A program made the position numbers and the translations under genes. This document shows positions 1 through 64,000 of a stretch of 64,000 nt of DNA, one piece after another. The notes beneath the pieces were generated by a model. The model searched no databases and had not been told where the DNA came from. It saw only the letters and a list, made by a program, of their open reading frames with translations. Every line of letters begins with the position of its first letter. Position 1 is the first letter of the stretch. The stretch lies in IMG/VR virus record IMGVR_UViG_3300017971_000190, positions 157,680-221,679 of that record; one strand, given 5' to 3'.

Positions 1-2
1 AC

Positions 3-278
3 ATTTTTATATAAGAGATTATTGTCAAGAATTACAATAAAATCATCTGTTGTATCTAGCAAAATTTCTAGTACATGATTTGGGTTGTGTGTAACCAATC
101 TGTAGCCCACTTGAACATCCCGAGAAAAACCGATCTCTCCCATTAGATGAGGATGTACATAATCATACACGGGTTCAGGTTCAAATACTCTAGTTTCGTC
201 AAAAGCATATCGTTCTTCAATGTCAATTAAGACATCAGTGATAAAATCATCAATAGTATTTAGTTGTTGTTTATTCAT
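3..278 (-). CDS. hypothetical protein, partial (runs off the left edge)
   Basis: Manual translation: ATG at 278 overlaps the stop of the previous gene; open to the window edge (MNKQQLNTIDDFITDVLIDIEERYAF...). Confidence 0.7.
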   Translation of the reverse strand, partial: MNKQQLNTIDDFITDVLIDIEERYAFDETRVFEPEPVYDYVHPHLMGEIGFSRDVQVGYRLVTHNPNHVLEILLDTTDDFIVILDNNLLYKN

Positions 279-570
279 AATCTTTATTCTCCTCTCGGAC
301 AAATCGAAGACCATCTTTGTTAAGTCTGTACCACACGTCATTTCCATACAAGATTTTGTTACCTTTACGTAACATACGAGTACCACATAAAAGGCGTCTA
401 CCAAGATTGGTTTTTGTGCTATCTGTATAATAGCTACGTGTAGATAAATCCGTCATATTTAGAATACCATGATCTTCTACCCGGATTGTGTGGTAAGTCT
501 GGTATTTACCTTTATAAATAGACCAAAGCTGTGTCGTCTCTACTTTACTATGTAATCTTTTAGAGTCCAT
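271..570 (-). CDS. hypothetical protein
   Basis: 99-aa ORF tightly packed in the minus-strand gene array, with an SD-like site upstream. Confidence 0.7.
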   Translation of the reverse strand: MDSKRLHSKVETTQLWSIYKGKYQTYHTIRVEDHGILNMTDLSTRSYYTDSTKTNLGRRLLCGTRMLRKGNKILYGNDVWYRLNKDGLRFVREENKDYE

Positions 571-579
571 AATATTTCC

Positions 580-1464
580 CTATTCTAAAAATCCAGCTCT
601 GCTCCACTGGTCAATCATTTTCTTCACAGCTTCAGTAGCACTATTTCCTTCTGTATAGTCAGCAACACCGTAGGCTCCATCGTAAGGTTTACCTTCCATT
701 TCACTCAGGTAGGCTTTGTATTCGAAAAAGTCGGGTAGTCCACCGCCTTCTTCACTTTCGGGATCGTCATAGAATCCTGTTTGGTAAATATCTATGGTAG
801 CTACTGGTGCATCTGCTCTACCAACATCGTGCCAACGTGGTTCTTGAGCAGAAACCTTTAATCTATTAGCTGGAACCGGTGTGTCAATTACTGCAATGTC
901 AGCGTACTCTAACTGTCTTAGAGCTTCTTGAAGAGGTTTTCCTTTTAGGAGCTGGGAAAGTGATTTAACTCCTTCTTCACCGAAACCAGCATGGTACTCT
1001 AAATCTGTACCCCAATCTTCTTGAACTACTTCTGCCAATTCATCCAGTACACGGTCTTTAGAATGATGTTCCAAAGGAGTAATATAAAGCTGAGTAGGTT
1101 CTTCTAAGTAGTTTACCCAAATATAAGCTACTTCATCTTCAGAAGTAATGGCTACTTTTTTACGTCGCCTTACACTAGCTGTGGCTTCTAATCCTACAAC
1201 ACCAGCCATGGTATCATTCAATTCTAAAAACGAATCTAGAATTTTGTCTTCAACAACTCCGTCTAGTTTATGGAGGATTTTGTTGCTCTGATCGAACTGC
1301 TTACCCATGGTTGCTTTGTAAGCATCTGTGAGCGTTTTAACGATTTTGCCGCTTGCAGTTTCAAACTGCTGTAGCAGCTGTTGCAGCTGGGCTTCTCGGC
1401 GTTGGCTTGCTAAGTGCCTGCGATTTTTCATTTTCCTGATTGTCCCTTCAATTGCGATAGCCAT
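580..1464 (-). CDS. modular acidic protein with Arg-run/Ala motifs (putative internal head protein)
   Basis: 294 aa; motifs KNRRHLA and SVRRRKKVA precede acidic domains. Confidence 0.6.
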   Translation of the reverse strand: MAIAIEGTIRKMKNRRHLASQRREAQLQQLLQQFETASGKIVKTLTDAYKATMGKQFDQSNKILHKLDGVVEDKILDSFLELNDTMAGVVGLEATASVRRRKKVAITSEDEVAYIWVNYLEEPTQLYITPLEHHSKDRVLDELAEVVQEDWGTDLEYHAGFGEEGVKSLSQLLKGKPLQEALRQLEYADIAVIDTPVPANRLKVSAQEPRWHDVGRADAPVATIDIYQTGFYDDPESEEGGGLPDFFEYKAYLSEMEGKPYDGAYGVADYTEGNSATEAVKKMIDQWSRAGFLE

Positions 1465-1465
1465 G

Positions 1466-1720
1466 TTAGTCTATCCAATGTCTAGTGTTTGTTACACGCC
1501 TTACTACCTCATCATAGAGATAATCGTCATCGTTTTTAGATAAATCATTTTCTGTAATACCAAACTTGGCTAGTAGTGCATAGTATTTATCTTGAGCGCT
1601 TGGAGTGTCCATTATTTGAGCCAGCAAAATAGATAGTCCTTGCCTGAATCCTAAATTGTTAAATAAGTTCTCTACAACGTCAGCTATATTTGGTCCTAGT
1701 GCTTGTCTTCGTTTTCTCAT
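1466..1720 (-). CDS. small protein with Arg leader (MRKRRQA)
   Basis: 84 aa; basic leader ends in Ala. Confidence 0.65.
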   Translation of the reverse strand: MRKRRQALGPNIADVVENLFNNLGFRQGLSILLAQIMDTPSAQDKYYALLAKFGITENDLSKNDDDYLYDEVVRRVTNTRHWID

Positions 1721-1725
1721 TTGTT

Positions 1726-2181
1726 TTAGCCTTGTGAATTATTTGTTATTTCAATGTAGTAGGCTTCAGCTCCGCTACTTTTGTTACTGGACCTAAAACG
1801 TTGTAGAAAAGTCAAAACCTCGTGAATGGCCATTACTTTGTTAGCTCCAGAAGGGTAAGGTTGTGATCCGTCTCTAGACCAAAGCCAACCCAAACCCTCT
1901 TTTTTGCTTCCTATTTTAATGTACCACAGCTCTCCAGCTGCAGCAGCTTCCTCAGCCTTTACCAATTTTTCAGGGTCAATATCACCTTTTATTTCTTTGG
2001 GAATTTGTTTAATAGTTTTTGTAAATCCAGCTTCTCGGCCAGGAAGGTTTTCTCCTGTTTTGCTGCGGAGCAAAGCAAACACATGAAAAAGAATTCCGTC
2101 CCAACGGAAAAAACGATCATCGTAGACTACACTCTGGGCAGTCTTTTTAATGTAAGTTTTGCTACCTACTTTGATTTTCAT
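1726..2181 (-). CDS. hypothetical protein with KKTA leader motif
   Basis: 151 aa; N-terminus MKIKVGSKTYIKKTAQ. Confidence 0.65.
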   Translation of the reverse strand: MKIKVGSKTYIKKTAQSVVYDDRFFRWDGILFHVFALLRSKTGENLPGREAGFTKTIKQIPKEIKGDIDPEKLVKAEEAAAAGELWYIKIGSKKEGLGWLWSRDGSQPYPSGANKVMAIHEVLTFLQRFRSSNKSSGAEAYYIEITNNSQG

Positions 2182-2182
2182 T

Positions 2183-3016
2183 TTATCCTCCCATGACGTC
2201 TAGTTCAACTTCAAAAATAACTGTTTCATCTGCTGCGTGTACTTCAGCACTGTAGGGATAGTCACTTTCTTCTGCCCACTCCATGTTTAGACGACGAGGT
2301 GGATCCATATCAAGGTCATAAACAAAATACTCATTCACAAATCGTTTGATTTTAGGTTTAAGTGTTTGCAGTAGTTCTCTACTGTTCACCACAGCAGAAA
2401 GTAATTGGTGTTTTGAAGCATTGCTTAGATAACGGAAAAGCACTCGTCTTTGTTTACCAGCTAAACTAGCCAAACTTTGTCCACTTACTGCGAATCTAAC
2501 AGTAACAAGAGATATGAAGTCATTGTCTTCTGGTTCTTGGCCACTTGCAAATTCTATACCTTTTAGCTCTACATCGGAAGGATTTAAAACAGCAAACCTA
2601 TGGCGTCTCCTTAGCATGCTTGCAGCCTTTGGCCTTTCTACCACTGTTTCTGTGGTATCCTTTTTCAATTTTGTTTCTTGCTCGCCCCACCACTGAACAG
2701 CCAATTGCCACACTTTTTGCTCTAACAGACTTTGAAGAATGCTAAAAAGGTCAAGATAGTTCAACTCCTTAATAGGAGCAGTACCTAGTTTTTCGTTGTA
2801 GAAAAGAAGTTCGATTAATTCATTACCTGTTAGGTCATCTAAAGATGGTTTTGTTTTGAAAGCTGTGTTGGCATCTTTACCACTATCAACTTCTTTTTGC
2901 ACCTTTTTAAGATAATCGTCTACCAGCTTTTTTAAATCCGGACTGGGAGAGAAGGTTTGCGTACCTATTTCTCCTGGTTTAACTACTCTTGTGTATGCTT
3001 TTCTTTTTGGTCTCAT
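2183..3016 (-). CDS. two-module protein with basic leaders (MRPKRKA; internal MLRRRHRFA)
   Basis: 277 aa; internal ATG at 2617 starts an ML-Arg-run leader. Confidence 0.65.
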   Translation of the reverse strand: MRPKRKAYTRVVKPGEIGTQTFSPSPDLKKLVDDYLKKVQKEVDSGKDANTAFKTKPSLDDLTGNELIELLFYNEKLGTAPIKELNYLDLFSILQSLLEQKVWQLAVQWWGEQETKLKKDTTETVVERPKAASMLRRRHRFAVLNPSDVELKGIEFASGQEPEDNDFISLVTVRFAVSGQSLASLAGKQRRVLFRYLSNASKHQLLSAVVNSRELLQTLKPKIKRFVNEYFVYDLDMDPPRRLNMEWAEESDYPYSAEVHAADETVIFEVELDVMGG

Positions 3017-3028
3017 GCTTAATTCCTT

Positions 3029-3265
3029 TTAATAACTAGGAACAATGTGCATATACAACTCTGGAGGAAGCAGGTGTTCTAAATCCATGGGGTTACCTAC
3101 AAAACAAAACTGGCTTACTTCTACCCTTTGTTCTTTACCATTTTTAACTGTACTACCTACCAGGGTTTCAGTATTAAACCAAACAATATTTTCAACCCTC
3201 TCTCCATTTTTATCTAACACACGAAGAGTTTTCTTTAGTCTAATGTTATTGTTATCAATTATCAT
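3029..3265 (-). CDS. hypothetical protein, paralog of 3273..3536
   Basis: Aligns by eye with its neighbour (NGKEQRVEVSQFCFVG...LEHLLP vs NGSERRVQITKFLFLG...LELFLP). Confidence 0.7.
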   Translation of the reverse strand: MIIDNNNIRLKKTLRVLDKNGERVENIVWFNTETLVGSTVKNGKEQRVEVSQFCFVGNPMDLEHLLPPELYMHIVPSY

Positions 3266-3272
3266 AATTAAC

Positions 3273-3536
3273 TTACTCCAAATTTTCCACTCTGTAGTCT
3301 CTCAAACTATCAGGAAGAAACAACTCTAGGCTTTTATCTCCAAGAAAGAGAAATTTGGTAATTTGAACTCTCCGTTCACTTCCATTTTCTTCCATGACGT
3401 AAGCCAACATTTGAAGTGTATCAAAACAAATAAGATAGTCTGTAATAGGTAAACCTTTTTCATTCCACAAACAAAGAGAAGCCAAAAGCTCTGGTGTAAC
3501 TTTACTAATTAACAAAATAGACTCATAGGGTAGCAA
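3273..3536 (-). CDS. hypothetical protein, paralog of 3029..3265
   Basis: See neighbour; short overlap with the upstream gene. Confidence 0.7.
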   Translation of the reverse strand: MLPYESILLISKVTPELLASLCLWNEKGLPITDYLICFDTLQMLAYVMEENGSERRVQITKFLFLGDKSLELFLPDSLRDYRVENLE

Positions 3537-4998
3537 GCATTTTTAAAACTTCTACAGCATCTTCTATTTTTTCGTCCGCTTCTCTAAACATGGTTAAAAG
3601 CTCCTCTAATTGAGGACCCTCAAATTTTTTACTATTGCCGTAGGCCATGCGCAAAAGTACAGGGAGTCTATCTAAAATAGGAGTAAGACCACCAACTATA
3701 CTACGAATGTCATCTTCGACATCTTCATACTCATATCGTACAGCAACTTTTCTTCTACGTCGTCTCAACATTGCTTTTCTCCTGTTCGCTACCAAAGGTT
3801 CGTACTTTTTGTTTTCTTCTACCGCTTGAGCAGCAGCTTCAAAAGCTGGCCCTAAAACTGCATTTTCAATATCTTTAAGATAGTTGTAAATATTTTCTTC
3901 GTTTTCAGATCCGGGCGTTAATTTAAAAAGTATACCAGAAATTTCTCTGGAATAGTCATAATAATCTAAAGAACTAACGTCTCCTGTTCCACTTGTTTCA
4001 GCCCATGTTACAACTTGAGCAATTTCGTAAATCCAATTTTCTACAAGTTGATCAAACTGACTCCAGAGATATTCTCCCGCTTCACTGTCAACAAACCAAT
4101 CTTCATACTGGTTTAATTTGTTTTCTATAAAGGGAGTAATGGCCTCAACTACGGCCTCCTCTACTTGAGGATCGTTGTCGTAAAACTCTGCTCTCCTCTT
4201 AACACTGGCTGCTTTCTGTTCTGCTTGCTCATCTTCTTCAGCACTGTACTGCAAAACTTGGGCGGCAAATTTTTCTAGCTCTTTAAGTACTTTGGAGGTT
4301 GTCTGCTTAGCAGCTGTACCTGCTGTTTTGAATAGCTCTGCTTTTAGTTTACTAGCTTCGTCTGTGGGATCTACTTTTTTAAGCTTCTTTTTACTTTTCT
4401 TGCTTAAACCATGTTCCCAAATAGATTTAGCCAGAGCACCAGTTACCTTACCCAATTTTCTTTCAACGGTAGTTTTCTGACTTCCCCACGTATCAGGATC
4501 TACACTTTCTAGCACACCTTTAAGAGCAGTAAAATAAGCAATACGGTCAATAATATCATAAGCGTGGGTTCTATCTAAAATCTCTTCTGTAGATTCTCCG
4601 GTAGTAACGCTTATCCATTTATCTACAACTTCAACAGCAGCATTGTAGACAAAATCAAAAGAGCCCATGAGGAGTTTGGATCCAGCTTTTACTGCTTGAT
4701 CTACATATTCTTTTTGAGCCCCAGCTTCCTGACCTTTCATGAAGCTTTTTAAAAGGTCTGTTACTGTTTCTCCAAATAGATTTTTCCCTTTGTGCTTTTT
4801 GAATTCTTCTATTTTAGAGGGGTTAATAGCTGCTTGAACAATAAAATAAGCAAGTCTTTTATTTACTAAAGCTTTAAAAGCAGGGGATAATTTTTTAGGA
4901 GAAGCAATTGCAGCTCGGCAAACTTTACCAAGCTCGAAAAAATGAGAGGGATTTTCTAAAAATGGTAAAAAATCCCGAACTGCTATATTGATAGACAT
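3523..4998 (-). CDS. modular putative internal head protein with an SD-equipped internal start at 3771
   Basis: 491 aa; motifs SVKRRA and MLRRRRRKVA; AGGAG lies 7 nt before the internal ATG. Confidence 0.65.
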   Translation of the reverse strand: MSINIAVRDFLPFLENPSHFFELGKVCRAAIASPKKLSPAFKALVNKRLAYFIVQAAINPSKIEEFKKHKGKNLFGETVTDLLKSFMKGQEAGAQKEYVDQAVKAGSKLLMGSFDFVYNAAVEVVDKWISVTTGESTEEILDRTHAYDIIDRIAYFTALKGVLESVDPDTWGSQKTTVERKLGKVTGALAKSIWEHGLSKKSKKKLKKVDPTDEASKLKAELFKTAGTAAKQTTSKVLKELEKFAAQVLQYSAEEDEQAEQKAASVKRRAEFYDNDPQVEEAVVEAITPFIENKLNQYEDWFVDSEAGEYLWSQFDQLVENWIYEIAQVVTWAETSGTGDVSSLDYYDYSREISGILFKLTPGSENEENIYNYLKDIENAVLGPAFEAAAQAVEENKKYEPLVANRRKAMLRRRRRKVAVRYEYEDVEDDIRSIVGGLTPILDRLPVLLRMAYGNSKKFEGPQLEELLTMFREADEKIEDAVEVLKMLATL

Positions 4999-5014
4999 GA
5001 ATCTTTAATCCTTC

Positions 5015-5269
5015 CTATGCTGAGGGAAAAGCGGCTTGAACCAGACGAAAAGCTTTTTGGGCATCTACGGTATCAGGTACGTTTAACATGGTAAATGTAA
5101 TTTGGGTGTCACCAGTTTTTTTAATATTAATAGATGGAACCCCATTAAACATTCTAGTTTCAAATCCGTTTTCCGTTTCTAAATCAATACTGTATTTAGT
5201 ACACACAGCTTCTAAAGCTACCATTTGAGCTTCTTCTAAATCTACTACCTTGGTTACTTCTGCTGTCAT
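5015..5269 (-). CDS. hypothetical protein
   Basis: 84-aa ORF with SD (AAGG) upstream. Confidence 0.7.
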   Translation of the reverse strand: MTAEVTKVVDLEEAQMVALEAVCTKYSIDLETENGFETRMFNGVPSINIKKTGDTQITFTMLNVPDTVDAQKAFRLVQAAFPSA

Positions 5270-5283
5270 GATTTTTAACCTTT

Positions 5284-7302
5284 CTATTTTCTGCGGTGTT
5301 TACGTGGTCTATGACGCCATTTTTTACCCTCTACACGATCTGCCAAACTAGCACAGAATGCCCCCGGATCTGTAATCTCTGGATCACCTTGTAGTTCTTC
5401 AACACAAGAACTAACGCTACCACCCATACTATTCCAGTAGCTCTCTAAACTATCTTTGTCCCACCCCTCAGGTAAACTTTCCCACTTTCTACCCGTTCTA
5501 TGAGGACGACCACGACCACAACAAGAAGTGCGATGACGATGATGGCTTTGGGAAAACGTAGCTGATACTAAATTCATGTTACTGCAATAAAAAGCTAAAC
5601 GGTTTGCTTCGGTGTCGTTTTTGGGGGCTAAATCATTAAATTCGTCACCGCTTTCATTTTCTGCGTGCCACCCTGAATTGTCTTTGTAAATTAAAACCCA
5701 CATATCTTCTTCAATATTAGACAGTCTACGATCATAAAAATCATAAAGACAAGACAATGGCACATCAAATTCTGAATAATCTGAAAATGAATCAGCTTTT
5801 CTGTGACGTTTTCTAGCAATACGCTTTGCGTAAGCTTCTCGTTCAGCATCATATTCGGAGACGTAGTCTTTGACTACACTCCAAATGGCGTCACTTTCTT
5901 TTTTATTGTAGTGAAGGGTGGTATCACCAAGGTGTTCTACTACTGCTTTGACAATAGTATCAACTTCATGCCCCAGCTCAGCTCCGCGTTCAATTATGCG
6001 AGCTACGTGAGGATCTCTTTTCCAATTAATCATTTGTGAAGCTGTAGATGCATATCTATAGTCAATTTCTTCAAGTGTGGCATCAATATCTTTGAAGTAA
6101 AGAGTAGGGTAATAATGATTCTCATTGGCCCATTCTTTTATGAACTCAATAGCTTCATCCTGGTTATTAAATACACCAATTAATTCGTCATCAATTTCAA
6201 GTTGCACTTCAGAACCAAATTCATCGGTGTAACGAAGAAAAGCATCACCTCTACCAGCAAGTCTACGTCGTCTTCGTCTAAAGTTACCCTTACGGTCTTT
6301 TTTCCTACTAATCATAATTTTGCCCTTTTCGCTTTTAGTTAAAGCAGTTGTTTCCTTTTTGTCGTATTCTTTTCGGTAAACCCTTTTACCGTAAACGTTA
6401 TCCACGTACCAATCTTTAACACCATACTGCTTAGCCCACTTCTTTAACTCAGAGACACTTATAAATTCCAACTCTTTTTTCTGTTTAGCTTTATCTTTTG
6501 GTACATCATCACCGTACTTATCTTTTTTAGCCAATCCACCAGCCACTTCAGCTTTGCTAGGATTACCAGGAACTAATAAGTATTGTTGGCGTCTACGGTG
6601 CCAGTACACTTTCCCGGTTTTAACCTCTTCTGGATCTCCCCACCGCTCCAACTCTTTAATAAGAGGTTTTTCTCCAGAGAACCAATGTATTCCTTTAATT
6701 TCAGTTGCTACTCTACGACGACCCATTGTATTAAAATTCCCTTTATGAGTTTTGAAATTACTACCGGAATTAAAAGGATCTATGCGGTCAATTTCCAAAT
6801 AAATTTCAAAAAGGTCGGGTTCAAGTACGTGACCAGCACTATTTACTAACCATATTTTAGACACTTCAGGATAGTCACCGTCTCTATTTAAAGCTGGTTT
6901 AGGTAAACCATCCCAGTAAACTGTTGCGCTCAATTCTTCTTCTGACAATTCAGTTAACAGGTCTTCAGCATTCCAATCTAAGCCTGTTTGGTCTTCAACT
7001 GTATAAGAAGGATCTATTACTTGTTCCAGCACTTCTCTTAGAGTTGTGGGGTTTGTTTGCGCTTGTTTTAAAATCATGTTTTCAGCTTTCCTGGCTAACT
7101 CTACACAGACACCGTCATTTACACCGTTTTGTTGTCGAATTAAACTGTGAAGCTTATCTAAATCTTCACGATAAGGGTAACGGTACATAAGCTGTTCAAT
7201 GTAAATTTCCGCACCTTGACAATCCACAACAGAATTAGAGTTAGGATACCAGGTTACCCGAGGAGTAAACGGATAAACAGGACCAGTGTAAGCTTTTTTC
7301 AT
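5284..7302 (-). CDS. multi-module putative head protein (at least 3 Arg-run/Ala junctions; C-terminal C..DPGAFC motif)
   Basis: 672 aa; MGRRRVA, FRRRRRRLA, RKRHRKA; the C-terminal SCVEEL..ITDPGAFCASL motif resembles ones I recall from phage head-associated proteins. Confidence 0.6.
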   Translation of the reverse strand: MKKAYTGPVYPFTPRVTWYPNSNSVVDCQGAEIYIEQLMYRYPYREDLDKLHSLIRQQNGVNDGVCVELARKAENMILKQAQTNPTTLREVLEQVIDPSYTVEDQTGLDWNAEDLLTELSEEELSATVYWDGLPKPALNRDGDYPEVSKIWLVNSAGHVLEPDLFEIYLEIDRIDPFNSGSNFKTHKGNFNTMGRRRVATEIKGIHWFSGEKPLIKELERWGDPEEVKTGKVYWHRRRQQYLLVPGNPSKAEVAGGLAKKDKYGDDVPKDKAKQKKELEFISVSELKKWAKQYGVKDWYVDNVYGKRVYRKEYDKKETTALTKSEKGKIMISRKKDRKGNFRRRRRRLAGRGDAFLRYTDEFGSEVQLEIDDELIGVFNNQDEAIEFIKEWANENHYYPTLYFKDIDATLEEIDYRYASTASQMINWKRDPHVARIIERGAELGHEVDTIVKAVVEHLGDTTLHYNKKESDAIWSVVKDYVSEYDAEREAYAKRIARKRHRKADSFSDYSEFDVPLSCLYDFYDRRLSNIEEDMWVLIYKDNSGWHAENESGDEFNDLAPKNDTEANRLAFYCSNMNLVSATFSQSHHRHRTSCCGRGRPHRTGRKWESLPEGWDKDSLESYWNSMGGSVSSCVEELQGDPEITDPGAFCASLADRVEGKKWRHRPRKHRRK

Positions 7303-7317
7303 GATGAAGGTTTTGTT

Positions 7318-7614
7318 TTAACTTTTTTGGGCAATTGATAAATCAGTTTTGGTTGTGTCTTTGGTGTTGTGGGTTTGACCGCCGTTACTTTTAATGAAAT
7401 CTTCGACAAGGTCCCAAGCTCTTTCTTCATCACCACTAAAAGTGGCAGGTAAAACTGCCAGTTCTAAGGTGAGCTGATTATCAGCCCACCAAAAATGGAA
7501 AACGACGTCGTGGAAAAGTAGTCTGCCTTCAACTTCATCTAGACCACTGGCGTTCTCTTCTTGCAAACGCTCGAAAAAGTGGTCTTTAATATTTAGGAAT
7601 GTTTTGCTTTCCAT
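7318..7614 (-). CDS. hypothetical protein
   Basis: 98-aa ORF in the packed array. Confidence 0.7.
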   Translation of the reverse strand: MESKTFLNIKDHFFERLQEENASGLDEVEGRLLFHDVVFHFWWADNQLTLELAVLPATFSGDEERAWDLVEDFIKSNGGQTHNTKDTTKTDLSIAQKS

Positions 7615-7619
7615 TTTAA

Positions 7620-8180
7620 TTAAACGCAGCTAGGGAGGACAGCTCCACAGCTAGGACAACTGGTGATTTCTGAATCCCGAGGCGCTGGATTTCCACAATA
7701 GCGACAATCACACTTAGTTTCCCGTTGCAGGTAAAAAGGAATATTTTCAGTGTTAATTATTAAACCAGCCTTGACATAATTTGGTTTTCCTCTAAACCTT
7801 ATCCGTCTAATAGTTTCTATTCTAGCTGTGGTGGGGTTTCCCTCAATAGCAATAGACAAATCACTACCAGGGCGAACTTTAATCGCTTTACTATTTAAAG
7901 TTTTTGCGGGAGCGTCGAGCCTCCGGAACCGGAACGGTGTTGAATATGAGATAGCTACTACCCTTCTACCATGCTCTAAAAGCTGTTCTTTACTTATGGA
8001 GGTGGAAACCACAATTGTGGAACTGTCAGCAGCTGCTGTTTTCTCTTTGCCTTTCTCCTTAATTAAAGAGAGGAGAGCAGCAGCATTTTTTCTAGACCAC
8101 TTGGTACCTGTTTCAGGCCACAACCTTAAGAGAGTGGGAAACAGCTTTCTGAAGTCTTTTGTGGTGAAGTGAAGGAGCAC
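7620..8180 (-). CDS. hypothetical protein with C-terminal double CxxC zinc ribbon
   Basis: CRYCG...CPSCG at the C-terminus; GTG start. Confidence 0.7.
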   Translation of the reverse strand: MLLHFTTKDFRKLFPTLLRLWPETGTKWSRKNAAALLSLIKEKGKEKTAAADSSTIVVSTSISKEQLLEHGRRVVAISYSTPFRFRRLDAPAKTLNSKAIKVRPGSDLSIAIEGNPTTARIETIRRIRFRGKPNYVKAGLIINTENIPFYLQRETKCDCRYCGNPAPRDSEITSCPSCGAVLPSCV

Positions 8181-8185
8181 GTGTT

Positions 8186-8467
8186 TTACCTTCTAAAACG
8201 TCTGCGTCGTCTAACCGAACCACCCCGTTGTCTAAACCGTTGTTCGTTAATAGCAGTTTTTAATTTTGCAGCAGCATCTTCCAACCACTCTTCTAAGGTC
8301 TCGGCTTCATTATCTGTTAAAAGATCTGGTCTAAGTCGAGCCTGGTATACAAACTCTGCAATGTCTTTTGCGTCTCTTTCAATGAGTTTGGCAAGTTGTC
8401 TAATGTGACGAAAGGCGAATTCTCTATCACTGAGGGCTAAATGTCGTCTTCTGCTTCTTCTTAACAT
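8186..8467 (-). CDS. small protein with ML-Arg leader (MLRRSRRRHLA)
   Basis: Start moved to ATG 8467, which removes the overlap with 8502..10331 and matches the leader family. Confidence 0.65.
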   Translation of the reverse strand: MLRRSRRRHLALSDREFAFRHIRQLAKLIERDAKDIAEFVYQARLRPDLLTDNEAETLEEWLEDAAAKLKTAINEQRFRQRGGSVRRRRRFRR

Positions 8468-8501
8468 TTTTAAGTCTCTCTCTCTTAAAGAGGTTGTTTT
8501 C

Positions 8502-10331
8502 TTACAGTCCGCGTTTGTACACATCTACACTATTTACTAATTCCCAAATTTTATCTGTTAATTCAAAAATAAAATTGGGTCCGGGATTTTCAATGTCCCC
8601 AGAATTAACACCTTCTTTAACCAAGTTTTTCATAATGGTCATAATATGTAAACTAGCATCCTCTCTAGCATCTAGGTAGCTTCGTGAAGGTTTGTAAGTT
8701 AAATCAGATTTTCTACGTCGTTTACTACTACGAGCAATAGATGGTCTGTGAGGAAAGTAAGACCTTATGAAATCTTGAACATCACTTCCCCCGTATACTA
8801 CGTCGCCTTTTACATCGGTAATGGATTCATCTGATCCTAGTTCACCATACAACCAAGATTCTAATTCTTCATCCTGCATCATTGTAGCAACATCTTTTTC
8901 TATGTTACCTGTTAAATTAACACCGGGAAGGATGTAAAGCGTACCATATTCGTCTTCTGTTACTTCTATTTGTGAAGGGTCAAAAGCGGCTTTTCTACGT
9001 CGTCTTAAACTAGAAGTTCTAATTGTGTCTTTAACCACTGGGTAACCGTATGGTAACTCCTGGTAAAATCTTCTACGTGGGGTTATTTTTTTCAGATACC
9101 TAACTATGCTTTCTTCTCTACGACTACTATAACCGTCTATGGCATAAATATTGTCACCTTTTTTAACAGCAATTACTGTACCACCCAAACCCATACTTTC
9201 TAGTTTTTCGCCGTCTGTCCATAAGGTTCCGACTCTACCACCGTCGTTAGGAACACCTTCAACAAAATCGTTTACCACTCTTTTATCAGCTGGTTTAAGT
9301 GCTGCTGTTCTAACTTTACTTTCCCTGACAACATACTCACTACGACTACTACACATAGTATATAACTCTGCGGCTTCAAGGTCGTTTAGTCTTGGAATAG
9401 TTTTTTGAATATCTCCTGTTGGGTCGTTACCATAATCAGTATTGGCGATCCATTTACCAGCTACGTGGAGCATATCTATAGGAAAGTTTTTAGTTACCCC
9501 AAATTGAGTTGGTTCCATTCGCAGAAAATCAAAGAGGCAAACAGCGCCTACTTCAAATTCAAGAGGAGCTACTCTGTCTGCACGACGTTCCTTGTGTAAT
9601 TTACCAACTGTAGTTCTACGTTTGCGTCCCATGATTTTGTTTCCTTTTCGTTGACTGGTAACTGGCATTTTAGGTGGTCTACCAGTAATGAGTGCTCTGG
9701 TGATGTCTGTTACTCTGTTAGGTCTTCTTACCTTCATGGCTGCTAAAGCGCTTTCTTTAACTAGTTCTTCGTTGTCGTAGGGATCAGCTGGGAAAGGGTG
9801 AGGTACGTCACCCTCTAATTGTGCCACCCAACTGGAGGCTTCGTCATCCCAGTAAACGGAAATAACATCGTCGTCCATGGAAAAACCTTTTTTGTCTTGT
9901 GGTCCGTACCTCAGCATGACGGTAGGAATTAACTCGTCTAGAGGTAACTCTTCACTGATAAGGTAATAGTCTTCGTGAGGGTAGTCTTCTTTTAATTTCT
10001 TAGTTAGTTTATTTCTGGCTTCTTCAACGCAACTTACAAAAGCGCTACCAAAAACACCGCGTTCACCACCAGAAAGACGATTATACTGTTCATCTAACCA
10101 ACGGTCTGGAGCAGAGAGAAAATCAGGTTCTTCTCCACTAATTATAGAGCGTATGAGATGCATCCCGTTCGCCAGCCCATGCATGTAGGGGTTGACGTTC
10201 CAAGTACCGGGGCTACACTGAATGGCGAGTAAATCGTCAATGCTGTCTAACAAGGCTTTGGTTTCGTAGGTAGTAGGTGGTTCTACTTTAACATGTGGAC
10301 GAGAAATAAAGTTGAAATCACCCCACGGCAT
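8502..10331 (-). CDS. multi-module putative internal head protein
   Basis: 609 aa; junctions MGRKRR..ERRA, SKVRTAA, SLRRRRKAA, KRRRKS; N-terminal PGTWNVNPYMHGLANG domain. Confidence 0.6.
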   Translation of the reverse strand: MPWGDFNFISRPHVKVEPPTTYETKALLDSIDDLLAIQCSPGTWNVNPYMHGLANGMHLIRSIISGEEPDFLSAPDRWLDEQYNRLSGGERGVFGSAFVSCVEEARNKLTKKLKEDYPHEDYYLISEELPLDELIPTVMLRYGPQDKKGFSMDDDVISVYWDDEASSWVAQLEGDVPHPFPADPYDNEELVKESALAAMKVRRPNRVTDITRALITGRPPKMPVTSQRKGNKIMGRKRRTTVGKLHKERRADRVAPLEFEVGAVCLFDFLRMEPTQFGVTKNFPIDMLHVAGKWIANTDYGNDPTGDIQKTIPRLNDLEAAELYTMCSSRSEYVVRESKVRTAALKPADKRVVNDFVEGVPNDGGRVGTLWTDGEKLESMGLGGTVIAVKKGDNIYAIDGYSSRREESIVRYLKKITPRRRFYQELPYGYPVVKDTIRTSSLRRRRKAAFDPSQIEVTEDEYGTLYILPGVNLTGNIEKDVATMMQDEELESWLYGELGSDESITDVKGDVVYGGSDVQDFIRSYFPHRPSIARSSKRRRKSDLTYKPSRSYLDAREDASLHIMTIMKNLVKEGVNSGDIENPGPNFIFELTDKIWELVNSVDVYKRGL

Positions 10332-10333
10332 TT

Positions 10334-10603
10334 TTAGTCTCCGTAAACACCCACCAAACGATACTCGGTTATGGTTACTAAATTACCGTGATAAAGAAGA
10401 TCGTTTTTCCTACCTGTTGGTTCTGCCTCTAAGCCGTAGCCTTGATTTTCACCAAAATAATTTTCATCAAACCAGATCACACTTTGAAGCTCTCTTGCAA
10501 CACTGTAAGGGTCTTCCAATTCATCTTCTTTAACCCAAAAGGTTGTTCCTTCAGATAAACGAGCTTTTGTAGCTGCTACTCTACGGCGTCTTCGTTTTAG
10601 CAT
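10334..10603 (-). CDS. small acidic protein with leader MLKRRRRRVAA
   Basis: AGGAG SD; 89 aa. Confidence 0.75.
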   Translation of the reverse strand: MLKRRRRRVAATKARLSEGTTFWVKEDELEDPYSVARELQSVIWFDENYFGENQGYGLEAEPTGRKNDLLYHGNLVTITEYRLVGVYGD

Positions 10604-10630
10604 TGCTAAATTCTCCTAAAAAGTCGGTTC

Positions 10631-10984
10631 TTATGGCATATCTAAGTACGCCCAACCTTTACTATCAAGTTCGTCTTCTATTTCTTTTTGTGAAAGGATT
10701 AACCCTTCTCTGCTTCCAACATCACGTAGTAGTTGTTTTAAATCCGTTATTGGTTGTTCTCCAGACCACTTAACCTTAAAGTTTTCTTCATCGCCTAAAT
10801 CTGTATGACTAAAAATTGCCGCTATGCCAATAGCATCGTCAATTGCTTCTTGTAGTTGTCTTGAGTTTATCGCTACTATTTCAAATACGTAAGGTTTAGA
10901 TTTATCTTTCGAGGTAAATACTTCTAAATAAGTGTAAACATATGTATATTCAGCAGCCATTCTGCGTCGTCTTCGTCTTAACAT
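10631..10984 (-). CDS. small acidic protein with leader MLRRRRRRMAA
   Basis: AAGGAG SD; 117 aa. Confidence 0.75.
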   Translation of the reverse strand: MLRRRRRRMAAEYTYVYTYLEVFTSKDKSKPYVFEIVAINSRQLQEAIDDAIGIAAIFSHTDLGDEENFKVKWSGEQPITDLKQLLRDVGSREGLILSQKEIEDELDSKGWAYLDMP

Positions 10985-11000
10985 GGCACTGTCTCCTTTG

Positions 11001-11324
11001 TTATTTGTAATAACGATTCCAATAGGTTGTATTATATAGATTAGTGGTAAGCATTGAAACTAAAATATTGCGTAGAGGAGATTTGGCAGACCGTTTTTCT
11101 GGCCAAATGACAGGAATACCAGAAAGAGTCAGTTCTTCTACAATTTGAAACAATTCTTCCATATCAAGTCTGTAAAAAAAATCATCTAGTTGGGTATGAC
11201 TAAGATCCACATGATGATCTGTAAATTCAGTGAACACTTCTAAAAGAGTAGGAGAAGCTTTCAAAATAACATCCGATGCTGCTCCTCTAAAACAGGTATT
11301 TTTGTGTAATCTTCGCCTTAACAT
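11001..11324 (-). CDS. small protein with leader MLRRRLHK..RGAA
   Basis: Start moved to ATG 11324 (AAGGAGG SD). Confidence 0.7.
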   Translation of the reverse strand: MLRRRLHKNTCFRGAASDVILKASPTLLEVFTEFTDHHVDLSHTQLDDFFYRLDMEELFQIVEELTLSGIPVIWPEKRSAKSPLRNILVSMLTTNLYNTTYWNRYYK

Positions 11325-11338
11325 GATTTTACCTCCTT

Positions 11339-11557
11339 TTATCCCTGAGAACACCAAACAGAACCGTTACCGTCTTCATCAGCGTCCATCCAAACCTCAC
11401 CAAAGGCTTCACTGGCTTCAGTTAGCTGTGTGGCTTGAGGTTCAGACCAGTCACCAGCTTCATCTAAAAATTCATCAAACAGGTAACGAAGTTGTGCACT
11501 AGCTTCAAAGGGAGAAACAGCAGCTAATCGTCTTCTACGTCTATGTCGTCTTAGCAT
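11339..11557 (-). CDS. small acidic protein with leader MLRRHRRRRRLAA
   Basis: Start moved to ATG 11557 (AAGGA SD). Confidence 0.7.
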   Translation of the reverse strand: MLRRHRRRRRLAAVSPFEASAQLRYLFDEFLDEAGDWSEPQATQLTEASEAFGEVWMDADEDGNGSVWCSQG

Positions 11558-11598
11558 GACAGTTCCTTTTCTCTCAGCTAATATTACGTTGTTTCGCT

Positions 11599-13203
11599 TT
11601 AACAAGCTACACCCCCTTCACCAGAAGAGTGTCCATAAAGATCCATTTCAAAAGCCTCACTAGCTTCGTACATTTGTCGGTCTAATGGATCTGGCCAATC
11701 ACCATCCATGAAGCCAGCTCCCGTACCTTGGGCGGTCATAGCAAAATCGTGACCTGCATCAGCAGGACTTCCGGCTTCCATAATTGCATCACCAAAATGA
11801 ATCCAAAATTCGGCGCAGTTTTCTTCCATCTGGCTATAACAATCATTATCAATATCATTGGAACCGAAAACAGAATCCATTGGAACACCTTCATCATCGC
11901 CATAAGCAGTACTAACAAATAACAAACCTTCTACGTAAGCATCAAAGAATTCTTTAAAAGCAGCATCTTGTTCTTTACCACGCAAGGAACTAGGTTTCGG
12001 TTTATATCGACCATGCTGCGCTATAATGGCTTTAGTATTGCGGAGCAGTTTTTCGATACGATTTAATTCTTCATCGGATGTATCGTCTTCTAACCCTTGT
12101 GTGTACCTTACTAACCATCTTTCCAAAGTCGATTCTAAAGCATTCAATTCGTCAATAGAAGCTTTAGTTCGTCCAAGATCTTGTGGCCGGTGCGATACTA
12201 ATCTAGAACCAAGAGCATAAACTGGATCGCTCTGTCCACTATGGAACCACAAAATAACTTCGGGATCTAATTGAGTAGAAGTGACAGGAATAAAATAATC
12301 AGAACCTAAATCACCAGCTTTTCGTTTTCGGTCAAAAGGGCGACGGGTACCTTTCCTTTCTTTTTTGGCAACTGGAAAATATCGTTTAGCCCACTTTTCC
12401 AAATCAGCAGCAGAAACTTCTTGAACCACAGCGTAGTCTTTGGTCAGTTTCTTAGCCAAAACTACTTGAGCTTTTTGCATGTAACGGAAAGCAGCCTGAG
12501 CTGTTTTAATACCTTTTCTCCTCAGCTTGCTCACACCACCTGTGACTTTAACCAGATCTTTAATTTCCAATTCGGCTTCTTTAGCCACTTCACCCTTCTT
12601 AAGCCTTACTGGTTTTTTGCTTTTCCAGCGACGAGGACCCTTTTTAAATCCTGCTTCCCCTTCTCCCATAAGGTCTTCAAAACCAACTTCCCCCTCACCT
12701 TCAGCAGGAGCAGCTTCCTCACCTTCAGCAGGTGCTTCCTCCTCTGGTTCAGCTACCGGCTCCTCTTCTACCTCTTCCACTTCTTCTACACCAAAGAGTT
12801 CGTCATCACTTTCAGAAGAATCTTCTTCTGTGCTTTGAATAAATTCAGCAGCAGCACTGCTAGCTAAATCTTCTAAAGAATCACTTATTTCTCCCATACC
12901 CTCTTTCATGACAGACTGAACAACCTCTTTAATGAACTCACCAAAGTGTTTGGCTGCCTCTTCCTTACCTCTTCTTCCTAACTCGTCACCAATTTCTTCA
13001 GTGAGATCGTCAATAGCGGTTTGGAAAATCTCTTTTAGACCGTCTTTAATGGTGAGCACACTATTGCTGTACAACTTAGTACCAGCAGCGTTGAATAGTG
13101 AAGTCAAATCTGGCCCCATGCGGCGTTCCAATTTGCTACTTACGCTACCAGGTTGGGTGCTATCAGCTGCTTTTCTCAAAGTGGTTTTGGTTTTTCGTGC
13201 CAT
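11599..13203 (-). CDS. multi-module putative internal head protein
   Basis: 534 aa; LRKAA, IKTA and RKRKA junctions; Glu-rich linker; C-terminal AGHDFAMTAQGTGAGFMDGDW motif. Confidence 0.6.
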   Translation of the reverse strand: MARKTKTTLRKAADSTQPGSVSSKLERRMGPDLTSLFNAAGTKLYSNSVLTIKDGLKEIFQTAIDDLTEEIGDELGRRGKEEAAKHFGEFIKEVVQSVMKEGMGEISDSLEDLASSAAAEFIQSTEEDSSESDDELFGVEEVEEVEEEPVAEPEEEAPAEGEEAAPAEGEGEVGFEDLMGEGEAGFKKGPRRWKSKKPVRLKKGEVAKEAELEIKDLVKVTGGVSKLRRKGIKTAQAAFRYMQKAQVVLAKKLTKDYAVVQEVSAADLEKWAKRYFPVAKKERKGTRRPFDRKRKAGDLGSDYFIPVTSTQLDPEVILWFHSGQSDPVYALGSRLVSHRPQDLGRTKASIDELNALESTLERWLVRYTQGLEDDTSDEELNRIEKLLRNTKAIIAQHGRYKPKPSSLRGKEQDAAFKEFFDAYVEGLLFVSTAYGDDEGVPMDSVFGSNDIDNDCYSQMEENCAEFWIHFGDAIMEAGSPADAGHDFAMTAQGTGAGFMDGDWPDPLDRQMYEASEAFEMDLYGHSSGEGGVAC

Positions 13204-13233
13204 GATATTGAAGTCCTTTCTGACTTTTGTTTC

Positions 13234-16200
13234 TTAGCTTCTACGGCGACGAGCAAAAACGCCTACGCCGGGAATTTTCAGTTTTGCAGGGGGAATTGTT
13301 TTAGTTTCGTAGCGATTTAAACGAGCTTTACGATTTGAAGCGCTGTAACTGTGCTCAACAGGTTCCACCTCGTCTAAACGCACACCTTGCACTATCTCAT
13401 TGGTTTCTGGATTAAAAAGAACAAGTAAAATACCTTCAGGAGCACCACTTTCAGCATCGGCATCATAATACTGCCAAATATCACCATCATAGTAAAATTG
13501 TTTTCCAACTTCAATACCAGCAATATCTCTTCCATAAGATTTATAGAGGTGTATGTCTTCTTTAACTCTAGCTACATCCTGATCATTTAAAACATGACGA
13601 AGGTAAGGAGCTGCTTTTCTTTTTCTCACCGAAGCAAACCTACCTTCTTCAAACTGTTTCACTAATTTTCTCAGTTCCCCAGTTAAAATAGCGGTAGTTT
13701 CGTGTTTGTCTCCACGACCAATAATACGCGGTTTAACGTTCCAAATAAATTGTTCCAACTCTGGTCCTGGATTACGTTTTAAATCAACACCAATGATCAT
13801 ATCAAAACCACGAGGAAGACGGTTGTTAAATGCTTCTCCGTAAACAACGTCGTCCATGGCTTCTAAAAAATAAGCCCAGCCACGTTTGTACTCTGTATTG
13901 TAGTGGTTTAAAATCTTCTCGGCTAAGTCATAGTAGTAATCAGCCTGTTTAATTCTAGTCTTACCTGTGGTGGGAGGCAATTTGTAGAGAGGTTTAGATT
14001 TTAGGCCAAACTCGGGATCAATATCAATGCGTTTACTGGCAAAGGTGTCTGATGCTATAGCTTCAGCTACCTCAAAAGTGGGAAGATTATCCCAAGCATT
14101 GCCATTATAAGTTTCGGTAAACATTTCGCTACCTGCTTCTTCTCCATGCTCTTCTACCAATTCATCATAGTGTTCTCTATAATGCTCAAAATTCCACATT
14201 TCTAAAGTTTCAAAAGCTTGCTGAATACAACTTTCAGCACTTTCATAACTGTCCACTACTACAGCTGCAGCGGGATTAAATCCGCTACCATCGTGAACAA
14301 TGGCTACGTTGACAGTTTCAGAATCGGGATCAAGATAACCTTCTCCGTCTACCACTGAAACCCCTTTTAACATGGACTTAAATTGTTCTAGATCACCCCT
14401 AGCTGTACGTTTTCTAGTTTTAGCCGTTGCAGCAAAAACTCCCGGAAAAAGCCTTCTAGCACGGTCGTTATCCATTACACTAATGTGCCAGGAACCATGG
14501 TCTGGAAGACGCGACGTACTCCACGGTGCGTTCTTTTCATGACTAAGAGCGTCTTCAGCCCAAACACTGACAGTAGGCCCTTGAAGAAAAACAGCGTAGT
14601 CGCCACGAGTGGTCACTTTACCAGGAAATTGGCTGAAAATGCGTTTCAAAAGGGGGATGGGATCTCGTCCGTCATCCCAGGCAAAATCTACACGGTAAGT
14701 ACCGTACTGAGGACCGTCAAAATAAGCCCTTACAGGTTGAGGACCACTGAGGTGACTAACACCTCTAAAATCAAAATCGTTGAGATCAGCTGCAATTTGA
14801 TCAGCTGTGGTTCTAATTTCTTCCAGGTTAGCTTGGCGTTTACGGTATCTCATTGATTTACCCTTTGTCAAGAGTGGGTTTTTAGACCCCACACTCATTG
14901 TGTCTTCGAGGAAGATGGTTACCCAATTTTTAAATAAATCTAGTTCAGAATATCTTTCGTTTTCTAGTTTATCATTGCGTAGGCTACTATCTTTGGGATC
15001 CCAAAACCAACCTGTACCATCATTAAGAAGATACCCTTCTACAGCCGTTCCTACGTTGACAGCAATTTTGTTTGAATCAACTTGCTGAAACTTAACAGTT
15101 GGATATTCTATTTCTTGGAAACGTTTTACCAATTCCTTAGTCATTTCGTCTCTTGGTTTAATAGGAACAATATCAGTCTTAACTCCGCTTTCTCTAGCAG
15201 CGTCGTAGACAGCAGAGTCAAAGTGGGAGAGTTCTTCCTCACTTAAAAATTCTCCATCACTACGTTCAATAAGTGCAGTGGTAATAAACATTTTAGAAGA
15301 GCTGCTATCAAATAATACTAAAGAATCGTCAACAACTTGAGTTTCATATGGCTTACTCCAACCGACGTTAGGCTCAGTGACTAGAGGCATGGAAGCTATG
15401 GCAAAGTCAACAGCAGCTGGAAAAGAGGAAAAAGTCTGCTTGTCTTTTTGCCCCTCTTGCTCAACTCTGTATTTGTCTTCAGACCATTGGGTATAAGTAA
15501 CAGTTACGGTGTAAGTAGGCTCATAGTCACTTTTCCTAATTTTCATGTTGCCCAACCTTTTGTAATCTGAGGGCTCAAAAACCCGTTCTCCGGTTTTGTC
15601 CGGAAGTAAACTAGAGTACCACTCTGGCTCTAGTTTGTACATGCGACCCTTACTGGTTTTTAAATTTCTAGCAATTGGTACACTGCGTACAATAGGATTG
15701 GTAGTAATAAAGTATTCTAATTTAATAGGAGTTTTTCTACTAAATGAAGTATATTCCATGCGACCGTTAAAACGGTCTAAATCTTCTTGAGCACCATAAG
15801 AGCGACAAACTAAAATCCAAGTACCATCTTTAATAATGACATTTACTGCTTTATTTAATGGTTTACCCGCATCCATGGTTTGTTTGCCAATGTCTTCACT
15901 AAGGGGTACATCTAAACCAAGACCGCGAAGTCTTTTTACTTCAGAACGGAAGTGGGCACCATGTTGATCTCGTTCCCACCTATCTTCTCCACTTTGCATG
16001 AACTTAACGTGTATTAATTCATGCCCTAAAATGCCAAGAAATGTCTCTCTGTCTAAATCGTAACGGTTGCTAATTTCCAGGCTCGTAACTTTGGTTTCTC
16101 CAGTGTTACGATTACGTCTTCCTTTTACTAAACCGTACTGGCGGTAGAACCGACCGTACTTGAAATGGAAACTTAAACTGAGTTCACCATTAAAGTACTT

Positions 16201-16326
16201 ACGGTTCAGCTCTTCAGCTTCTCTTTTTAAATTGAAGCGTTCCCAGTCTTTTTTAGCGTAGCGGTTAAACACTTGCTTAGAACTTTTTACGAGGTAACGG
16301 TACTTCCAGCTCACCACCAGAGGCAA
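13234..16326 (-). CDS. large modular protein with N-terminal SprT-like zinc metalloprotease domain
   Basis: GHELIH (HExxH) followed by QHGAHF, typical of SprT; junctions RKRQA, RKRTA, IKQA, RKRKAA; exact start uncertain. Confidence 0.7.
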   Translation of the reverse strand: MPLVVSWKYRYLVKSSKQVFNRYAKKDWERFNLKREAEELNRKYFNGELSLSFHFKYGRFYRQYGLVKGRRNRNTGETKVTSLEISNRYDLDRETFLGILGHELIHVKFMQSGEDRWERDQHGAHFRSEVKRLRGLGLDVPLSEDIGKQTMDAGKPLNKAVNVIIKDGTWILVCRSYGAQEDLDRFNGRMEYTSFSRKTPIKLEYFITTNPIVRSVPIARNLKTSKGRMYKLEPEWYSSLLPDKTGERVFEPSDYKRLGNMKIRKSDYEPTYTVTVTYTQWSEDKYRVEQEGQKDKQTFSSFPAAVDFAIASMPLVTEPNVGWSKPYETQVVDDSLVLFDSSSSKMFITTALIERSDGEFLSEEELSHFDSAVYDAARESGVKTDIVPIKPRDEMTKELVKRFQEIEYPTVKFQQVDSNKIAVNVGTAVEGYLLNDGTGWFWDPKDSSLRNDKLENERYSELDLFKNWVTIFLEDTMSVGSKNPLLTKGKSMRYRKRQANLEEIRTTADQIAADLNDFDFRGVSHLSGPQPVRAYFDGPQYGTYRVDFAWDDGRDPIPLLKRIFSQFPGKVTTRGDYAVFLQGPTVSVWAEDALSHEKNAPWSTSRLPDHGSWHISVMDNDRARRLFPGVFAATAKTRKRTARGDLEQFKSMLKGVSVVDGEGYLDPDSETVNVAIVHDGSGFNPAAAVVVDSYESAESCIQQAFETLEMWNFEHYREHYDELVEEHGEEAGSEMFTETYNGNAWDNLPTFEVAEAIASDTFASKRIDIDPEFGLKSKPLYKLPPTTGKTRIKQADYYYDLAEKILNHYNTEYKRGWAYFLEAMDDVVYGEAFNNRLPRGFDMIIGVDLKRNPGPELEQFIWNVKPRIIGRGDKHETTAILTGELRKLVKQFEEGRFASVRKRKAAPYLRHVLNDQDVARVKEDIHLYKSYGRDIAGIEVGKQFYYDGDIWQYYDADAESGAPEGILLVLFNPETNEIVQGVRLDEVEPVEHSYSASNRKARLNRYETKTIPPAKLKIPGVGVFARRRRS

Positions 16327-16537
16327 TGGCTTTAAGTAGGTCTTCTACGTGTTTAACACCTTCTGAAAATTCCCATTTCATTCCTTCAAGAGTATCAACT
16401 ATAGCCTTCTTTCTTCCTAATTTTAAATTCTCTGCAAGGGCTTCTACATGCCAGTCTAAACTCTCCATTACGTCGTCAAGATTTTCTAACAGATCTTTGG
16501 TACTGTAAACTTCAACGTTGTTTTTAAAGTAAGGCAT
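16277..16537 (-). CDS. hypothetical protein
   Basis: 86 aa, AAGGA SD. Confidence 0.65.
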   Translation of the reverse strand: MPYFKNNVEVYSTKDLLENLDDVMESLDWHVEALAENLKLGRKKAIVDTLEGMKWEFSEGVKHVEDLLKAIASGGELEVPLPRKKF

Positions 16538-16569
16538 TGTTGTTGTCCTTTTTGTGGCGTTTAAACAAA

Positions 16570-17421
16570 TTAACCGTGGATATAGCTACTTAAACTTGTA
16601 ACATTTGCTTGGTCATTATTAGAAATTGCCGAATCCTCTATAAAATAGAGATCTCTTAAAATCTCCCAAACTATATAGTCACCAATAACTTGTCCTTTAC
16701 CTTCTCCATTAGCTACATGTTCGCAGGTAACGCGCCCATCACTGATATAGCCACAATCTGGGAGACTACATTCTGTCTTCTCTACAAGACATCCCATACT
16801 ATGACCAATTATTTCTCGTTTTTCTATTCGCTTAGCTAATTTAGAATCTTTGCTACGATCAAATCCTTTGAGTAACTTAACATGCGGTCTGCCCATAAAA
16901 GGAACCATAACAGCATCAAAAATAGCGCCTTTAGCTTTAGTTGGATCTTGATTATCATGATCCTGATGCGCTGGTTTACCAATAAAAGTTTGGTAGGTCA
17001 TTCTACTCATAGGTATTTTCCACTTTAACATTTCGTCCATGGTAAATCCATCCATATTTCTATTTGGGTACCCAATAACAAGTGCGGGAGACTCTGTTAT
17101 AATATAATCTGAGATTGATGGACTACAATCATAAGCTTCACTAGCACTCTTCAACCAACTAATATCCAGAGTATCGCAGCTGCAATTTTTTAAATCTGCC
17201 CCAGCAACACGCAATTTTCCACGGGGGTCTTTAAATTGCTCCAGTTTATGCCCTTCGATAATGAGAGGTTCAGGTACGTAAATCTGATTACGGGCATCGT
17301 ACCGTTCTGCCACATAAGCATCTCCCCGAACTACCATTCCTTCATAGTTGCCATCTTTATCGTAACTGGCATAGTGACCATCAACACGGGGTAGGCTTAC
17401 ATGACCGTTAATGTGAGGCAT
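16570..17421 (-). CDS. prohead (maturation) protease
   Basis: NRNMDGF, GKPAHQDH (catalytic His region), SMGC (catalytic Ser), followed by CSxxxCG/CEH; located in the head module. Confidence 0.8.
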   Translation of the reverse strand: MPHINGHVSLPRVDGHYASYDKDGNYEGMVVRGDAYVAERYDARNQIYVPEPLIIEGHKLEQFKDPRGKLRVAGADLKNCSCDTLDISWLKSASEAYDCSPSISDYIITESPALVIGYPNRNMDGFTMDEMLKWKIPMSRMTYQTFIGKPAHQDHDNQDPTKAKGAIFDAVMVPFMGRPHVKLLKGFDRSKDSKLAKRIEKREIIGHSMGCLVEKTECSLPDCGYISDGRVTCEHVANGEGKGQVIGDYIVWEILRDLYFIEDSAISNNDQANVTSLSSYIHG

Positions 17422-17444
17422 GAAACTTTTCCTTTTAAACCGAA

Positions 17445-17486
17445 CCGGTTGGGGTGAAGCGTTTTTGTTTTCTTCACCCCAACCGG
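17445..17486. terminator. 15-bp perfect inverted repeat, 12-nt loop
   Basis: ccggttggggtgaag / cttcaccccaaccgg between the scaffold-like and protease genes. Confidence 0.6.
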
Positions 17487-17531
17487 ATTTTTAACTGTCT
17501 ACTAATTACTGATTAAAGAAGGCTGGTTTGG

Positions 17532-19370
17532 TTACTTACCCGTTTTACGTTTAAACGCATCGTAACCAACGGTAAGGGCGCTAGCAGTGCGATTAGAAAG
17601 ACGACCCTTCATACGCTGACGCCAGTAATTGGGATCCCACTTCCTACCGCTAGCAGTACGTTCTTCTGTTTCATCAACAACAGGAGTACCATGACCTGTG
17701 GTAATGGGAACAGAGCGGGGCATTTGCCTGTTTTGCTGGACGGAGGCGGCAACGGGAATTGCTTCTTCCTCAGCAGCGTAGCCGGGGTGACGCCATTCCA
17801 TGCTAGCGATTTCAGCAGTGTGGTGAGCCATTACGTCTTGAGGTGCACCTAACAGCTCATCAGCTTTGTTAATAAGCATTTCGAGGTAGGAAGCCCCACT
17901 CTTACGGAAAGCGCCTTCTATTTTATTAACACACGTATTGGTGTCAATACCAAGGCTGTTAAACTGGTTAACGAGAGCTTCTTTAAGAGCATTCTCACCC
18001 CAATAATTCTTAACAGAGCCTTCAGCGACAACAGCCATGATATTCATGAACTCGTCTTTGAGGTCTGCCAGGGTAGCACGGCGCTCAGCTTGAATTTCTT
18101 CAGCTAACTGAGCCCTAACCTCAGAAGCAATCTCGTTTTCGTAAGCAGCTGTGGCATAGAAACGAGCGTTTACACTTTTAAGAGTCTCCTCAACACCAAA
18201 CGTAGTAAAGCCTTCTTTAATGCGGTCAATGTAGCTCGGTTTGAAGAATAGACCCTTAAACTCATTAGTAAGGTCAGTGTCAGAAAGGTGAATTTCTGCT
18301 ACCGGATGACCCATAGCGAAAATAGCGTAGAGGGGGTCCTCTTTGAACAATTCGTAATTCTCGTCTTCAGGATTAACCCCAAAAGGAATGAAATCGAAAC
18401 GAGCATTTTTAAGAGATTTTAAGTCACGTGTATTGTACACTCTCTCCATAAGAGGTTTACCAGCTTCTGTAGGACCACAACCCTCTTCGTCTTCAGCTCC
18501 ACATTCTTTAGAAGAAGCTGTTTCACCCTCGCTCTCTTCTTCTCCCTCTTCGCCTTCTTTGCCCTCTTCTTCCTTTTCTTCTTCCTCTTCTTCTTCATCT
18601 TCCTCTTCACCATCTTCAACAGGAACACACTTCATTTCCTGTCCCTCAGGGCAGCCACCTTCTTCCTCTTCACCTTCCATACCCTCTTCTTCTTCAAGTT
18701 CGAGGCCCTCTAAATCTAAATCATCTAGATTTAGATCTTCAAACTCGAATCCCATTTCCTCAGCAGGCTCGTCTTCATCTTCTTCCGCTTTGCGACGGCG
18801 GTCAAAAATGGGATGACGAGGTTTGTCTTCACTAAAACGACGGCGACGGCGACGAGAGAAAGGACTCTCATCATCTTCCTGTGCACGGCGACGGCGACGA
18901 GGAGAACGTAAGTCCTCATCATCGAGATACAGGTTTTCAGAGGTCCGACTACGACGACGAGGAGGCGTTGGAAGCCGATCTGCTAAACGGGAGCGGCGAG
19001 TTCTACGTTTTCTAAGACTCATGGTTCTTTTTCCTTTACCGGCAAAATTTGCGGTAGGTTGATTTATTGCTTGCTCGTCAATCAACTCTTCACTAAGAGA
19101 ACCTGGTGAGGTTTTTTCATTAAGTAAGAGTCGATAAGCTTTTGGGTGTTTGAATTTAAGCATCTGCAATATTACGTCTGCACGTTCGGGATCTACTGCA
19201 GATACCTCTTTAATGAATTCTTTAAGGTCTAAGATAGCTAAATCTTCGGCTAGTTGATCACATTTTCGCCAAAGCTTGTTATCATCAACCTTTAAATGTG
19301 GTGACGGTGCTCTCGCACGGGGAGGTGGTATTTCACCTACCCTCTTTCTAATTTTCCTTTTTCTCGACAT
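17532..19370 (-). CDS. capsid scaffolding/core-like protein
   Basis: Arg-repeat block, long Glu tract and helical C-terminal region; lies between portal and protease; start moved to ATG 19370 (AGGAG SD). Confidence 0.55.
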   Translation of the reverse strand: MSRKRKIRKRVGEIPPPRARAPSPHLKVDDNKLWRKCDQLAEDLAILDLKEFIKEVSAVDPERADVILQMLKFKHPKAYRLLLNEKTSPGSLSEELIDEQAINQPTANFAGKGKRTMSLRKRRTRRSRLADRLPTPPRRRSRTSENLYLDDEDLRSPRRRRRAQEDDESPFSRRRRRRFSEDKPRHPIFDRRRKAEEDEDEPAEEMGFEFEDLNLDDLDLEGLELEEEEGMEGEEEEGGCPEGQEMKCVPVEDGEEEDEEEEEEEKEEEGKEGEEGEEESEGETASSKECGAEDEEGCGPTEAGKPLMERVYNTRDLKSLKNARFDFIPFGVNPEDENYELFKEDPLYAIFAMGHPVAEIHLSDTDLTNEFKGLFFKPSYIDRIKEGFTTFGVEETLKSVNARFYATAAYENEIASEVRAQLAEEIQAERRATLADLKDEFMNIMAVVAEGSVKNYWGENALKEALVNQFNSLGIDTNTCVNKIEGAFRKSGASYLEMLINKADELLGAPQDVMAHHTAEIASMEWRHPGYAAEEEAIPVAASVQQNRQMPRSVPITTGHGTPVVDETEERTASGRKWDPNYWRQRMKGRLSNRTASALTVGYDAFKRKTGK

Positions 19371-19452
19371 AGATTTGTCTTCTCCTAATGTTGTGAACAA
19401 CTTTCAGGTCGGCATGTTGGTTGGTAATTAGTGGGCCTTCCTGAAACTACTG

Positions 19453-19650
19453 TTATAGTAAAACTCCCAATTGTTTGAGAGCATTTCTTATTTTGTAATA
19501 AGGGCTATCAGCAAGTAATTTTTTTCGAGCTACATCTATTTTTTCATTGGTTGCTAAAACATGGAGAATTTCTGCTTGTTCTCCAATAAAATCCCAAAGG
19601 CGATCTTCTGTCGTCTTTGCTGTTACTTTTTTAACTCTTCGTACTCTCAC
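19453..19650 (-). CDS. small protein with KKVTA leader
   Basis: 65 aa, GTG start. Confidence 0.55.
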   Translation of the reverse strand: MRVRRVKKVTAKTTEDRLWDFIGEQAEILHVLATNEKIDVARKKLLADSPYYKIRNALKQLGVLL

Positions 19651-19656
19651 TACAGT

Positions 19657-20085
19657 CTACTTTCTCAAGTTTTTAACGAGGTAGTTCATCAAATCTGAAA
19701 GGGTTTGAAAACTCTCTTCTCCAGCACTTTTTCTGGCACCTCTAGTCCAACTACAACTGATAGGGAAATTGCAGCTACCAGCAGCTGATAAATTCACAAC
19801 AGCTTTGTTACTTGTTGTAGAACTGAGTTGAAGATGTATAGCAAAAGAGTTAGTACCAACAGAAGATACATAGACGTTTTTAGCATGCAACCGTTTTTTA
19901 AGCTCTTCGCCAATAAGACTAAACGCTTGAGCACATGTAGCTACTTCATAACAAGAAAAAGCATCCAGTATGGTACCAGTACCCGTATTTTTTCTATTGC
20001 AACAATTTCCAAGAATATTGTATGCTGCCCCTATATTTCCTGCTTGTCCAGGCAATAGACGAGACCAACCACAACCAGTAGACAC
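19657..20085 (-). CDS. Cys-rich hypothetical protein
   Basis: 142 aa; GTG start with GGAG SD. Confidence 0.65.
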   Translation of the reverse strand: MSTGCGWSRLLPGQAGNIGAAYNILGNCCNRKNTGTGTILDAFSCYEVATCAQAFSLIGEELKKRLHAKNVYVSSVGTNSFAIHLQLSSTTSNKAVVNLSAAGSCNFPISCSWTRGARKSAGEESFQTLSDLMNYLVKNLRK

Positions 20086-20218
20086 GTGCGTTCTCCAGGC
20101 TAAAGGTACAGATTCACCCTGTTTAGGGTCAAATCACACTAAAATTACCTTCTCCATAGAAGATAAATTGGTTTTACAATTTTTGAGGAAGGAAAAGGAG
20201 GGAAAAGGAATGAAGGAA

Positions 20219-20599
20219 CTAGTCAAAAGAAAGAGTAATTGGTTCTACAAGCTCTCCATCAGCTATATAAGCTCTAAATACAATAGGAGCTTCACCGAAT
20301 TCGTCTAAAATAGAAAGTGGCCTACCTTCAGGAAACTTCAAAAAACCTTTAATGTTGAAACCAGATTCAGGTCCCCCATAGTCACTTTCCAATTCGGTCC
20401 CTATGAGAGTAACAGGAGTACCGTATTGAGTTTGCAGCACTCTAATAATAAGCTGTTCAAATTCTTTCCAGTTGGCTTGAGGACTGTCTTCAAACTTGTC
20501 CACTAATTCTTCTTCAGTGGGGCCTTCTTCTGGAGGATCTTGTGCTATTTTAATTCTCTTGTAACGTAGAGAACCGATAGCTATATTTTCTTTTGACAT
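20219..20599 (-). CDS. hypothetical head-module protein
   Basis: 126 aa directly downstream of the portal; RYKRIKIA motif. Confidence 0.65.
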   Translation of the reverse strand: MSKENIAIGSLRYKRIKIAQDPPEEGPTEEELVDKFEDSPQANWKEFEQLIIRVLQTQYGTPVTLIGTELESDYGGPESGFNIKGFLKFPEGRPLSILDEFGEAPIVFRAYIADGELVEPITLSFD

Positions 20600-20605
20600 G
20601 TGTTG

Positions 20606-22924
20606 TTAACCTAATTCATCTCTACGGACATACCCCGTAAGAGTTTTATTATGAGGAAGACTTCTCTCTCTATTAGAGAGAATGTTCCTAAATTGATCAA
20701 CAGAAAGTGGCCTTATTTCATTTTCATTGTGACCACTTAATCTAGCCAGGGCGACTAATTCATTAGCAATCGCTTTTGTCATTCTACCATTCATGCGGGT
20801 AGTAATATATTTACTGAGTAGACTATAGATTTCAGAACTGAGTTCAACAGGAGGAATATAACCTAATCGTATAGCTATATAAAGTATGGATTGCGCTTGA
20901 ATATCATTAAATCCTTCTTTGCGTAAGCCTTTATAAAGAGTAGAAGCTAATTTAATTCTTTCATCTTCGTGAGGATCTGTTTGAGCCACCTTGTAAAGTA
21001 CTTGTGCAATACGTCTTTTTGGTAAAGAGAAAAATGTTTCATTTTCATCCCAAAGCGGAAGTTCACTCAATAAACCAATAATATCTTTTCCAAGTATTCG
21101 ATAGTTAGATTTCTTAACACGATGAGGAGCAGCGTAAACTTCTTTGGTCGGTTTTTTGGGTTCAACTGGAAAACGAGCATGGTCTAAAGCAGCTCCAGCA
21201 CCTTCTTCACCAGCAGGCGCTTCGGCAGGGGGGGCAGGTTCTTCACCGAAACCACCCCCGGGTTCTTCACCGAAACCACCACCAGGTTCTTCTCCAAAAT
21301 CAAATCCTTCTTCCTCTCCAAAACCACCACCACCTAAACCACCTTCTTCTCCTTCACCCCCAACGTAAGTATCGTTTTCATCAAAACCCATTTTAGTACG
21401 AAGTTCAGCAACAGCTCGTTTATACTCGTACATTTTCTTACGAGTTTCTAAATCGCTTTTTGAATTTTCTAGTTCTTCATCAATATCTAAACCGCCTGCT
21501 TGGTAGAAGGTACGCATATTTAAAATGCCACCCTCTTCTTTAAGAGTGCGAAGAAGCTCCATATAAGCTTCATCACGAGTAGGAGTAAGAGGTCTACTCC
21601 ACTCGATTTTGGGAATGATTAAATCACTAACAGCTTTATTTTTGGGTCTAGCGATTCTGTAACGGTGATTTATTTCTGCCGTTTTCCTTTTAACAAAATC
21701 TTCTTGTTCTGACAACTGACGACACATTTTATCAATTATAATTTTTTTGGTAAAATAAGAACGAAGGTATTGTAGTTTTTCAATAAAGACCGTTCTAATG
21801 GTCTCCATACTATTCCAATTACTTTCACCAGTAACCAGTGTTTCACTAACTCCTAAAGCCCTCATTTTTCCTTCAACAAGGAAAGGCCATTCGTCAGAGA
21901 ATTTCCAGTAATCAGCAGAACCACCACCAACACTGGTAACTTCAACATCTTTTTTGGTTACAACTTTAGCTCCAACTGGATCTTCTTCACTAGCGAAGAA
22001 CAGATCTAACAATTCTTGAAGCTCTTCAGGAGTAGCTCCTTCAGGACCAGTAATATGAAGGAGGGGGCCAGCTCTACGACGAGCACCAGCAATAGATGCG
22101 TTATAAATAGCACTTTCATAAACCTTAAAAATGAGAACTCTGTTAAGATAACTACTGCCTTTACAATCCCAAGAGAAAGCACGACGGGGAAGGAAAATAG
22201 TATTTTCAGGAGACAGCGGAATCTGCTTTCCAGCTGCCATTAATTTAACAATTACTGGATCTATTTGAAGACGATCTTCCACCACTCGGGGGTCTTTAGA
22301 CGTTGCCCAAGATCTTTGTTCAGCTGTTGGTTGAATATCGATAATGGCGTTCCCACCAGGAGTTTCAGGATACTGAATAGAAAGGAAATTCAAATTGTGC
22401 GCAATTACTCCATCCCAATAATTAAGGCTATCGTTATAAAGCAGGTGAGCTACAAATTTACCAAAAGTAAGGAAGTCATGTAACAACTCTGGCATAAGAG
22501 GAATCATGCCACTAGAGTAAAGAGCATCTTCAAAAAATTGTTTTTGATAGGAATCAACTACACCGCTAACAATGATATCTTCAGAAAAAGCAAGATCTTT
22601 CCAGTATTCTAAAGTAGGACTAACAATTGGATCAAATGTAGCAATTTCCTCGTACATTTTATTCTGACTGGCGCTATCACCAGGAAGAAATTGCTCTCCT
22701 AAAGTAGGAGCTTCAGCGCGATCTGTAACAGGGCTATATTCTTGATTTAAATTACCAGCAGCTGGGGTTAAAGAATTACCATAACCAAAACCGCCAACAC
22801 CATAGCCTCTTCGTTGTATAGCTCCCAAACGCTTTTTACGTTGTGTGCTACTAGCTCCGATAGCTCTTCTAGAAGAGCCTCTTCGGAGTCTCCCTTTTGT
22901 AAGGTCATAACGGATGTTAAACAT
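20606..22924 (-). CDS. portal protein
   Basis: 772 aa; next to TerL and upstream of the protease; layout (helical body, Gly/Glu low-complexity tail) resembles large-phage portals. Confidence 0.7.
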   Translation of the reverse strand: MFNIRYDLTKGRLRRGSSRRAIGASSTQRKKRLGAIQRRGYGVGGFGYGNSLTPAAGNLNQEYSPVTDRAEAPTLGEQFLPGDSASQNKMYEEIATFDPIVSPTLEYWKDLAFSEDIIVSGVVDSYQKQFFEDALYSSGMIPLMPELLHDFLTFGKFVAHLLYNDSLNYWDGVIAHNLNFLSIQYPETPGGNAIIDIQPTAEQRSWATSKDPRVVEDRLQIDPVIVKLMAAGKQIPLSPENTIFLPRRAFSWDCKGSSYLNRVLIFKVYESAIYNASIAGARRRAGPLLHITGPEGATPEELQELLDLFFASEEDPVGAKVVTKKDVEVTSVGGGSADYWKFSDEWPFLVEGKMRALGVSETLVTGESNWNSMETIRTVFIEKLQYLRSYFTKKIIIDKMCRQLSEQEDFVKRKTAEINHRYRIARPKNKAVSDLIIPKIEWSRPLTPTRDEAYMELLRTLKEEGGILNMRTFYQAGGLDIDEELENSKSDLETRKKMYEYKRAVAELRTKMGFDENDTYVGGEGEEGGLGGGGFGEEEGFDFGEEPGGGFGEEPGGGFGEEPAPPAEAPAGEEGAGAALDHARFPVEPKKPTKEVYAAPHRVKKSNYRILGKDIIGLLSELPLWDENETFFSLPKRRIAQVLYKVAQTDPHEDERIKLASTLYKGLRKEGFNDIQAQSILYIAIRLGYIPPVELSSEIYSLLSKYITTRMNGRMTKAIANELVALARLSGHNENEIRPLSVDQFRNILSNRERSLPHNKTLTGYVRRDELG
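21236..21300 (-). repeat. 24-nt coding repeat (GEEPGGGF) in the portal tail
   Basis: FGEEPGGGFGEEPGGGFGEEP. Confidence 0.85.
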
Positions 22925-22976
22925 TCAAATCACCTAAATACTGGTGCACCAATAGTTTAACAAAGTTAGAAAGAGA

Positions 22977-23062
22977 TTCACTGCTCACAAGAAGCCCTAG
23001 AAGTTCATATTTCAAAATTTTTCTATGGAGGGCTTTTGTCCCTCCTGCTTGTAAGCAGTGAA
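22977..23062 (-). ncRNA. candidate structured RNA element upstream of the portal gene
   Basis: Outer 15-bp helix with a G-U pair only on the minus strand, plus two mutually exclusive inner helices. Confidence 0.4.
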
Positions 23063-23067
23063 CCAAA

Positions 23068-23451
23068 CTAATCTTTCCATAACACAGCACGACAAGTTGA
23101 GCAGTACATTACTTCTTCCCCTTTTCTAATTTTAGGGTAACTAACGTTTTTATCGGTTTTGCACTTGGGGCAAATGCCTTTATCTCGCATTTCTTTGATG
23201 GCTTCAAAAGCACTTGCTCCACTTTTAGGAGAAGCAGCTGTTACGATAGAAGCTTTTCGAAGTTTAGGAATTTCAATTATTTTAGCAATTCGTTTACTTA
23301 CGATTATGAAAGCAGTTTGACGGTCTTTTTCATTTTTTAGATTTTCAAATCCAGCTACCTTTAAACTACCTACTATTTTTTCTTTTGCACTGTGTGTAAG
23401 TTGAACATCAGCCCGATCTGCAGCCAGTGCAACAAATTCGTAAAGGGTCAT
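23068..23451 (-). CDS. zinc-ribbon protein between TerL and portal
   Basis: CPKC...CSTC. Confidence 0.7.
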   Translation of the reverse strand: MTLYEFVALAADRADVQLTHSAKEKIVGSLKVAGFENLKNEKDRQTAFIIVSKRIAKIIEIPKLRKASIVTAASPKSGASAFEAIKEMRDKGICPKCKTDKNVSYPKIRKGEEVMYCSTCRAVLWKD

Positions 23452-23453
23452 TG

Positions 23454-25784
23454 TTAAAACCTTCCTCTGTTACCACCATTGTGGGATTGTCTTCTGGTTT
23501 GTTGTCGTCCTTGAGGGGAACGTCCTCTGCCTGATCGTCTAGCTCTACCACCACCGTAAATATATTTAGGAATATTAAACATTCCTGCAATTGGTTTATT
23601 GGCTCTTTTAAACCCCATTGCTTCCATACCAGCTCTACGGTATTTGAAACGGCTTTTCTTTTCAAATTCCTTTTTGTAAGATTTTATAAATCTGTGGGCT
23701 AGAACTGTAGTTCTAAAAAGGTCATCATTGCCAATATCGGGTTTAAATAATTTACGATTAAAAACATTAACAGTAAGTATTTGAGCTAGACAGTGAGAAC
23801 GAGGGTACATAGATCTCATCGCCAAATCTCTAGTTTTTAAAATAGAATCAATGTCGCTATCTTGAGTATTAAATCGTATCTTATTTCCGCCTAGGTCATG
23901 ACGGAAATTTTTGAAATCGTTAAAAGTCAAGCTGTAACGTTCGCTAATTACGTTGTGTTTAGTTCTTAAATCATAAAAAGCATGAGCACTTTGCCAACGG
24001 TCATACGCTACATAGAGTACATTGAATGAGTTAACAATAGGAACAATTACATTATCGTATGCCCAAGCTAAATCTACACTCATACCGTTTCTAGGAGCTA
24101 CCTCCATTAACTCTTCAATGTACGCACCATCCAACTCGGGAAGGTAACGAGCAAAAGTAAGAGCAAATGAATTCTTCTTTTCTCCGTTGTCAACAGCTAA
24201 AGCATAAGCATAGAGGTTGTTCTTTTTAGGAATTTTTACTTCTGGTTGAAGTGTTTGTAATCCTAAGTCGCTTTCATTTTCTTTTATGACGTAAGTAAAA
24301 GCTGGCTCTGGTTCGGTCATCTCATAAACTAAATCTTCTAGTAGAGTTTGATCTTTAAAAAACGGGTTACTTGCCTTTGGAGGAATAGCATAGAAATCAC
24401 GGAGAATATCTTCTTCCGGTTCTCCTGCAAATTCGTCTCTGATTGCTTCTTCTGTTTGTTTAGGGTTAACTTCCCAGGTAGCAAAATGCGTATAGTAAAT
24501 TCGAGGATTTTTAGCAGCCACTTCAGCCCGTTGCATGATCGGGTCTCCGATAGAAGACGGGCTACTAATGTTTGCCATTATTGCGTCTATGGCATTATAA
24601 TCTCCATTTTTACGTCTAATATCTGCTGCTGCACGAAGTGTTCTTAAATTATTTGTAAGAGAACGGAAAATAGCCGAACCATCTCGTACTCTTCTTTTTC
24701 TACCTTGATCATCATAATTAAACCATCCAAGCTCATCTATGATATTTATGAGACCTGTTTTTCCGCGAAGATTGGAACTGTTAGCTGCTGCCATAGAAAG
24801 AGCAAGACGTTTGCTAGGAAAGGTAAGAAATGTTTGCCCACTTTGAAAAAGATCTAAACCTAAACGTCTACCCTCATCTTTAAGGTAAGAGGCCACACTT
24901 TTAAACCAAGGACTACTGCGCAAAGCATCGCAAAACGGTACCCAAGAAAATTCGCTGCTCTGTTTGAGTGTAGGTGATACAAATGTACCACTCACAATTT
25001 TATTAGCAGGCTCATCAAAATAAGCCATTGGATTTTCAAGGGCAAGATAACGATGAATATGGTATGTAGCTACAAATGTAGAAGCACTGTGACTTTTACC
25101 GCTCCGCTGTCCCCAAATAGAGCACAGTTCATTAGGAGGTACAGGTCTTAATCTGGAAAGTGCATAATCTCCGTAATCATTATATTTGTGGAATTTTGGA
25201 TCCACAATCCATTCCTGCAACATCTCTGTTCTGTTACGTTTGCAGACAGGACAAACACCATGTTCTAAAAGAACAAAACGCTCCATAAGCTCGCCATAAT
25301 TAGCATCTACTGGAACGTCAAAAATATAATCTAAATCTGAACAACTATAACAAGCATCTCTATTAAAATGAACAACTACTTGAAATTGTTTTGCATAAGG
25401 TTTAGTAGAACTGTTTAAAAAAGAGGGACTAATAATCCAATCTATAATGTTAGACGCTTCTGGGAATTTTTGGTCTGCAAAAACTCCCATATCAAAATTA
25501 GAGTCAATAGCTTTCTCAATTAAATCTTCCGGATTAGGTAATTTGTCAGGATCTGAAGGAAGGGAGTCAAAATTAACTACATCGTAAACAACATTGAAAA
25601 AGTCAATTTCTTCTATTGTAGGAGTAGGTAACTCGGTAGTAATTAATTCTGCGACTAATGGTGATTTCTTTTTCTTTTTACGACGTTTTTTCTTTTTTGT
25701 TTTAGTCTTGTCCTTTTTAGATGCACTTTTGGGCATCTCCTGAACAGCATTGATTTTAGGAGAAAGGAAATCTACTTTTTTCAT
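23454..25784 (-). CDS. terL: terminase large subunit
   Basis: Walker A GQRSGKS, Walker B IIDE, coupling motif ISSP, RNase H-like nuclease LAVD. Confidence 0.9.
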   Translation of the reverse strand: MKKVDFLSPKINAVQEMPKSASKKDKTKTKKKKRRKKKKKSPLVAELITTELPTPTIEEIDFFNVVYDVVNFDSLPSDPDKLPNPEDLIEKAIDSNFDMGVFADQKFPEASNIIDWIISPSFLNSSTKPYAKQFQVVVHFNRDACYSCSDLDYIFDVPVDANYGELMERFVLLEHGVCPVCKRNRTEMLQEWIVDPKFHKYNDYGDYALSRLRPVPPNELCSIWGQRSGKSHSASTFVATYHIHRYLALENPMAYFDEPANKIVSGTFVSPTLKQSSEFSWVPFCDALRSSPWFKSVASYLKDEGRRLGLDLFQSGQTFLTFPSKRLALSMAAANSSNLRGKTGLINIIDELGWFNYDDQGRKRRVRDGSAIFRSLTNNLRTLRAAADIRRKNGDYNAIDAIMANISSPSSIGDPIMQRAEVAAKNPRIYYTHFATWEVNPKQTEEAIRDEFAGEPEEDILRDFYAIPPKASNPFFKDQTLLEDLVYEMTEPEPAFTYVIKENESDLGLQTLQPEVKIPKKNNLYAYALAVDNGEKKNSFALTFARYLPELDGAYIEELMEVAPRNGMSVDLAWAYDNVIVPIVNSFNVLYVAYDRWQSAHAFYDLRTKHNVISERYSLTFNDFKNFRHDLGGNKIRFNTQDSDIDSILKTRDLAMRSMYPRSHCLAQILTVNVFNRKLFKPDIGNDDLFRTTVLAHRFIKSYKKEFEKKSRFKYRRAGMEAMGFKRANKPIAGMFNIPKYIYGGGRARRSGRGRSPQGRQQTRRQSHNGGNRGRF

Positions 25785-25788
25785 ACTC

Positions 25789-25986
25789 TTAAATATCTTC
25801 TAAGTCTTCAAGATTTATTTCTTCTTCTTCGTCTTCAACCAACTCTTCTTCATTTGGACTGTCTGCTGTCAACCTTTTCAGTTCTTTAGCCTCTTCTTTT
25901 AATTTAATTCTTATTTGTTTAAGTTCTCTGGTATTTAATGCTTTGTGCAAATCGGTTATAGGAAGATTCATCTGTTGCCCCCTCAT
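25789..25986 (-). CDS. small protein with acidic C-terminus
   Basis: 65 aa in the packed array. Confidence 0.6.
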   Translation of the reverse strand: MRGQQMNLPITDLHKALNTRELKQIRIKLKEEAKELKRLTADSPNEEELVEDEEEEINLEDLEDI

Positions 25987-26004
25987 GCGCTACGAACCAG
26001 TTCC

Positions 26005-26523
26005 TCATCTACCTCTCTTACCTGCTTGCTGTAGAATAGCATCGTAGACTTTATCTAATTTATCTACAGCAGTGATAAGTAAATCACTCTCTTTTTCAAA
26101 TAATTCTGCCATATTAAATATAGTTTTCTTTAACGACTGTGAAAAATACCAAACAGGAATACCATCTCCATCTTTAATATCGTGAAGTTTATCTTGAGTT
26201 TTTGCCAACTCTAAAAGTTGATTAAGTGTTAGTATTTGTTCTGAGGAGCTTTTTTGAAGTTCTCTTATCTTGCGATCCATGTCCGCCATACCAGCATCAA
26301 ATTCAGCACGAAGAAGAATTCTATTTTCACCTTTATCATCTACCCAATGAATAGGTTTTTCATTTTTGTTTCTTCCACGTTCGCTTAACCAAGTAACAAA
26401 TTTAAGAAGGCCAAGCACAAAACCAGCAATGAAGGTGGCAATACCAATTATTGCTCCCCAGTTCATCGTTGGATTTTTTGCAGTTTCTGCTGCTAAAGCA
26501 GGTAGTAAAAGTAACAGTAACAT
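26005..26523 (-). CDS. membrane protein (possible holin/antiholin-like)
   Basis: N-terminal hydrophobic signal plus a TM helix (WGAIIGIATFIAGFVLGLL), then a coiled coil; two genes from the SLT lysin. Confidence 0.5.
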   Translation of the reverse strand: MLLLLLLPALAAETAKNPTMNWGAIIGIATFIAGFVLGLLKFVTWLSERGRNKNEKPIHWVDDKGENRILLRAEFDAGMADMDRKIRELQKSSSEQILTLNQLLELAKTQDKLHDIKDGDGIPVWYFSQSLKKTIFNMAELFEKESDLLITAVDKLDKVYDAILQQAGKRGR

Positions 26524-26555
26524 AATCCTAATCCTTCCTACCGCGTGTGTTACCT

Positions 26556-27242
26556 TTACTCCTCTTCCAACGTCTCCTCTGTATCCTCAGGCTCAAACTC
26601 ACGGTTTGTAAGCAGCTCAACAAAAATGGTAAGGTGTCTTTCTGCCTCCTCATTAACAACTGGACTGTTTACCATAAAACCAGCAACAGCTTTCATAAAA
26701 TCAATATCGATTTCAGATTGAACTTCCTCTGTTGCACCTTCTTCAAGCTCTTCACTATAGCTCAAATCTACAAGAATTTGTTTTTGAAGTTTTCCAATAG
26801 CGTAAGCAACCGAGGGGCACTCAGTTTCAACTACTTCTTCATTTCGGAGAACATCAAAAGTGGTACCAGAATCAGGGCTTGAGATGGAGTAGGTATTTTC
26901 TCCGTAAGTAGCTGAAAAAGGGACTTTAAGAGGTTTGACTTCATTTTCAGCTGTGCGAAATTTGTCCCCAACATTTTTAAGCGTGAGAGTTAAAAAAGAA
27001 CTGTTTCTTTTCACAGAAACATTTTCTGTAGATCCCAAAACCTGTTTAGCACACAGTGTCAACAGTTTCCCAACTCTGACAGGATCTTTAGAACAATAAA
27101 TAGTAAGACGAGATTTATTCTTAGAAAGGGACGACGCAACTGTTACTTCGCGGAGATCACTTTTCTTAACAACCAAAAACAACCTATCTTTAATGCTGTG
27201 AAGTATTTTTTCCATAACGAACCAATCTAGGGTAGAGCACAC
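26556..27242 (-). CDS. hypothetical protein
   Basis: 228 aa; start may instead be ATG 27215. Confidence 0.65.
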   Translation of the reverse strand: MCSTLDWFVMEKILHSIKDRLFLVVKKSDLREVTVASSLSKNKSRLTIYCSKDPVRVGKLLTLCAKQVLGSTENVSVKRNSSFLTLTLKNVGDKFRTAENEVKPLKVPFSATYGENTYSISSPDSGTTFDVLRNEEVVETECPSVAYAIGKLQKQILVDLSYSEELEEGATEEVQSEIDIDFMKAVAGFMVNSPVVNEEAERHLTIFVELLTNREFEPEDTEETLEEE

Positions 27243-27247
27243 AACTA

Positions 27248-27273
27248 GGATTTACACTCTAAAGTGCAAATCC
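27248..27273 (-). other. 10-bp RNA hairpin in an intergenic region
   Basis: ggatttgcac/gtgtaaatcc; G-U wobble on minus strand, mismatch on plus strand. Confidence 0.45.
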
Positions 27274-27284
27274 CCATCCTCTCT

Positions 27285-27298
27285 TATAGAATAACTTA
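27285..27298 (-). promoter_or_regulatory. candidate late-promoter motif TAAGTTAYTYTWTA (copy 1)
   Basis: TAAGTTATTCTATA; matches copies at 34634 and 46345. Confidence 0.35.
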
Positions 27299-27304
27299 AA
27301 AGTG

Positions 27305-28336
27305 CTACTTTTTCGTTAAAAGTAGCTTTTCGGTGGGTTTCTTAGTTTTAGAGGGTGGGTAAAATTTGGTTCGAATAGATTTTATACGAAAGCATCTTCT
27401 ACAACTACGTTTACTACGAATCTTGTTTCTAGCTCCATAGTAAAAACAGCTGAGTTTTGTCCAGTAAGCTGCAATAGCAAAACACTTTCGTTTACCCCTT
27501 TTACAACCTTTGTATTCTGCGTACCAAATAGCTTTACTGGGATAGTGACTGATAAACATGCGGTTACAACGATAAGAACTTCTACAACGATTACGGGTTT
27601 TATAGTATGTACCTTGATTGTATCGATTCATAACACAACGGTTGAGAGGTTGATTGGATTTAAAGTTGGTTTTACAAAAAGATACATGTCTAGCTAATTC
27701 TTTTGCACTTTTTAAAAAGACCAAATTATAATCGCTGGCATAACGTTTGCACATACGTCGCACATACGCAGCTTTTCCATAAATGCGGTGCTGGGTAATT
27801 CCGCAATCTGCACCACAAGCCCGTCTACCCCCGAAAGGAAGAGGTTGTCCACAACGTGCATCTATGAGTTGAAGAGGACGGAAATCACTTTCCATACGTC
27901 CTACAGCAATAAGGAATGTGGCATCTATACCAGTTGCTTTTTCTGCCTTCAAAGCAGCTGTGACAATTCTTTCACGTTTCTTTTGAGATTTCTTAGCATG
28001 CTTAAAACAATACCTTAAACGACGATTACACTTTTTAAAGAGATATTTGCTTTTCTTTTCCCAACGTTTGCAACGGTGCCGTTGCAGACAGTCTTTACGG
28101 GAAACCATAACTCCCTTGTCTTCAATAGCCTCAACAGATTTAAGCAGCTCTTTTCTTCTCTCTTCTAAATTGACTTTCGATTTCTTAGCCACTATACCAT
28201 CAAATAAATGATCTACTTTTTCTACCACGTCTTTCTCTTTTAAACTATCTCCTGTGGGAGGCTCTGCAACAACAGAAGTAGGGAGTAAAAAACAAAGTAA
28301 AATGAAGAATAACGAAAACGTTGCTGATTTTCTCAT
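27305..28336 (-). CDS. secreted Cys-rich lytic transglycosylase (SLT-like)
   Basis: Signal peptide; AEKATGIDATFLIAVGRMESDF (catalytic Glu) and a GITQ variant of the GLMQ motif. Confidence 0.75.
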   Translation of the reverse strand: MRKSATFSLFFILLCFLLPTSVVAEPPTGDSLKEKDVVEKVDHLFDGIVAKKSKVNLEERRKELLKSVEAIEDKGVMVSRKDCLQRHRCKRWEKKSKYLFKKCNRRLRYCFKHAKKSQKKRERIVTAALKAEKATGIDATFLIAVGRMESDFRPLQLIDARCGQPLPFGGRRACGADCGITQHRIYGKAAYVRRMCKRYASDYNLVFLKSAKELARHVSFCKTNFKSNQPLNRCVMNRYNQGTYYKTRNRCRSSYRCNRMFISHYPSKAIWYAEYKGCKRGKRKCFAIAAYWTKLSCFYYGARNKIRSKRSCRRCFRIKSIRTKFYPPSKTKKPTEKLLLTKK

Positions 28337-28433
28337 GGTAAAGTATTCCTTTCTTCCTTACGGTTACGATTGTTTTCCCTTTACAAAAGGAGGGAGTTAA
28401 ACTGTGAAGGGAAAAGGTGAGAACAGAACGTTC

Positions 28434-29117
28434 TCAGTGAAGCGTTGGGAGGGAGCTGTCTTTTTCTTTTTTTGAGGCGGAAGTTTTCTTTTTCTTACTC
28501 ACCTTTTTGGCGCTGTTTTGTTCAGCAATAACGCTAACCAATTTTGGTTTGAGTCTTTCTTCTCCAGCCTCAATTATGAAAAAGCGAGTGCTAATTTTTT
28601 TCCAAGTGTCTTTAACCAATTTTTGAACTTTGGTATCGTAGCGATTGGTAAGTAACTCTCTTAATTCTTGATCAAAAATACCACCTTCTTCAATTAATAT
28701 TTTAGCCATTTCACTAAGCAACGGTCTTAGAACCTGACCATGCACAGCATTTACTAAATCTTCATTGGGACGCATACGTTCAATACCAGCAGCATATTCA
28801 CGTACTTCTCGAATTAAATCCTTGTAAAAAATAGAAGCTCCAACACGTTGTTCATCACTACCAAATCTGTAATCGTTTCTGGCTTCTTCCAAATCTTTTA
28901 AAAGGGTATCGAGAATAGTTTGAAGGGTCTCTATGCCACTTTTAGGAGGGGTTTTAGGAGCACCACCTAGACAGTTATTGTAGTGGCGTAAAATGGCCCG
29001 GGGTGGTAAATCGTACTTCTCTGCCAACTGCTCAACAGACAGTTTTCCTCTCTCAATAGACTTGTTAAGCCGTTTGAGTTTTTTGAGTTTCAGTTTTTGG
29101 CAGAGTTTGCAGCTCAC
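28434..29117 (-). CDS. CxxC/HTH protein, possible terminase small subunit
   Basis: MSCKLC...SVEQLAEKYDLPPRAILRH HTH; helical C-terminus; upstream of TerL. Confidence 0.45.
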   Translation of the reverse strand: MSCKLCQKLKLKKLKRLNKSIERGKLSVEQLAEKYDLPPRAILRHYNNCLGGAPKTPPKSGIETLQTILDTLLKDLEEARNDYRFGSDEQRVGASIFYKDLIREVREYAAGIERMRPNEDLVNAVHGQVLRPLLSEMAKILIEEGGIFDQELRELLTNRYDTKVQKLVKDTWKKISTRFFIIEAGEERLKPKLVSVIAEQNSAKKVSKKKKTSASKKEKDSSLPTLH

Positions 29118-29126
29118 GAAAATCCC

Positions 29127-29498
29127 TTAGAACATGTGACTAGGCAGCTTCATACCAAGTGCGTGAGCTGCTTTGAAAATGTTGTTACGCATGAGGGAGA
29201 GACCCCACCGATCGCCATTTTCAATTACAGATCTCATGCGATTAAATGCTTCTAGTTCATTTCTGGTTAACTCGAATTTATTGTAGAAGTACTCATAAAC
29301 TTTATTTAACAATTCAACAGACTGTTCATCTTTATCTAAAACATCAACAGTATCCACATACGCAGTTACATCTACAAGGGCTTCGATAGCACTTTCAGCT
29401 CTTCGTTGCCTAGCAGCTAAACGTGAGCGACGAATACGTTTACGTCGCCTCCAGGAAGAATTATTTTTTGCCAATCTTGGTCGTCTGCGTTTTAACAT
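29127..29498 (-). CDS. small protein with leader MLKRRRPRLA
   Basis: Start moved to ATG 29498 (AAGGAG SD). Confidence 0.65.
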   Translation of the reverse strand: MLKRRRPRLAKNNSSWRRRKRIRRSRLAARQRRAESAIEALVDVTAYVDTVDVLDKDEQSVELLNKVYEYFYNKFELTRNELEAFNRMRSVIENGDRWGLSLMRNNIFKAAHALGMKLPSHMF

Positions 29499-29508
29499 GA
29501 GTATCTCC

Positions 29509-32500
29509 TTAAAGTTCTTCGCCTTCGTAACCATGAAGGTAATTTCTTAGTTCATACATATCTTCTTCATCTGCAAAGAAAACAAGAGCTAGCCTACCTG
29601 TGTCTTCATCCAAAGTAATTTCGTAACTTCCAGCTGGGAGTTCGCTGTAACCACTGTTCATAGGCATAACAATATAACGGGTAAGGGCACTTTGTAAATC
29701 TTCTTCACTGGCTTCAGAACCCAACTTTTTACGTAAATCGTAGTGTTTGACTACAGTCCAAAACTCTTCATCACTAGCGTTGGCAGGTAAAATTTCGTCT
29801 ACCTCAAATTCCATAGAGTCAGCTTCGCCTTCATAGGCGTCACTGTAATTGAGGTGGTTAAGTACGTGGCCATCGAAAACAGCTACGTCGTCTTGGAGAT
29901 CGTAACGAGCCATAATCTTCCTCCGTTTGAAAGAGGCTTCCATTTCCCACGGAATAGGTTTAACAGGCTTCTTTTTACGACGACGTTTTCTTTGTTTTAG
30001 AGCTTTATCTGTAACAGGCCACAACGTTTTCTTCTCTAAAGCCAACTCAAAAATATCAGCAATAATTTTGTCGTGAAGATACCATTTATCATTTTTATCA
30101 TAACCTTCTTCCAAACGCTCTTTAGCAAGTCTATTAGACGTATCCTTATTTCGTCTAAGGTCATTAAAATCTCTATGTGCTGCTAACCAAGCAGCTCTTT
30201 CATCTATTTGCTGTTCGGTTAAATCAACAGGCATAATATCGCCATGAGGCATATGAGGTTTATCGTACCAATCAACTGGTCTCTCATTGTCAATTATACG
30301 TGCTTTTTTTCGGAAAGTAGATCCTCTTCTTCCCTTACCAAAAGTATTTACCAAACCTTGACAATCTGCATCAGGAGGACAGTAAAATACCATGACTAGT
30401 CTATTAGCGTCGTCTACAGTAAACTGGTAACGACCACCAAACTCAGCTAGTTCACTGTTGCCTTGATTAAGGGGTGTAGCAATATTGTAGTTTAAGCTGT
30501 TCACGACGAACATGCGAAGTTCTTGAAGGTCTCCGCTACTTCTTAAACTATCGGGAAGTGAGAGTCCCTCTTTCTCGGCCATAATCTCCCACTCATCCCA
30601 AGGGGCATCCCAACTAATAAGCGTATCAAGTACGCAATCGAGATGATCAATAGTAGATTTCCTAGCTTGCTCTCTAAGACACTGTTTGACCATGTCATCA
30701 TAATGGTGAGGTCTAAGGGGCATTGCTTGTCTACGTCGTCCACTACGCCTAACTCTACCTTCTCTACTATGTTCTTTTCTAAACGCCTCAACAGCAAATT
30801 CTAAAGCCTGACCAGCAACCTTGTCACTAAGATCAAAAAGCTGTTCATGCAGTGTAAAGTCACTGGACATGAGAGCTAAAATTTCTTCTCCCTCAATGTC
30901 CATGGCACAAAGTTCATCCCAAGTACCTTCACATTCCCACGTACCAATACCACTACCAGCTTCTTCCCAAACAGCGTAGAGAATACCATCATCTTCATCC
31001 ATAAGGAGATCATAAGCTTCTTCTTTTTGGTCCGGTGTTAAACTGGTGTTGGAAGCCAGATATTTTTTAACAGCTGCTTTCCATTTCTGCACCCAAGCAT
31101 TTTTAAATTGTTCTGTTTCCGCCCAAAGTTCATCGTGTAAATACTCAAAAGCGTGATTTACATAATCACCCCAATCTTGATAAAAAGTGTCTAACATTAC
31201 TTCAAGTTGAGCATCACTTAAAGACTCAACTTGTTTGGGGTAAGTCTCTCTGGCAAATTTTACACCTTCACTGCCTTCCAGTTCTTGACCTTCACTTTCA
31301 ACAACAGTGCTTTCAATTTCTTGCATGAGCCCTTCCATAAGGGTTCTAGCATGATGATAGTAAAGAGCTATTTTACGACGCATTCTTGCTTTCCCTTCCA
31401 ACCTTAATTGTTGTTGACGAGGGTCAACACCTTCGGTGTATTCTTTAACTAGATGCCAAATTGGATGGGAAGGATCAAGGTAATCGTCACCCCAATTTTC
31501 CGCCATTTCCCGGACTATATCTTCGGTAGAGAGGTATTTATCTCTAGATAATTTTTGTATGTTTTTTCTAATATCTTCTTCAGTACCGTGAAAAATAGAA
31601 CCAAATTCTTCTTCAGCCTTTTCTTCTTCCATTTCTTTAATTTTATTTTGCACAGCGTGTTGCGCTAAACTACGTGATGCTTTCATATCTTCTTGAATGC
31701 TTTTCCATTCTTCTTCACCAGCACTAGCAGTCACGTTTTTAATTTCTGGCCAGAGTAAACTTTCTACTTCACCTTTTAACTGACTTTCGTTTACATCTTC
31801 ATGCCAGAGAGAATCTACAATGTCATTCTGATAAGTATCAAAATCACCCCACTCAGAAACTCCACCAATGGCGTCAAAGAAAGCTTGGTCAGCAGCATAA
31901 TCTCCCATATTTTCTATGGCTTGTCTAACTTTGCCTTCTGCTAAACTCCACGGATCTTCCTCATTTCCCACTTTAGAGATTAATTGTGCCAACGTATTTT
32001 CAATCCAATCTTCAACAGTACTTTTAACATCATCTAAGAAGTAGTCAGGACTAGGAGCGCTGTCATAAATGGCACTGCTGTAAACTTCTTTAAGAACGTC
32101 TAGCATGAGTTTAGGGTCATCACTAGCAGGAAGTTCTTCAAGTTCTACTAAACGTAGGAAGTCATCTTTATCTAGAACCTCCATCTCATCAGCATACAGC
32201 TGATGATAAATAGAATTCTGATAATCTTCACCCCAGTAACCCGCTGTTCTCTTAAAAGCAGCCACCAAGGATTTAGCAAAAGCTTGTTTCATTTGAAACA
32301 TTTCGGCACTGACTTTTTTACCTTCCAAATCCCAACTAGCAAGAGCTTTAGTTTCTGGACCACCGTGCTCAATACCTGCCTCAGTGATATAAGCTTTAGC
32401 TGGTACAGGAAGTTCAAACTCATCGAAGTCTTTGCTACTGGCTGGGCGCAAACCAAATTTAGCTAGTTCATCAGCAGTTACATGAGTTTTAGTCGGAATA

Positions 32501-32901
32501 GCATTTTCTGGTGTGAGCAATTCTACCTCAAAAATCTGTCTATCACTATCGTCTACATTGATACTTCTAACGTAGAGGAAGGGATAACGATCTTCAGCAG
32601 CATCAGCGTAGTACCACTTGTTCTTTTCTAAATTAAGTCTGCTAGCGTTTCGCTTTTTAGGTTTCTTAGAGCTGCTTTCTATTTCCTGAAGACAGCTGCA
32701 GCGAGCTACTTTTAAATCATACTTAGTAGCAAAAGCTTCTAATTTAGGCAAGTCTGCTACTTTAACATTATTTAAACCAATAGTAGCTTCGTTAGTAGAA
32801 AAAAGAGAAGCTCCTCTTTCCTGTAACAAAGGTTTGGCTTTTTCTACAGCCCCTGGAGCACCAGTTAAAGTGACAGCCCCATAAAATTGGACTTTACTCA
32901 T
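29509..32901 (-). CDS. very large multi-module acidic protein (putative internal head protein)
   Basis: About 1130 aa; junctions MRRKIA, GRRRQA, FRKKA, KRRKIMA; internal duplicated module; start moved to ATG 32901. Confidence 0.6.
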   Translation of the reverse strand: MSKVQFYGAVTLTGAPGAVEKAKPLLQERGASLFSTNEATIGLNNVKVADLPKLEAFATKYDLKVARCSCLQEIESSSKKPKKRNASRLNLEKNKWYYADAAEDRYPFLYVRSINVDDSDRQIFEVELLTPENAIPTKTHVTADELAKFGLRPASSKDFDEFELPVPAKAYITEAGIEHGGPETKALASWDLEGKKVSAEMFQMKQAFAKSLVAAFKRTAGYWGEDYQNSIYHQLYADEMEVLDKDDFLRLVELEELPASDDPKLMLDVLKEVYSSAIYDSAPSPDYFLDDVKSTVEDWIENTLAQLISKVGNEEDPWSLAEGKVRQAIENMGDYAADQAFFDAIGGVSEWGDFDTYQNDIVDSLWHEDVNESQLKGEVESLLWPEIKNVTASAGEEEWKSIQEDMKASRSLAQHAVQNKIKEMEEEKAEEEFGSIFHGTEEDIRKNIQKLSRDKYLSTEDIVREMAENWGDDYLDPSHPIWHLVKEYTEGVDPRQQQLRLEGKARMRRKIALYYHHARTLMEGLMQEIESTVVESEGQELEGSEGVKFARETYPKQVESLSDAQLEVMLDTFYQDWGDYVNHAFEYLHDELWAETEQFKNAWVQKWKAAVKKYLASNTSLTPDQKEEAYDLLMDEDDGILYAVWEEAGSGIGTWECEGTWDELCAMDIEGEEILALMSSDFTLHEQLFDLSDKVAGQALEFAVEAFRKEHSREGRVRRSGRRRQAMPLRPHHYDDMVKQCLREQARKSTIDHLDCVLDTLISWDAPWDEWEIMAEKEGLSLPDSLRSSGDLQELRMFVVNSLNYNIATPLNQGNSELAEFGGRYQFTVDDANRLVMVFYCPPDADCQGLVNTFGKGRRGSTFRKKARIIDNERPVDWYDKPHMPHGDIMPVDLTEQQIDERAAWLAAHRDFNDLRRNKDTSNRLAKERLEEGYDKNDKWYLHDKIIADIFELALEKKTLWPVTDKALKQRKRRRKKKPVKPIPWEMEASFKRRKIMARYDLQDDVAVFDGHVLNHLNYSDAYEGEADSMEFEVDEILPANASDEEFWTVVKHYDLRKKLGSEASEEDLQSALTRYIVMPMNSGYSELPAGSYEITLDEDTGRLALVFFADEEDMYELRNYLHGYEGEEL

Positions 32902-32905
32902 GATC

Positions 32906-33145
32906 TTATTTCCCTCTGTAGTACCGGTCATAAAGGGCTTTTACCACTCTTCGCCGTTTTGATGGTATGCTAAGAAAGCGACTATTTTCCAAAACGTGCA
33001 TGAAAATTTTAGCCGCTATATCGTCTGAGTTCTGAAATCCACCCGTCGCCCGAAAAATAATTTCAAAAATGTTATCTAAGCGCCGCAGTAAAGCTGCACC
33101 GATTTTGGTATCAGTGGTGCCTTTCTTTTTTCTACTGACTCTCAT
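32906..33145 (-). CDS. small basic protein
   Basis: 79 aa, GAGG SD. Confidence 0.6.
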   Translation of the reverse strand: MRVSRKKKGTTDTKIGAALLRRLDNIFEIIFRATGGFQNSDDIAAKIFMHVLENSRFLSIPSKRRRVVKALYDRYYRGK

Positions 33146-33158
33146 AATTAGTACCTCT

Positions 33159-34019
33159 TTAGTAGCCCATGATATCTATGGGTAAATCTTTCAATTGTTC
33201 ATCTCGTTTTTTAGCTTCAGCATCTTTAGTGGCTGTTTCTTCTAAGCGATCTGCCAAGTCTTTGTAACGAAAACGTTGCACTACCAACCAAATAAGAGGA
33301 GTGGGAAGATTACCTGTTGCAGAGACTGCTAGTGGTAAATCTTCATCTTCGCTTTCAACTAACTGACTTTCAAAAGTTTCAACTTTCTTCCAAAGGTCTT
33401 TACTACCAGCTCTTTTCAAAGCTTTTTTAATCAATTGGTCAATATGAAAACCTTGCTTTTTAAGATCGTCAATTACCTGAATTTTATCTTTATCCGCAAG
33501 TTCGTTGAAAGCAGCAAATACGTAAGTCCATTGCAGAGGAAAGAGATCTAGAGTTTTCTTATATTTAAAAAGTTGCCAGTTAACATAGGCTAAAATGGCT
33601 TCTGGCCTAGCCAGTTGTGAAAGACCAGGTACTCTACGACCATACCAAACCACTTTAATTACATCATACAACAAACCAAATTTGGAAATAAGCATATCTG
33701 TAGTTACAGTAGAAGGAAGTAAGTACCAGTAGATTAAATGATCTGTGGGTAAAAGATTTCTACCGTTAATAAAAGGAAGTTCCTCTTCGTACTTTTTTAA
33801 ATCTTCGGTTGGAACTAAAACAATGACATCTAAATCTGATTTTTCGTCGTAGTAATTGGTTACTAATTCACCCGCTAAAAGTACACCTGTAGCAGTGGGA
33901 AAACGTGTAGCAATCACGTCTTCAATTTGCGCTCTGGTACGGGGTAGCAACTCGTTTTCGTTGCTAGTTTGCCACACATCAGGGGCAAGATATAGATGGT
34001 AAAATTCTTCCCAAGGCAT
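33159..34019 (-). CDS. Pol-beta-superfamily nucleotidyltransferase-like protein (degenerate)
   Basis: LLAGELVTNYYDEKSDLDV: DxD retained, GS motif changed to GE. Confidence 0.6.
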   Translation of the reverse strand: MPWEEFYHLYLAPDVWQTSNENELLPRTRAQIEDVIATRFPTATGVLLAGELVTNYYDEKSDLDVIVLVPTEDLKKYEEELPFINGRNLLPTDHLIYWYLLPSTVTTDMLISKFGLLYDVIKVVWYGRRVPGLSQLARPEAILAYVNWQLFKYKKTLDLFPLQWTYVFAAFNELADKDKIQVIDDLKKQGFHIDQLIKKALKRAGSKDLWKKVETFESQLVESEDEDLPLAVSATGNLPTPLIWLVVQRFRYKDLADRLEETATKDAEAKKRDEQLKDLPIDIMGY

Positions 34020-34034
34020 TTTAAAAATGTATTA

Positions 34035-34074
34035 CTGTGGGAGGGAGAAAATAATAGCTCTCTCCCTCCCACAG
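34035..34074. terminator. 14-bp perfect inverted repeat, 12-nt loop
   Basis: ctgtgggagggaga / tctccctcccacag downstream of 34099..34542. Confidence 0.65.
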
Positions 34075-34098
34075 GGTTTCACAAGTTTAGATTGTTAA

Positions 34099-34542
34099 TT
34101 AGGCCGGAGCCCCAGTTGCATCTACGAATCCAGTGCCGTCGCTGTAATTCGGTAAATCCGTATTTGTGTTAAACCCATTAAATCCTTCAGGCACATCATT
34201 AAATGCAGGTCTGGTACCAGCAACGGAATCGAAGAATGAAGTCATTCCATAAGGCATTCCTGTAGCAGCTTGCAGAGATTTAATGTAACACGGGGTAACC
34301 GTACTTCCATTAGTTCCACCAGTGAAGCCCATATCATCATACTTCGGGAATACACTGACCCGACCAACAGATACTAGAGCAGCCAAAGCGATACAGCGGT
34401 CTACATTGCCAACAATATGACGAGCTGGAACGTCCGCAAATTTACCTGGGTTAATACGAGTATTACCCACAATGACTGCGCTACTGTGAGTGTTGTGAAC
34501 TCTAAACAAGAGTTCGTCTTTCTGAATCCATCTTTGCGCCAT
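34099..34542 (-). CDS. putative structural protein
   Basis: 147 aa, AAGGAG SD, flanked by the candidate promoter motif and a strong hairpin. Confidence 0.6.
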   Translation of the reverse strand: MAQRWIQKDELLFRVHNTHSSAVIVGNTRINPGKFADVPARHIVGNVDRCIALAALVSVGRVSVFPKYDDMGFTGGTNGSTVTPCYIKSLQAATGMPYGMTSFFDSVAGTRPAFNDVPEGFNGFNTNTDLPNYSDGTGFVDATGAPA

Positions 34543-34633
34543 AACTGTTTCTCCTTGGCTGCAAAACGTGAAACGATTTTGGTCTAAACTGGTATTTGAT
34601 ATCGTTGTTGTGAAGTGGGAGTTTTCCTCCCGT

Positions 34634-34647
34634 TAAAAAGTAACTTA
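34634..34647 (-). promoter_or_regulatory. candidate late-promoter motif (copy 2)
   Basis: TAAGTTACTTTTTA; overlaps the patatin stop codon. Confidence 0.3.
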
Positions 34648-35541
34648 AATTTCCTCTATTTTCATCAATATCTCTTTAGCCTTATCAATACCATACTTTC
34701 TTCGTTCTCTAATCAACTTGGGATCAAAGTCTAAACCACTGCCTAAACTATGGGAAGGCATGAATACTCTAATAGTTAGTTTTTTCTTTCCTTTTGCATT
34801 TGGGTGTCCAATATCAATGAGATCATTATAAAGTAGTGCCCGTTTAACATCTCTTAAGAATATTTCACTGCTCATGAGATCTACACAACGAAACCCAACT
34901 GTAACAGCATTTCGTTTGGTCCCAGACCAGTTATCATGGGGATCTACTGTACTAGTAATTGGAGGACCAGTTAAAACTACGTCCATGGTAGTGCAACCAG
35001 CATCAATAGCAGATTGAAGAGGAGTAACACAACGGTAACCACCGTCCATCCAGAGATCGTCATTGATCCACTTACCTAAAAGATACGGTTCTAAACCACT
35101 ACTAGCACAAACCCATTTCCACAAATCTGGAGTAAACTGAGTAGCTTCCCAATAATTACCAGCTCCATAAGCACAACAACCTATTCTTATTTCTCGTCCG
35201 CTTTCAGCTGCTTTTTCATCTTTCACATTTGTTTTAATTATTTTCTGAAGCGGGCTGCTATTATAAAAGGCATCTTTACTAACTAGTCCTGCCAACTTTC
35301 CCCAAATCCAGCGTTTGTAAATACTCTCATTTCCTTTAAGACCTAGCCATATTTTATCCAAGACTTCTACAGCTTCTCCAAAAGCACCAAGTGGAAATTG
35401 GCTAACCATGCCAGCTTCCAATGCTCCTACACTTACCCCACTCACAAAACTATAATCCTCACCATTTTCGGCTAAAACAGTAAGAACGCCTTGTGTGAAA
35501 GCACCTTTACTTCCACCACCACTCATGACTAAAGCTTTCAT
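34645..35541 (-). CDS. patatin-like phospholipase
   Basis: GGGSKG, GVSVG (GxSxG) and DGG motifs; start moved to ATG 35541. Confidence 0.9.
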   Translation of the reverse strand: MKALVMSGGGSKGAFTQGVLTVLAENGEDYSFVSGVSVGALEAGMVSQFPLGAFGEAVEVLDKIWLGLKGNESIYKRWIWGKLAGLVSKDAFYNSSPLQKIIKTNVKDEKAAESGREIRIGCCAYGAGNYWEATQFTPDLWKWVCASSGLEPYLLGKWINDDLWMDGGYRCVTPLQSAIDAGCTTMDVVLTGPPITSTVDPHDNWSGTKRNAVTVGFRCVDLMSSEIFLRDVKRALLYNDLIDIGHPNAKGKKKLTIRVFMPSHSLGSGLDFDPKLIRERRKYGIDKAKEILMKIEEI

Positions 35542-35542
35542 C

Positions 35543-36529
35543 TTAAACGGCTCCATTTGTAGTTGCATCCCAACGGAAAAGCATTATTACACCATTAATC
35601 TCTACTTCGTTGACTGGCTCTTTAACTTTAACTAATTCCATACCCATTTTCCAATGATGACTTACCCATTCTACCAAGTAGGCATCAATTTCAAATATTC
35701 CTCGCGGAGATCCCATCGTAACATTTCTAACTAAGTACATTGGAGGAGGAACAACTCCATAAAGGAGAACTATTCTTCGATCATATTTTCCCCGTTCTTG
35801 CTCCTCTTGATAAACGGTTATTTCTTCAGTTCTTTCATTAACTACCCAAGGGCCTTGACTACTTGGAATTGGACATGCAGCTGTTAAATCAACATCGTAA
35901 TCACCATTTCCATCCATGGGGTAAATTATGTAACCATCTATAATAGTGCAATTACCGGTACCACTTCCATTTGGTGTAACATCAGAACTTCCAAATTTAA
36001 TGTAAACAGAAAAAAAATCTTCTCCGTTAAAATCATCCGTATTTTTCCAATTTATTTCTCCATCATGAACATAGACTGATTCTGCAAATTCCAATTCTAT
36101 AAATTTAGTTCCAGTTTCTGTAGCTGCAAAAGTAATCCTAACAGGAGTACCTTCTCCTCGTTTAAGAGGGTCTAATTGATCCCCTTTTGACGTATACCAA
36201 GTAAAACTGCCACCAGGAGCTGGGGTAGGTACGATTACTTGTTTTCCATCACGATCAATACGAGCCCCATCTATTTTAACATCGGTAGCAGGTGGGGCAA
36301 GAGGTTCTCCACTATGACTGCCAACTATAGTATTTAAAGTGGTTTCATCTTCAGTTGAAAGTGCATCTTTAAACCAAATAGAACATGTGTCTGTTGCCTC
36401 TGCAACATCAATTCGATCTAGTGCTGTTACAATAGTGCTGGCTCTTATTTCTTCTGTTAAGCAGTCAGGAGCCACTTTTCCATTAGGAAAATCCGTACTA
36501 ATTGTATAATTATATTCTGTTGCTGCCAT
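35543..36529 (-). CDS. putative virion structural protein
   Basis: N-terminal YxxSTDFPNGKV domain shared with 36532..37149. Confidence 0.6.
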   Translation of the reverse strand: MAATEYNYTISTDFPNGKVAPDCLTEEIRASTIVTALDRIDVAEATDTCSIWFKDALSTEDETTLNTIVGSHSGEPLAPPATDVKIDGARIDRDGKQVIVPTPAPGGSFTWYTSKGDQLDPLKRGEGTPVRITFAATETGTKFIELEFAESVYVHDGEINWKNTDDFNGEDFFSVYIKFGSSDVTPNGSGTGNCTIIDGYIIYPMDGNGDYDVDLTAACPIPSSQGPWVVNERTEEITVYQEEQERGKYDRRIVLLYGVVPPPMYLVRNVTMGSPRGIFEIDAYLVEWVSHHWKMGMELVKVKEPVNEVEINGVIMLFRWDATTNGAV

Positions 36530-36531
36530 GA

Positions 36532-37149
36532 TTACTCTCCGATTCCCATAATTTCAAGCCTAACACGCCTAATCTTAGAAGCCCCATTTGTTTGCGTAGT
36601 ACAGTAATCTAAGTCAATAAAATGATCTCCAGCGGTTAATGTTACTTTTCCAAATCCGCTACAAGGTCTCCATCCAGCACTAGGACGAAGTTCTTCATCG
36701 ACTTCATAAATAGTAGTTAAATCATTCACTTGAACTCTAGCTTTAAATTGTCCTTGATTAGATCCCATACATTCATAACTGAAACCAACTCGATACGAAC
36801 CTTCTTTAACACTTGAAACATTTAGTCTCAGCTTTTGTTGGAATTCAGTAGACGTAGTAATAGTAGTAGTTTGATCTTCTGCTATAGTATACGCATCTCC
36901 GAATTGTACTGGAGGAGGGAGAGGTTCTCCGCTATGATTAGCAACAATGCTATCTAAATTTATTTGGTCTTCGGAACTTAGATTGTCAGTAAACCAAATA
37001 TCACACGTATCGGCAGTTTTGTTTGTAGTAATATGATTTAATGGAGTAACAATAACACTAGTGTTTATTTCTTTAGTAAGTCGTTCAATATCTACTTTCC
37101 CATTTGGAAAATCTGTGCTAATTGGGTAAGTATATTTAGTTTCAGCCAT
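36532..37149 (-). CDS. putative virion structural protein (two shared domains)
   Basis: N-terminal domain shared with 35543..36529; C-terminal beta domain shared with 37149..37931. Confidence 0.6.
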   Translation of the reverse strand: MAETKYTYPISTDFPNGKVDIERLTKEINTSVIVTPLNHITTNKTADTCDIWFTDNLSSEDQINLDSIVANHSGEPLPPPVQFGDAYTIAEDQTTTITTSTEFQQKLRLNVSSVKEGSYRVGFSYECMGSNQGQFKARVQVNDLTTIYEVDEELRPSAGWRPCSGFGKVTLTAGDHFIDLDYCTTQTNGASKIRRVRLEIMGIGE

Positions 37150-37931
37150 TAGCTAATTCTCCAGAGTTCCAACCTGACGTTCCAAATATAAGATGCCTGA
37201 AGCGCAGAAGAAGACCAAAAATCTAACGTGATATTATGCTCTCCTGCACTTAAAGTTCTGACAGCAAATCCTCCTGTGGGGGAATAATTACTTGTTCCAG
37301 AATTTGTAGGGTACTCACTGTGATCCATTAAATTTGGATCTGTATCATCTAATCTTACTCTAGCTTTAAAAGATTGATTACTAGCGTCTTGTGACCATTC
37401 GTAGTTCCACCCAATTCTATAAACACCAGTAGGTAAAGTTGCAAGAGTTGTTAACGTCAGTACATTGACAGGGGTGGTGCTTGTAGTTCCTAGTCCACCA
37501 AGTTCCTCATCTGTTTGATATTCAGATCCAAATACCACAAAAAAAGGGTAAGGCTCCCAAGTTGCTTGAGACTCGTTCCAAGTAAGCAGGTCTTTATCTG
37601 TGGGTGTAGTTACTGCAACGTTGTTTCCTTGTAGTCTATTTGCATTCCATTGAGCAACATCATTACCTACTTGTTCAGCTGTAACTACATGAGGATTACT
37701 TTGAGAATCTACGTGTCCATCTAATTCTAAGTGGGTATGGGATCCTCTATTTTGAATTAGGGTATGGTCTATTAAATTTTGATTTCCAGAATCTATTAAA
37801 ATATAGGTAGTATCTTGATAATGAATTTTGTATTGACCATCAGTAGTATTAAACCACAGCTGTCCATCTTCAGGTGTAGAAGGATCTGTTGTCAAAAGGT
37901 CGAAATTTAAACCATCACTTTTAATAGGCAT
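37149..37931 (-). CDS. fibre-associated protein
   Basis: DPSTPEDGQLWFNTTDG motif, typical of fibre proteins; shared C-terminal domain. Confidence 0.6.
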   Translation of the reverse strand: MPIKSDGLNFDLLTTDPSTPEDGQLWFNTTDGQYKIHYQDTTYILIDSGNQNLIDHTLIQNRGSHTHLELDGHVDSQSNPHVVTAEQVGNDVAQWNANRLQGNNVAVTTPTDKDLLTWNESQATWEPYPFFVVFGSEYQTDEELGGLGTTSTTPVNVLTLTTLATLPTGVYRIGWNYEWSQDASNQSFKARVRLDDTDPNLMDHSEYPTNSGTSNYSPTGGFAVRTLSAGEHNITLDFWSSSALQASYIWNVRLELWRIS

Positions 37932-37933
37932 AA

Positions 37934-39811
37934 TTACGCCTCACCATAAGGAGCAGCAATCCATAAAACTTCCACCAATCCATTGATATTATTTGCTCCC
38001 ATATTTATTGTAAAGCCAGCAGCTGTTTTGTTTTCTACAGCAGGTGAAAATTGAACATGGAAAGATGTAACACAGGTCAAAGAAATAGAATAATCAGCAT
38101 TGGTGTAAGCAGTTGCAAAAACAACAGAAGCTTTTTTTGGATTTCCGGCAAAACTAGCAGCTACTACATGATCGGCCTTCATTCCAAGTGCGGGACCACC
38201 AACACGTAAGTTACCTATTTGTATTTTCTTTTTGTTATTTGCGTCAGCACTATCTTCTACCAATAAAATATCTGTATCTATAGGGTCAGCTTTTTCAACA
38301 AATGTAGTAAAATCAGCTGCTCCTCTTTTTAACTGAGCATCATCAGTTACATTTCCAAGTCCAACATCAGATTTTGTAACATCATGGGGATTACCAACTA
38401 CAGTACCACGATGCGTTGTATTGGCAGCAACATCAGCATTTGCAGAAACTCTACCTTCAGTGTAATAAAGATTTACCCCTTCAGTTAAATGGGAAGTGGT
38501 TTTAGTTCCTAACCAAGTATCTGCCCTTCCGTCAGTATGGTATTGTGCATGATCATCTGACCCAAGCCCCAATAAATTAGCATGAACAAGCGTAGATCCA
38601 ACCGAACCAGCCATTCCGTAACCAAAAATTCGACTTAAAATAGGTCTTATGTCATATAAACGGTTAGAAATAGAAGTGTCATTTTTTTGACATACAATAT
38701 AAGCAAGATAAACAACACCACCTTTTGTTAATGCATTTGGTAGTGTTGGAAGCGCACCTTTAAGAGCTTCAGTTTCGGTAGCGTATTCAGCTTGACCAAA
38801 GGAATAGTAAACTGAACCGGTAGAAGTACGAACCAGTACATCTTTTTTCCAGTAACTATCGGTCATAGTTACTAAGGCACTAGCTTCTGGTTGTGTTCTA
38901 TCATTCCATTGTGTTGTATTAACATGATTAAGATTATTAGTATCTACTACCCAGTCATTATCTGTTGTTTTATAGAATTTGGTAAATGTACTAGTATCTC
39001 CTACATCAAATTCATTTAATTGAATGAAAAATTTACCAGATGTAATATTAAGTTCTAAAAAATCTGGATCTGCTTTTTCAGCTACAATGCATCCACTTTC
39101 TGCCAGCGTACCAATTCCCAAACGAGCAAAATTATGCACCATCGTCTGAAAAGATTCAATAACATTTTGTGTATTAGAAAATCCTAGTACAATAGAATTT
39201 GTTGGGTCAGTTCTTATGTAACCAACTTTAGCTAAATTAGTATTAGGGAAAGAAGATGTTACACTAACTGCCCCATCTTTATCAATAGAGATATAGTTAT
39301 CTCCAGCAAATAAGGTGTTCCCTGAAACAGGATTAGTCCATTCAGGAAAATAAAGAACCCCTCCATCTTTGACTAAAGCAGAACCAGCAGAAATGGAAAA
39401 ACCGATTCCACCTGTTAAAGATAAATTGGCCCCACTTACAATTCCTGTACCAGTAGATGCTGCAAAAGGAGCTAATCCGTCTGCTAGAGATGACATTGTA
39501 GGAATTGTATCTGTACCACCAATTCCCGAATTTTCTAAAGCTGCTTTTGTTGCAGAATTGGGAACATTTGTAGCGTTAAGATGTAAATTAAAAACTTGAA
39601 CAAGTCCAGAATATGTACCAGTAAGAGTAATGGTAAAAGAATTGGTTGGATCAGTAGTATCGGGAGTTACAGAGCTAATTAAATCAGCTCTGACTTTGCT
39701 CCCAATAACAACTTGAAGTCCAAGAGAATCTGTATTTTGTCCATGATTTAGTACTATGGTATTAGTAGTACTAAAAGACTGCGTAAAAACTAATTCTACA
39801 ACATTGGCCAT
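37934..39811 (-). CDS. fibre-like structural protein
   Basis: Thr/Gly/Ser rich; NPHDVTKSDVGLGNV and DDHAQYH fibre motifs. Confidence 0.65.
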   Translation of the reverse strand: MANVVELVFTQSFSTTNTIVLNHGQNTDSLGLQVVIGSKVRADLISSVTPDTTDPTNSFTITLTGTYSGLVQVFNLHLNATNVPNSATKAALENSGIGGTDTIPTMSSLADGLAPFAASTGTGIVSGANLSLTGGIGFSISAGSALVKDGGVLYFPEWTNPVSGNTLFAGDNYISIDKDGAVSVTSSFPNTNLAKVGYIRTDPTNSIVLGFSNTQNVIESFQTMVHNFARLGIGTLAESGCIVAEKADPDFLELNITSGKFFIQLNEFDVGDTSTFTKFYKTTDNDWVVDTNNLNHVNTTQWNDRTQPEASALVTMTDSYWKKDVLVRTSTGSVYYSFGQAEYATETEALKGALPTLPNALTKGGVVYLAYIVCQKNDTSISNRLYDIRPILSRIFGYGMAGSVGSTLVHANLLGLGSDDHAQYHTDGRADTWLGTKTTSHLTEGVNLYYTEGRVSANADVAANTTHRGTVVGNPHDVTKSDVGLGNVTDDAQLKRGAADFTTFVEKADPIDTDILLVEDSADANNKKKIQIGNLRVGGPALGMKADHVVAASFAGNPKKASVVFATAYTNADYSISLTCVTSFHVQFSPAVENKTAAGFTINMGANNINGLVEVLWIAAPYGEA

Positions 39812-39814
39812 TGT

Positions 39815-41086
39815 TTAGACTCTTTCACCAAGTGAAAAATTAGATCCGCTTACTTCTACTTCTAGTACTGCAATATCTGCTCCATTTAACGTAGCAGCTT
39901 CAAACATAAATACTATTATATCGCCTTCATAATAATTAGAAATATCAATTCCAGAAAATTCTAATGCAATAAATTTATTTGTTTGTGAAACGTCTACATT
40001 TGTGTGAGTCACTGTTTGAGCAGCCTTTGCTGTTCTACTTTCCGTATTAGCAAGTGTTCTTGGAACTGGAACTATTCCTCCTGTAGGGTCTGCTTCCAGT
40101 ACACCTACAACTTCAGTAGGTAAGCATGATAAAGTACAAGTAGCAGGAGATGTTCCTGTTGAAGTGGGAATATATATTATATAAAAATTAAGAGGAAGAG
40201 ATGTATCGATTCCACGTGGTAGTGAAAACTGATAATTAATTATGTCACCATTAGAATTTAAAAGGCAATTTTTAAGAATATGTGACCACTGTGTAGGAGT
40301 ACCTCCAGCTCCTACTGTTAGTACAGCATTTGTTACGCCACCACTTTCCCCAAAAACATTTCCACTAGTTGCAAGAACTTTTCTAAACCTAGATAATCCT
40401 CTAAGTACAAATGCTCCATTAGAAGAAATAGCAACATGTCCACTTGGAACTAATTTCCACCACTCGAATACTGGGGCAGTTGTTAAATTGTTGGTAATTC
40501 TAAATCGTGCCCAATATAGATTTTTCCCATTTATTGATTTTTTAACCCAAACAGTATCGCTAGCAATTCCAAAATTCACACACTCTTTATTAGCAGATCG
40601 GATAAATATTTCATTTGCATACTTGTATAAATTTGGTGATCCACAAGCCATTACCCCAACTGATACCCACTGAGAACCATTCCAGATTTCTACTACAAAA
40701 GAGCGTTTTACAATTTCTACAGCTGCTGTTACAATATATGCGCCTATTCCATAATGTTTGGCTTTATCAGCGCTTTCGATATCATCAACTTCACTCCCAA
40801 CTAAAATAGTATGATTAGCAGCTGTTCCTTGAAAAGAAAATGTAGAACCACTTTCGCTAGCAGCTTCAGCACTTACATCTATAAAATTTCCTCCATCTGT
40901 TGTTGGTGTAGCAGTAGCATCTGTTGTTAAAACCACCATTCCTTCTGTATATGGCAAACCTCGTCCAAGTGCAACTTCACCTCCGTCACCAGCAGTACCA
41001 ACATTTAGAGATTCGATGTCAATTTCATGACCTTCTTCTCTACCGTATCCACCATTGTCTCTTACTATGGGATGTTTTGCTGACAT
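39815..41086 (-). CDS. beta-rich structural protein
   Basis: 423 aa within the fibre cluster. Confidence 0.55.
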   Translation of the reverse strand: MSAKHPIVRDNGGYGREEGHEIDIESLNVGTAGDGGEVALGRGLPYTEGMVVLTTDATATPTTDGGNFIDVSAEAASESGSTFSFQGTAANHTILVGSEVDDIESADKAKHYGIGAYIVTAAVEIVKRSFVVEIWNGSQWVSVGVMACGSPNLYKYANEIFIRSANKECVNFGIASDTVWVKKSINGKNLYWARFRITNNLTTAPVFEWWKLVPSGHVAISSNGAFVLRGLSRFRKVLATSGNVFGESGGVTNAVLTVGAGGTPTQWSHILKNCLLNSNGDIINYQFSLPRGIDTSLPLNFYIIYIPTSTGTSPATCTLSCLPTEVVGVLEADPTGGIVPVPRTLANTESRTAKAAQTVTHTNVDVSQTNKFIALEFSGIDISNYYEGDIIVFMFEAATLNGADIAVLEVEVSGSNFSLGERV

Positions 41087-41092
41087 TATATT

Positions 41093-43858
41093 TTAAACCC
41101 TAACCGGTACATCCGGATCAATTATAATTACACAGCGTTGATTGCCACCATAATTACTAGCATCTAAAATTATTCCTGCTTTAGTTTGAAAATTATTTGA
41201 ATTTTTAATAGGAACGTCGTTTCTAAATTGCCCAGGATTAACCCAACTCAAAATAGCTGGATCTCCAGCAACAGGAGCAGGTACCAAAGCAGCATCAAAT
41301 TGTACTTCTACTTTTCCTGAATTTACTACTTCTCCTATGACAGCATTGTACACACCAACAAAGGTAGCTGATTTAAAAGAACCTGTGGCAGCAGAACAAT
41401 CTGTAGGGGAAATAGTATTATCCGCACTTACATATCCAGCTTGATACTGAACCATAGCAGAAGTATCAAGCCCGTTTATTTTTAACTCTTCATGATAATG
41501 TAAACCGTCAGCATTTGAGCCATCTAAAAGTGTATCCACATTGCTAGAAGTAAAGTTAGGAGTGGTTAATGCAACTCCCCCAATACTAAACCCTGTACCA
41601 CTTGGAACATCTAGCGTCGTAACATTGGTTTGAAGGTCTACTAAAGTAGAAGTGGCGTATATATCACCATTTATGTCTAAACGAGGAATTGAAAAATCCC
41701 CACCAATTAGTGGAGTAGCCGTACTACTATTGGCGATGTATAATTTATTACTTCCAAGTTCATTTTGCCCAGCATTGTGGCCGAGCATAACATTTCCACT
41801 CGCAGCACCAGTTAAACTGAGCCCAGTACTATTACCGATGCAAACATTTTGGCTTCCTGTGAGACCTACTCCAAGATCTCCCAAAGCACTTGACCCGACA
41901 GCTACATTATTATCTCCAGCTGTAGCACCGTAATGAGCACGAACCCCTACAGAAACATTATTTGATCCGGAAATTAAATTAACACTTGCGCTGCGTCCTA
42001 GTGCAGTATTATTAGATCCTCCAGAAGCTGCTTCAAGTGCTTTGTGACCTACAGCCGTGCTACTACTGCTGGCTCCATCTCTAAGAGCATGCCAACCAAC
42101 AGCAGTATTTCGAGTAGTTCCAGTTGTAACTGAACATGTTTCTTCACCTATGGCAACTGTTTCAGCAGTAGAATTACTTCCACTCATAGCATTGTAGCCA
42201 ACAGCTACATTTGAATACCCATTAGTAAGGGCTACTAAAGAATTTTCTCCTACGCCTACATTTGCTCCACCAGTAAGAGTAAAATTACCTGAATTTAATC
42301 CTAAGAAAGTATTGTTGGTGCCGTAAATGTGTAACGCTGGAGTAGTATCAAAAGAAAGAACACCAACAGTAGAAGAAATAGTAATTGGTAAATCAAAACG
42401 ATTGAAATAAATATTGGCCCCCCTATTTAAAGAGGTTCCTATATCCAACCCGGTAACTAAGACATCTGTTTTAATATCTACATAAAGTCCCGCTGGATTA
42501 AGACCAAAAAATTGAGTGTACCCAATTTCGTTTAGATCAGCTACGTCAGTAGGGTTGGTTTTATGTTCAAGCCAAAGAGTTGACGTTGGGCCAATTAAGC
42601 GAGTTCTGAATGCTTCTACGTTACCAGTCCCATCTCCCGCAGCAACAACATGTCCAGCTACTTCTCCAGTTGCACCATTTGCATCGTAGTTAATTACAAA
42701 AGGTTCAGCAGATGTTTGTAGAAGATCTGCATTGATCGTCAATTCACTAGAAGTAAAATCTCCATAAATTAATGGAGGATTGACAGTATTATTTGAAATA
42801 TAAAGTTTGTTACTTCCTACTTCATTTTGACCAGCTCTCCAACCGATAAAGACATTTTCAGATCCAGTAGCATTAATACCAGCTTGATAACCTACTACTG
42901 TATTCTTACTTCCAGTTAGATTATTTTGAAGAGAGTCTGTTCCGATTGCTATATTTTGATCACCACCAGTATGTAATTCGAGAGCACTATTACCAATGGC
43001 AATACAATCTCTAGAAGCTACTGAAGAATAAAATGATCTGTATCCTATTGCAACATTGTCATGACCATTATCATTGGAATAAAGGGCTTCATGGCCAAGT
43101 GCGGTGTTAGCGTCTCCAACTGTAATTTGATAGCCAGCTCTATACCCGACAACAGTATTATTAGCTGCGGTGGTTGTAGCTTTAAGAGTTTCTTTTCCTA
43201 TTGCTGTATTGCCTGAACCGGTGAGAGTTAGATTTCCAGAATCAGATCCTAAAAATAGGTTATTTACCCAGTAAGAGTGTAAAAATCTTTTTGAGTCTAC
43301 AAAAATAATTCCTTCAGGAACCGAGGTAGTAGAAGGTAAATAAATATTTGGACCGGAAATACTACCAGCATCTAAGGCGTCAGCGTAAAGTGTCCCAGCT
43401 CTATTGGCAGGATCTCCTAAATCATACCCTGTGGCATAAAAGTTATTATCAATATTTACAATACCAGTTCCATGTGGATCTAGTGTAATATCCCCATTAT
43501 TAGAAGTGGTAATTGTTTGGCCGTTTATCAGTGTGGTGGTAGCATCAATGCTGAAAGGAATTTCAACACTAAGAGTTCCACCATAAAAACGATGAGCACC
43601 AAAAGCAGGAACTGTAAAAGAACCACCACCCCCTACTTTTAAATCAGCTCCTCCATCAGTTCTTAGTTCTGCACCAACCCCCCATACTTGAAAATCATGT
43701 CCATTTTCTACATACACATCTTTTTGAGTAGGAGAACCTCCAATTGTTAATCGACCAGACTGGGGAGCAATATTGCCAGCAAGAAGAGTATCTGTATCTG
43801 CAATTTCCCCATGAATGCGTTGAATGACATCAAAATATACTGTTCTATAGCTTCCCAC
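41093..43858 (-). CDS. fibre/adhesin with YadA-like beta-roll repeats
   Basis: Many approx. 14-aa repeats NTA(I/V)G..AL....G..N in two arrays; C-terminal cement-like module. Confidence 0.75.
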   Translation of the reverse strand: MGSYRTVYFDVIQRIHGEIADTDTLLAGNIAPQSGRLTIGGSPTQKDVYVENGHDFQVWGVGAELRTDGGADLKVGGGGSFTVPAFGAHRFYGGTLSVEIPFSIDATTTLINGQTITTSNNGDITLDPHGTGIVNIDNNFYATGYDLGDPANRAGTLYADALDAGSISGPNIYLPSTTSVPEGIIFVDSKRFLHSYWVNNLFLGSDSGNLTLTGSGNTAIGKETLKATTTAANNTVVGYRAGYQITVGDANTALGHEALYSNDNGHDNVAIGYRSFYSSVASRDCIAIGNSALELHTGGDQNIAIGTDSLQNNLTGSKNTVVGYQAGINATGSENVFIGWRAGQNEVGSNKLYISNNTVNPPLIYGDFTSSELTINADLLQTSAEPFVINYDANGATGEVAGHVVAAGDGTGNVEAFRTRLIGPTSTLWLEHKTNPTDVADLNEIGYTQFFGLNPAGLYVDIKTDVLVTGLDIGTSLNRGANIYFNRFDLPITISSTVGVLSFDTTPALHIYGTNNTFLGLNSGNFTLTGGANVGVGENSLVALTNGYSNVAVGYNAMSGSNSTAETVAIGEETCSVTTGTTRNTAVGWHALRDGASSSSTAVGHKALEAASGGSNNTALGRSASVNLISGSNNVSVGVRAHYGATAGDNNVAVGSSALGDLGVGLTGSQNVCIGNSTGLSLTGAASGNVMLGHNAGQNELGSNKLYIANSSTATPLIGGDFSIPRLDINGDIYATSTLVDLQTNVTTLDVPSGTGFSIGGVALTTPNFTSSNVDTLLDGSNADGLHYHEELKINGLDTSAMVQYQAGYVSADNTISPTDCSAATGSFKSATFVGVYNAVIGEVVNSGKVEVQFDAALVPAPVAGDPAILSWVNPGQFRNDVPIKNSNNFQTKAGIILDASNYGGNQRCVIIIDPDVPVRV

Positions 43859-43861
43859 GAT

Positions 43862-44617
43862 TTAAGCCTTCTTTAAAGGTAATCCCAATTGTACAACTAA
43901 AATAGATGTAGTCTTAGCATAACCAACTTGCTGAACTACATTCCCGCTAGTATTGGGAGGAGTATTGGTTATGGCACCAGCTGTGGAAGGATCTACATAA
44001 TAGTACAAATCAGCAGTTAAAGCTCCAGCAAAACCGCCTATCTCTCCCGAACGATTAATAATACATGTAGTAGCCGTAGGCTTGGAAATAACAACACCTA
44101 CAGCTGGCATTGTACTTGTAGAATCTGCTTTTGCTTTGTCTACACTGCTAGCACCAGTTTGATATACAACGTCTCTTACGGCTACAGTAGCAGGACAATT
44201 CCATTCTGTTTCTAAAACTTCAATGTCAGGAATAGGATCTACACCCGTAAATACATGAGTAACACCGTGTGGAATAGGTGCTCCACCTGGACCAATTATT
44301 ACTCCATCTGTATCATGAGTAGCATCTCCCCCCGTTTTCATTCTTAAATTATTAGTAGCATCTACCCAAAGATGATAGGTACCTAAACGGAATTTATCAG
44401 GACCGAACCATGCAGAATCATAATGAACAGAAGTAGCATCTAAATCAACAATTTTAATTTGACCATTTCTTAAAAGAATGTCATATCGTTTATCATTTAT
44501 TGTTTTATCATACTCTATATGAGGGAAAGTGCGCGAAGAACGACTTCCCAAAACCCCATTTAAGGGACTGGAAAGTGATATAGCCTGTTGAGTAAGATTA
44601 TCTATTCTTAAGCCCAC
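43862..44617 (-). CDS. structural protein with tailspike-like and capsid-cement-like modules
   Basis: FRLGTYHLWVDATNNLRMK..TDGVIIG and a C-terminal AVGVV..YYVDPSTAG..QQVGYA module. Confidence 0.6.
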   Translation of the reverse strand: MGLRIDNLTQQAISLSSPLNGVLGSRSSRTFPHIEYDKTINDKRYDILLRNGQIKIVDLDATSVHYDSAWFGPDKFRLGTYHLWVDATNNLRMKTGGDATHDTDGVIIGPGGAPIPHGVTHVFTGVDPIPDIEVLETEWNCPATVAVRDVVYQTGASSVDKAKADSTSTMPAVGVVISKPTATTCIINRSGEIGGFAGALTADLYYYVDPSTAGAITNTPPNTSGNVVQQVGYAKTTSILVVQLGLPLKKA

Positions 44618-44625
44618 GTTTTCAC

Positions 44626-45453
44626 CTAAGGTCGATAGTCTTTCAATATTTTTTTGATTTTGCTATTTATGGTACCATCCTTTATTCTACCATTAATTAA
44701 GTCAGAAATATTAAATTCCCAGTTTAATTTTTGACTCTTAAATATACCAGGAGCTGTAATTACATCATGACCGCCTACAGGTTTATTTTCAGAAAGAGGT
44801 GACAAGTTGACAGCGCTTAGACGCAATTGAGCGTCAGAACAATCTTGTTGGAGTTCCTCTTCGTAAAAACTTAAATCTCCACCAATATCTCTAGCTTCAT
44901 CAATAGATACAATTATGTAGGCAAAATACTCTGTAAATCCAGCGCCCATTTTTTTACGATAATAAACAGAACCACCATACCGTTTAATTCTATTTACTAA
45001 TTTTCGGTGAGCACCCCTACTTTCGTCTGTGTGCCACCAAATACTAATAAATGCTTTATCGTCAAATTTTTTACCACGGGTAAGTGGTTTTTCTTTAGAT
45101 TTAGGGCCTTTTTGTTTAACCAAATAAGTCCCTTGATCTGTCTTTTTCCACCTGTAACCAGCTGGAGGATTAGAACTAATCTTTTTAATTAGCCCCTGAA
45201 TAAATTTACCACTTGGCACGTCTACTCTAGCCATAGCAGCTGCTAACTGTTCAATTAGGTCATCAGGAACAAATTCAGTAGGCACACGGGCAGTTTTCTC
45301 CTCTTTAGAAAGGAGCCCCTCTAACCAACCGATTACTTGTTCCTTGGAAAGCCTAAGACGATAAATTATAGAAAATAAACGGTTGGCAACTATGTTGACT
45401 AGATCGTACCAGCCTGCAACCTTATAGGTTAGGCCCGCTAATCGTAAAGGCAT
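44626..45453 (-). CDS. hypothetical protein
   Basis: 275 aa; YKVA and EKTA motifs. Confidence 0.65.
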   Translation of the reverse strand: MPLRLAGLTYKVAGWYDLVNIVANRLFSIIYRLRLSKEQVIGWLEGLLSKEEKTARVPTEFVPDDLIEQLAAAMARVDVPSGKFIQGLIKKISSNPPAGYRWKKTDQGTYLVKQKGPKSKEKPLTRGKKFDDKAFISIWWHTDESRGAHRKLVNRIKRYGGSVYYRKKMGAGFTEYFAYIIVSIDEARDIGGDLSFYEEELQQDCSDAQLRLSAVNLSPLSENKPVGGHDVITAPGIFKSQKLNWEFNISDLINGRIKDGTINSKIKKILKDYRP

Positions 45454-45489
45454 AGCTACGCAATTCTGTTTAGTGTTTAAAAATAAATT

Positions 45490-46266
45490 CTAGAGTTTTA
45501 CTAATTTTGTAGCAAAACCGCGATCTCCGTAGGCTTTAGTAAAAAAGTCAATTAATTCTTGCTCTGACATTTTTTTATCGCCTTCAGCAGCTTCTACTAC
45601 GTTCATAACAGAAGGCCGAAGTGTATCGATCGTAACACCATTTGCTTCAATTTTTACTTTATCACCATCAACAGCCAGTACTTGGCCTTCTAAGACACTT
45701 CCCTGATGCGTAAAAGCAACTTTATCACCAACATCAACGGCACTATAACCAACAGTACGGAGATCGTCTAAACGAGGACGTTTATGATAACTAGCAGTGC
45801 GAGTTGTTTTTTCGTGGTCTTTCAAAAGCTCGTCAAGATTCTCAGTTTCAAGTCTGGCTAAGAAACGAGCACCGTCTTTTTCACGTAATTCCCAAATGGC
45901 ATTGTTTTCATCTTGCCACTGAGAAACGCCTACTTTAACCATTCCTTGACGAACGTACTCCTCAGGCACAACTTGAGGAATCTTAAAAACAGACGCAGTA
46001 ATTAGCTTATCTTCGGGATGAAGCTCAATTGTCTCAAGCATTACTCTAAGCTGACCATCAAAACTAGCAGTAAAAAAGCGGTCAATATCCATACGTTTTG
46101 GAATACCAAGCTCTGGATTAAAACCTACTAGAACTTTAGCCGTCCTTTTGTCGGCCATTTTGTGATGCCACAAACACAGGTCAAAACGGCTTTTTCCTGT
46201 TTTTTGCGCTACTTTTGCCATGCGCTGATTGAATTTGGCGTTGAGGCGAGCGGGATCAAAACTCAT
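45490..46266 (-). CDS. putative head-associated protein
   Basis: Start moved to ATG 46266 (AAGGAG SD); MAKVA and TRTAS motifs; C-terminal SH3-like segment. Confidence 0.55.
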   Translation of the reverse strand: MSFDPARLNAKFNQRMAKVAQKTGKSRFDLCLWHHKMADKRTAKVLVGFNPELGIPKRMDIDRFFTASFDGQLRVMLETIELHPEDKLITASVFKIPQVVPEEYVRQGMVKVGVSQWQDENNAIWELREKDGARFLARLETENLDELLKDHEKTTRTASYHKRPRLDDLRTVGYSAVDVGDKVAFTHQGSVLEGQVLAVDGDKVKIEANGVTIDTLRPSVMNVVEAAEGDKKMSEQELIDFFTKAYGDRGFATKLVKL

Positions 46267-46344
46267 TTCGGAACTCCTTTTTACGTTAAAGCACACTACA
46301 AAGCGCGCACTTCACCTTAACTGATAGCTCTACCAACTTGTCTC

Positions 46345-46358
46345 TATAAAGTAACTTA
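46345..46358 (-). promoter_or_regulatory. candidate late-promoter motif (copy 3)
   Basis: TAAGTTACTTTATA. Confidence 0.35.
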
Positions 46359-46369
46359 AGATGACTGCT

Positions 46370-47215
46370 TTAAGCAGAAGGAAATGACAGATTGTAGGTA
46401 GTACACAAACGCTCCAAAGAAGCTCTATCTAATCCTAAACTGGTACTAATAACATTGAAAGATGAAAAGCTCTCTAAACAACAACGAAGAACTTTATTTA
46501 TAGGAAGTCCAAAATCTTGCTCTACTTTTAAAACATGAGGGGGTTTAAAATTGTAGCAATTTGTACTACAGTAAGAAATTCCCTTTTTAGTAACTTTGGA
46601 AGAGAGCCGTTTTTCACAGACAGGGCATACAGAAGAGGACAAAATCCTGTATTGACGATCTACTAAACTTTCTTCCTCAATTTTCTTTTTTAAGGCCGAT
46701 TGTCTTAATTTAAGCAAAGCTCCATTAAGGATCTTTTTCAATTCGTTGGTAGAAATTCCGGTAAGAATTGTTAGCTCATTATAGCTAAGAGAAGTACGTT
46801 TCTTTTTAGTTTGTTTGTTTTCTTCTTCTTCATTCTGTTTTGTAACATAATCTAAAATACAATTATTGCACCAGCTTTTTCCTGGAGTATGGAATAAACA
46901 ACTTTCTAGTCCACATGGCTGGTACATGGTAATATTCAACTCAGGACACTGATAAGAATTTCGGACAAGTAATTTTGGGTGAAAAGTATCACTAAGAAGA
47001 TAAGTATCTTCAAAAATTTCGTTTAAAATGGAAAATAATTCTAGAGAGTTTTCAGAGGGTTGTTTTTCATAAAGTAGTAAAATAGTTTCTAAAAGTCCTG
47101 AACAAGGGCAGCTATCTTCTTCAGGATTACAACAGGGAATGTCTTTTTTAAACATTCCTTCCTCACGTAAAAACTTGACTAGTATCTCGTAAAGGGGTTT
47201 GAAAGCACACGGCAT
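46370..47215 (-). CDS. sigma70 region-4-like HTH protein with Cys clusters (putative transcription regulator)
   Basis: LSYNELTILTGISTNELKKILNGALLKLR; CP..C..C..C cluster; CPVC..YCSTNC. Confidence 0.65.
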   Translation of the reverse strand: MPCAFKPLYEILVKFLREEGMFKKDIPCCNPEEDSCPCSGLLETILLLYEKQPSENSLELFSILNEIFEDTYLLSDTFHPKLLVRNSYQCPELNITMYQPCGLESCLFHTPGKSWCNNCILDYVTKQNEEEENKQTKKKRTSLSYNELTILTGISTNELKKILNGALLKLRQSALKKKIEEESLVDRQYRILSSSVCPVCEKRLSSKVTKKGISYCSTNCYNFKPPHVLKVEQDFGLPINKVLRCCLESFSSFNVISTSLGLDRASLERLCTTYNLSFPSA

Positions 47216-47344
47216 TTTTATTTTGTTCTCCCATCGGAAAAAGAGGTTGTTCTATCTTTGTTTAACAAAGTAGTCTATAAAATAAAGTACCGGTGTTACT
47301 GTTTAAACAGGCGGTTTTGTAAATCAAAGTCCAAGGAGACCAAA

Positions 47345-48346
47345 ATGCAAAACAGAGATTTCCCCTACTTCAGCTGTACTGTTGTCTTTGTAGACGAAAA
47401 AGGAAAAGAGGTAACTCAAACCGATTTCCCCACTCTACAAAAATTCTTTTTAGCTTGGAAGGAAGGAGAATTAAAAAGGAGGGTTAAAATCGTAGAAAAA
47501 GAAGATGGAGTTTTAAACTCCTACTTTAAAAAAGTAGAAAACGATACTAGAGCAGCTTTATTAAGTTTAACATTTAATTTGCAAGAATGTTATGATTGGC
47601 TTAATGTACATTTAGGATTGAGCAATCATATTTTAGCTTATCAGAAAATAGAAATGGGAGCACATGCCCGAGTTAGAATTCCTAAAAATGATTTGGTATT
47701 CTTTGCAGCACCTGGTGATTCCGCAGAATCTGCTGCCAAAGTAGGGTTTGTTTTTGTTCCATCCCTACCCATAGAATTTAATTTTGAAAGAAAACGGGGA
47801 GAGTTTAAGGACAATCCCAAAAAGGTAGTAGAAGAATTTCTAAATGAAATGGTAAAAGAAACTATTGCTAAAGACAATGCTACCGTAGTATTTTTACTCA
47901 AACAGGGGGCACAAGACACGGTGCTTTGCGAACAATTTTCTCCAGCATCTTTTAATACTATTAGGCATAAACTTTGGGAAAAACAAATACCAGCCCCCAC
48001 ACTGCTGACTACTCCAGCGGTATTAGCTTTTATAGTGGAAGAAGCTCAGTGGTTTTATCCAGATAATAAAAGTAATTGGGCAACAGGACAAGTTGGAAAA
48101 TTTGGAGATGTGTCTATTATTTGTGGTGGCTCTGAAAAAGATGAGTTTGGTTGTGGTCTCGATTTTACAGATTACTTCATGTTTGGACCACCCCAAAAAG
48201 TGGGCGTAAGAACTGAAAAAATTCCAATAGAAATAGAATCCATAGACAAGTCTATTTTAGGGGTTTCTTTAATGGGGTGGAGCCTTTATGGATCTCGGGG
48301 CACACTGATATTTGGCAGTGGAATTTCCCACGCCAAAATTGGATAG
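47345..48346 (+). CDS. divergent HK97-fold major-capsid-like protein
   Basis: Only plus-strand gene; AAGGAG SD before ATG 47345; segments such as FVFVPSLPIEFN, TGQVGKFGD and FGPPQKVGV..GWSLYGSRG resemble large-phage MCPs as I recall them. Confidence 0.55.
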   Translation: MQNRDFPYFSCTVVFVDEKGKEVTQTDFPTLQKFFLAWKEGELKRRVKIVEKEDGVLNSYFKKVENDTRAALLSLTFNLQECYDWLNVHLGLSNHILAYQKIEMGAHARVRIPKNDLVFFAAPGDSAESAAKVGFVFVPSLPIEFNFERKRGEFKDNPKKVVEEFLNEMVKETIAKDNATVVFLLKQGAQDTVLCEQFSPASFNTIRHKLWEKQIPAPTLLTTPAVLAFIVEEAQWFYPDNKSNWATGQVGKFGDVSIICGGSEKDEFGCGLDFTDYFMFGPPQKVGVRTEKIPIEIESIDKSILGVSLMGWSLYGSRGTLIFGSGISHAKIG

Positions 48347-48391
48347 TAGTGTATATTTTAGAGGAAGGAGGGGAGAAAGGGAGGGATTGGT

Positions 48392-48886
48392 TTAGAGCTT
48401 AAGATCTAGAAGATTCTTCTTGCTCTTCTTGGCCTTCTTACCCTTCTTTCCACTACCCTTGGGGCGACCACGCTTACCTGTTTTCTTTGCTGCAGCCTTC
48501 TTCTTGGGAGGACGACCACGACGCTTCTTGGGTGCATCATCGGCAGCCTTCTTCTTGGGAGGACGACCACGACGCTTCTTGGGAGCATCATCGGCAGCCT
48601 TCTTCTTGGGAGGACGACCACGACGCTTCTTGGGAGCATCATCGGCAGCCTTCTTCTTGGGAGGACGACCACGACGCTTCTTGGGTGCCTCTCCATCATC
48701 GGGAGCTTCTACCACCTCTTCTACCACCGTACCGTTAATCGGAACGATGTAGGTAGTGGTGTTCTTACGAGACGTCATCTCGACGGTAAGAACGCCAGCG
48801 CGGGCCTTCACAATGGACCCCTTTGTCAGTAGTCCGAACACCTGTGAAGCGGACATGTTAACAAGCTTGGTTTCTGGTTTTGCCAT
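48392..48886 (-). CDS. multi-AT-hook, Lys-rich DNA-binding protein (HMGA/H1-like)
   Basis: 4x KKRRGRPPKKKAADDAP plus KRGRPKGS; start moved to ATG 48886 (AGGAG SD). Confidence 0.8.
   Translation of the reverse strand: MAKPETKLVNMSASQVFGLLTKGSIVKARAGVLTVEMTSRKNTTTYIVPINGTVVEEVVEAPDDGEAPKKRRGRPPKKKAADDAPKKRRGRPPKKKAADDAPKKRRGRPPKKKAADDAPKKRRGRPPKKKAAAKKTGKRGRPKGSGKKGKKAKKSKKNLLDLKL
48492..48690 (-). repeat. 51-bp tandem repeat, about 4 copies
   Basis: Unit gcagccttcttcttgggaggacgaccacgacgcttcttgggXgcatcatcg at 48492, 48543, 48594 and 48645. Confidence 0.95.
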
Positions 48887-48917
48887 TTGATTTCTCCTAT
48901 GATTTGGCATTTGGGAA

Positions 48918-50540
48918 TTACGACAAATCTCGTCGTATACGGACAAATTGATTAAATCTGGCAACTGCTACTGGATCGGGATCTTTTTGAAAGAGGAAAT
49001 CTATTTTCATGCCTACCAACTCTTTCCTCTGCTTCCACAGCTCCATACGCTGATCAGATCCACCTTTATGTTCCAGACCTCCTCCAACTGCAAATTCCTT
49101 ACCGTCGTACCGTACAATAAAACGACGTAATCGGGCACTGTGTCTAAAGGTTACTACGCCTTTGGGGGTGCAATAAACTCTCCGAGCAGATGAGTCTTTA
49201 GCCGCTTTCTTAAGTCTCTGAATAAACGACTCCAGCTCTTCTACTGTATCAAAAGAAGGTCGAACTTGCAAGTAGTATTTTGTCTTTTTTACCTTTCCAA
49301 CCTTTTTCATTATCCTGTAGATTTTATCCGTAATCTCTGGATCTGCTGCTGCGTTCTTCCCCTTCTTCCCAGGCTCCAACCTCACAATGACTCCAGTAGC
49401 CTCTTCCTCTGCCTTAAATTTAATCACATCAGGGCCTCTGTGGTCATCCAAACGAAGCGGGGCATCTACAGTCTTAATCATTGCTCCCTCAAAACTACGG
49501 TCCAGAGCCCTATTGTAGAATTTATGGAGAGCTTCCTCCATTCTAAGAATTTTGTGGCCTAGAATACCTATGTTAGGGCTTCGATAGTACACCTTGGGGG
49601 TGATCTTTAAAGGATTGAGAGCCGCTCCTTCTTGCGAGCAGCCTAAGAGATGATGTTTGCGTTCTTCCCAAGGCATTTCAAAAATACCAGCTTCGTAGGC
49701 TTTAAGAGGTGCCCAATCCCATACTACAGCTCGAACATCATCTAGAAATTCTGCTTCATTGAAGTTCTTATAACTACTCACGATACTAGAAGTTTTATTC
49801 CACGACTTTGCTAGGAATTCTCCATCAATGAAGACATCTTCTTCAGGGCCTACCAAGTCTCTCGCCAAACTAAAAAGCTGTCTAGTAAAGAGTTCGACAT
49901 TTTCAATATGCTTTTTTCGCCGGTTAGCCCTACTGACTATAATTACCTTTTTGACTTTTTGAAAAATAAAAAGAAGGGCTCTTTCTCCGTCTAATTTATA
50001 CTCACCAGCTTTTGGAAATTTTAATGGTTTGTATTTTTTGGGAAGTCTTTTGTAGGCCAACCCCAACATACACCCTCTAAACTGCATAGAGGCATTGTTA
50101 GTACCAGTCTTACCTTCTGTGAGAAAACCTAAACCAAAAACGGATTTAATTGTTTTCGGACCTACTCCTACACGAAGGTCATGGTCTAAAATTCTCAATA
50201 ACCATTTAGCTACTAGAGGGTCACTTTTGAGAAGTAGAGCTTTGGTTTTAGCAGTAGCTTTTTTAGAACCCCAACGACGCTCTTTAAGGTAACTGGCCAG
50301 CTTAACAAATTTAAGCCAAGAGTCATGTGGAGTTATTTCGGAAGTACAACGGGCGGTTTTTATTATAGGATGAACAAAGTACCGATCCTGCCCAAGAGCC
50401 ATTTTAAAAATGGTTTTTAAAACTGGATTGGTTTTTGTTTCTTCCAAAAGGATTTTTTTCTCTTTGTTCTTTTCGTACACCTCCAGCCTTTCCAAACAAT
50501 TAAAGGCTTCCTCAACTTGTGTTTTGGTGGATTTTTTCAT
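48918..50540 (-). CDS. lig: ATP-dependent DNA ligase
   Basis: EYKLDGER adenylation motif, IDGE, EGAMIK, IKFK, OB-fold C-terminus. Confidence 0.92.
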   Translation of the reverse strand: MKKSTKTQVEEAFNCLERLEVYEKNKEKKILLEETKTNPVLKTIFKMALGQDRYFVHPIIKTARCTSEITPHDSWLKFVKLASYLKERRWGSKKATAKTKALLLKSDPLVAKWLLRILDHDLRVGVGPKTIKSVFGLGFLTEGKTGTNNASMQFRGCMLGLAYKRLPKKYKPLKFPKAGEYKLDGERALLFIFQKVKKVIIVSRANRRKKHIENVELFTRQLFSLARDLVGPEEDVFIDGEFLAKSWNKTSSIVSSYKNFNEAEFLDDVRAVVWDWAPLKAYEAGIFEMPWEERKHHLLGCSQEGAALNPLKITPKVYYRSPNIGILGHKILRMEEALHKFYNRALDRSFEGAMIKTVDAPLRLDDHRGPDVIKFKAEEEATGVIVRLEPGKKGKNAAADPEITDKIYRIMKKVGKVKKTKYYLQVRPSFDTVEELESFIQRLKKAAKDSSARRVYCTPKGVVTFRHSARLRRFIVRYDGKEFAVGGGLEHKGGSDQRMELWKQRKELVGMKIDFLFQKDPDPVAVARFNQFVRIRRDLS

Positions 50541-50561
50541 CGAAGTTTTTGATGAACTTAT

Positions 50562-50604
50562 GGGTGGGAAATGGTAGTCAAAGTTCGCTTACCATTTCCC
50601 ACCC
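50562..50604. terminator. 15-bp perfect inverted repeat, 13-nt loop
   Basis: gggtgggaaatggta / taccatttcccaccc. Confidence 0.65.
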
Positions 50605-50622
50605 TTTTAAAAATGGAGTAAT

Positions 50623-51705
50623 CTAGTCGTCTTCCGCCGTCATCTCCACGATTTCGACATTCATGTTTTGACGGAAGTTCTTTAGACGGAATGTACGACG
50701 TTTGCCTCTGTATTTACCTTCGAGAATGGCAATACTAATTTGCCCTTGGTAGGTCTTAAAAATAATACCTTCCAGACGCTCTCCAGTTTTCTCGTCATCC
50801 CACTGCACAGTCATGCCGCCCTTAAGAGGAAGGGCTTTTTGAGACTTCTGTTGACGTTGCCTACGATTAAGAGCACGAATAAGAGGAGTAATATAGAGAA
50901 TTTGATCCTCATGCACAAAGTTTTTCTGAAGCCAACTGAAAGCAGCAGCAAAAAGCTTAACACCTTCTCCAGACTCAGCATCATCTATAATCTTGGTCCG
51001 CATTTCTAACAGTTTGCGGTAAGACGGTAGTAACCTACGCACGGCTTCCCGAGCAGAGAAAGGAAGCTTGTCATTAAAATCTTCAAACGCCTTAGCATTT
51101 TCTACGTTGACGTAGTATTGCCCACAGCTGAAATTATTTTTAATGACTTTGGTTTTAGGATCGTCGGGATCTAGACGTTCCCCCTCTTTGCAGAAGACTT
51201 GTCCCATTATTTCCCGGTTAAACATGGTACATGTACCACAGGTAATCGGAATAACGTCCCCTACTTCATACTCCTTGTCGTCTACCGTAAATCCTTTTTG
51301 TACTTTGTAGACGGGTGTAGTGTCTTTATCTTTAGCTAGTTTCTTTTTGCGACCGCGCTTCTTCTTTTTCTTAGGCTTCTTCTCACGCTCATCTTCATCG
51401 TCATCATCGGAGTCATCATCATCACCATCGTCAGAATCGGAGTCATCGGAGTCATCATCATCACCATCGTCAGAATCGGAGTCATCATCATCGTCATCAT
51501 CGTCGTCGTCATCATCGTCATCATCGTCGTCGTCCTCATCTACAGTATCATCTGAGTCATCGTCATCGTAATCTTCATACTCTTCATCTTCCTCTTCTTC
51601 GTCCTCAGACTCATCCTCCTCCTCGGTCTCTACATCCTCATACTCGTCCTCTTCATGCCGATGGCTTTTGGACTTTGTGCTGTGCTTTTTTCTCTTCTTA
51701 GCCAT
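50623..51705 (-). CDS. basic-acidic-basic protein with Cys4 domain
   Basis: About 90-aa D/E tract, KKKKKRGRKKK, CGTC..C..C; start moved to ATG 51705 (AAGGAG SD). Confidence 0.75.
   Translation of the reverse strand: MAKKRKKHSTKSKSHRHEEDEYEDVETEEEDESEDEEEEDEEYEDYDDDDSDDTVDEDDDDDDDDDDDDDDDDDDSDSDDGDDDDSDDSDSDDGDDDDSDDDDEDEREKKPKKKKKRGRKKKLAKDKDTTPVYKVQKGFTVDDKEYEVGDVIPITCGTCTMFNREIMGQVFCKEGERLDPDDPKTKVIKNNFSCGQYYVNVENAKAFEDFNDKLPFSAREAVRRLLPSYRKLLEMRTKIIDDAESGEGVKLFAAAFSWLQKNFVHEDQILYITPLIRALNRRQRQQKSQKALPLKGGMTVQWDDEKTGERLEGIIFKTYQGQISIAILEGKYRGKRRTFRLKNFRQNMNVEIVEMTAEDD
51390..51650 (-). repeat. Asp/Glu low-complexity tract including a 39-nt duplication
   Basis: ggagtcatcatcatcaccatcgtcagaatcggagtcatc occurs twice. 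Confidence 0.85.
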
Positions 51706-51771
51706 TACGACTCCTTTGAAGAACAATCTGTTCCTGCTGTGATGCCCAAGGGCGTGTAAAGTGTAGCAGCT

Positions 51772-51799
51772 ATACTACTCAGGTTTACAAAAAAGTCAA
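51772..51799 (-). promoter_or_regulatory. sigma70-type promoter
   Basis: TTGACT-N16-TAGTAT upstream of 50623..51705. Confidence 0.55.
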
Positions 51800-51821
51800 G
51801 TACTTTGTGAGTCTCTAAATT

Positions 51822-52709
51822 TTAGCCCTCCGACACAGCAGCTTCTAATTTTCTGACAGCTTTGACAACCCACGTCAAATCTTTTGAACTTAGATTATAC
51901 TTTTTAGAAAGTGCACTGATTTTTTTGGGTTTTTTAGCATCTAGATAAAGTCGAGCAGCCTTTGACAGGCGTCGTCCTCCTCCTACATCCCATTTTTTTT
52001 CTAGAAAAGTGTACAGCTTTTTACATAGCTCGGTATTTTCTACATTTTCCTCTAAGAGTTTGCAGTGTTCTTTAAATTCTGAACGATCCATATCTTTGAT
52101 TATTCTTAGAATTATAGGAATAAGGACAGCATCTTGGTACTCTATATTATCTCCAGAGAAGCTGCTTTTAATCTCTTTCAAAATTGGAAGTAATTCAGGA
52201 GCCTCGGTTTTTTCCGGTATAGTTGCATTTTTATTTTTAGACTGTTTTTTCCTAGGCTTTATCGTTGTTTGCTTTTTATGACTTTTCCGAGGTGTTATTT
52301 TAATTAAAACAGCATCCTCCTCTATAATGTTTCGTAATTCATCTGCGGTTTTAAAAGACAAAGAGCGAACAACTTTATTATTCTTCATCTCTGCATCGAT
52401 AATTGGAACCCCTAAAGAAAGGAGCTGTTCAGGTTGTCCTTTTCCACAAATTAGAAGGCGATGTATTCTCTTAGCATGACGATAAAGTTCGTGATATTTT
52501 TCAGGAGCTGTTAGGATAACATAGTTTCTAGACTCATCTGTTTGCTTCGGAAGTTTAAATTCTTCTTCTTCTCCCTCAGGTGGGTAAACAAATACTTTAC
52601 CACCAGTATTAGGGGAATGAATGTGAAATACCACCACAAATGTTGGCTTCATAGTTGCAAGCCCAACAGCGTGGACTTTTCTGACTTTTGATTTTTTCTT
52701 TTTTGTCAC
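51822..52709 (-). CDS. hypothetical basic protein
   Basis: 295 aa. Confidence 0.7.
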   Translation of the reverse strand: MTKKKKSKVRKVHAVGLATMKPTFVVVFHIHSPNTGGKVFVYPPEGEEEEFKLPKQTDESRNYVILTAPEKYHELYRHAKRIHRLLICGKGQPEQLLSLGVPIIDAEMKNNKVVRSLSFKTADELRNIIEEDAVLIKITPRKSHKKQTTIKPRKKQSKNKNATIPEKTEAPELLPILKEIKSSFSGDNIEYQDAVLIPIILRIIKDMDRSEFKEHCKLLEENVENTELCKKLYTFLEKKWDVGGGRRLSKAARLYLDAKKPKKISALSKKYNLSSKDLTWVVKAVRKLEAAVSEG

Positions 52710-53215
52710 AGGGCTTGTCTCCTGATTAGATCTACCAGTACTGTTTGTAACCGTTTGCTGGAATTCAATTCCAAAACGGTTTCTTTTCTTTGTGTTTTCG
52801 TTACTACTTTACAACCTTTACTATCAGTTTTTGATAAGGATTTAGTTGATACTAAAGTAACAAGTTTACCAGCACTTATGTAAAAGGGCAACAGTTTAAA
52901 ATTTGTGTTTAGAGATTGATTCAAAAAATCGGTTAAAAGCTTATCCACTCCAATAGAGTGATCGTACATTCTACAAATTTCAACCAATAAAGGTATGGTG
53001 AATTTTGGTCTACCTCTCTTCAATTTCTTATATAGAATTCCATTGGTTAATTTAATTTCAGAGCCTTCGTGTGTTTCCAGTATAATGTGGTCTTTAATTA
53101 GATTAATTCTTCCTACAGTTTCTTCAGGAAGAAAATATTGTAACCAATAATGTAAACTGGTAGATCCTCCATTAGCTAAAGCTGTAAATACTCGAACCAA
53201 CATATCACAATGCAC
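52706..53215 (-). CDS. hypothetical protein with KRGRPK motif
   Basis: 169 aa; overlaps both neighbours. Confidence 0.65.
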   Translation of the reverse strand: MHCDMLVRVFTALANGGSTSLHYWLQYFLPEETVGRINLIKDHIILETHEGSEIKLTNGILYKKLKRGRPKFTIPLLVEICRMYDHSIGVDKLLTDFLNQSLNTNFKLLPFYISAGKLVTLVSTKSLSKTDSKGCKVVTKTQRKETVLELNSSKRLQTVLVDLIRRQAL

Positions 53216-55661
53216 CTTCTGTTGATAACATCTTTGCTGCTAAACGTCGGTATTTCTTTGGAGGAGCTGTTGAAGTATAAAGTTTACTTACATTGTTTTC
53301 TCGAATTGACCACCAAGTCTGGTCCCATACTGAACTGTTAATCACTTCAGGTCTATGACTTATTACAAATATAGAAGAGAATCTTTCTTTAAGCATTTCT
53401 AAAATGGAGAGTAGGCTTTCTTCTCCAGGAGGATCTAAATTACCAAAAGGTTCGTCAATAATCAAAATATTAAAAGAGCTATCTGTATAAAGCTCTTTTA
53501 AATCTCTCATTCCAAGTAGGAAAGCTAACCCAGCTTTATGTTTCTCTCCACCGCTCAATAACTGACTCTTAACTGATGATTTTCTACCTTTACGACAAAG
53601 ATAGAACTGAAGATTATTTTCTCCTCCGAATTCTAAGCTTACTTTCTTACGAGGCCATAACATGGAAGAATAGGCAGGAATTGTTTTTTCAGTGGCCTCT
53701 TTTAAAATATGTTGAAATCTAGCTTGTTTCATTCCTTGGGGATGAAAAGCAGTTTTAAGAGCCTTGAAACACGTTAGTTTATTCTGTAATTTAGAACTTT
53801 CTTTTAATTTGGAAGTTAGTTCTGAAATCCTTTCCAATAGACTTTTTATGTGATTTATTTTTATTTCTAATTTGGCTGCTTTGCTGCTATATTTTTTGTA
53901 TCGGCTACTCAAAGTTCTTACATCAGTTTTTAATTGCTGAACTGTTTTCGATACTTCATTTTTGTTTCCTCTTGGAAGAGGTTTAAGCTCCAAGTTAATA
54001 CGTCGTATTTTAATAACTACCTCTACCAATTTTTTAAGCTCTCGATAATTATTCCTGATTTTAGGCAGTTTTGTTTTAATGTCTTCCAAATTTCCTTCAG
54101 GTAGTGCTTCTAACAATGTCTCTAAACGTTCTTTTTGCTTTACAAGTTCAAGAATGGATGACAACTTACGTTCTTTTTTCTGAAGTTTAGTTATTTTAGT
54201 GTTTATTTCTTGAAGTGTGGAATCACAGTCAATAGTCTTTAGTTGATCTGCCAACCTAAGATATTGTTCATAAGATTCGAGAGATGACTTGAGTTTGAAA
54301 TTTCTACGTTTTTTCTTTTTTAATGCATCTCTCGAAGAAGCCAACTTAATTTGCAGTTCATCAACTTGTTCTTTAGTTAGATTTCTAGCTTGACCACATG
54401 TTGGGCAAACACCTTTTTCCAATCTATGATTAACAGATTTTATTGTACTGGTTAATTCTGCTATTGCAGAAATTTGAGCTTCGTTTTCTTCTTGAAGCTT
54501 ATGAATATTCGTTGGTGGTTTTTCGATTTGGGAAAGGTCTTCTTGCAGTTCTAGTTTCTTCTCTGCTTTTGGTAGCTCTACAACTTTTAAATGGTGTAAA
54601 GTTGTTTTTAGGCTAGTTAAGTCTTCTTCTATAGATTCCAATGATTCAATTTCTTCTAAAGACTCATCTAATTTACTTAACTGACTTTCAATAACAGATC
54701 TTCTTCTAAGATCTTCTTCTTGATTTTCAAGAGTGATTTTCTTTTTAGCTAAATTTTTGAGAGACTCTTGCAAAGATTTAAGTGCAACTTTAGTAAGTTG
54801 TTTTTTCTGTTCAAATTTAGGTTTCAGAAGATGGTCGTATTTAGACCATAAAGTTTGCAGTTCTTCCTCTTTGGTAAAACGCAGCTTAAGAGATGCTAGT
54901 AATTCTTGCTGCTCCTCTAATTCGTTTTGAGTTGCAATAAAACCTGCCTGCATAGCATCTGCTTTTTGAGCTGCTTTTACGTACTTATTTTTTAGGGTTT
55001 TAAGCTTGCCTGCTTTTTCTAACTGACTTTCTATTTCTTCAATTTGAGCTTTTAATCTATCAAGTTGAGAAATTTCAGTTTCTACCAAACTAATTTGTGT
55101 ATTTAATTGACTATAAAAATCATCGTAGACATTTAAACTAAACATTACGGTTAGTTTTTTACGACGTTCTCCGTCTTTACCGTGCAAGAGCACGTGATTC
55201 AAATCTTGGGTTAGATAAACTAAATTGAAGAAGCTAGTCTCATCAATCTGAAGAAGCTGGTCTCTAATCCAAGTATGAGGATGTTTTCTATGCTCTCTGG
55301 GTAAGATATCTTTTCCTGTATCTAAATCTAAAACTTCTACTTTATTGCCATATAGATTATGTTTTCTAAATTGATTAATTTGAATAGGTCGGTCATCTAT
55401 TTTTAAACGAAGACTTTTCTCCAAATTTTTCTTAGCTGAGAAATTAATAATATCGTCAGCTGTATCTTTCTTTCCGCTTTTTCCTACAAGTAAACGAGCT
55501 AAGCTATCAGGAACTGTGCTTTTTCCAGATCCTAAAAATCCCCCATCATCTAAATTTAAACCTCTATGTATAACTAAACCCTGATTAGCCAAAGGAATTT
55601 CAGCTGACAAATAAATAGAGGCATTTCTCAGCCTGAAATCTAACAATTCAATGGTAGGCAT
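53205..55661 (-). CDS. sbcC: SbcC/Rad50-like SMC ATPase
   Basis: Walker A GSGKST, zinc hook CPTCG, signature LSGGE, Walker B/D-loop IIDEPFGNLD, long coiled coils. Confidence 0.92.
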   Translation of the reverse strand: MPTIELLDFRLRNASIYLSAEIPLANQGLVIHRGLNLDDGGFLGSGKSTVPDSLARLLVGKSGKKDTADDIINFSAKKNLEKSLRLKIDDRPIQINQFRKHNLYGNKVEVLDLDTGKDILPREHRKHPHTWIRDQLLQIDETSFFNLVYLTQDLNHVLLHGKDGERRKKLTVMFSLNVYDDFYSQLNTQISLVETEISQLDRLKAQIEEIESQLEKAGKLKTLKNKYVKAAQKADAMQAGFIATQNELEEQQELLASLKLRFTKEEELQTLWSKYDHLLKPKFEQKKQLTKVALKSLQESLKNLAKKKITLENQEEDLRRRSVIESQLSKLDESLEEIESLESIEEDLTSLKTTLHHLKVVELPKAEKKLELQEDLSQIEKPPTNIHKLQEENEAQISAIAELTSTIKSVNHRLEKGVCPTCGQARNLTKEQVDELQIKLASSRDALKKKKRRNFKLKSSLESYEQYLRLADQLKTIDCDSTLQEINTKITKLQKKERKLSSILELVKQKERLETLLEALPEGNLEDIKTKLPKIRNNYRELKKLVEVVIKIRRINLELKPLPRGNKNEVSKTVQQLKTDVRTLSSRYKKYSSKAAKLEIKINHIKSLLERISELTSKLKESSKLQNKLTCFKALKTAFHPQGMKQARFQHILKEATEKTIPAYSSMLWPRKKVSLEFGGENNLQFYLCRKGRKSSVKSQLLSGGEKHKAGLAFLLGMRDLKELYTDSSFNILIIDEPFGNLDPPGEESLLSILEMLKERFSSIFVISHRPEVINSSVWDQTWWSIRENNVSKLYTSTAPPKKYRRLAAKMLSTEGAL

Positions 55662-55678
55662 GGTGTGGTAGGAAAGAG

Positions 55679-55885
55679 TTAGGAGTTGAGCTTTTTGATA
55701 AAAGCTGCTAACGTAGTTATTGGAATAAGACGCCTACTTCTTTTTCGCAATCCAGAATTTAAATGTTCAATTTGCTCATCTTCCAGTTGTACAGATACAA
55801 GTATTTTAGAGGGGTCTTCTTCAAATTGTTTTCCAACATCTCTTACATTTCGTCCAACAATACCTTCATAATTTTTTTTAGGCAT
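55679..55885 (-). CDS. small hypothetical protein
   Basis: Likely start ATG 55885 (MPKKNYEG). Confidence 0.55.
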   Translation of the reverse strand: MPKKNYEGIVGRNVRDVGKQFEEDPSKILVSVQLEDEQIEHLNSGLRKRSRRLIPITTLAAFIKKLNS

Positions 55886-55886
55886 T

Positions 55887-56126
55887 TTATTTTCCAGCTG
55901 TTCTATGCGATTCGATCTCACTTTCTAAACGAGAAAGAGCCGCTGGAATAGGATCAAATTCAATCTCACCGTTTTTGCTGGTTCCAGTACAAGAACCATT
56001 AAGACAATGCGCTACAACCGGTACCCCATAATTGGTGAGCTTGTAAGGATTTTCTGTGTCGATAATTCTATAGTCTTTAATTTCCGCTAAAAAATGTCTA
56101 GTACCACCACAAACTTTACAACGCAT
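55887..56126 (-). CDS. small Zn-binding protein
   Basis: CKVC...CLNGSC. Confidence 0.65.
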   Translation of the reverse strand: MRCKVCGGTRHFLAEIKDYRIIDTENPYKLTNYGVPVVAHCLNGSCTGTSKNGEIEFDPIPAALSRLESEIESHRTAGK

Positions 56127-56131
56127 AGGTC

Positions 56132-57298
56132 TTACTTCCTTTTCTTCCCCCAGGTTGATTTTCCAATAGAAATTGCTTCGATAGCCACACTTTCCAAAAC
56201 TGCATGAGCATTGATTGTATAGCTTTTAATAGATGCTTGAGCAGAAAGTAGGAGCTTGAGCATAGTATTAATATCTTGAATATGTTTAAGAGCTACCTCA
56301 CGTCCTACATGTTGTACATTTTTGACCGCCCAAAATTTAGATCTATCAGTAAGTTTTTTATCCACCCAACTAGTAAGTAACAAATGCAAAATTAAAACTA
56401 TTTGATCAATAAAAGATGTATGGTTTTCTACACTATTTACAGCTTGAAAAGCCAATGCTAAATCGAGAGAGAAAAGAGCACTGACATAATCTTGAGAAGC
56501 CAAGTAAGGCTTAGCCGCAGCACTCTCGCGAAGTATGGTTGGAAGATGTTTTTTAATATCAACTGACTTGCCTGCTGTCCTAACATAATTTACCACACTC
56601 TCTAACAGAATCAAGGCATCTCTTGGATGACCGTTAACCACACCAGCTATTTCTTGTCTAGTCTTTTTTGTTAAGTTCAATCCCTCTTTTTTGCCTATTC
56701 GGAGAAGTAATTTAGATGTAAGAGCCGGAGAAATAGGACGTAGTATAAATTTAGTAGCTCTACTACGGATAGTATTAGGCAACTTTTCTGGTTCAGTGGT
56801 ACAAAGAATAAATCGACTATCCCCAGGAGGATGTTCAAATGTTTTAAGAGCTGCTTGCCAAGCAGGACCAGTAATTTGGTGACACTCGTCCAGAATAAAA
56901 ATTTTGTAACGAGTAATAGGAGCATATTCGGCTTGCTCCTGAAGATTCCGCATATCTTCTATTTTTCGTTTATCAGCTGCATCTATTTCTTTAACATCTG
57001 GATGGGTACCTGTCCCCATTATAACAGAGCGCATAGCCTTACAACTATCACATTTTCGGCAAGGTTCACCCTGAGGAGTGAGTTTTTCACAATTGGCATA
57101 GAGAGCAATTAACCTAGCGAGGGTAGTTTTACCAGAGCTGTAAGGACCGGCTAAAAGAATAGTAGGTGGAATAGTTTTTGCTTCTACCATTCCTCTAATT
57201 TTTTGAACAGCTAAGTCTTGTCCAATTACCGTTTTAAGAGAACGAGGACGGTATTTGATAGCAAGAGATATATTTTTTGGGGCGTTTTCGGTTGTCAT
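56132..57298 (-). CDS. dnaX: DNA polymerase III gamma/tau-like clamp loader
   Basis: KYRP..VIGQ, GPYSSGKTT, C..PC..C..C zinc module, ILDECH, SRA. Confidence 0.92.
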   Translation of the reverse strand: MTTENAPKNISLAIKYRPRSLKTVIGQDLAVQKIRGMVEAKTIPPTILLAGPYSSGKTTLARLIALYANCEKLTPQGEPCRKCDSCKAMRSVIMGTGTHPDVKEIDAADKRKIEDMRNLQEQAEYAPITRYKIFILDECHQITGPAWQAALKTFEHPPGDSRFILCTTEPEKLPNTIRSRATKFILRPISPALTSKLLLRIGKKEGLNLTKKTRQEIAGVVNGHPRDALILLESVVNYVRTAGKSVDIKKHLPTILRESAAAKPYLASQDYVSALFSLDLALAFQAVNSVENHTSFIDQIVLILHLLLTSWVDKKLTDRSKFWAVKNVQHVGREVALKHIQDINTMLKLLLSAQASIKSYTINAHAVLESVAIEAISIGKSTWGKKRK

Positions 57299-58929
57299 GA
57301 CTTCTTCTTTACAAACAGTTTAGTCGGTTTTCCAATACGACGTTTTGCAATTCGAGCATACTCTTTATTTAACTCCATACCAATAAAAGTACGATTAAGA
57401 AGGCGAGCTGCTATACCTGTAGTTCCGCTACCACAATACGGATCTAAAACAATATCTCCAGGACGTGACCCGAGAGTAATTAAATAACTCATAAGTGTAA
57501 CGGGTTTTACCGTTGGATGGTGATTTGCCATTTTAGAAGGTGGTTTACCATCAATACGAGATGGTTTTTTCATCCTTCTACCTCTATGCCTAGCAATAGG
57601 ATCGCTTATTTTTTCCGGTAAATCTTCTAAACCAACATTCTTTTCTTTTTTACTAGGTTTAGGAACAATAAGAAAAGGAAAAGTCTTTTGAGCTTTACTA
57701 GGTAAGTCATTTACAAATTTTAAAAACCAAGCATCTAAATCAAAATAACGAGAAAATGAACCAGAATCTCCAATAGTTTCAGCATTGGTTTTCTTGGGCA
57801 TTTTACCACTATATCCTTTTCTATTTCTACGCTTAGTATTGGCTTTCATTTTACCACTAGTTCGTTTAAAACCATCATTTAAACTGTCATCACTTACAAG
57901 AATATTAGCAGGGAAACGACCCTCAGACGACATATAATAATCTACACCGGACCATACATAAGAATCATCGTTGAAATTATTCCCTGGTACACCTATATTA
58001 AGCACTGTTACAAAATCTTTAGTAGGAATTCTACAATCTCCCAACCAAGTACAACCTTTACCATTTACCAAAGCTTGAGTAAGAAATGTCTTAAAGGTGG
58101 TATTTTTGTATGGTTTACTTTCCAGTTTTTTCTTACCGCACCACACTTCATCTTTTAAATCAGGATTAAGAGCCAAACGTCGTTTAACTGTTTTACCAAT
58201 TTTGATATATTTTTTGGACCCGTATTTTTTCTGCAAAGCTGCAATTTGTTTTTTAGTTTTCAGTTTCCTTACGCTAGTGTACCAATAATCCCAACCAATG
58301 CTCTGATAGAGTTGTTCTCTTGTCACTTTTTCGATTGGTTTCATTACGCATAAGATGACTTCTGTGGCGGGTTTGGGTTGGAATCCTCCAAAAGATCCAT
58401 CCAGTTTTTTTGCTTCTGGAGTAGTTGGAATTGTATCGTCTGGTTGATCTTGAACAACTCCAAATTTTGTTTCTCTTTTTTCTTTGTACCGTTTTCCTTT
58501 ATAACCACCTTTTTTAGAATTCGGATTACTAGAGCTTAATCCAGATTTTTTACGTTTTTTATCGGCTTTCTTATCAGCTTCTTTACTAAGATTAGTACCT
58601 TTATTCATTCCTGTAGCAAATGTCCAGTAAAGACTGGTGAAATTGGTTTCAAATCCAGCCTCTTGTAAATTTAAAATCATTTTGCTGAGACAGTCTTGAC
58701 GAGGAATGCATTGTACAAAAGCGAAGCCACCAGGTTTAAGGACTCTAAAACATTCTTTCCAAACTTCAACAGGTGGTACAGCCTTATCCCAAAAAGGTTT
58801 AGATGCCATAAAGTTCAATCCATAAGGTGGATCTGTAACAATTAAGTCTACACAATTTCCAAAAGGAATGGATTTTAATCGCTCTAAACAGTCCCCCTGA
58901 TAAATGTGGTAATGACATTGTAAAGACAT
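57295..58929 (-). CDS. N6A/N4C DNA methyltransferase (beta class)
   Basis: TDPPYG, HPTVKP, LDPYCGSGTT. Confidence 0.92.
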   Translation of the reverse strand: MSLQCHYHIYQGDCLERLKSIPFGNCVDLIVTDPPYGLNFMASKPFWDKAVPPVEVWKECFRVLKPGGFAFVQCIPRQDCLSKMILNLQEAGFETNFTSLYWTFATGMNKGTNLSKEADKKADKKRKKSGLSSSNPNSKKGGYKGKRYKEKRETKFGVVQDQPDDTIPTTPEAKKLDGSFGGFQPKPATEVILCVMKPIEKVTREQLYQSIGWDYWYTSVRKLKTKKQIAALQKKYGSKKYIKIGKTVKRRLALNPDLKDEVWCGKKKLESKPYKNTTFKTFLTQALVNGKGCTWLGDCRIPTKDFVTVLNIGVPGNNFNDDSYVWSGVDYYMSSEGRFPANILVSDDSLNDGFKRTSGKMKANTKRRNRKGYSGKMPKKTNAETIGDSGSFSRYFDLDAWFLKFVNDLPSKAQKTFPFLIVPKPSKKEKNVGLEDLPEKISDPIARHRGRRMKKPSRIDGKPPSKMANHHPTVKPVTLMSYLITLGSRPGDIVLDPYCGSGTTGIAARLLNRTFIGMELNKEYARIAKRRIGKPTKLFVKKKS

Positions 58930-58936
58930 TTAAAAA

Positions 58937-59857
58937 CTAGTCGGCAAAAACTCTGGCAAATATTTCCTCTGGGCTTTTATCACTAGTGAATCCAGAAGCA
59001 GCTTTGTGTCCACCACCTCCAAAATGCTGGGCAAAAGAAGAGACGTCAAAACCATTATCACTAGCTCTCAAACTATAAACGTACTCACCGTCATTTTTCT
59101 GAAACCAACACACTCCCATATCACAACCTTTTACTAAGGCCAACTCTTCTCCAACTTCACTTTGCAGAATAGGACTATTGGCAATCATAACTTTAACAAC
59201 AGAAAAACCAGGAACAGAAGCTGCAACTCCAGGCCACGCTCCAGCTAGTAAAGATTTTTTCTGTTGATCTTGTGACCTTAAAATAGCTGCTCCATAACCA
59301 GAAACAGCATTTGGCAGTGTGGGTTCAGCGTCAGAAGATGTTTTAAGAAAATTTAGAATTTGAATCCAGGTTTCAATGTCTCTAGGCCAACTAGCTAACC
59401 ATGCGTTTACTTCTCTGCTTCCCAATAATTTCCATTGCCACAAATCTCTATCCTGAACGTAACCAACTAATTGTTCAAGAATAGATTTGATTTCTTTAAA
59501 CTCTTTGCTAGCAGCTGTAGGCAAACCTTTTACTAAATCAAATGCGAGTTGTGCTCCACTTCTGTTCATATCAAAAGTGGCAAAATCTAAACCTTCACAA
59601 TTGTTTTTAGCAGTTTCGTGATGATCTAAAACAATAAGATTGGAGGCAATTTCGTTCATGTGCACTAACGTATCTCGTGAATAACTAAAATCGACAATCC
59701 ATATGTCTCTATCTGTAATAACTTCATCTGGAGGAGGATCTTCTCCATATTGAGCAGACATGACTTCTGCTTTTTCACCCAAGCCTAAATAGAGAACAAG
59801 GGCTCCACAAATCCCATCACTACAACCCCGGTGATGTATAATCAAAGATTCTTCCAT
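58937..59857 (-). CDS. DHH/DHHA1 phosphoesterase
   Basis: CSDG, VDFS, LDHH, GGGGHKAASG. Confidence 0.9.
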   Translation of the reverse strand: MEESLIIHHRGCSDGICGALVLYLGLGEKAEVMSAQYGEDPPPDEVITDRDIWIVDFSYSRDTLVHMNEIASNLIVLDHHETAKNNCEGLDFATFDMNRSGAQLAFDLVKGLPTAASKEFKEIKSILEQLVGYVQDRDLWQWKLLGSREVNAWLASWPRDIETWIQILNFLKTSSDAEPTLPNAVSGYGAAILRSQDQQKKSLLAGAWPGVAASVPGFSVVKVMIANSPILQSEVGEELALVKGCDMGVCWFQKNDGEYVYSLRASDNGFDVSSFAQHFGGGGHKAASGFTSDKSPEEIFARVFAD

Positions 59858-60918
59858 TAGACTTTTTTCTTTCGCTTGTATTGTTTAGGAATAGGAACTT
59901 TAACACCTAAACTTTTTCCAATTTTCCTCAAATACCGCCAGCTGCGACCTTTCATCTTGTGGCTTAATCCAGCTTCATCTAAGTAGTCGTCAAGTTGAGC
60001 AAATAATCCAAACTCTATATTTTCTAGATTGCTTGTTCTTTGACGTTTAAACAACTTAGCATTTGGATGATATTTAACATTTGGAGGCAATTCTCCAACA
60101 GCAGCATCTGCGAGAGTTTCGGGTTCAAAATCTATAAAAGCATCTGACGGAATTTCTTCTGGTAATTTTGAACAATGTATAAGCGGTGAGCTAGTAATTG
60201 GAATAATTTCAGGTTCGGTAGGATTATCTGTATCTACTAAAAGAACACCTTTGGGTAATTTTTCATCAAAGCGAGTTTGATGAGGTGAACCACTATACCA
60301 GGCATTGGAGATTATCTTTTGGCACTTGTGAACATCTCCCAAAGCCCAGTAGGTAACTCTTGGAAACAAATTTTCCACAAGTACAATTTGTCCCCCTTTT
60401 TCTTTTACAAAACCTGTATCTGTTTTTGCCCCTCTTAGATATTCATGAAGTACAACCACAATAGGTAAATCATCTTCTGGAATATTTTCTAAGATAGCTT
60501 CAAGCAGTAACCTAAATTCGTTATTAGTCCAGTCTGCAAAAGGGAACAGAATAAAATAACAACCCTTTTTCTTAAAGAAAGAAGGGTAATTATCATAAAC
60601 AAAATGTTTTTTATGTTTTATTTTAGAAAGATAGCTAAGGGACGTATCCCCCAAATCTTCAGATCTATCTTCATGATTTCCGCTTATAGCAATAATAGGA
60701 AGGGGGCATGAACCAAGCCAATCGCTCAATAGTTGCCGTTCAAGGTGAGTAATACTTTTACTATGATAAATATCTCCAGCTACTACAATTAAATCAGCTT
60801 CATGTATAACAGCAATATCAGTTATACTCTGAAGTGTCTTCTCCACCCTCCTTAAAAATCCATCAAATTCTCTAAGGGCATTCAGGTGAATATCCGCCGT
60901 ATGGAGGAAACGAGTCAC
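59857..60918 (-). CDS. sbcD: SbcD/Mre11-like metallophosphoesterase nuclease
   Basis: ADIH, GDIYH, GNHE, LGDVH. Confidence 0.88.
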   Translation of the reverse strand: MTRFLHTADIHLNALREFDGFLRRVEKTLQSITDIAVIHEADLIVVAGDIYHSKSITHLERQLLSDWLGSCPLPIIAISGNHEDRSEDLGDTSLSYLSKIKHKKHFVYDNYPSFFKKKGCYFILFPFADWTNNEFRLLLEAILENIPEDDLPIVVVLHEYLRGAKTDTGFVKEKGGQIVLVENLFPRVTYWALGDVHKCQKIISNAWYSGSPHQTRFDEKLPKGVLLVDTDNPTEPEIIPITSSPLIHCSKLPEEIPSDAFIDFEPETLADAAVGELPPNVKYHPNAKLFKRQRTSNLENIEFGLFAQLDDYLDEAGLSHKMKGRSWRYLRKIGKSLGVKVPIPKQYKRKKKV

Positions 60919-60966
60919 TGAACTTAACCTGTTTAAGATTTAGAAGGAGGGTGGAAAAAGACCTAA

Positions 60967-61296
60967 TTAAAGGTCCCAGCCGCGCACAGTCTTACGACCA
61001 TTACGAAGGGTGCGAAGACACGCTTTTTTGATCATAGCATAAAGCTCATTGGCCAGCCATGCCTCAATATCTTTCTCAGCACGAAGACCGGTAGCTTTCA
61101 GCACTTCCTTAACCTTAGAAGTAGTCACAATTTTAACACCCACGTCTGCTTTCGCTTTCTTAATGCGAGCTTTTACCTGCTTTGCTGTAGGTGCATCACC
61201 AGCAGGAGTTCCAGCTTTCTTGTTTGTACTTCCCTTAGGACGCCCGCGCTTCTTAGGAGCTGCATCTGTTTTCTTTGTTCTCTTCTTTTTTGGCAT
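60967..61296 (-). CDS. bacterial-type histone-fold protein with Lys-rich N-terminal tail and AT-hook
   Basis: C-terminal IVTTSKVKEVLK..GLR..........L..MIKKAC......GRKTVRGWD resembles Bdellovibrio Bd0055 (VVTSKVKKLIK...GRKTVMARD, recalled); RKT-x4-D clamp. Confidence 0.85.
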   Translation of the reverse strand: MPKKKRTKKTDAAPKKRGRPKGSTNKKAGTPAGDAPTAKQVKARIKKAKADVGVKIVTTSKVKEVLKATGLRAEKDIEAWLANELYAMIKKACLRTLRNGRKTVRGWDL

Positions 61297-61325
61297 TTGA
61301 TGTTTCCTTTCGTTGCCAAAGGTTG

Positions 61326-61829
61326 CTACGGTTCAGTTACAATCACAACCTTATTTGATTTTCCGAAGTACGATTTAACAATTTTTCTCACTTCTTTTTT
61401 CCAATTTAAACCACCATTCCCACACCCGGGTTTTGGTAATAACACTCTCCTCCAATTTCTTTTCAATATCAGTTTATTTAACTGTTTACAACTTGTTTCT
61501 ATAAGCTCTAAATCCGCTTTATCTTTCCAGTGATACTTAACAGGAAAGGATACAATATGCCACGGAACAGCCACCAAAAGAGGATCTGTTCTCCTAGGTA
61601 AAGAAAGATAAGGAACCGCAGCATCGTTTTTAGTTAGAACCCTAACTCTGTTTCCTTTTTTACTTAATTTAGTGCCTAGTAACTTTTGTAGACCATACCA
61701 AGAACGAGCCGCTTGAAGTGCGACTCCTCTCCCCATTACTGCACCACCATCTTTTTTAACATCTCCGTTGGTAGTAATAACAATGGCATCCGCTTTTTCG
61801 AGAAACATATTACAACGTTTAATTTTCAT
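61326..61829 (-). CDS. macrodomain (ADP-ribose binding/hydrolase) protein
   Basis: ADAIVITTN..GGAVMGRGVA, IVSFPVK, LPKPGCGNGGLNW. Confidence 0.88.
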   Translation of the reverse strand: MKIKRCNMFLEKADAIVITTNGDVKKDGGAVMGRGVALQAARSWYGLQKLLGTKLSKKGNRVRVLTKNDAAVPYLSLPRRTDPLLVAVPWHIVSFPVKYHWKDKADLELIETSCKQLNKLILKRNWRRVLLPKPGCGNGGLNWKKEVRKIVKSYFGKSNKVVIVTEP

Positions 61830-63145
61830 TAGCTCGCCATTTCTTCTTCTAGTTCTTCATCATTTCTAGTTTGTTTTTTAGAACGTTTTTTCCCTTTTTT
61901 ACCTTGCTTACGTCTGCGTCTACGTAAGTCTCTGTATTCAGATCCTTCTTCTTCTACGCGACGTTGAACCTCTTCCTGATCTATTTCTTCTTCTTCATAT
62001 TCTTCAAAATCTTGATCATAGAAATAATTTTGAGGTCCGTCATGTTGCATATATTCTTCAAATACCCTATCTTTTTTCAAACGCCTGAATAAAAAAGCTC
62101 TAAATTTCGGATTTTCAACATGTTGTCGGAATTTCATCCAACTGAGCTTCTTAGTTTCTTTTTTGGGGAAAACAATTTGACGCAATCCATTACCAGTTAC
62201 TTTAAGATGACCAGTCTTTTTAAGGAAGACTTCAGCATCTAGAGATCTATCTAAACCACGTGCAAGAATAATTCCTAATCCCTCTAAAATCCGGTGAGGC
62301 ATAAATACTTTATTTTTTGTTGTTCTAGCTGTAATCGGAAGAACATCAACTTTGGTTTTATCTTTAACCAGTTTCCGTCTGGTAAGCATTATTTTTTGGT
62401 CAGGATAATACATAAGGGCAGCTCCACCATATTCTTTTTGTGGATTGCCCCATTGACCAATTGCAGTTCTCATTTGATTAGAACCTAGTAAAAGAGCGCC
62501 TTTCCTCTTAAGACGTGGGCGAATCATTTGAAGGAAATTGCTATGCATTCTAGCTTGCGGAGCAATACGACCCTCACCAGTTTCGTCGTCTACTTCTTCA
62601 GAACTCATAGCAGCAAAACTATCTACCAAAAATACAATTTGAGGTGGTTTATTTTCTACCTCTGGGAGGGCTTTTAAAGTAACGAGAATATGTCTGTACA
62701 TTTGTTCACCAAAATCAGGCTGACAATAAAAATAATTCGGGTACTCAATCTTATTACCTGTTTTAGCTGGTGTCCCATTTTTATTAATCTTTGGCAAAAC
62801 AATGCTGTGATCTAGATCGATACCTTGATTACTCATGTAAACCGGATCAGATCCACTTTCAAAATCATAATGAACTACAGTAATAAAATTCATTTGACAA
62901 CTAACAATTAATTCCTGCAATAGTGTACTCTTCCCACAACCTTCTGGCCCGAAAATAGTTACAAATTTTCCTGAAGGAAATCCACCCCCTAAAATTAAAT
63001 CTATAGAAAGGCTACCAGAAGATACAGTATTGTGTACTCGTCTAGCCTCTTTAAGAGGAGCACAATCCAAACCTTTAACAGCTTTAAAAGCATTAATGGC
63101 TGCAATTGCTGGATGAAATGCAAAGACGGGTTTCTTGGCTCCCAT
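61829..63145 (-). CDS. recA: RecA-family recombinase with charged C-terminal extension
   Basis: SLSIDLILGGG, GPEGCGKST, VDSFAAM, NQMR..IG..GNPQ...GG.AL.Y. Confidence 0.92.
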   Translation of the reverse strand: MGAKKPVFAFHPAIAAINAFKAVKGLDCAPLKEARRVHNTVSSGSLSIDLILGGGFPSGKFVTIFGPEGCGKSTLLQELIVSCQMNFITVVHYDFESGSDPVYMSNQGIDLDHSIVLPKINKNGTPAKTGNKIEYPNYFYCQPDFGEQMYRHILVTLKALPEVENKPPQIVFLVDSFAAMSSEEVDDETGEGRIAPQARMHSNFLQMIRPRLKRKGALLLGSNQMRTAIGQWGNPQKEYGGAALMYYPDQKIMLTRRKLVKDKTKVDVLPITARTTKNKVFMPHRILEGLGIILARGLDRSLDAEVFLKKTGHLKVTGNGLRQIVFPKKETKKLSWMKFRQHVENPKFRAFLFRRLKKDRVFEEYMQHDGPQNYFYDQDFEEYEEEEIDQEEVQRRVEEEGSEYRDLRRRRRKQGKKGKKRSKKQTRNDEELEEEMAS

Positions 63146-63168
63146 GAATTTTGTACCTTTTCATTTTG

Positions 63169-63534
63169 TTACGAAACTAATAACTTATAAAGTTCGTCAT
63201 AACTTTTAGTACCGTGATGCCGTGATATTTCTTTCCCAACATAAAAAATTCTTAATTGTGGTAGTATCGAAACAGAAAAGTAATTTAGTATCTCTTCTGA
63301 CTTTACATTTACTGCTACAATTAGATTATTTTGATGGTTTTCTCTAACTAAAAAATTATCAATAACAGTAGTAAAATGTTTACTAATAGGATTATCACTA
63401 AATAAATAAAGAATAAAAGATTCACCTAGCGATGATAAAGCACTTGGAATATACCACGGTACTTCTAAACAAGAACGCTGATGTAAAGTCTTAGCATCAT
63501 TCCAGGTTCCTGTATATTTCCAACTGCGTACCAT
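63169..63534 (-). CDS. thioredoxin-fold protein lacking CxxC
   Basis: VAVNV..FSVSILPQLRIFYVGKEISRHHG matches the C-terminal half of the Trx fold (cis-Pro). Confidence 0.5.
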   Translation of the reverse strand: MVRSWKYTGTWNDAKTLHQRSCLEVPWYIPSALSSLGESFILYLFSDNPISKHFTTVIDNFLVRENHQNNLIVAVNVKSEEILNYFSVSILPQLRIFYVGKEISRHHGTKSYDELYKLLVS

Positions 63535-63567
63535 CGCCAGTAATCTGGTTCTTTTATCTACAAATTA

Positions 63568-63762
63568 TTATCGTTTGATTGAAAGCAGTATCGTGTTTAA
63601 ATCCACACAAGGAGCTAACCAGATACACTTTTTGCACCGTGGTTTTTCACGATAATAACCATAGCAAGTTGGACTATTTCTTGCGCTTCTTTTTAGTTTT
63701 CTTATTTTTGCTGCCCTTTGGACGTCCACGCTTTTTCGGAGCTGCCTTTTTCTTTTTGGCAT
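63568..63762 (-). CDS. candidate small Cys4 protein overlapping the poly-Asp gene in another frame
   Basis: MPKRKRQ...CYGYYREKPRCKKCIWLAPC; weak SD. Confidence 0.4.
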   Translation of the reverse strand: MPKRKRQLRKSVDVQRAAKIRKLKRSARNSPTCYGYYREKPRCKKCIWLAPCVDLNTILLSIKR

Positions 63763-64000
63763 CTTTGCGCTTCTTACTATACCTACGTTTCTTAGGCGCT
63801 GGTTCTTCGTCATCATCGTCGTCGTCATCATCATCGTCATCATCGTCATCATCATCATCATCATCGTCGTCATCGTCGTCGTCATCATCGTCGTCATCAT
63901 CGTCGTCATCATCGTCGTCATCATCGTCGTCATCATCGTCATCATCGTCGTCATCATCGTCGTCATCATCGTCGTCATCATCGTCGTCATCATCGTCGTC
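63674..64000 (-). CDS. C-terminal part of a poly-Asp/AT-hook protein (5' end outside window)
   Basis: Manual translation: D64-EEPAPKKRRYSKKRKDAKKKKAAPKKRGRPKGSKNKKTKKKRKK-stop (TAG at 63674). The supplied MMTT.. ORF is a shadow frame. Confidence 0.85.
   Translation of the reverse strand, partial: DDDDDDDDDDDDDDDDDDDDDDDDDDDDDDDDDDDDDDDDDDDDDDDDDDDDDDDDDDDDDDDDEEPAPKKRRYSKKRKDAKKKKAAPKKRGRPKGSKNKKTKKKRKK
63809..64000 (-). repeat. GAY codon repeat encoding at least 64 consecutive Asp
   Basis: Uninterrupted mixed gtc/atc triplets up to the window edge. Confidence 0.95.

What the first reader, a model, noticed from the sequence alone, without database searches (positions are those of the whole stretch)
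48392..64000. A phage 'chromatin toolkit': tailed histone, AT-hook proteins, poly-acidic chaperone-like proteins and a macrodomain in one replication cluster
Seen within 16 kb: a histone fold with a roughly 50-aa Lys-rich tail; a 5-AT-hook protein; two proteins pairing long Asp/Glu tracts with basic tails; a macrodomain; SbcCD, RecA and ligase. A near-identical module APKKRGRPKGS(T/K)NKK is shared by the histone and the poly-Asp protein, with KRGRPKGS in the AT-hook protein and KRGRPK in 52706..53215. Known: tailed histones, HMGA AT-hooks, acidic chaperones (nucleoplasmin, NAP1) and macrodomains together are hallmarks of eukaryotic chromatin; bacterial Bd0055-type histones are short and tailless. 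Inference: this phage builds a nucleoprotein state for its roughly 38% GC genome (compaction, shielding from restriction/CRISPR, or host nucleoid silencing), with acidic proteins as loaders.
Basis: partly seen in the sequence, partly recalled or inferred. Interest (0 to 1): 0.88.

Follow-up and report, generated by a model that had tools for sequence, protein, structure and literature searches.

The report
Huge-phage histone and AT-hook proteins
A group of uncultivated huge phages keeps four DNA-organising genes inside its replication and recombination genes: a bacterial-type histone with a lysine-rich tail, an HMGA-like protein made of AT-hooks, and two extremely acidic proteins, which suggests the phages organise DNA with their own chromatin-like proteins; the neighbouring macrodomain is a separate DarG-type DNA de-ADP-ribosylation enzyme.

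Summary
On the minus strand of 48.4-64 kb, a huge phage (contigs up to 298 kb) encodes five relevant proteins:
- a face-to-face (FtF) alpha3 histone with a 37-residue lysine-rich tail that carries a canonical AT-hook;
- a protein with five AT-hooks;
- two proteins with 91- and about 220-residue Asp/Glu tracts flanked by basic segments;
- a macrodomain.
They sit among RecA/UvsX, SbcCD, a clamp loader and a ligase.

Seven distinct related phage lineages keep the same gene order: poly-acidic protein, Trx-like, RecA, a variable slot, histone, SbcD, clamp loader, SbcC, two unknowns, N-acidic protein, ligase, AT-hook protein. So four of the five "toolkit" genes are co-inherited.

The macrodomain is not part of the set. 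It occurs only in this lineage and is DarG-type, with the catalytic Lys, the thymine-stacking Trp and the Gly-rich loop. It is most likely an anti-DarT enzyme.

Lys-tailed viral FtF histones were already described in 2024-25. I did not find the following described in the papers I could search: the AT-hook in the histone tail, the conserved HMGA-like partner, the hyper-acidic partners, and the fixed RecA-histone-SbcD position.

The chaperone role proposed for the acidic proteins is untested. An SSB-like or CarD-like role is equally open.

Verdict: a new variant of a known kind, of moderate to high interest.

The parts
60967..61296 (-). FtF-type alpha3 histone, 109 aa. Lys-rich disordered tail (residues 1-37) with one type-I AT-hook (KKRGRPKGSTNKK), an extra helix a0 (38-56), and the histone fold (57-109) with an RxTxxxxD motif.
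   Evidence: PDB 9qt0 sequence match, E 5.8e-4. 37 relatives at E<=1e-3 among 1.84 billion cluster representatives. A profile reaches PF09123/PF00808 'histone H3/H4' proteins. AF2 model. Foldseek best match HLp, TM 0.91. Sits directly upstream of SbcD in 7 of 7 lineages.
48392..48964 (-). HMGA-like multi-AT-hook protein. Small N-terminal domain, four copies of PKKRRGRPPKKK and one KRGRPKGS, and a short hydrophobic C-terminal tip (NLLDLKL). The true start is probably the ATG at 48910 or 48886.
   Evidence: An orthologue lies directly after the ligase in 5 of 5 lineages that cover that position. The L014 orthologue scores 43.3 bits on Pfam AT_hook (cut-off 17.4); the window protein scores 13.0.
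48492..48685 (.). 51-nt tandem repeat, 3.8 copies, 99% matches. It encodes the AT-hook units.
50623..51726 (-). N-acidic protein, 367 aa. Short basic N-terminus, a 91-residue Asp/Glu tract, a KKKKKRGRKKK segment, then a conserved C-terminal domain of about 230 aa that belongs to no known family.
   Evidence: Homologues lie upstream of the ligase in 6 of 6 lineages, all with an acidic N-terminal region. No Pfam or PHROG match.
63674..64000 (-). C-terminus of the poly-Asp protein: the end of the Asp tract plus a basic tail with an AT-hook (APKKRGRPKGSKNKK). The gene runs off the window. The full protein is 486 aa, with a 250-aa N-terminal domain.
   Evidence: Homologues with acidic tails occur in L006, L011, L013 and L103.
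61326..61829 (-). DarG-type macrodomain, 167 aa. Not part of the conserved set.
   Evidence: phrog_335, E 5e-24. Pfam Macro 21.6 bits against a cut-off of 22. PDB 5m3i/5m31 (DarG macrodomains), E 4e-10, with FPVKYHW aligned to FPTKKHW and GCGNGGL aligned to GAGNGGL. Present in the window lineage only.
61829..63145 (-). RecA/UvsX-like recombinase with an acidic-then-basic C-terminal tail.
   Evidence: Pfam RecA, E 1e-31. phrog_97 UvsX-like, E 2e-45.
63169..63534 (-). Small thioredoxin-like protein, conserved between the poly-acidic gene and RecA.
   Evidence: Weak Pfam Thioredoxin match. Conserved position.
59857..60918 (-). SbcD/Mre11-like nuclease, directly downstream of the histone.
   Evidence: Pfam Metallophos. 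Synteny.
58937..59857 (-). DHH phosphoesterase. Found at this position in the window lineage only.
57295..58929 (-). N6/N4 DNA methyltransferase with Lys-rich inserts. Found at this position in the window lineage only.
56132..57298 (-). Clamp-loader AAA+ subunit (DNA_pol3_delta2).
53205..55661 (-). SbcC/Rad50-like ATPase.
52706..53215 (-). Conserved 169-aa protein of unknown function. Its KRGRPK is not conserved in homologues.
51822..52709 (-). Conserved 295-aa protein of unknown function with Lys-rich segments.
48918..50540 (-). ATP-dependent DNA ligase.
   Evidence: 40% identity to the L006 ligase.

Best explanation
The region is the replication and recombination module of an uncultivated huge phage. 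Its clade has built a conserved set of DNA-architectural proteins into that module.

(a) Histone. It is a face-to-face (FtF) alpha3 histone of the 'viral FtF histone' kind. By analogy with Leptospira HLp it most likely forms a tetramer that wraps about 60 bp. [quoted passage not shown]

(b) HMGA-like protein. It is a string of AT-hooks on a small N-terminal domain. It probably bends or opens AT-rich DNA, and it may be tethered to the replisome through a C-terminal clamp-binding-like tip.

(c) Two proteins with very long acidic disordered tracts next to basic or AT-hook segments. They most likely act as polyanionic, DNA-mimicking counter-ions. They would buffer or exchange the basic proteins, or auto-inhibit their own DNA-binding ends, as in HMGA and CarD acidic regions and in SSB acidic tails.

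I infer that together they coat and organise the phage's own replicating, 38% GC DNA.

Shown here: the folds, the motifs, and conservation with fixed synteny. Inferred: the oligomeric state, DNA wrapping, the target DNA, and the role of the acidic tracts.

The macrodomain is a separate, lineage-specific DarG-like enzyme. It most likely removes DarT-type ADP-ribose from DNA.
For: Phage identity:
- Portal and large terminase (TerL) are present.
- Contigs reach 298 kb.
- TerL is 26-29% identical to PaBG-type jumbo phages.

Histone:
- In the alignment it keeps the HLp tetramer-interface residues R49, N53 and R55 (here R95, N99, R101).
- It keeps the RD clamp (R101-D108).
- It keeps the DNA-contact residues S14, K15, K17, K21 and T57 (here S60, K61, K63, K67, T103). 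Residue roles are from PMC12701072.

Conservation:
- The same gene order holds in seven distinct lineages whose histone folds are only 40-47% identical.
- The AT-hook protein follows the ligase in 5 of 5 lineages.
- The N-acidic protein precedes the ligase in 6 of 6.
- The poly-acidic protein lies upstream of Trx-like and RecA wherever that region is covered.

AT-hook quality:
- The core plus flank RGRPKGSKNK is identical to the second hook of mouse HMGA2 (PMC13192832).
- It fits the plant type-I GSKNK class (PMC12430185).
- The L014 orthologue passes the Pfam AT_hook cut-off.
- Synonymous divergence with a conserved peptide shows selection on the module.

Acidic tracts are conserved as a feature across lineages although their composition varies.

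Macrodomain. A phage-encoded DarG-like anti-defence protein is a published precedent (PMC13309987).
Against: - Nothing here is experimental.
- No multimer or DNA-complex model could be run.
- The window histone gives no Pfam histone match, even at E 10.
- The monomer model is only moderately confident (pLDDT 69).
- Tail length varies from 10 to 52 residues. The AT-hook in the tail is confined to the window lineage and one other relative. The tail hook is therefore an elaboration, not a core feature.
- A published survey found no association between histones and chromatin-related domains in tailed phages.
- The globular domains of the acidic proteins have no assignable fold or family.
- Charged low-complexity stretches also occur in structural genes of this phage.
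- Sequence cannot say whether phage or host DNA is bound.
Confidence: 0.5

Rival explanations
1. Replisome and recombination accessory set, not chromatin. The poly-acidic protein is the phage's single-stranded-DNA-binding protein, or a CarD-like hub with an oversized acidic tail. The histone is an accessory factor of the RecA/SbcCD recombination machinery. The AT-hook protein is a clamp-tethered replication or late-transcription factor. The charged tracts mediate protein-protein contacts inside the replisome.
For: - The histone is wedged between RecA and SbcD in 7 of 7 lineages.
- The poly-acidic protein lies two genes upstream of RecA. It has a beta-rich N-domain with conserved Cys and His residues, followed by an acidic tail.
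- The L103 homologue's tail carries repeated acidic-aromatic DDxWGD motifs, as SSB tails do.
- Against T4 gp32 alone, hhalign aligns the IRF...CPxC segment at E 0.0033.
- Weak BFVD matches include 'DNA binding protein' and 'ssDNA binding domain protein'.
- The AT-hook protein's C-terminal tips, ASLFDESF and NLLDLKL, resemble the clamp-binding C-termini of T4 gp43 and gp33.
Against: - Against a seven-member gp32 profile the match collapses to probability 0.2%.
- There are no Pfam, PHROG or PDB sequence matches.
- The fold model is poor (pLDDT 56), and the PDB fold search returned noise.
- The histone keeps the DNA-wrapping and tetramer residues of HLp.
- The clamp-tip similarity is a short motif only.
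Confidence: 0.25
2. Host takeover. The basic proteins are made to bind and silence or compact the host nucleoid, or to displace host nucleoid proteins. The polyanionic proteins act as DNA mimics that soak up host DNA-binding defences such as restriction enzymes or silencers.
For: - Phage- and prophage-encoded nucleoid proteins with AT-hook-like motifs (Lsr2/CgpS type) are known to act on AT-rich DNA.
- Extreme polyanions of net charge -136 and -47 resemble DNA mimics in charge. That comparison rests on my own knowledge of Ocr-type proteins.
- An anti-defence gene, the DarG-like macrodomain, sits in the same block.
Against: - The genes are embedded in the replication and recombination operons, not in an early host-takeover region.
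- The host is unknown. The phage CRISPR repeat and the histone gave no genome match.
- The phage itself is AT-rich at 38% GC, so it is at least as good a target.
Confidence: 0.15
3. Packaged DNA-condensing proteins. The histone and the AT-hook protein are loaded into the large capsid with the DNA to neutralise charge, and are ejected with the genome.
For: - The genome is very large, 220-350 kb.
- The proteins are strongly basic, with net charges of +23 and +41.
Against: - The genes lie in the replication module, about 25 kb from the portal and terminase genes at 20.6-25.8 kb, and are syntenic with RecA, SbcCD and the ligase.
- There is no virion proteome.
Confidence: 0.07
4. Compositional coincidence or assembly artefact. 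The charged tracts are low-complexity noise, and the histone similarity is spurious.
For: - Contigs, and the window itself, break inside the GAT/GAC tract.
- Charged stretches are frequent in this phage.
Against: - Two independent assemblies span the Asp tract with the same 486-aa product.
- All four genes and their tracts are conserved in divergent lineages.
- RGRP occurs 35 to 45 times more often than expected.
- The structural match to HLp has TM 0.91.
Confidence: 0.03

Closest known systems
Viral face-to-face histones (VFFH) of Caudoviricetes (hLife 2025, PMC13681535) and bacterial FtF alpha3 histones such as HLp of Leptospira perolatii (PDB 9QT0, PMC12701072)
   Same: - Truncated-alpha3 histone fold.
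- RxTxxxxD motif and RD clamp.
- HLp tetramer-interface residues are kept.
- Lys-rich N-terminal tail within the 5-40 residue range reported for VFFH.
   Different: - An extra conserved helix (a0) precedes the fold.
- The tail carries a canonical AT-hook.
- The gene position between RecA and SbcD is fixed, and HMGA-like and hyper-acidic partner genes are conserved with it. The VFFH paper mentions none of this.
Schwab et al. 2024 'phage histones' category (for example A0A2E7QIQ9)
   Same: An alpha3-type histone fold encoded by tailed phages.
   Different: That category has the fold at the N-terminus, followed by a C-terminal tetramerisation helix, and lacks the RxTxxxD motif. Here the fold is C-terminal, the motif is present, and there is no C-terminal helix.
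Eukaryotic HMGA proteins and plant AHL type-I AT-hooks; Myxococcus CarD (HMGA-like C-terminal domain)
   Same: - Multiple RGRP hooks flanked by Lys/Arg and Pro.
- The flank RGRPKGSKNK is identical to hook 2 of HMGA2.
- An acidic region adjoins the hooks: in the poly-Asp protein, and in the acidic C-tail of the L014 orthologue.
- As in CarD, a globular N-domain is followed by an acidic region and then one or more hooks.
   Different: - The proteins are phage-encoded.
- The N-terminal domains are unrelated to CarD_TRCF and match no family.
- The acidic tract is about ten times longer than in HMGA.
- The window's own multi-hook protein uses an RRGRPP variant and falls below the Pfam cut-off.
- No common descent is shown.
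DarG macrodomain of the DarTG toxin-antitoxin and phage-defence system, and phage DarG-like anti-defence proteins
   Same: - The best PDB matches are the DarG macrodomains.
- The catalytic Lys, His/Trp and Gly-rich ADP-ribose loop are conserved.
- There is a phage-encoded precedent.
   Different: It is a stand-alone 167-aa macrodomain, without DarG's C-terminal DarT-binding part and without a DarT neighbour. Its activity has not been tested.
Acidic-tailed phage SSBs (T4 gp32) and acidic histone chaperones (nucleoplasmin, NAP1)
   Same: A globular domain plus an acidic disordered tail, located next to a recombinase. The polyanion-beside-basic-partner logic is the same.
   Different: - The gp32 profile comparison failed.
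- No nucleoplasmin or NAP domain was detected.
- The tract length and its terminal AT-hook have no counterpart that I know of.
Phage- and prophage-encoded Lsr2/CgpS-type nucleoid proteins
   Same: Virus-encoded nucleoid-associated proteins that read AT-rich DNA through an AT-hook-like motif.
   Different: Lsr2 uses a single RGR loop inside a folded domain plus an oligomerisation domain. Here there are arrays of canonical hooks in disordered chains, together with a histone.

Membership tests
FtF (face-to-face) alpha3 histones / VFFH | Histone fold with a truncated alpha3 helix | tested here: met
   AF2 helices at 59-68 and 77-98, and a 3-residue a3. Foldseek gives HLp 9qt0 at TM 0.91 and rmsd 0.6 A, then HTkC 9f2c.
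FtF (face-to-face) alpha3 histones / VFFH | RxTxxxxD motif / R-D clamp | tested here: met
   R101, T103 and D108 are invariant in a 22-sequence alignment. They align to HLp R55 and D62.
FtF (face-to-face) alpha3 histones / VFFH | Tetramer-interface residues conserved in tetrameric FtF histones (HLp R49, N53, R55) | tested here: met
   R95, N99 and R101 align to them and are invariant in A1. Their role is taken from PMC12701072.
FtF (face-to-face) alpha3 histones / VFFH | Forms a stable tetramer and wraps or bends DNA | not testable with these tools
   No multimer or DNA-complex prediction was available, and there is no experiment.
FtF (face-to-face) alpha3 histones / VFFH | Lys-rich N-terminal tail of 5-40 residues (VFFH description) | tested here: met
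   37-residue disordered tail with 13 Lys/Arg.
Pfam histone models (PF00808 CBFD_NFYB_HMF, PF09123 DUF1931) | Score above the gathering cut-off | tested here: not met
   The window protein and its fold domain give no match at E up to 10. Relatives found with the profile do carry these Pfam labels.
Schwab 2024 'phage histone' category | N-terminal fold plus C-terminal tetramerisation helix; no RxTxxxD | tested here: not met
   The fold is C-terminal, the motif is present, and there is no C-terminal helix.
AT-hook motif (PF02178) | R-G-R-P core flanked by basic residues | tested here: met
   Eight cores in four genes. The flanks match HMGA2 hook 2 and the type-I GSKNK class.
AT-hook motif (PF02178) | Pfam gathering score (17.4 bits) | tested here: inconclusive
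   Window protein 13.0 bits, L015 orthologue 14.9 bits, L014 orthologue 43.3 bits.
HMGA family proper | Small, fully disordered protein with three hooks and an acidic C-tail, of eukaryotic descent | tested here: not met
   There is an N-terminal domain of about 65 residues, 4-7 hooks, and an acidic C-tail only in L014. It works like HMGA but is not a member.
DarG-type macrodomain | Catalytic Lys (TaqDarG K80), the adjacent His/Trp, and the GxGNGG ADP-ribose loop | tested here: met
   K98, H100, W101 and G135-G140 align to them. Residue roles are from PMC5179494.
DarG-type macrodomain | C-terminal DarT-binding domain and an adjacent darT gene | tested here: not met
   The protein is 167 aa, with RecA and the histone as neighbours.
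DarG-type macrodomain | Hydrolyses thymidine-linked ADP-ribose on DNA | not testable with these tools
   This needs an enzyme assay or a DarT rescue test.
T4 gp32-type SSB | Detectable homology to the gp32 OB-fold/Zn domain | tested here: not met
   hhalign against gp32 alone gives E 0.0033 and probability 9.8%. Against a seven-member gp32 profile it gives probability 0.2%. There is no Pfam or PHROG match.
Acidic histone chaperones (nucleoplasmin, NAP1) | Nucleoplasmin core or NAP domain | tested here: not met
   No such Pfam match in either acidic protein.
Acidic histone chaperones (nucleoplasmin, NAP1) | Binds the histone and hands it to DNA | not testable with these tools
   This needs binding and deposition assays, or complex prediction.

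The most novel reading that the evidence does not exclude
A clade of huge phages runs a minimal, self-encoded chromatin system. Tetramers of the FtF histone and an HMGA-like AT-hook protein coat the replicating phage genome. Polyanionic proteins of up to net charge -136 act as chaperones or DNA mimics, or drive electrostatic condensation into a replication compartment. The result would shield the DNA from nucleases and CRISPR, a protein-coat alternative to the phage nucleus.
Probability: 0.2. Interest if true: 0.85.

Novelty: new variant of a known kind. Interest (0 to 1): 0.6.

Why it matters
Histones in tailed phages were catalogued only recently, and by fold alone. Nothing is known of their partners or roles, and the published survey found no link to chromatin-related genes.

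This locus gives that class a concrete genetic context:
- a fixed place between the recombinase and the Mre11/Rad50-type nuclease;
- a conserved HMGA-like partner;
- two conserved polyanionic partners.

It also shows the same AT-hook peptide, identical to a vertebrate HMGA2 hook, grafted onto three different proteins.

This turns "do phages build chromatin?" into a testable four-protein reconstitution. It also offers a case, independent of eukaryotes, of the histone, AT-hook and acidic-region combination. The DarG-type macrodomain adds a candidate anti-DarT gene in a huge phage.

Tried and rejected
1. gp32-type SSB identity for the N-domain of the poly-Asp protein. A single-sequence hhalign looked suggestive, but a seven-member gp32 profile did not support it. 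The AF2 model was poor, so the PDB fold search returned noise. BFVD gave only weak hits.

2. Family assignment. Pfam, PHROGs and PDB sequence searches found nothing for either acidic protein's globular domain, the AT-hook protein's N-domain, or the 169-aa and 295-aa proteins.

3. A word-indexed homologue search of the poly-Asp N-domain returned nothing.

4. Close relatives among deposited phages. There was no DNA match, and no tblastn match for the histone or the poly-acidic N-domain.

5. Host assignment. The phage CRISPR repeat and the histone patterns gave no hit in GTDB representative genomes, and the window holds no tRNAs.

6. The macrodomain as a chromatin reader. Rejected in favour of a DarG-type hydrolase.

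7. The KRGRPK in 52706-53215 as a fourth AT-hook protein. It is not conserved in homologues.

8. Promoter and terminator scans showed no enrichment over shuffles.

9. Recent gene conversion as the source of the shared module. Rejected, because 8 of the 9 base differences are synonymous.

Full report
**What the window is.** All genes in 48.4-64 kb lie on the minus strand. The window carries a portal (phrog_16240, E 8e-73) and a large terminase (TerL; phrog_17415, E 3e-94) at 20.6-25.8 kb. The histone gene is found, identical, on metagenomic contigs of 93, 191, 222 and 298 kb. One of these is an IMG/VR viral genome. TerL is only 26-29% identical to jumbo phages such as PaBG, NCTB and the Rhizobium RHph phages. 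No deposited phage matches the region at the DNA level. This is therefore an uncultivated huge phage with about 38% GC.

**Check of the observation.**
- Ligase, SbcC, clamp loader, N6/N4 methyltransferase, DHH phosphoesterase, SbcD, RecA/UvsX and a macrodomain are supported by Pfam and PHROGs.
- The 190-aa protein at 48392-48964 has five RGRP cores. Four lie in a 51-nt tandem repeat whose copies are 99% identical.
- The 367-aa protein at 50623-51726 has a 91-residue tract that is at least 80% Asp/Glu.
- The poly-Asp reading frame at the window's end is the C-terminus of a 486-aa protein, read in full on two longer contigs. Its acidic tract is about 220 residues and its net charge is -136. Two other contigs, and the window itself, end inside this GAT/GAC tract, which is an assembly break.
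- The shared module is AAPKKRGRPKGS(T/K)NKK in the histone and the poly-Asp protein. Over 14 codons, 13 residues but only 33 of 42 bases are identical, and 8 of the 9 differences are synonymous. The peptide is maintained by selection; it was not copied recently.
- RGRP is expected about 0.2 times in the window's proteins and is seen 7 to 9 times, eight of them in this block.

**The histone.**
- The 109-aa protein matches the Leptospira histone HLp (PDB 9qt0, deposited as a DUF1931 protein) by sequence at E 5.8e-4.
- An exhaustive HMMER search of 1.84 billion cluster representatives found only 37 relatives at E<=1e-3. A profile built from them reaches proteins labelled PF09123 or PF00808, 'histone H3/H4'.
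- The AlphaFold2 model (pLDDT 69) shows a disordered tail (1-37), an extra helix a0 (38-56), a1, a2 and a three-residue a3.
- Foldseek puts HLp first (TM 0.91, rmsd 0.6 A, 40% identity). The archaeal FtF histone HTkC comes next, then eukaryotic H4 and H3.
- In the alignment the phage protein keeps HLp's tetramer-interface residues R49, N53 and R55, the R55-D62 clamp, and several DNA-contact residues. Their roles come from the HLp paper.
- It is therefore an FtF-type alpha3 histone, and by analogy probably a DNA-wrapping tetramer.
- It does not fit the 'phage histone' category of Schwab et al., which has a C-terminal tetramerisation helix and lacks the RxTxxxD motif.

**What is already known about such histones.** Schwab et al. 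note that bacterial FtF histones commonly have positively charged N-terminal tails. A metagenomic survey (bioRxiv 2024, hLife 2025) defined 'viral face-to-face histones' in Caudoviricetes, with Lys-rich N-terminal tails of 5-40 residues. That survey found no association between histones and chromatin-related domains in tailed phages. It does not mention AT-hooks, HMG-type proteins, gene neighbourhoods or RecA. Two overviews of jumbo-phage biology do not mention histones or AT-hooks at all.

**Conservation and co-occurrence.**
- I fetched relatives through the histone, the poly-acidic N-domain, the ligase and the N-acidic C-domain. I annotated them with one script.
- The conserved order is: sigma factor, poly-acidic protein, Trx-like, RecA, one variable slot, histone, SbcD, clamp loader, SbcC, p169, p295, N-acidic protein, ligase, AT-hook protein, p281.
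- This order holds in every locus that covers the relevant part. The loci are the window phage, L006/L014 (80 kb), L102 (350 kb), L103-105, L008/009, L010, L011, L013, L015 and L106.
- The histone folds are only 40-47% identical to the window's, so these are distinct lineages.
- The histone sits directly upstream of SbcD in 7 of 7. The AT-hook protein follows the ligase in 5 of 5. The N-acidic protein precedes the ligase in 6 of 6.
- The poly-acidic homologue keeps an acidic tail in L006, L011, L013 and L103.
- The globular domains are truly homologous: 31% identity at E 2e-33, and 23% identity at E 2e-16.
- The four genes therefore do not assort independently.
- Lineage-specific features are the long tail (10-52 residues), the AT-hook in the tail (window lineage and one other relative), the pure poly-Asp composition, and the DHH and methyltransferase genes.

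**The AT-hooks.**
- The orthologue in L014 scores 43 bits on Pfam AT_hook, against a cut-off of 17.4. The window's RRGRPP variant scores 13 bits.
- In L102 the repeat unit is APKKRGRPKGSKNK. This is the same peptide that ends the window's poly-Asp protein. In L015 the unit equals the window's histone-tail module.
- One hook unit has thus been placed on three different proteins within the clade.
- RGRPKGSKNK is identical to the second hook of mouse HMGA2 and fits the plant type-I GSKNK class.
- The combination of an acidic region with AT-hooks is the hallmark of HMGA, and of the only classical prokaryotic example, Myxococcus CarD.
- The poly-Asp protein, built as a globular N-domain, an acidic region and then a hook, is CarD-like in layout.
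- The orthologous AT-hook proteins end in ASLFDESF, or NLLDLKL in the window. This resembles the C-termini of T4 gp43 (KASLDFLFG) and gp33 (NTLDFLL). From established knowledge of T4, those tips bind the gp45 sliding clamp. This is a lead only.

**The acidic proteins.** Neither globular domain matches any Pfam, PHROG or PDB family. I tested the idea that the poly-acidic protein is a gp32-type SSB with an exaggerated acidic tail.
- Against T4 gp32 alone, hhalign gave a local match over the IRF...CPxC segment (E 0.0033, probability 9.8%).
- Against a gp32 profile it gave nothing (probability 0.2%).
- The AF2 model is poor (pLDDT 56) and the PDB fold search returned noise.
- BFVD gave weak matches to unnamed proteins, whose accession series suggest (my inference) that they come from the jumbo phages nearest by terminase. 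It also matched a 'DNA binding protein' and an 'ssDNA binding domain protein'.

Membership in gp32 is not supported, and an SSB-like role remains possible. A histone-chaperone role rests on charge alone.

**The macrodomain.** Its best PDB matches are the DarG macrodomains of M. tuberculosis and T. aquaticus, at E 4e-10 (their identity is confirmed in PMC5179494). The catalytic Lys, the neighbouring His and Trp, and the Gly-rich ADP-ribose loop are conserved. It is present only in the window lineage. The same slot holds a D12 Dam-like gene, sometimes with an HNH endonuclease, in the other lineages. A phage DarG-like anti-defence protein has been reported. It is best read as a counter-measure to DarT-type DNA ADP-ribosylation, not as part of a chromatin set.

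**Mechanism and rivals.**
- Best reading (confidence 0.5): a conserved set of phage nucleoid proteins acts on the phage's own AT-rich replicating DNA. The histone tetramer wraps DNA, the AT-hooks anchor in the minor groove, and the polyanionic tracts act as exchangeable DNA mimics or counter-ions.
- Rival 1 (0.25): a replisome and recombination accessory reading, with an SSB-like hub, a clamp-tethered AT-hook factor and a histone that assists RecA/SbcCD.
- Rival 2 (0.15): takeover of the host nucleoid, or decoys for host defences.
- Rival 3 (0.07): packaged DNA-condensing proteins.
- Rival 4 (0.03): an artefact.

Folds, motifs and co-inheritance are shown here. Oligomeric state, target DNA and the function of the acidic tracts are inferred.

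**Verdict.** The case is a new variant of a known kind, with interest 0.6.

Noticed in passing
L001 1-2216 (same phage, about 4-6 kb beyond the window's 64000 end): A gene of the TnpB/Cas12 type (Cas12f1-like_TNB domain; called product 584 aa, cut by the locus end) is followed by a CRISPR-like array. The array has seven copies of a 36-nt repeat spaced 71-76 nt apart. A Cas4-like PD-(D/E)XK gene (phrog_1706) lies 0.6 kb further on. This looks like a compact phage-borne CRISPR system. The repeat has no exact match in GTDB representative genomes.
   Followed up: partly
window 63807-64000; ends of L003 and L004: The window and two long contigs (222 and 298 kb) all end inside the GAT/GAC poly-Asp tract. 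This is an assembly break at a 12-nt-period repeat. The true tract length may vary, although two assemblies agree on 486 aa.
   Followed up: yes
window 48392-48420; L015 3105-3135; L102 and L103 AT-hook genes: The orthologous AT-hook proteins end in ASLFDESF, or NLLDLKL in the window. This resembles the C-terminal tips of T4 gp43 (KASLDFLFG) and gp33 (NTLDFLL), which bind the sliding clamp. The AT-hook protein may therefore be clamp-tethered.
   Followed up: partly
window 8186-11605: A run of small ORFs (88-118 aa) on the coding strand begin with Arg-rich stretches, or carry them near the N-terminus (MLRRRRRR, LKRRRRRV, LRRHRRRRRR). They may be a paralogous family of small basic proteins in the structural half of the genome.
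   Followed up: no
window 23454-25784 and 17532-19400: The large terminase has an N-terminal KTKKKKRRKKKK stretch. A 622-aa ATPase-like protein has a stretch with 11 Asp/Glu in 12 residues. Charged low-complexity segments are therefore not confined to the replication module.
   Followed up: no
L006 7899-10195; L011 8223-9954; L008 1925-2611; L102 and L103 between RecA and the histone: The slot between RecA and the histone is variable. It holds the macrodomain in the window lineage. Elsewhere it holds a D12 Dam-like methyltransferase-like gene, in two lineages together with an HNH endonuclease next to the histone. In L006 the longest ORF at that position spans both the HNH-like segment and the histone.
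   Followed up: partly
L103 3-722: The poly-acidic homologue in this lineage has no poly-Asp run. Its tail is instead built of repeated acidic-aromatic DDxWGD / DEGWG motifs, a pattern reminiscent of SSB C-terminal interaction tails.
   Followed up: no
window 47258-48346 (+): This is the only sizeable plus-strand ORF in the neighbourhood (362 aa). It has no Pfam or PHROG match and sits at the boundary between the structural and replication blocks.
   Followed up: no
window 13234-16326: A 1030-aa protein has a weak SprT-like metalloprotease match at its N-terminus (E 6e-5, below the Pfam cut-off). Most large proteins in 1-48 kb have no family at all.
   Followed up: no

What the first reader, a model, noticed from the sequence alone, without database searches (positions are those of the whole stretch)
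48392..48886. HMGA/H1-like protein built from an exact 51-bp repeat expansion
Seen: an approx. 60-aa N-terminal beta-rich domain, then four near-identical AT-hook repeats with very few nucleotide differences (recent expansion, probably variable in copy number), then a fifth hook and a Lys tail. Known: AT-hooks bind AT-rich minor grooves, and Lsr2/H-NS use hook-like motifs for xenogeneic silencing. Inference: a tunable DNA bridger or anti-silencer.
Basis: partly seen in the sequence, partly recalled or inferred. Interest (0 to 1): 0.6.

Follow-up and report, generated by a model that had tools for sequence, protein, structure and literature searches.

The report
Jumbo-phage AT-hook protein with variable repeats
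A small gene of an uncultured giant bacteriophage encodes a folded 60-residue head of unknown fold followed by five eukaryote-style "AT-hook" DNA-binding motifs, four of them made by a very recent 51-bp in-frame repeat whose copy number (2, 3 or 4) is the only length difference between otherwise near-identical assemblies of the same phage.

Summary
Window 48392..48886 (- strand) is a 164-aa gene. It has a folded N-terminal domain (about residues 1-55), four 17-aa units carrying a KKRRGRPPKKK hook, a fifth hook (KRGRPKG), a Lys-rich tail and a short hydrophobic C-terminal motif.

The four units come from a 51-bp tandem repeat (3.8 copies, 99% identity). Full units differ only at one synonymous base.

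The window is the last 64 kb of a 221,679-bp record of an uncultured jumbo tailed phage. Three other assemblies of the same phage carry 2, 3 and 3 units. Their 12.5-kb flanks are at least 99.95% identical and have no other indel. All are short-read assemblies, so exact copy numbers need reads that span the array.

The protein family is tiny: four other metagenomic lineages. All share the N-terminal domain. Their tails vary (0, 3, 3 or 6 hooks, Lys-rich, or hooks plus an acidic tail). Where DNA is held, the gene follows the ATP-dependent DNA ligase gene directly.

The N-terminal fold matches nothing known. I read the protein as a phage-encoded multivalent AT-hook architectural DNA-binding protein of the replication/repair module. 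"Bridger" and "anti-silencer" remain untested.

It is a new architecture of a known DNA-binding motif.

The parts
48392..48886 (-). CDS of the 164-aa AT-hook protein (stop codon included)
   Evidence: ORF list and translation. Relatives with the same architecture.
48893..48898 (-). Shine-Dalgarno AGGAGA, 6 nt before ATG 48886
   Evidence: Read directly. An equivalent SD after the ligase stop is seen in L006 and L007.
48722..48886 (-). Folded N-terminal domain (residues 1-55): helix 13-22, strands 24-29, 32-39 and 42-49. 16 alignment columns are invariant across the family.
   Evidence: AlphaFold2 model with alignment A1, mean pLDDT 81. Alignment. HMMER hits at E 1e-18 to 7e-06.
48689..48721 (-). 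Acidic linker EEVVEAPDDGE (residues 56-66) between the domain and the hooks
   Evidence: Translation. Low pLDDT.
48485..48688 (-). Four 51-bp (17-codon) tandem units, each encoding A-P-KKRRGRPPKKK-AADD. The last unit ends AAAK.
   Evidence: TRF period 51, 3.8 copies, 99%. Unit-by-unit listing. 2 and 3 units in sister assemblies.
48455..48475 (-). Fifth, non-repeat AT-hook KRGRPKG (residues 138-144)
48416..48454 (-). Lys-rich tail (residues 145-157)
48395..48415 (-). C-terminal motif NLLDLKL. It is conserved as (N/S)LL(D/S)LKL at the extreme C-terminus of the two closest lineages. It is a possible docking peptide (inference).
   Evidence: No other ORF of the phage record ends in a similar motif.
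48918..50540 (-). Upstream, co-oriented ATP-dependent DNA ligase gene (540 aa). Its stop lies 31 nt before the hook gene's ATG.
   Evidence: Pfam PF01068 and PF04675, PHROG 114 at E 4.6e-47. The ligase-then-hook gene order is conserved in L006, L007 and L008.

Best explanation
This is a phage-encoded, multivalent AT-hook architectural DNA-binding protein.

**Where it is made.** It is made from the replication/recombination/repair gene block of an uncultured jumbo tailed phage and is probably co-transcribed with the ATP-dependent DNA ligase gene.

**How it most likely works (inferred)**
- The five R-G-R-P cores, set in a disordered, very basic tail (47 K+R in 105 residues), insert into the minor groove of short AT tracts of double-stranded DNA.
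- The most plausible target is the phage's own 39% GC genome during replication, recombination or condensation.
- The small folded N-terminal domain, and perhaps the C-terminal LLDLKL peptide, supply protein-protein contacts, either with itself or with a partner.

**The repeat (shown, with a caveat).** Hook number, and hence avidity and reach, changes in steps of one 17-residue unit by slippage or unequal recombination in the perfect 51-bp array. This gives 2-, 3- and 4-unit alleles in one phage population.

**Shown versus inferred**
- Shown: gene, repeat, motif, fold prediction, family, synteny, and copy-number differences between assemblies.
- Inferred: DNA binding, AT selectivity, the target DNA, and what the N-terminal domain contacts.
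For: - **Hooks.** There are five canonical hooks, [KR]n-G-R-P-[PK]. Pfam AT_hook reports 5 stretches, though below threshold as is usual for a 13-residue motif. The relative P0005 carries a precomputed PF02178 hit.
- **Folded domain.** It is predicted with pLDDT about 87 over residues 11-50 and conserved at 44-72% identity in four other lineages.
- **Architecture.** 'Domain plus basic tail' is kept in every relative, while tail content varies: 0, 3, 3 or 6 hooks, a Lys-rich tail, or hooks plus an acidic end. This fits selection for a basic DNA-binding tail rather than for a particular sequence.
- **Context.** The block holds RecA, a Macro-domain protein, an SbcD/Mre11-like protein, a DHH/RecJ-like protein, a DNA methylase, a clamp-loader subunit, an SbcC-like protein, ligase, and then this gene. 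The order ligase then hook gene, with a Shine-Dalgarno right after the ligase stop, recurs in L006, L007 and L008.
- **Other hook-bearing ORFs.** The same phage region has four more ORFs with single hooks. One has a histone-fold (DUF1931-like) C-terminal half.
- **Copy number.** Alleles of 2, 3, 3 and 4 units sit in flanks that are at least 99.95% identical with no other indel. Unitig depths in two public runs give a mean of 2.6-2.9 units.
Against: - No binding experiment exists, and the host is unknown.
- Pfam AT_hook is far below its cut-off (8.4 vs 17.4 bits).
- The N-terminal fold has no significant match in PDB, BFVD or the ESM Atlas, so its role is a guess.
- The gene order may only reflect collinearity of related phage genomes rather than a functional link to ligase.
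- All assemblies are short-read. An array of about 200 bp of near-identical 51-bp units can be mis-resolved by assemblers, so the exact unit numbers are not proven. Depth in both runs fits a pure 3-unit allele reasonably well.
- AT-hook-like basic repeats can also bind RNA or act as localisation signals.
Confidence: 0.55

Rival explanations
1. Host-takeover factor or anti-silencer. The protein binds AT-rich host or phage DNA. It either displaces a host xenogeneic silencer from the AT-rich phage genome or compacts and shuts off the host nucleoid. It bridges DNA through N-terminal self-association.
For: - The phage is AT-rich (39% GC), the kind of DNA that silencers target (established knowledge).
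- The tail is multivalent.
- The homodimer score of 0.38-0.40 against 0.00 for the controls fell just below the mark. The tool says this is not to be counted as support.
Against: - No Lsr2, H-NS or MvaT domain is present.
- The host and its silencers are unknown.
- The gene lies in the DNA-metabolism block, not among small early genes.
- Self-association is not shown.
Confidence: 0.15
2. Accessory factor of the neighbouring DNA ligase or of the repair machinery. The hooks tether the N-terminal domain or the C-terminal peptide, and hence ligase, the clamp or the SbcCD/RecA machinery, to DNA. This would stimulate nick sealing or end joining.
For: - The gene pair ligase then hook protein is conserved, with 9-31 nt spacing, in lineages whose ligases are only 46-61% identical.
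- A clamp-loader subunit is encoded nearby.
- The C-terminal xLL(D/S)LKL recalls bacterial clamp-binding QLxLxL peptides (from memory, a lead only).
Against: - The whole block is collinear in these relatives, so adjacency is weak evidence.
- No beta-clamp gene was found in the 221-kb record, though the record is about 63% complete.
- The motif is absent from P0006 and P0007 and from every other ORF of the phage.
- The ligase already has its own DNA-binding domain (PF04675).
Confidence: 0.12
3. Virion-packaged DNA-condensing protein, protamine-like or similar to an internal head protein. It would neutralise charge in the very large capsid.
For: - The tail is extremely basic and disordered (pI 11.1).
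- The gene lies at the border of the replication block and the structural genes. Tailspike and virion proteins lie from 41093 to 44617.
Against: - It is transcribed with the ligase/repair genes.
- The only PHROG hit (head-tail connector) covers just the basic repeat, residues 76-94, so it is low-complexity.
- No virion data exist.
Confidence: 0.1
4. The 51-bp array acts at DNA level, as iterons of an origin or another protein-binding site embedded in a gene. The protein repeat would be a by-product.
For: - The units are direct, perfectly homogenised repeats, and the array is the strongest tandem repeat in the window.
- Phage origins can lie inside genes (established for lambda O).
Against: - The period is a multiple of 3 and the frame is kept in all alleles.
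- The units encode a canonical protein motif.
- The same motif recurs in relatives whose DNA repeats are degenerate (70-81% matches) and in other ORFs with different codons.
Confidence: 0.03
5. The copy-number differences are assembly artefacts. The phage has one fixed number of units.
For: - All four contigs are short-read assemblies.
- Logan k=31 contigs break in the array.
- Depth in both runs is compatible with a pure 3-unit allele.
Against: - The 2-unit contig has a junction (GCT-type unit joined to the tail) that exists in neither the 3-unit nor the 4-unit form. It therefore cannot be a simple collapse at the final k of 141.
- A mixture model fits the depths better.
- The array itself is present in every assembly.
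Confidence: 0.3

Closest known systems
Myxococcus xanthus CarD (bacterial HMGA-like transcription factor)
   Same: - It is a prokaryotic protein with a folded N-terminal protein-interaction domain, followed by an intrinsically disordered C-terminal region. That region has an acidic segment and then four RGRP AT-hooks (PMC4374960).
- Here too an acidic patch (EEVVEAPDDGE) precedes the hooks.
- In CarD orthologues the hook region can be replaced by a histone H1-like Lys-rich region (Garcia-Heras 2009, cited). In this family P0006 likewise has a Lys-rich tail with no GRP core.
   Different: - There is no CarD_CdnL_TRCF domain or any other Pfam domain.
- The N-terminal domain is about 55 residues rather than about 180.
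- The gene is phage-encoded.
- The hooks are a perfect recent tandem repeat with copy-number alleles.
Eukaryotic HMGA1/HMGA2
   Same: Several R-G-R-P hooks sit in a disordered basic chain. The fifth hook, RGRPKGS, is close to the second HMGA1 hook as I recall it (memory, not tested). The relative P0007 ends in an acidic tail, as HMGA does.
   Different: - HMGA has no folded domain and three hooks, as I recall it (memory). This protein has a folded N-terminal domain and five hooks.
- It has no acidic tail.
- There is no detectable homology beyond the motif.
Lsr2 / H-NS / MvaT xenogeneic silencers and their phage-borne copies
   Same: These are small proteins that combine an N-terminal association domain with a C-terminal AT-rich minor-groove reader using an RGR 'hook-like' element. 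Phages are known to carry such genes (papers listed).
   Different: - Those readers are single and embedded in a folded domain. Here there are five free hooks in a disordered repeat.
- No Lsr2 or H-NS Pfam match was found.
- Oligomerisation is not shown.
Linker histone H1 and bacterial H1-like Lys/Ala/Pro-rich proteins
   Same: A Lys-rich, Ala/Pro-containing disordered tail (KKKAA, KKGKKAKKSKK) with pI 11.
   Different: No winged-helix globular domain. The GRP cores are an AT-hook feature, not an H1 feature.
AT-hook ORFs noted in other mobile elements (Ralstonia corticoviral element, filamentous phage p12J, plasmid pJTPS1)
   Same: AT-hook motif proteins encoded by phage-like elements and proposed to act in replication (PMC1950889).
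   Different: They are unrelated in sequence as far as tested. tblastn of this protein against 50,697 phage records found nothing.

Membership tests
AT-hook motif (Pfam PF02178; GRP core flanked by Arg/Lys) | Gly-Arg-Pro core with basic residues on both sides | tested here: met
   There are five cores: 4 x KKRRGRPPKKK and KRGRPKG.
AT-hook motif (Pfam PF02178; GRP core flanked by Arg/Lys) | Score above Pfam's gathering threshold | tested here: not met
   8.4 bits against 17.4, E 3.2, with 5 stretches. The model is only 13 positions long, so this is weak evidence against. The relative P0005 has a precomputed PF02178 hit.
AT-hook motif (Pfam PF02178; GRP core flanked by Arg/Lys) | Selective binding to the minor groove of AT tracts | not testable with these tools
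   Needs EMSA or footprinting.
HMGA | Wholly disordered protein without a folded domain | tested here: not met
   Residues 13-49 fold with pLDDT about 87.
HMGA | Acidic C-terminal tail | tested here: not met
   The protein ends in a Lys-rich stretch plus NLLDLKL. Only the relative P0007 has an acidic end.
Linker histone H1 | Winged-helix globular domain (PF00538) | tested here: not met
   No Pfam family at E<=0.01 on the whole protein, and none at E<=10 on residues 1-66.
Lsr2 / H-NS silencers | Lsr2 (PF11774) or H-NS (PF00816) domains | tested here: not met
   No Pfam or NCBIfam hit.
Lsr2 / H-NS silencers | N-terminal domain that self-associates | tested here: inconclusive
   The homodimer job gave no verdict: 0.39 against a mark of 0.42.
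CarD (CarD_CdnL_TRCF + HMGA-like tail) | N-terminal CarD_CdnL_TRCF RNAP-interacting domain | tested here: not met
   No Pfam hit. The fold is alpha plus three beta strands with no significant structural match.
CarD (CarD_CdnL_TRCF + HMGA-like tail) | Acidic segment followed by RGRP repeats in a disordered C-terminal region | tested here: met
   EEVVEAPDDGE is followed by the hooks, and the region has low pLDDT.
The new family itself (N-terminal domain of P0001, P0004-P0007) | Conserved about 55-residue domain with invariant Q15, F17, T21-K22-G23, R29-A30-G31, Y46, P49, followed by a basic tail | tested here: met
   HMMER over 1.84 billion representatives gave 4 true hits, E 1e-18 to 7e-06. Alignment.

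The most novel reading that the evidence does not exclude
This uncultured jumbo phage carries its own eukaryote-like chromatin kit. The kit would comprise an HMGA-like hook-array protein with an orphan fold, a histone-fold (DUF1931-like) protein with an AT-hook tail, and poly-Asp proteins with hooks that could act as chaperone-like counter-ions. The valency of the hook-array protein would be tuned in the population by an in-frame 51-bp VNTR, a contingency-type locus in a phage DNA-packaging or architectural protein.
Probability: 0.2. Interest if true: 0.7.

Novelty: new variant of a known kind. Interest (0 to 1): 0.45.

Why it matters
AT-hooks are a hallmark of eukaryotic chromatin proteins and are rare in prokaryotes and their viruses.

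What this case adds:
- A phage lineage that couples a hook array to an orphan folded domain.
- Several further hook-bearing and histone-fold ORFs in the same region of the phage.
- Hook number that changes by repeat slippage.

Together these give a natural allelic series (2, 3 or 4 repeat units, i.e. 3, 4 or 5 hooks in all) for testing how hook valency sets DNA affinity, spacing and compaction. They also hint that some jumbo phages organise their large AT-rich genomes with their own chromatin-like proteins.

The practical value is modest until the host is known.

Tried and rejected
**Searches that found nothing**
- megablast of 6 kb around the gene, and tblastn of the protein and of the ligase, against 50,697 phage records: no match.
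- Pfam, PHROGs, NCBIfam and PADLOC on the protein and on its halves: nothing real. PHROG 6852 'head-tail connector' matches only the basic repeat, residues 76-94.
- ESM Atlas feature search on residues 1-66: no usable hit.
- IMG/VR pattern scan with the single protein: one hit, L005. It is a chance match seeded on the exact word TTYIVPING inside a 418-aa structural protein, and I rejected it.
- Profile scans of IMG/VR, JGI metagenome contigs and GTDB genomes: only the window's own contig and L007.
- Word-index searches from P0007 and from a 100-column family profile: no new members.
- In the large HMMER search, P0008 (a 952-aa repeat protein) is a spurious hit.
- PDB sequence searches with the family profile and with the tail: nothing.

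**Fold searches of the N-terminal model**
- Foldseek against PDB: best E 0.7.
- VIA-align wide: best Z 3.5.
- BFVD: best E 0.12.
- ESM Atlas: TM <= 0.47.
- Only weak HicA/dsRBD-like and PCNA-fragment resemblances appeared, which I do not count as a match.

**Other tests**
- Complex prediction on two copies of residues 1-66: no verdict (0.39 against a mark of 0.42). It is neither for nor against dimerisation.
- Beta-clamp families PF00712 and PF02768 in the phage record: none. The 298-kb sister contig could not be searched.
- Scan of all ORF C-termini for an LLDLKL-like docking motif: only this gene has a credible one.
- Read laying gave only Logan k=31 contigs, which break inside the array. 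No read spans it, and only depth could be used.

Full report
**1. What is at the coordinates**

Window 48392..48886 is an ORF on the minus strand that translates to 164 residues.
- An AGGAGA box lies 6 nt before ATG 48886, 31 nt after the stop of the upstream gene.
- Two divergent relatives have the same arrangement: ligase stop, then a Shine-Dalgarno, then Met-Ala/Pro-Lys. So 48886 is the start I accept.
- Gene callers on sister contigs chose an ATG eight codons further up.

The protein has six parts:
- a domain of about 55 residues;
- an acidic patch (EEVVEAPDDGE);
- four 17-residue units A-P-KKRRGRPPKKK-AADD;
- a fifth hook, KRGRPKG;
- a Lys-rich stretch;
- the C-terminal heptad NLLDLKL.

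The tail (residues 60-164) holds 47 Lys+Arg, and the whole protein has pI 11.1.

**2. The repeat**

Tandem Repeats Finder reports period 51, 3.8 copies, 99% matches and no indels at 48492..48685. Its score of 381 is the highest of any repeat in the 64-kb window.

In protein register the three full units differ only at the third base of the first Ala codon (GCA, GCT, GCT). The fourth unit starts with GCA and leaves the repeat in its last two codons.

Hooks in other ORFs of the window use different codons. Only this array is recent or kept homogeneous.

Three other frames across the array are also open. The frame used here is the only one continuous with the conserved N-terminal domain.

**3. 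Where the window comes from**

The window is the last 64 kb of a 221,679-bp IMG/VR virus record, estimated 63% complete. It is contig Ga0180438_10000059.
- Almost all genes are on the minus strand, and GC is 39%.
- Portal and large terminase give strong PHROG hits.
- The terminase is at most 29% identical to those of PaBG-like and other jumbo phages.
- Tailspike and virion proteins and a capsule-depolymerase domain lie downstream.

It is therefore an uncultured jumbo tailed phage of a new lineage. The host is unknown.

**4. Gene neighbourhood**

Upstream, on the same strand, the order is:
- RecA;
- a Macro-domain protein;
- a 109-aa hook-bearing ORF;
- an SbcD/Mre11-type phosphoesterase;
- a DHH/DHHA1 (RecJ-like) protein;
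- a DNA methylase;
- a clamp-loader subunit (PF13177);
- an SbcC-like ATPase;
- two unknown ORFs;
- a 367-aa protein with a huge Asp/Glu run;
- a 540-aa ATP-dependent DNA ligase;
- the hook gene.

Downstream is a convergent 362-aa ORF, followed by genes leading into the structural block. The gene is thus the last of a replication/recombination/repair block.

**5. Copy-number variation**

A word-index search with the N-terminal domain found two proteins with a 100% identical domain but lengths differing by 17 residues.
- Their contigs are a 93-kb ENA contig, a 221,517-bp JGI contig from a sister sample, and a 298-kb ENA contig.
- They align to the window over 12.5 kb at 99.95-100% identity. The only gap is in the array: 2, 3 and 3 units against 4 in the window.
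- The 2-unit form has a GCT-type unit joined directly to the tail. This junction is absent from the 3- and 4-unit forms, so it is a distinct allele rather than a simple collapse.

There is a caveat. All are short-read assemblies, and the array (about 200 bp) is longer than a typical read.
- Two public runs hold the locus, but only as Logan k=31 contigs, which break in the array.
- Modelling the unitig depths against the three alleles gives mean unit numbers of 2.9 and 2.6.
- A pure 3-unit allele is the best single fit. A mixture fits better, but at about 12x depth this is only suggestive.

I regard the variation as likely but not proven.

**6. The family**

A full HMMER scan of 1.84 billion representatives with residues 1-66 was justified because the word search and the family scans left the protein open. 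It found four real relatives, with E from 1e-18 to 7e-06. All keep the domain: 16 invariant columns and 44-72% identity.

Their tails differ:

| Protein | Tail |
|---|---|
| P0004 | three hooks |
| P0005 | six hooks |
| P0006 | a Lys/Glu/Gly-rich tail with no GRP core |
| P0007 | three RGRKPK hooks and an acidic, aromatic C-terminus |

Further points on the family (unless stated):
- P0004 and P0005 share the (N/S)LL(D/S)LKL end.
- The tails of L006 and L007 are built on degenerate short DNA repeats. Repeat-driven turnover of the tail is therefore a family trait.
- Further searches (IMG/VR, JGI contigs, GTDB genomes, word index with a profile) added nothing. The family is rare and so far only metagenomic.
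- Where DNA is held, the gene follows the ligase gene and precedes the homologue of the 281-aa ORF. Gene sizes on P0005's contig agree.

**7. The N-terminal domain**

AlphaFold2 with the five-sequence alignment gives a helix (13-22) packed on a three-stranded antiparallel sheet (24-29, 32-39, 42-49). Mean pLDDT is 81. The single-sequence model adds a short N-terminal strand.

No search gives a significant structural neighbour:
- Foldseek against PDB: best E 0.7;
- VIA-align: best Z 3.5;
- BFVD: best E 0.12;
- ESM Atlas: TM at most 0.47.

Only faint HicA/dsRBD-like resemblance appears. A two-copy complex prediction returned no verdict. What this domain contacts is unknown.

**8. Mechanism**

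What follows from established knowledge is this. R-G-R-P cores flanked by Lys/Arg in a disordered chain bind the minor groove of AT tracts. Several hooks in one chain raise avidity and can span or bend DNA.

I therefore read the protein as a multivalent AT-hook architectural DNA-binding protein. Given its operon, it would act on replicating or recombining phage DNA.

The in-frame VNTR changes the repeat-borne hooks between two and four, which gives three to five hooks in all.

Rivals, none of which the data exclude:
- a host-directed silencer or anti-silencer;
- a ligase or clamp accessory;
- a packaged condensing protein.

A purely DNA-level role for the repeat is unlikely.

**9. Comparison with known systems**

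The nearest analogue in architecture is myxobacterial CarD: a folded N-terminal interaction domain, an acidic segment and four RGRP hooks. In CarD orthologues an H1-like Lys-rich tail can replace the hooks (PMC4374960). This family shows the same hook/Lys-rich interchange (P0006).

It is not a member of CarD, HMGA, H1, Lsr2 or H-NS, because their defining domains are absent. AT-hook ORFs have been noted before in phage-like elements (PMC1950889), but no relative of this protein is in the phage collection.

**10. Verdict**

It is a new domain architecture and a new small family built on a known DNA-binding motif, and it is of moderate interest.

No alternative genetic code was used. 

Noticed in passing
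window 60967..61296 (-): A 109-aa ORF has an N-terminal AT-hook (APKKRGRPKGS). Its C-terminal half matches a solved DUF1931 histone-fold protein (9qt0, E 5.8e-4, residues 56-108) and includes an RKTVRGWD stretch at the position of the histone RxTxxxD-type motif. It looks like a phage-encoded alpha3-type histone-fold protein with a hook tail. Phage and DUF1931 histone categories are described in PMC11390915.
   Followed up: partly
window 50623..51726 (-): A 367-aa protein has a run of about 100 residues that is almost pure Asp/Glu. This is followed by KKKKRGRKKK (hook-like) and then a globular C-terminal half with no family hit. It sits directly upstream of the ligase. It could be an acidic counterpart or chaperone of the basic hook proteins (speculation).
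   Followed up: no
window 63674..64000 (-), runs off the contig end: This ORF has a long poly-Asp run encoded by a 12-bp repeat (63807-64000, 16 copies) and then AAPKKRGRPKGSKNKK. The contig ends inside this repeat, so the assembly probably broke here. The other frame gives an (MMTT)n artefact ORF.
   Followed up: no
window 46370..47215 (-): A 281-aa Cys-rich ORF is conserved right after the hook gene in the relatives (26-36% identity). A segment of it (LSYNELTILTGIST...LLKLRQ) looks like a sigma-factor region-4 or HTH motif to me. No family scan supports that reading.
   Followed up: no
window 56132..57298 (-) and the whole 221-kb record: The phage encodes a clamp-loader-type subunit (PF13177, E 7e-28), but no beta-clamp was found in the record (PF00712, PF02768). 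The record is about 63% complete, so the clamp may lie in the missing part or be the host's.
   Followed up: partly
window 52706..53215 (-): A 169-aa ORF carries a single KRGRPK inside what looks like a globular protein. Together with the items above, all five hook-bearing ORFs of the 221-kb record lie in its last 16 kb.
   Followed up: no
window 47258..48346 (+): This is the only sizeable plus-strand gene in the region, and it is convergent on the hook gene. It is present in the near-identical contigs and, judging by size, on P0005's contig. It is absent from L006, so it looks like an inserted or lineage-specific gene. Its only hit is a negligible one to an HK97 capsid model (E 0.07).
   Followed up: no

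What the first reader, a model, noticed from the sequence alone, without database searches (positions are those of the whole stretch)
60967..61296. Phage-encoded bacterial-type histone with a eukaryote-like N-terminal tail
Seen: residues about 53-109 form a three-helix histone-fold pattern ending at RKTVRGWDL with no C-terminal extension. Residues 1-52 are a K/A/P/T-rich tail containing an AT-hook. The resemblance to Bd0055 is from recalled sequence. Known: such histones occur in Bdellovibrionota and Leptospira, among others, and some phage histones are reported. A tailed, AT-hook-fused version may be undescribed. It also hints at a histone-using host whose own histone could be poisoned through heterodimers.
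Basis: partly seen in the sequence, partly recalled or inferred. Interest (0 to 1): 0.9.

Follow-up and report, generated by a model that had tools for sequence, protein, structure and literature searches.

The report
Jumbo-phage face-to-face histone with AT-hook tail
A giant bacteriophage encodes a real bacterial-type histone with a long, positively charged N-terminal tail; tailed phage histones of this kind were catalogued in 2025, so it is a new member of a known class with a few undescribed details.

Summary
The 109-aa ORF at 60967-61296 (-) is a real, conserved gene of a jumbo phage (portal, TerL, contigs of 222-298 kb). Residues 56-109 are an alpha3-truncated histone fold. A family profile hits solved histones HLp (E 6e-17), HTkC (2e-11) and HBb/Bd0055 (5e-8). 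The AlphaFold model superposes on HLp at TM 0.90, 0.7 A. [quoted passage not shown] Residues 1-37 are a disordered basic tail (net +11) with a canonical AT-hook core (KKRGRPK). Residues 38-52 (38-56 in the second model) form a conserved extra helix (alpha0). The tail is under purifying selection (dN/dS about 0.1). The gene is a fixed part of a RecA / histone / SbcD / clamp-loader / Rad50 / ligase module across a monophyletic phage clade. Lysine-tailed 'viral face-to-face histones' in Caudoviricetes were already described (Liu et al., hLife 2025), so the central novelty claim fails. The AT-hook, alpha0 and the conserved module position appear undescribed. There is no evidence for a histone-using host or for heterodimer poisoning. 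The proposed function, wrapping and condensing DNA during phage replication, is inferred and not shown.

The parts
60967..61296 (-). Whole gene: 109-aa tailed face-to-face histone (the stop codon is 60967-60969)
   Evidence: ORF list; homologs and synteny; family profile vs PDB
61186..61296 (-). Residues 1-37: disordered basic tail (net +11, pI 11.3)
   Evidence: AF2 models: no secondary structure, pLDDT about 50-58; composition; dN/dS 0.12
61234..61254 (-). Residues 15-21, KKRGRPK: AT-hook core (RGRP flanked by basic residues)
   Evidence: K16, R17, G18, R19, P20, G22 and S23 are invariant in the 4 close homologs; GRPKGS is also in P0005, 51% identical in the domain; definition from PMC11526092; shuffle frequency 0.017%; dN/dS 0.07 over residues 14-24
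61141..61185 (-). Residues 38-52: extra N-terminal helix alpha0, specific to the phage clade
   Evidence: Helix 38-52 / 38-56 in two AF2 models, pLDDT up to about 80; the P-x-x-K...(F/A)..E.G.K pattern is conserved in all 34 clade members, including short-tailed ones; absent from HLp, whose first residues are unresolved
60970..61140 (-). Residues 53-109: alpha3-truncated histone fold (alpha1 59-68, L1, alpha2 77-98, L2, alpha3 106-108) with an RxTxxxxD motif (R101, T103, D108)
   Evidence: invariant R95, N99, R101, T103 and D108; HLp DNA-contact residues conserved
61326..61829 (-). Upstream neighbour: DarG/TARG1-type macrodomain protein, adjacent to the histone in the window's sublineage (context, not part of the histone)
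   Evidence: Pfam Macro, weak; profile vs PDB 5m3i 1.5e-12; NCBIfam DarG 4e-20
59857..60918 (-). Downstream neighbour: SbcD/Mre11-type nuclease, directly after the histone in every contig that extends downstream, except L003 (outside the clade) and L024 (downstream ORF cut and unannotated)
   Evidence: Pfam Metallophos; NCBIfam sbcd 5e-19; synteny
61829..63145 (-). RecA-like recombinase, conserved two genes upstream of the histone
   Evidence: Pfam RecA 1e-31; synteny

Best explanation
The gene encodes a phage version of a face-to-face (FtF) alpha3-truncated histone. The C-terminal 54 residues fold and dimerise like HLp of Leptospira. Two dimers most likely join through the R95/N99/R101 hydrogen-bond network into a ring-shaped tetramer whose basic rim binds DNA without sequence preference and wraps roughly 60 bp. 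Each subunit adds a clade-specific helix (alpha0) and a 37-residue disordered basic tail. The tail's AT-hook can insert into the minor groove of A/T-rich DNA, so a tetramer carries four extra DNA anchors (about +44 charge). These should raise affinity, neutralise charge and allow bridging or condensation, much as H1/HMGA-type tails do. The gene is inherited and presumably co-transcribed with the RecA / SbcD-SbcC / clamp-loader / ligase genes. It therefore most likely acts inside the infected cell on replicating and recombining phage DNA (about 39% GC), organising or shielding it, and not in the virion. Shown: fold, family, conserved functional residues, tail constraint, synteny. Inferred: tetramer, wrapping, AT preference, target DNA and timing.
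For: Family and fold: profile E-values are HLp 5.9e-17, HTkC 1.6e-11, HBb 5e-8. Foldseek gives HLp TM 0.86-0.90 (rmsd 0.7 A), HTkC 0.81-0.85 and HBb 0.71-0.77. Relatives carry Pfam PF00808, PF09123 or PF00125. FtF signature: R95, N99 and R101 correspond to HLp R49, N53 and R55 and are invariant in 34/34 clade members. DNA contacts: HLp S14, K15, K17, K21 and R59 correspond to S60, K61, K63, K67 and R105, all identical, and are mostly conserved in the clade. HLp itself is a tetramer that wraps about 60 bp and reorganises the E. coli nucleoid. Tail: net +11, RGRP core, dN/dS 0.07-0.12. A second, unrelated viral FtF histone (L003) starts with MPRGRPRK. Context: the module RecA - X - histone - SbcD - clamp loader - Rad50 - ligase is seen in whole or in part in about a dozen independent contigs at 35-92% identity. 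The structural genes lie elsewhere in the window. There is only one histone-fold ORF in 64 kb, which fits a homo-oligomer.
Against: Two HLp interface positions differ (S52 to R98, T61 to W107). alpha0 or the Trp could change the assembly. Pfam, NCBIfam and PHROGs do not recognise the protein directly. The AT-hook is present only in the window's own lineage and in L003; most clade members have plain K/A-rich tails or almost none, so it is an accessory and not the core mechanism. A/T tracts are not enriched in the window (z -2 to -3 for long tracts). The 10-10.5-bp WW periodicity (z 3.4-3.9) is not specific. No promoter or terminator evidence bears on timing. Nothing shows whether the target is phage or host DNA.
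Confidence: 0.6

Rival explanations
1. Same protein chemistry, different target: an early host-takeover factor that condenses the host nucleoid and shuts off host transcription or replication.
For: HLp expressed in E. coli dramatically reorganises the nucleoid. A very basic tail would bind any DNA. The host is unknown, so a host A/T bias cannot be excluded.
Against: The gene sits inside the replication and recombination module, not among small early genes. The position is conserved across a deep clade. The phage genome itself is A/T-rich at about 39% GC, so it would be bound as well.
Confidence: 0.2
2. It works like HBb/Bd0055: a dimer that bends or coats DNA without forming a wrapping tetramer.
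For: HBb is a significant hit (5e-8; TM 0.71-0.77). Interface positions 98 and 107 differ from HLp. alpha0 might block face-to-face docking.
Against: Bacterial dimer histones lack logo residues R48 and N52. Here R95 and N99 are invariant. The FtF structures are consistently the better matches.
Confidence: 0.2
3. A virion-internal DNA-condensing protein packaged with the jumbo genome.
For: Large genomes need charge neutralisation. Giant-virus histones are packaged (general knowledge).
Against: The gene is not in the structural module (portal, terminase and virion proteins lie at about 5-47 kb). It always lies between RecA and SbcD. Packaging motors translocate naked DNA (established phage biology).
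Confidence: 0.08
4. One reading: the phage histone poisons a host histone by forming non-functional heterodimers.
For: Histone folds do heterodimerise in general. The clade has its own signature residues R72 and Y86.
Against: There is no evidence that the host has histones. The DNA-binding and tetramer residues are all intact and conserved, which is the opposite of what a poison subunit would show. The family is old and vertically inherited in phages. Fewer than 2% of bacterial genomes have histones (paper text).
Confidence: 0.03

Closest known systems
[quoted passage not shown]
   Same: Phage-encoded, FtF-like alpha3 histone fold, lysine-rich N-terminal tail, mined from IMG/VR, where this phage is also found.
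   Different: That paper gives tails of 5-40 aa. It mentions no AT-hook, no alpha0 helix, no jumbo phages and no gene context. I could not check whether this exact protein is in their set, because no supplements are held.
HLp of Leptospira perolatii (PDB 9QT0-2), bacterial FtF histone
   Same: 40% identity over a gapless 53 residues. It shares the RD clamp, the tetramer residues R/N/R, the five main DNA-contact residues and a C-terminal hydrophobic residue. TM 0.90, rmsd 0.7 A.
   Different: HLp has only about 10 residues before alpha1. Here there are 55, made up of alpha0 and a 37-aa basic tail with an AT-hook. S52 becomes R98, T61 becomes W107 and K54 becomes G100. HLp is cellular and essential; this one is phage-encoded.
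HBb / Bd0055 of Bdellovibrio bacteriovorus (PDB 8CMP, 8FVX), bacterial dimer histone
   Same: Alpha3-truncated fold and RKT...D motif.
   Different: HBb lacks the R and N needed for the dimer-dimer contact and acts as a dimer that bends DNA. It is a weaker match than the FtF histones on every measure.
'Phage histones' of Schwab et al. 2024 (A0A2E7QIQ9; equivalent to VTTH of Liu et al.)
   Same: Alpha3-type histone fold encoded by tailed phages.
   Different: Those have the fold at the N-terminus, a C-terminal tetramerisation helix and no RxTxxxD motif. This protein has the opposite layout and an intact motif.
HMGA AT-hooks and H1-type basic tails of eukaryotes
   Same: RGRP core flanked by K/R; disordered K/A/P/T-rich composition.
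   Different: There is a single hook fused to a histone fold. This is analogy only; nothing suggests common descent. No modification enzymes for the tail are evident.

Membership tests
Alpha3-truncated histones (Schwab et al. 2024) | Histone fold: alpha1 - loop - long alpha2 - loop - alpha3 | tested here: met
   AF2 helices at 59-68, 77-98 and 106-108. The top Foldseek hits are all histones.
Alpha3-truncated histones (Schwab et al. 2024) | Alpha3 reduced to 3-4 residues, with no C-terminal extension | tested here: met
   Alpha3 is residues 106-108 and the protein ends at L109. At most one residue follows the motif across the clade.
Alpha3-truncated histones (Schwab et al. 2024) | RxTxxxxD motif (RD clamp) | tested here: met
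   R101, T103 and D108 are invariant and align with HLp R55, T57 and D62.
Face-to-face (FtF) histones | Conserved dimer-dimer residues (logo R48 and N52; HLp R49, N53, R55) | tested here: met
   R95, N99 and R101 are invariant in 34/34 clade members.
Face-to-face (FtF) histones | Torus-shaped homotetramer (the feature that defines the class) | not testable with these tools
   Only single-chain prediction was available. Interface positions 98 and 107 differ from HLp.
Face-to-face (FtF) histones | Closer to solved FtF histones than to other histone classes | tested here: met
   Profile E-values: HLp 5.9e-17 and HTkC 1.6e-11 against HBb 5e-8. TM scores: 0.90 and 0.85 against 0.76.
Bacterial dimer histones (HBb / Bd0055 type) | Absence of logo R48 and N52; no assembly beyond the dimer | tested here: not met
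   Both residues are present and invariant.
'Phage histones' sensu Schwab 2024 / VTTH | N-terminal fold plus a C-terminal tetramerisation helix; no RxTxxxD motif | tested here: not met
   The fold is C-terminal, there is no C-terminal extension, and the motif is intact.
Viral face-to-face histones (Liu et al. 2025) | Encoded by Caudoviricetes | tested here: met
   Portal, TerL and virion proteins are in the window. It matches an IMG/VR contig. TerL is distantly related to jumbo myoviruses.
Viral face-to-face histones (Liu et al. 2025) | Lysine-rich N-terminal tail of 5-40 aa | tested here: met
   The disordered tail is 37 aa with 10 K and 3 R. Counting alpha0, the extension is 52-55 aa.
AT-hook motif | R-G-R-P core flanked by positively charged residues | tested here: met
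   K15-K16-R17-G18-R19-P20-K21. The core is invariant in close homologs.
AT-hook motif | Recognised by a curated profile | tested here: inconclusive
   The Pfam scan at E up to 10 lists no AT_hook match. The motif is too short for that scan to be decisive.
AT-hook motif | Binds the minor groove of A/T-rich DNA | not testable with these tools
   This needs EMSA or footprinting with A/T-rich and G/C-rich probes.
Pfam histone-fold families (CBFD_NFYB_HMF PF00808, DUF1931 PF09123, Histone PF00125) | Score above the gathering threshold | tested here: not met
   The query itself has no hit at E up to 10. Many profile-linked relatives carry these domains.

The most novel reading that the evidence does not exclude
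A deep clade of (jumbo) phages maintains its own chromatin protein as a core component of recombination-dependent replication. This is an FtF histone with a clade-specific alpha0 helix and an expandable, eukaryote-like basic tail. The tail has acquired AT-hooks independently at least twice, and in this lineage the gene sits next to a DarG/TARG1-type ADP-ribose hydrolase. If the histone coats replicating phage DNA, it could act as a physical shield against host nucleases or DNA-modifying defences. Its tail could also be a regulated (modified and de-modified) element, which would be the first phage 'chromatin' with tail-based control.
Probability: 0.15. Interest if true: 0.8.

Novelty: new member of a known kind. 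Interest (0 to 1): 0.42.

Why it matters
Histones in bacteria were accepted only in 2023-2025, and phage-encoded ones have so far only been catalogued, never tested. Two major jumbo-phage overviews do not mention histones at all. This case adds a clear, testable example. It has intact DNA-binding and tetramer residues, a constrained basic tail with an AT-hook, and a fixed place between RecA and SbcD in a conserved replication/recombination module. That context points to a role in handling replicating phage DNA. It also offers a simple system (a 109-aa protein that should be expressible in E. coli) for asking what histone tails and AT-hooks add to a minimal histone. It does not overturn anything.

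Tried and rejected
- Direct family scans of the protein (Pfam, PHROGs, NCBIfam) gave no meaningful hit. The PHROG 14814 hit (E 5e-4) covers the low-complexity tail and was ignored.
- tblastn against 50,697 GenBank phage records found no match.
- The genome-contig scan returned only FtsH AAA+ lid domains carrying 'RAVRNGRKTV'. These are false positives for membership.
- The metagenome scan added one locus (L011) besides the window's own contig. The rest were short C-terminal-only matches like the FtsH hits.
- The promoter/terminator scan gave nothing above the shuffled expectation.
- No tRNAs were found in the window.
- Host inference failed. TerL is only 26-29% identical to jumbo phages of Pseudomonas, Erwinia, Rhizobium and Ralstonia, which is too distant to use.
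- A/T-tract enrichment was absent. The WW 10-bp periodicity is present, but the control does not remove protein-helix periodicity, so it is not evidence.
- alpha0 amphipathicity was not significant (p = 0.17).
- I considered a macrodomain-histone functional pair by analogy with macroH2A. It was rejected as a general feature, because the slot between RecA and the histone holds unrelated ORFs in other lineages.
- No supplementary tables of Liu et al. are held, so I could not check whether this protein is in their list.
- No multimer prediction is available.

Full report
**1. The observation**

The minus-strand ORF at 60967..61296 encodes 109 residues. It starts at an ATG, with AAAGGAAA 6-13 nt upstream and an in-frame stop 12 codons further upstream. 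The sequence ends ...RNGRKTVRGWDL. Residues 1-52 are K/A/P/T-rich (net +16, pI 11.3) and contain KKRGRPK.

**2. The window is a jumbo phage**

- The window carries a portal (20606-22924), a large terminase (23454-25784), virion structural proteins (41093-43858) and a DNA ligase.
- Almost all genes are on the minus strand, and GC is about 39%.
- The identical gene lies on contigs of 221,679 bp (IMG/VR, JGI) and 298,061 bp.
- TerL is only 26-29% identical to terminases of jumbo phages such as PaBG and phiRSL1 and the Erwinia and Rhizobium jumbo phages. This is a deep-branching lineage with no host assignment.

**3. It is a histone, of the face-to-face type**

The single sequence hits nothing in Pfam, PHROGs or NCBIfam. 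It does hit PDB 9qt0 at E 5.8e-4, gaplessly over residues 56-108.

An exhaustive HMMER search with residues 50-109 against 1.84 billion representatives found 36 relatives. A profile of 21 singlets then hit solved histones:

| PDB entry | Protein | Class | Profile E-value | Foldseek TM, model 1 / model 2 |
|---|---|---|---|---|
| 9qt0 | HLp, Leptospira perolatii | FtF | 5.9e-17 | 0.86 / 0.90 (0.7 A over 53 columns) |
| 9f2c | HTkC, Thermococcus kodakarensis | FtF | 1.6e-11 | 0.81 / 0.85 |
| 8cmp, 8fvx | HBb / Bd0055 | bacterial dimer | 5e-8, 1e-7 | 0.71-0.77 / 0.76 |

A wider profile search found 384 relatives. Many carry precomputed Pfam CBFD_NFYB_HMF, DUF1931 or Histone domains and the JGI name 'histone H3/H4'.

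Two AlphaFold models agree: residues 1-37 disordered, alpha0 38-52/56, alpha1 59-68, alpha2 77-98, one-turn alpha3 106-108, with fold pLDDT 75-86. Eukaryotic H4 follows the three prokaryotic histones in the Foldseek ranking.

**4. Residue-level comparison with HLp (HLp paper numbering + 46)**

- **Tetramer network:** HLp R49, N53 and R55 correspond to R95, N99 and R101. These are invariant in all 34 clade sequences.
- **RD clamp:** R55-D62 corresponds to R101-D108.
- **DNA binding:** the five residues that dominate HLp's DNA-binding energy (S14, K15, K17, K21, R59) correspond to S60, K61, K63, K67 and R105. All are identical and largely conserved in the clade.
- **Contrast with dimer histones:** Schwab et al. 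state that bacterial dimer histones such as HBb lack logo residues R48 and N52. HBb aligns E and D there.
- **Differences from HLp:** S52 becomes R98, T61 becomes W107, and K54 becomes G100.

The protein passes the sequence tests for FtF histones and fails the test for dimer histones. The defining FtF feature, the torus tetramer, could not be modelled here.

**5. The N-terminal extension**

It has two parts.

- **alpha0.** This helix (38-52/56) follows a conserved pattern (P-x-x-K ... F/A-x-x-E-x-G-x-K). The pattern is present in every clade member, including those with almost no tail, and absent from HLp.
- **The tail.** Residues 1-37 are disordered, with 10 K, 3 R, 5 P, 5 T and 5 A.
- **The AT-hook.** K15-K21 meets the published definition, an RGRP core flanked by basic residues. 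Such a core occurs in 0.017% of shuffles of the extension. K16-P20, G22 and S23 are invariant in the four close homologs while neighbouring tail positions vary.
- **Selection.** Across those four genes synonymous sites are saturated, yet dN/dS is 0.12 for the tail, 0.07 for residues 14-24 and 0.01 for the fold.
- **Distribution.** Among about 22 basic-tailed relatives, the GRP core occurs only in the window's lineage (P0001-P0005). An unrelated viral FtF histone without alpha0, on a 70-kb myovirus-like contig, begins MPRGRPRK (L003:7890-8168). The hook is therefore a recurrent but lineage-specific addition to a generally basic tail.

**6. Evolution and context**

In a tree of 233 fold domains, all 23 basic-tailed and 9 alpha0-only proteins form one clade (SH-aLRT 97, stem 0.53). 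It is separate from short singlets and tandem doublets that look cellular. The alignment is short, so internal branches are weak.

Nearly every contig long enough to judge shows all or part of the same order: primase ... sigma factor ... RecA - variable ORF - histone - SbcD/Mre11 - clamp loader - Rad50/SbcC - three ORFs - ligase. The two exceptions are L003, which lies outside the clade, and L024, where extra ORFs (including an HNH) precede the histone and the downstream ORF is cut and unannotated.

In the window, a DHH protein and a DNA methylase are inserted after SbcD. The variable slot holds a DarG/TARG1-type macrodomain, which other lineages lack. No second histone-fold ORF exists in the 64 kb. 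No cellular genome among 185,579 species representatives matched the subfamily pattern; the only hits were FtsH lid domains. No GenBank phage record matches.

**7. Mechanism (inferred)**

By homology with HLp, which is a tetramer in solution, wraps about 60 bp, compacts DNA and reorganises the E. coli nucleoid, the protein most likely forms homotetramers that wrap DNA non-specifically. Four basic tails with AT-hooks would add affinity, charge neutralisation, some preference for A/T-rich minor grooves, and possibly bridging.

Its fixed position in the recombination-dependent replication module, away from the structural genes, suggests it acts on intracellular replicating phage DNA. Alternatives are host-nucleoid condensation, HBb-like dimer bending, and virion packaging. 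Heterodimer poisoning of a host histone has no support and is contradicted by the intact, conserved functional residues.

The window's DNA shows no A/T-tract enrichment. Its 10-10.5-bp WW periodicity is not specific.

**8. What is already known**

- Schwab et al. [quoted passage not shown]
- Hu et al. 2025 solved HLp.
- Liu et al. (bioRxiv 2024, hLife 2025) mined IMG/VR and defined viral face-to-face histones in Caudoviricetes with lysine-rich N-terminal tails of 5-40 aa.

This protein fits that last class. In the searchable literature I found no mention of an AT-hook on any prokaryotic or viral histone. I also found no experimental study of a phage FtF histone and no mention of histones in two major jumbo-phage overviews.

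**9. Verdict**

The protein is a new member of a known kind. Its modest undescribed features are the AT-hook, alpha0 and the conserved module position. Interest is moderate.

Noticed in passing
window 61326-61829 (-): A 167-aa DarG/TARG1-type macrodomain protein lies directly upstream of the histone. It is 56-59% identical in the window's sublineage (profile vs PDB 5m3i 1.5e-12; NCBIfam antitoxin_DarG 4e-20, macrodomain part only). It is a candidate counter-defence against DarT-type DNA ADP-ribosylation. Other lineages have unrelated ORFs in this slot.
   Followed up: partly
window 63807-64000 (runs off the end): A 12-bp tandem repeat (TCGTCATCATCG, 16+ copies, 91% matches). The 'MMTTMMTT' ORF at 63568-63993 is largely this array and may not be a real gene.
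   Followed up: partly
window 57295-59857 (-): A DHH/DHHA1 phosphoesterase and an N6/N4 DNA methylase lie between SbcD and the clamp loader. Relatives have DHH only (L027) or neither (L002, L015, L021, L023). The methylase's Pfam match spans residues 27-529 on a 221-position profile, which implies an insert of about 300 aa.
   Followed up: no
window 61829-63145 (-): The RecA-like recombinase has a C-terminal tail of about 70 aa that is highly charged: an acidic stretch followed by a K/R-rich stretch.
   Followed up: no
L003:7890-8168 (+): An independent viral FtF histone (92 aa, 35% identity, no alpha0) begins MPRGRPRK, followed by an acidic/basic tail. It sits beside thymidylate kinase, thymidylate synthase and DHFR on a 70-kb contig that has a tail-sheath-like gene. 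This suggests convergent gain of an AT-hook.
   Followed up: partly
proteins P0012, P0019, P0031, P0037, P0099: Tandem-doublet relatives of the histone fold carry N-terminal signal-peptide-like hydrophobic segments. This suggests exported or periplasmic histone-fold proteins.
   Followed up: no
proteins P0020, P0051, P0053, P0058, P0064, P0068 and others: A large group of 119-aa tandem doublets (pseudodimers of the alpha3 fold) occurs on contigs up to Mb scale. One is annotated as Candidatus Peregrinibacteria. In the tree the N- and C-halves form separate clusters.
   Followed up: partly
L004-L009, e.g. L006:2882-4699 (+): The AAA+ lid domain of FtsH carries 'RAVRNGRKTV', nearly identical to the histone alpha2-L2 motif. 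This produced false positives in the pattern scans.
   Followed up: yes
window 1-64000: WW dinucleotides show a 10-10.5-bp periodicity (z 3.4-3.9 against codon-order shuffles). Long A/T tracts are slightly depleted (z -2 to -3). GC skew is uniformly negative, and nearly all genes are on the minus strand.
   Followed up: partly
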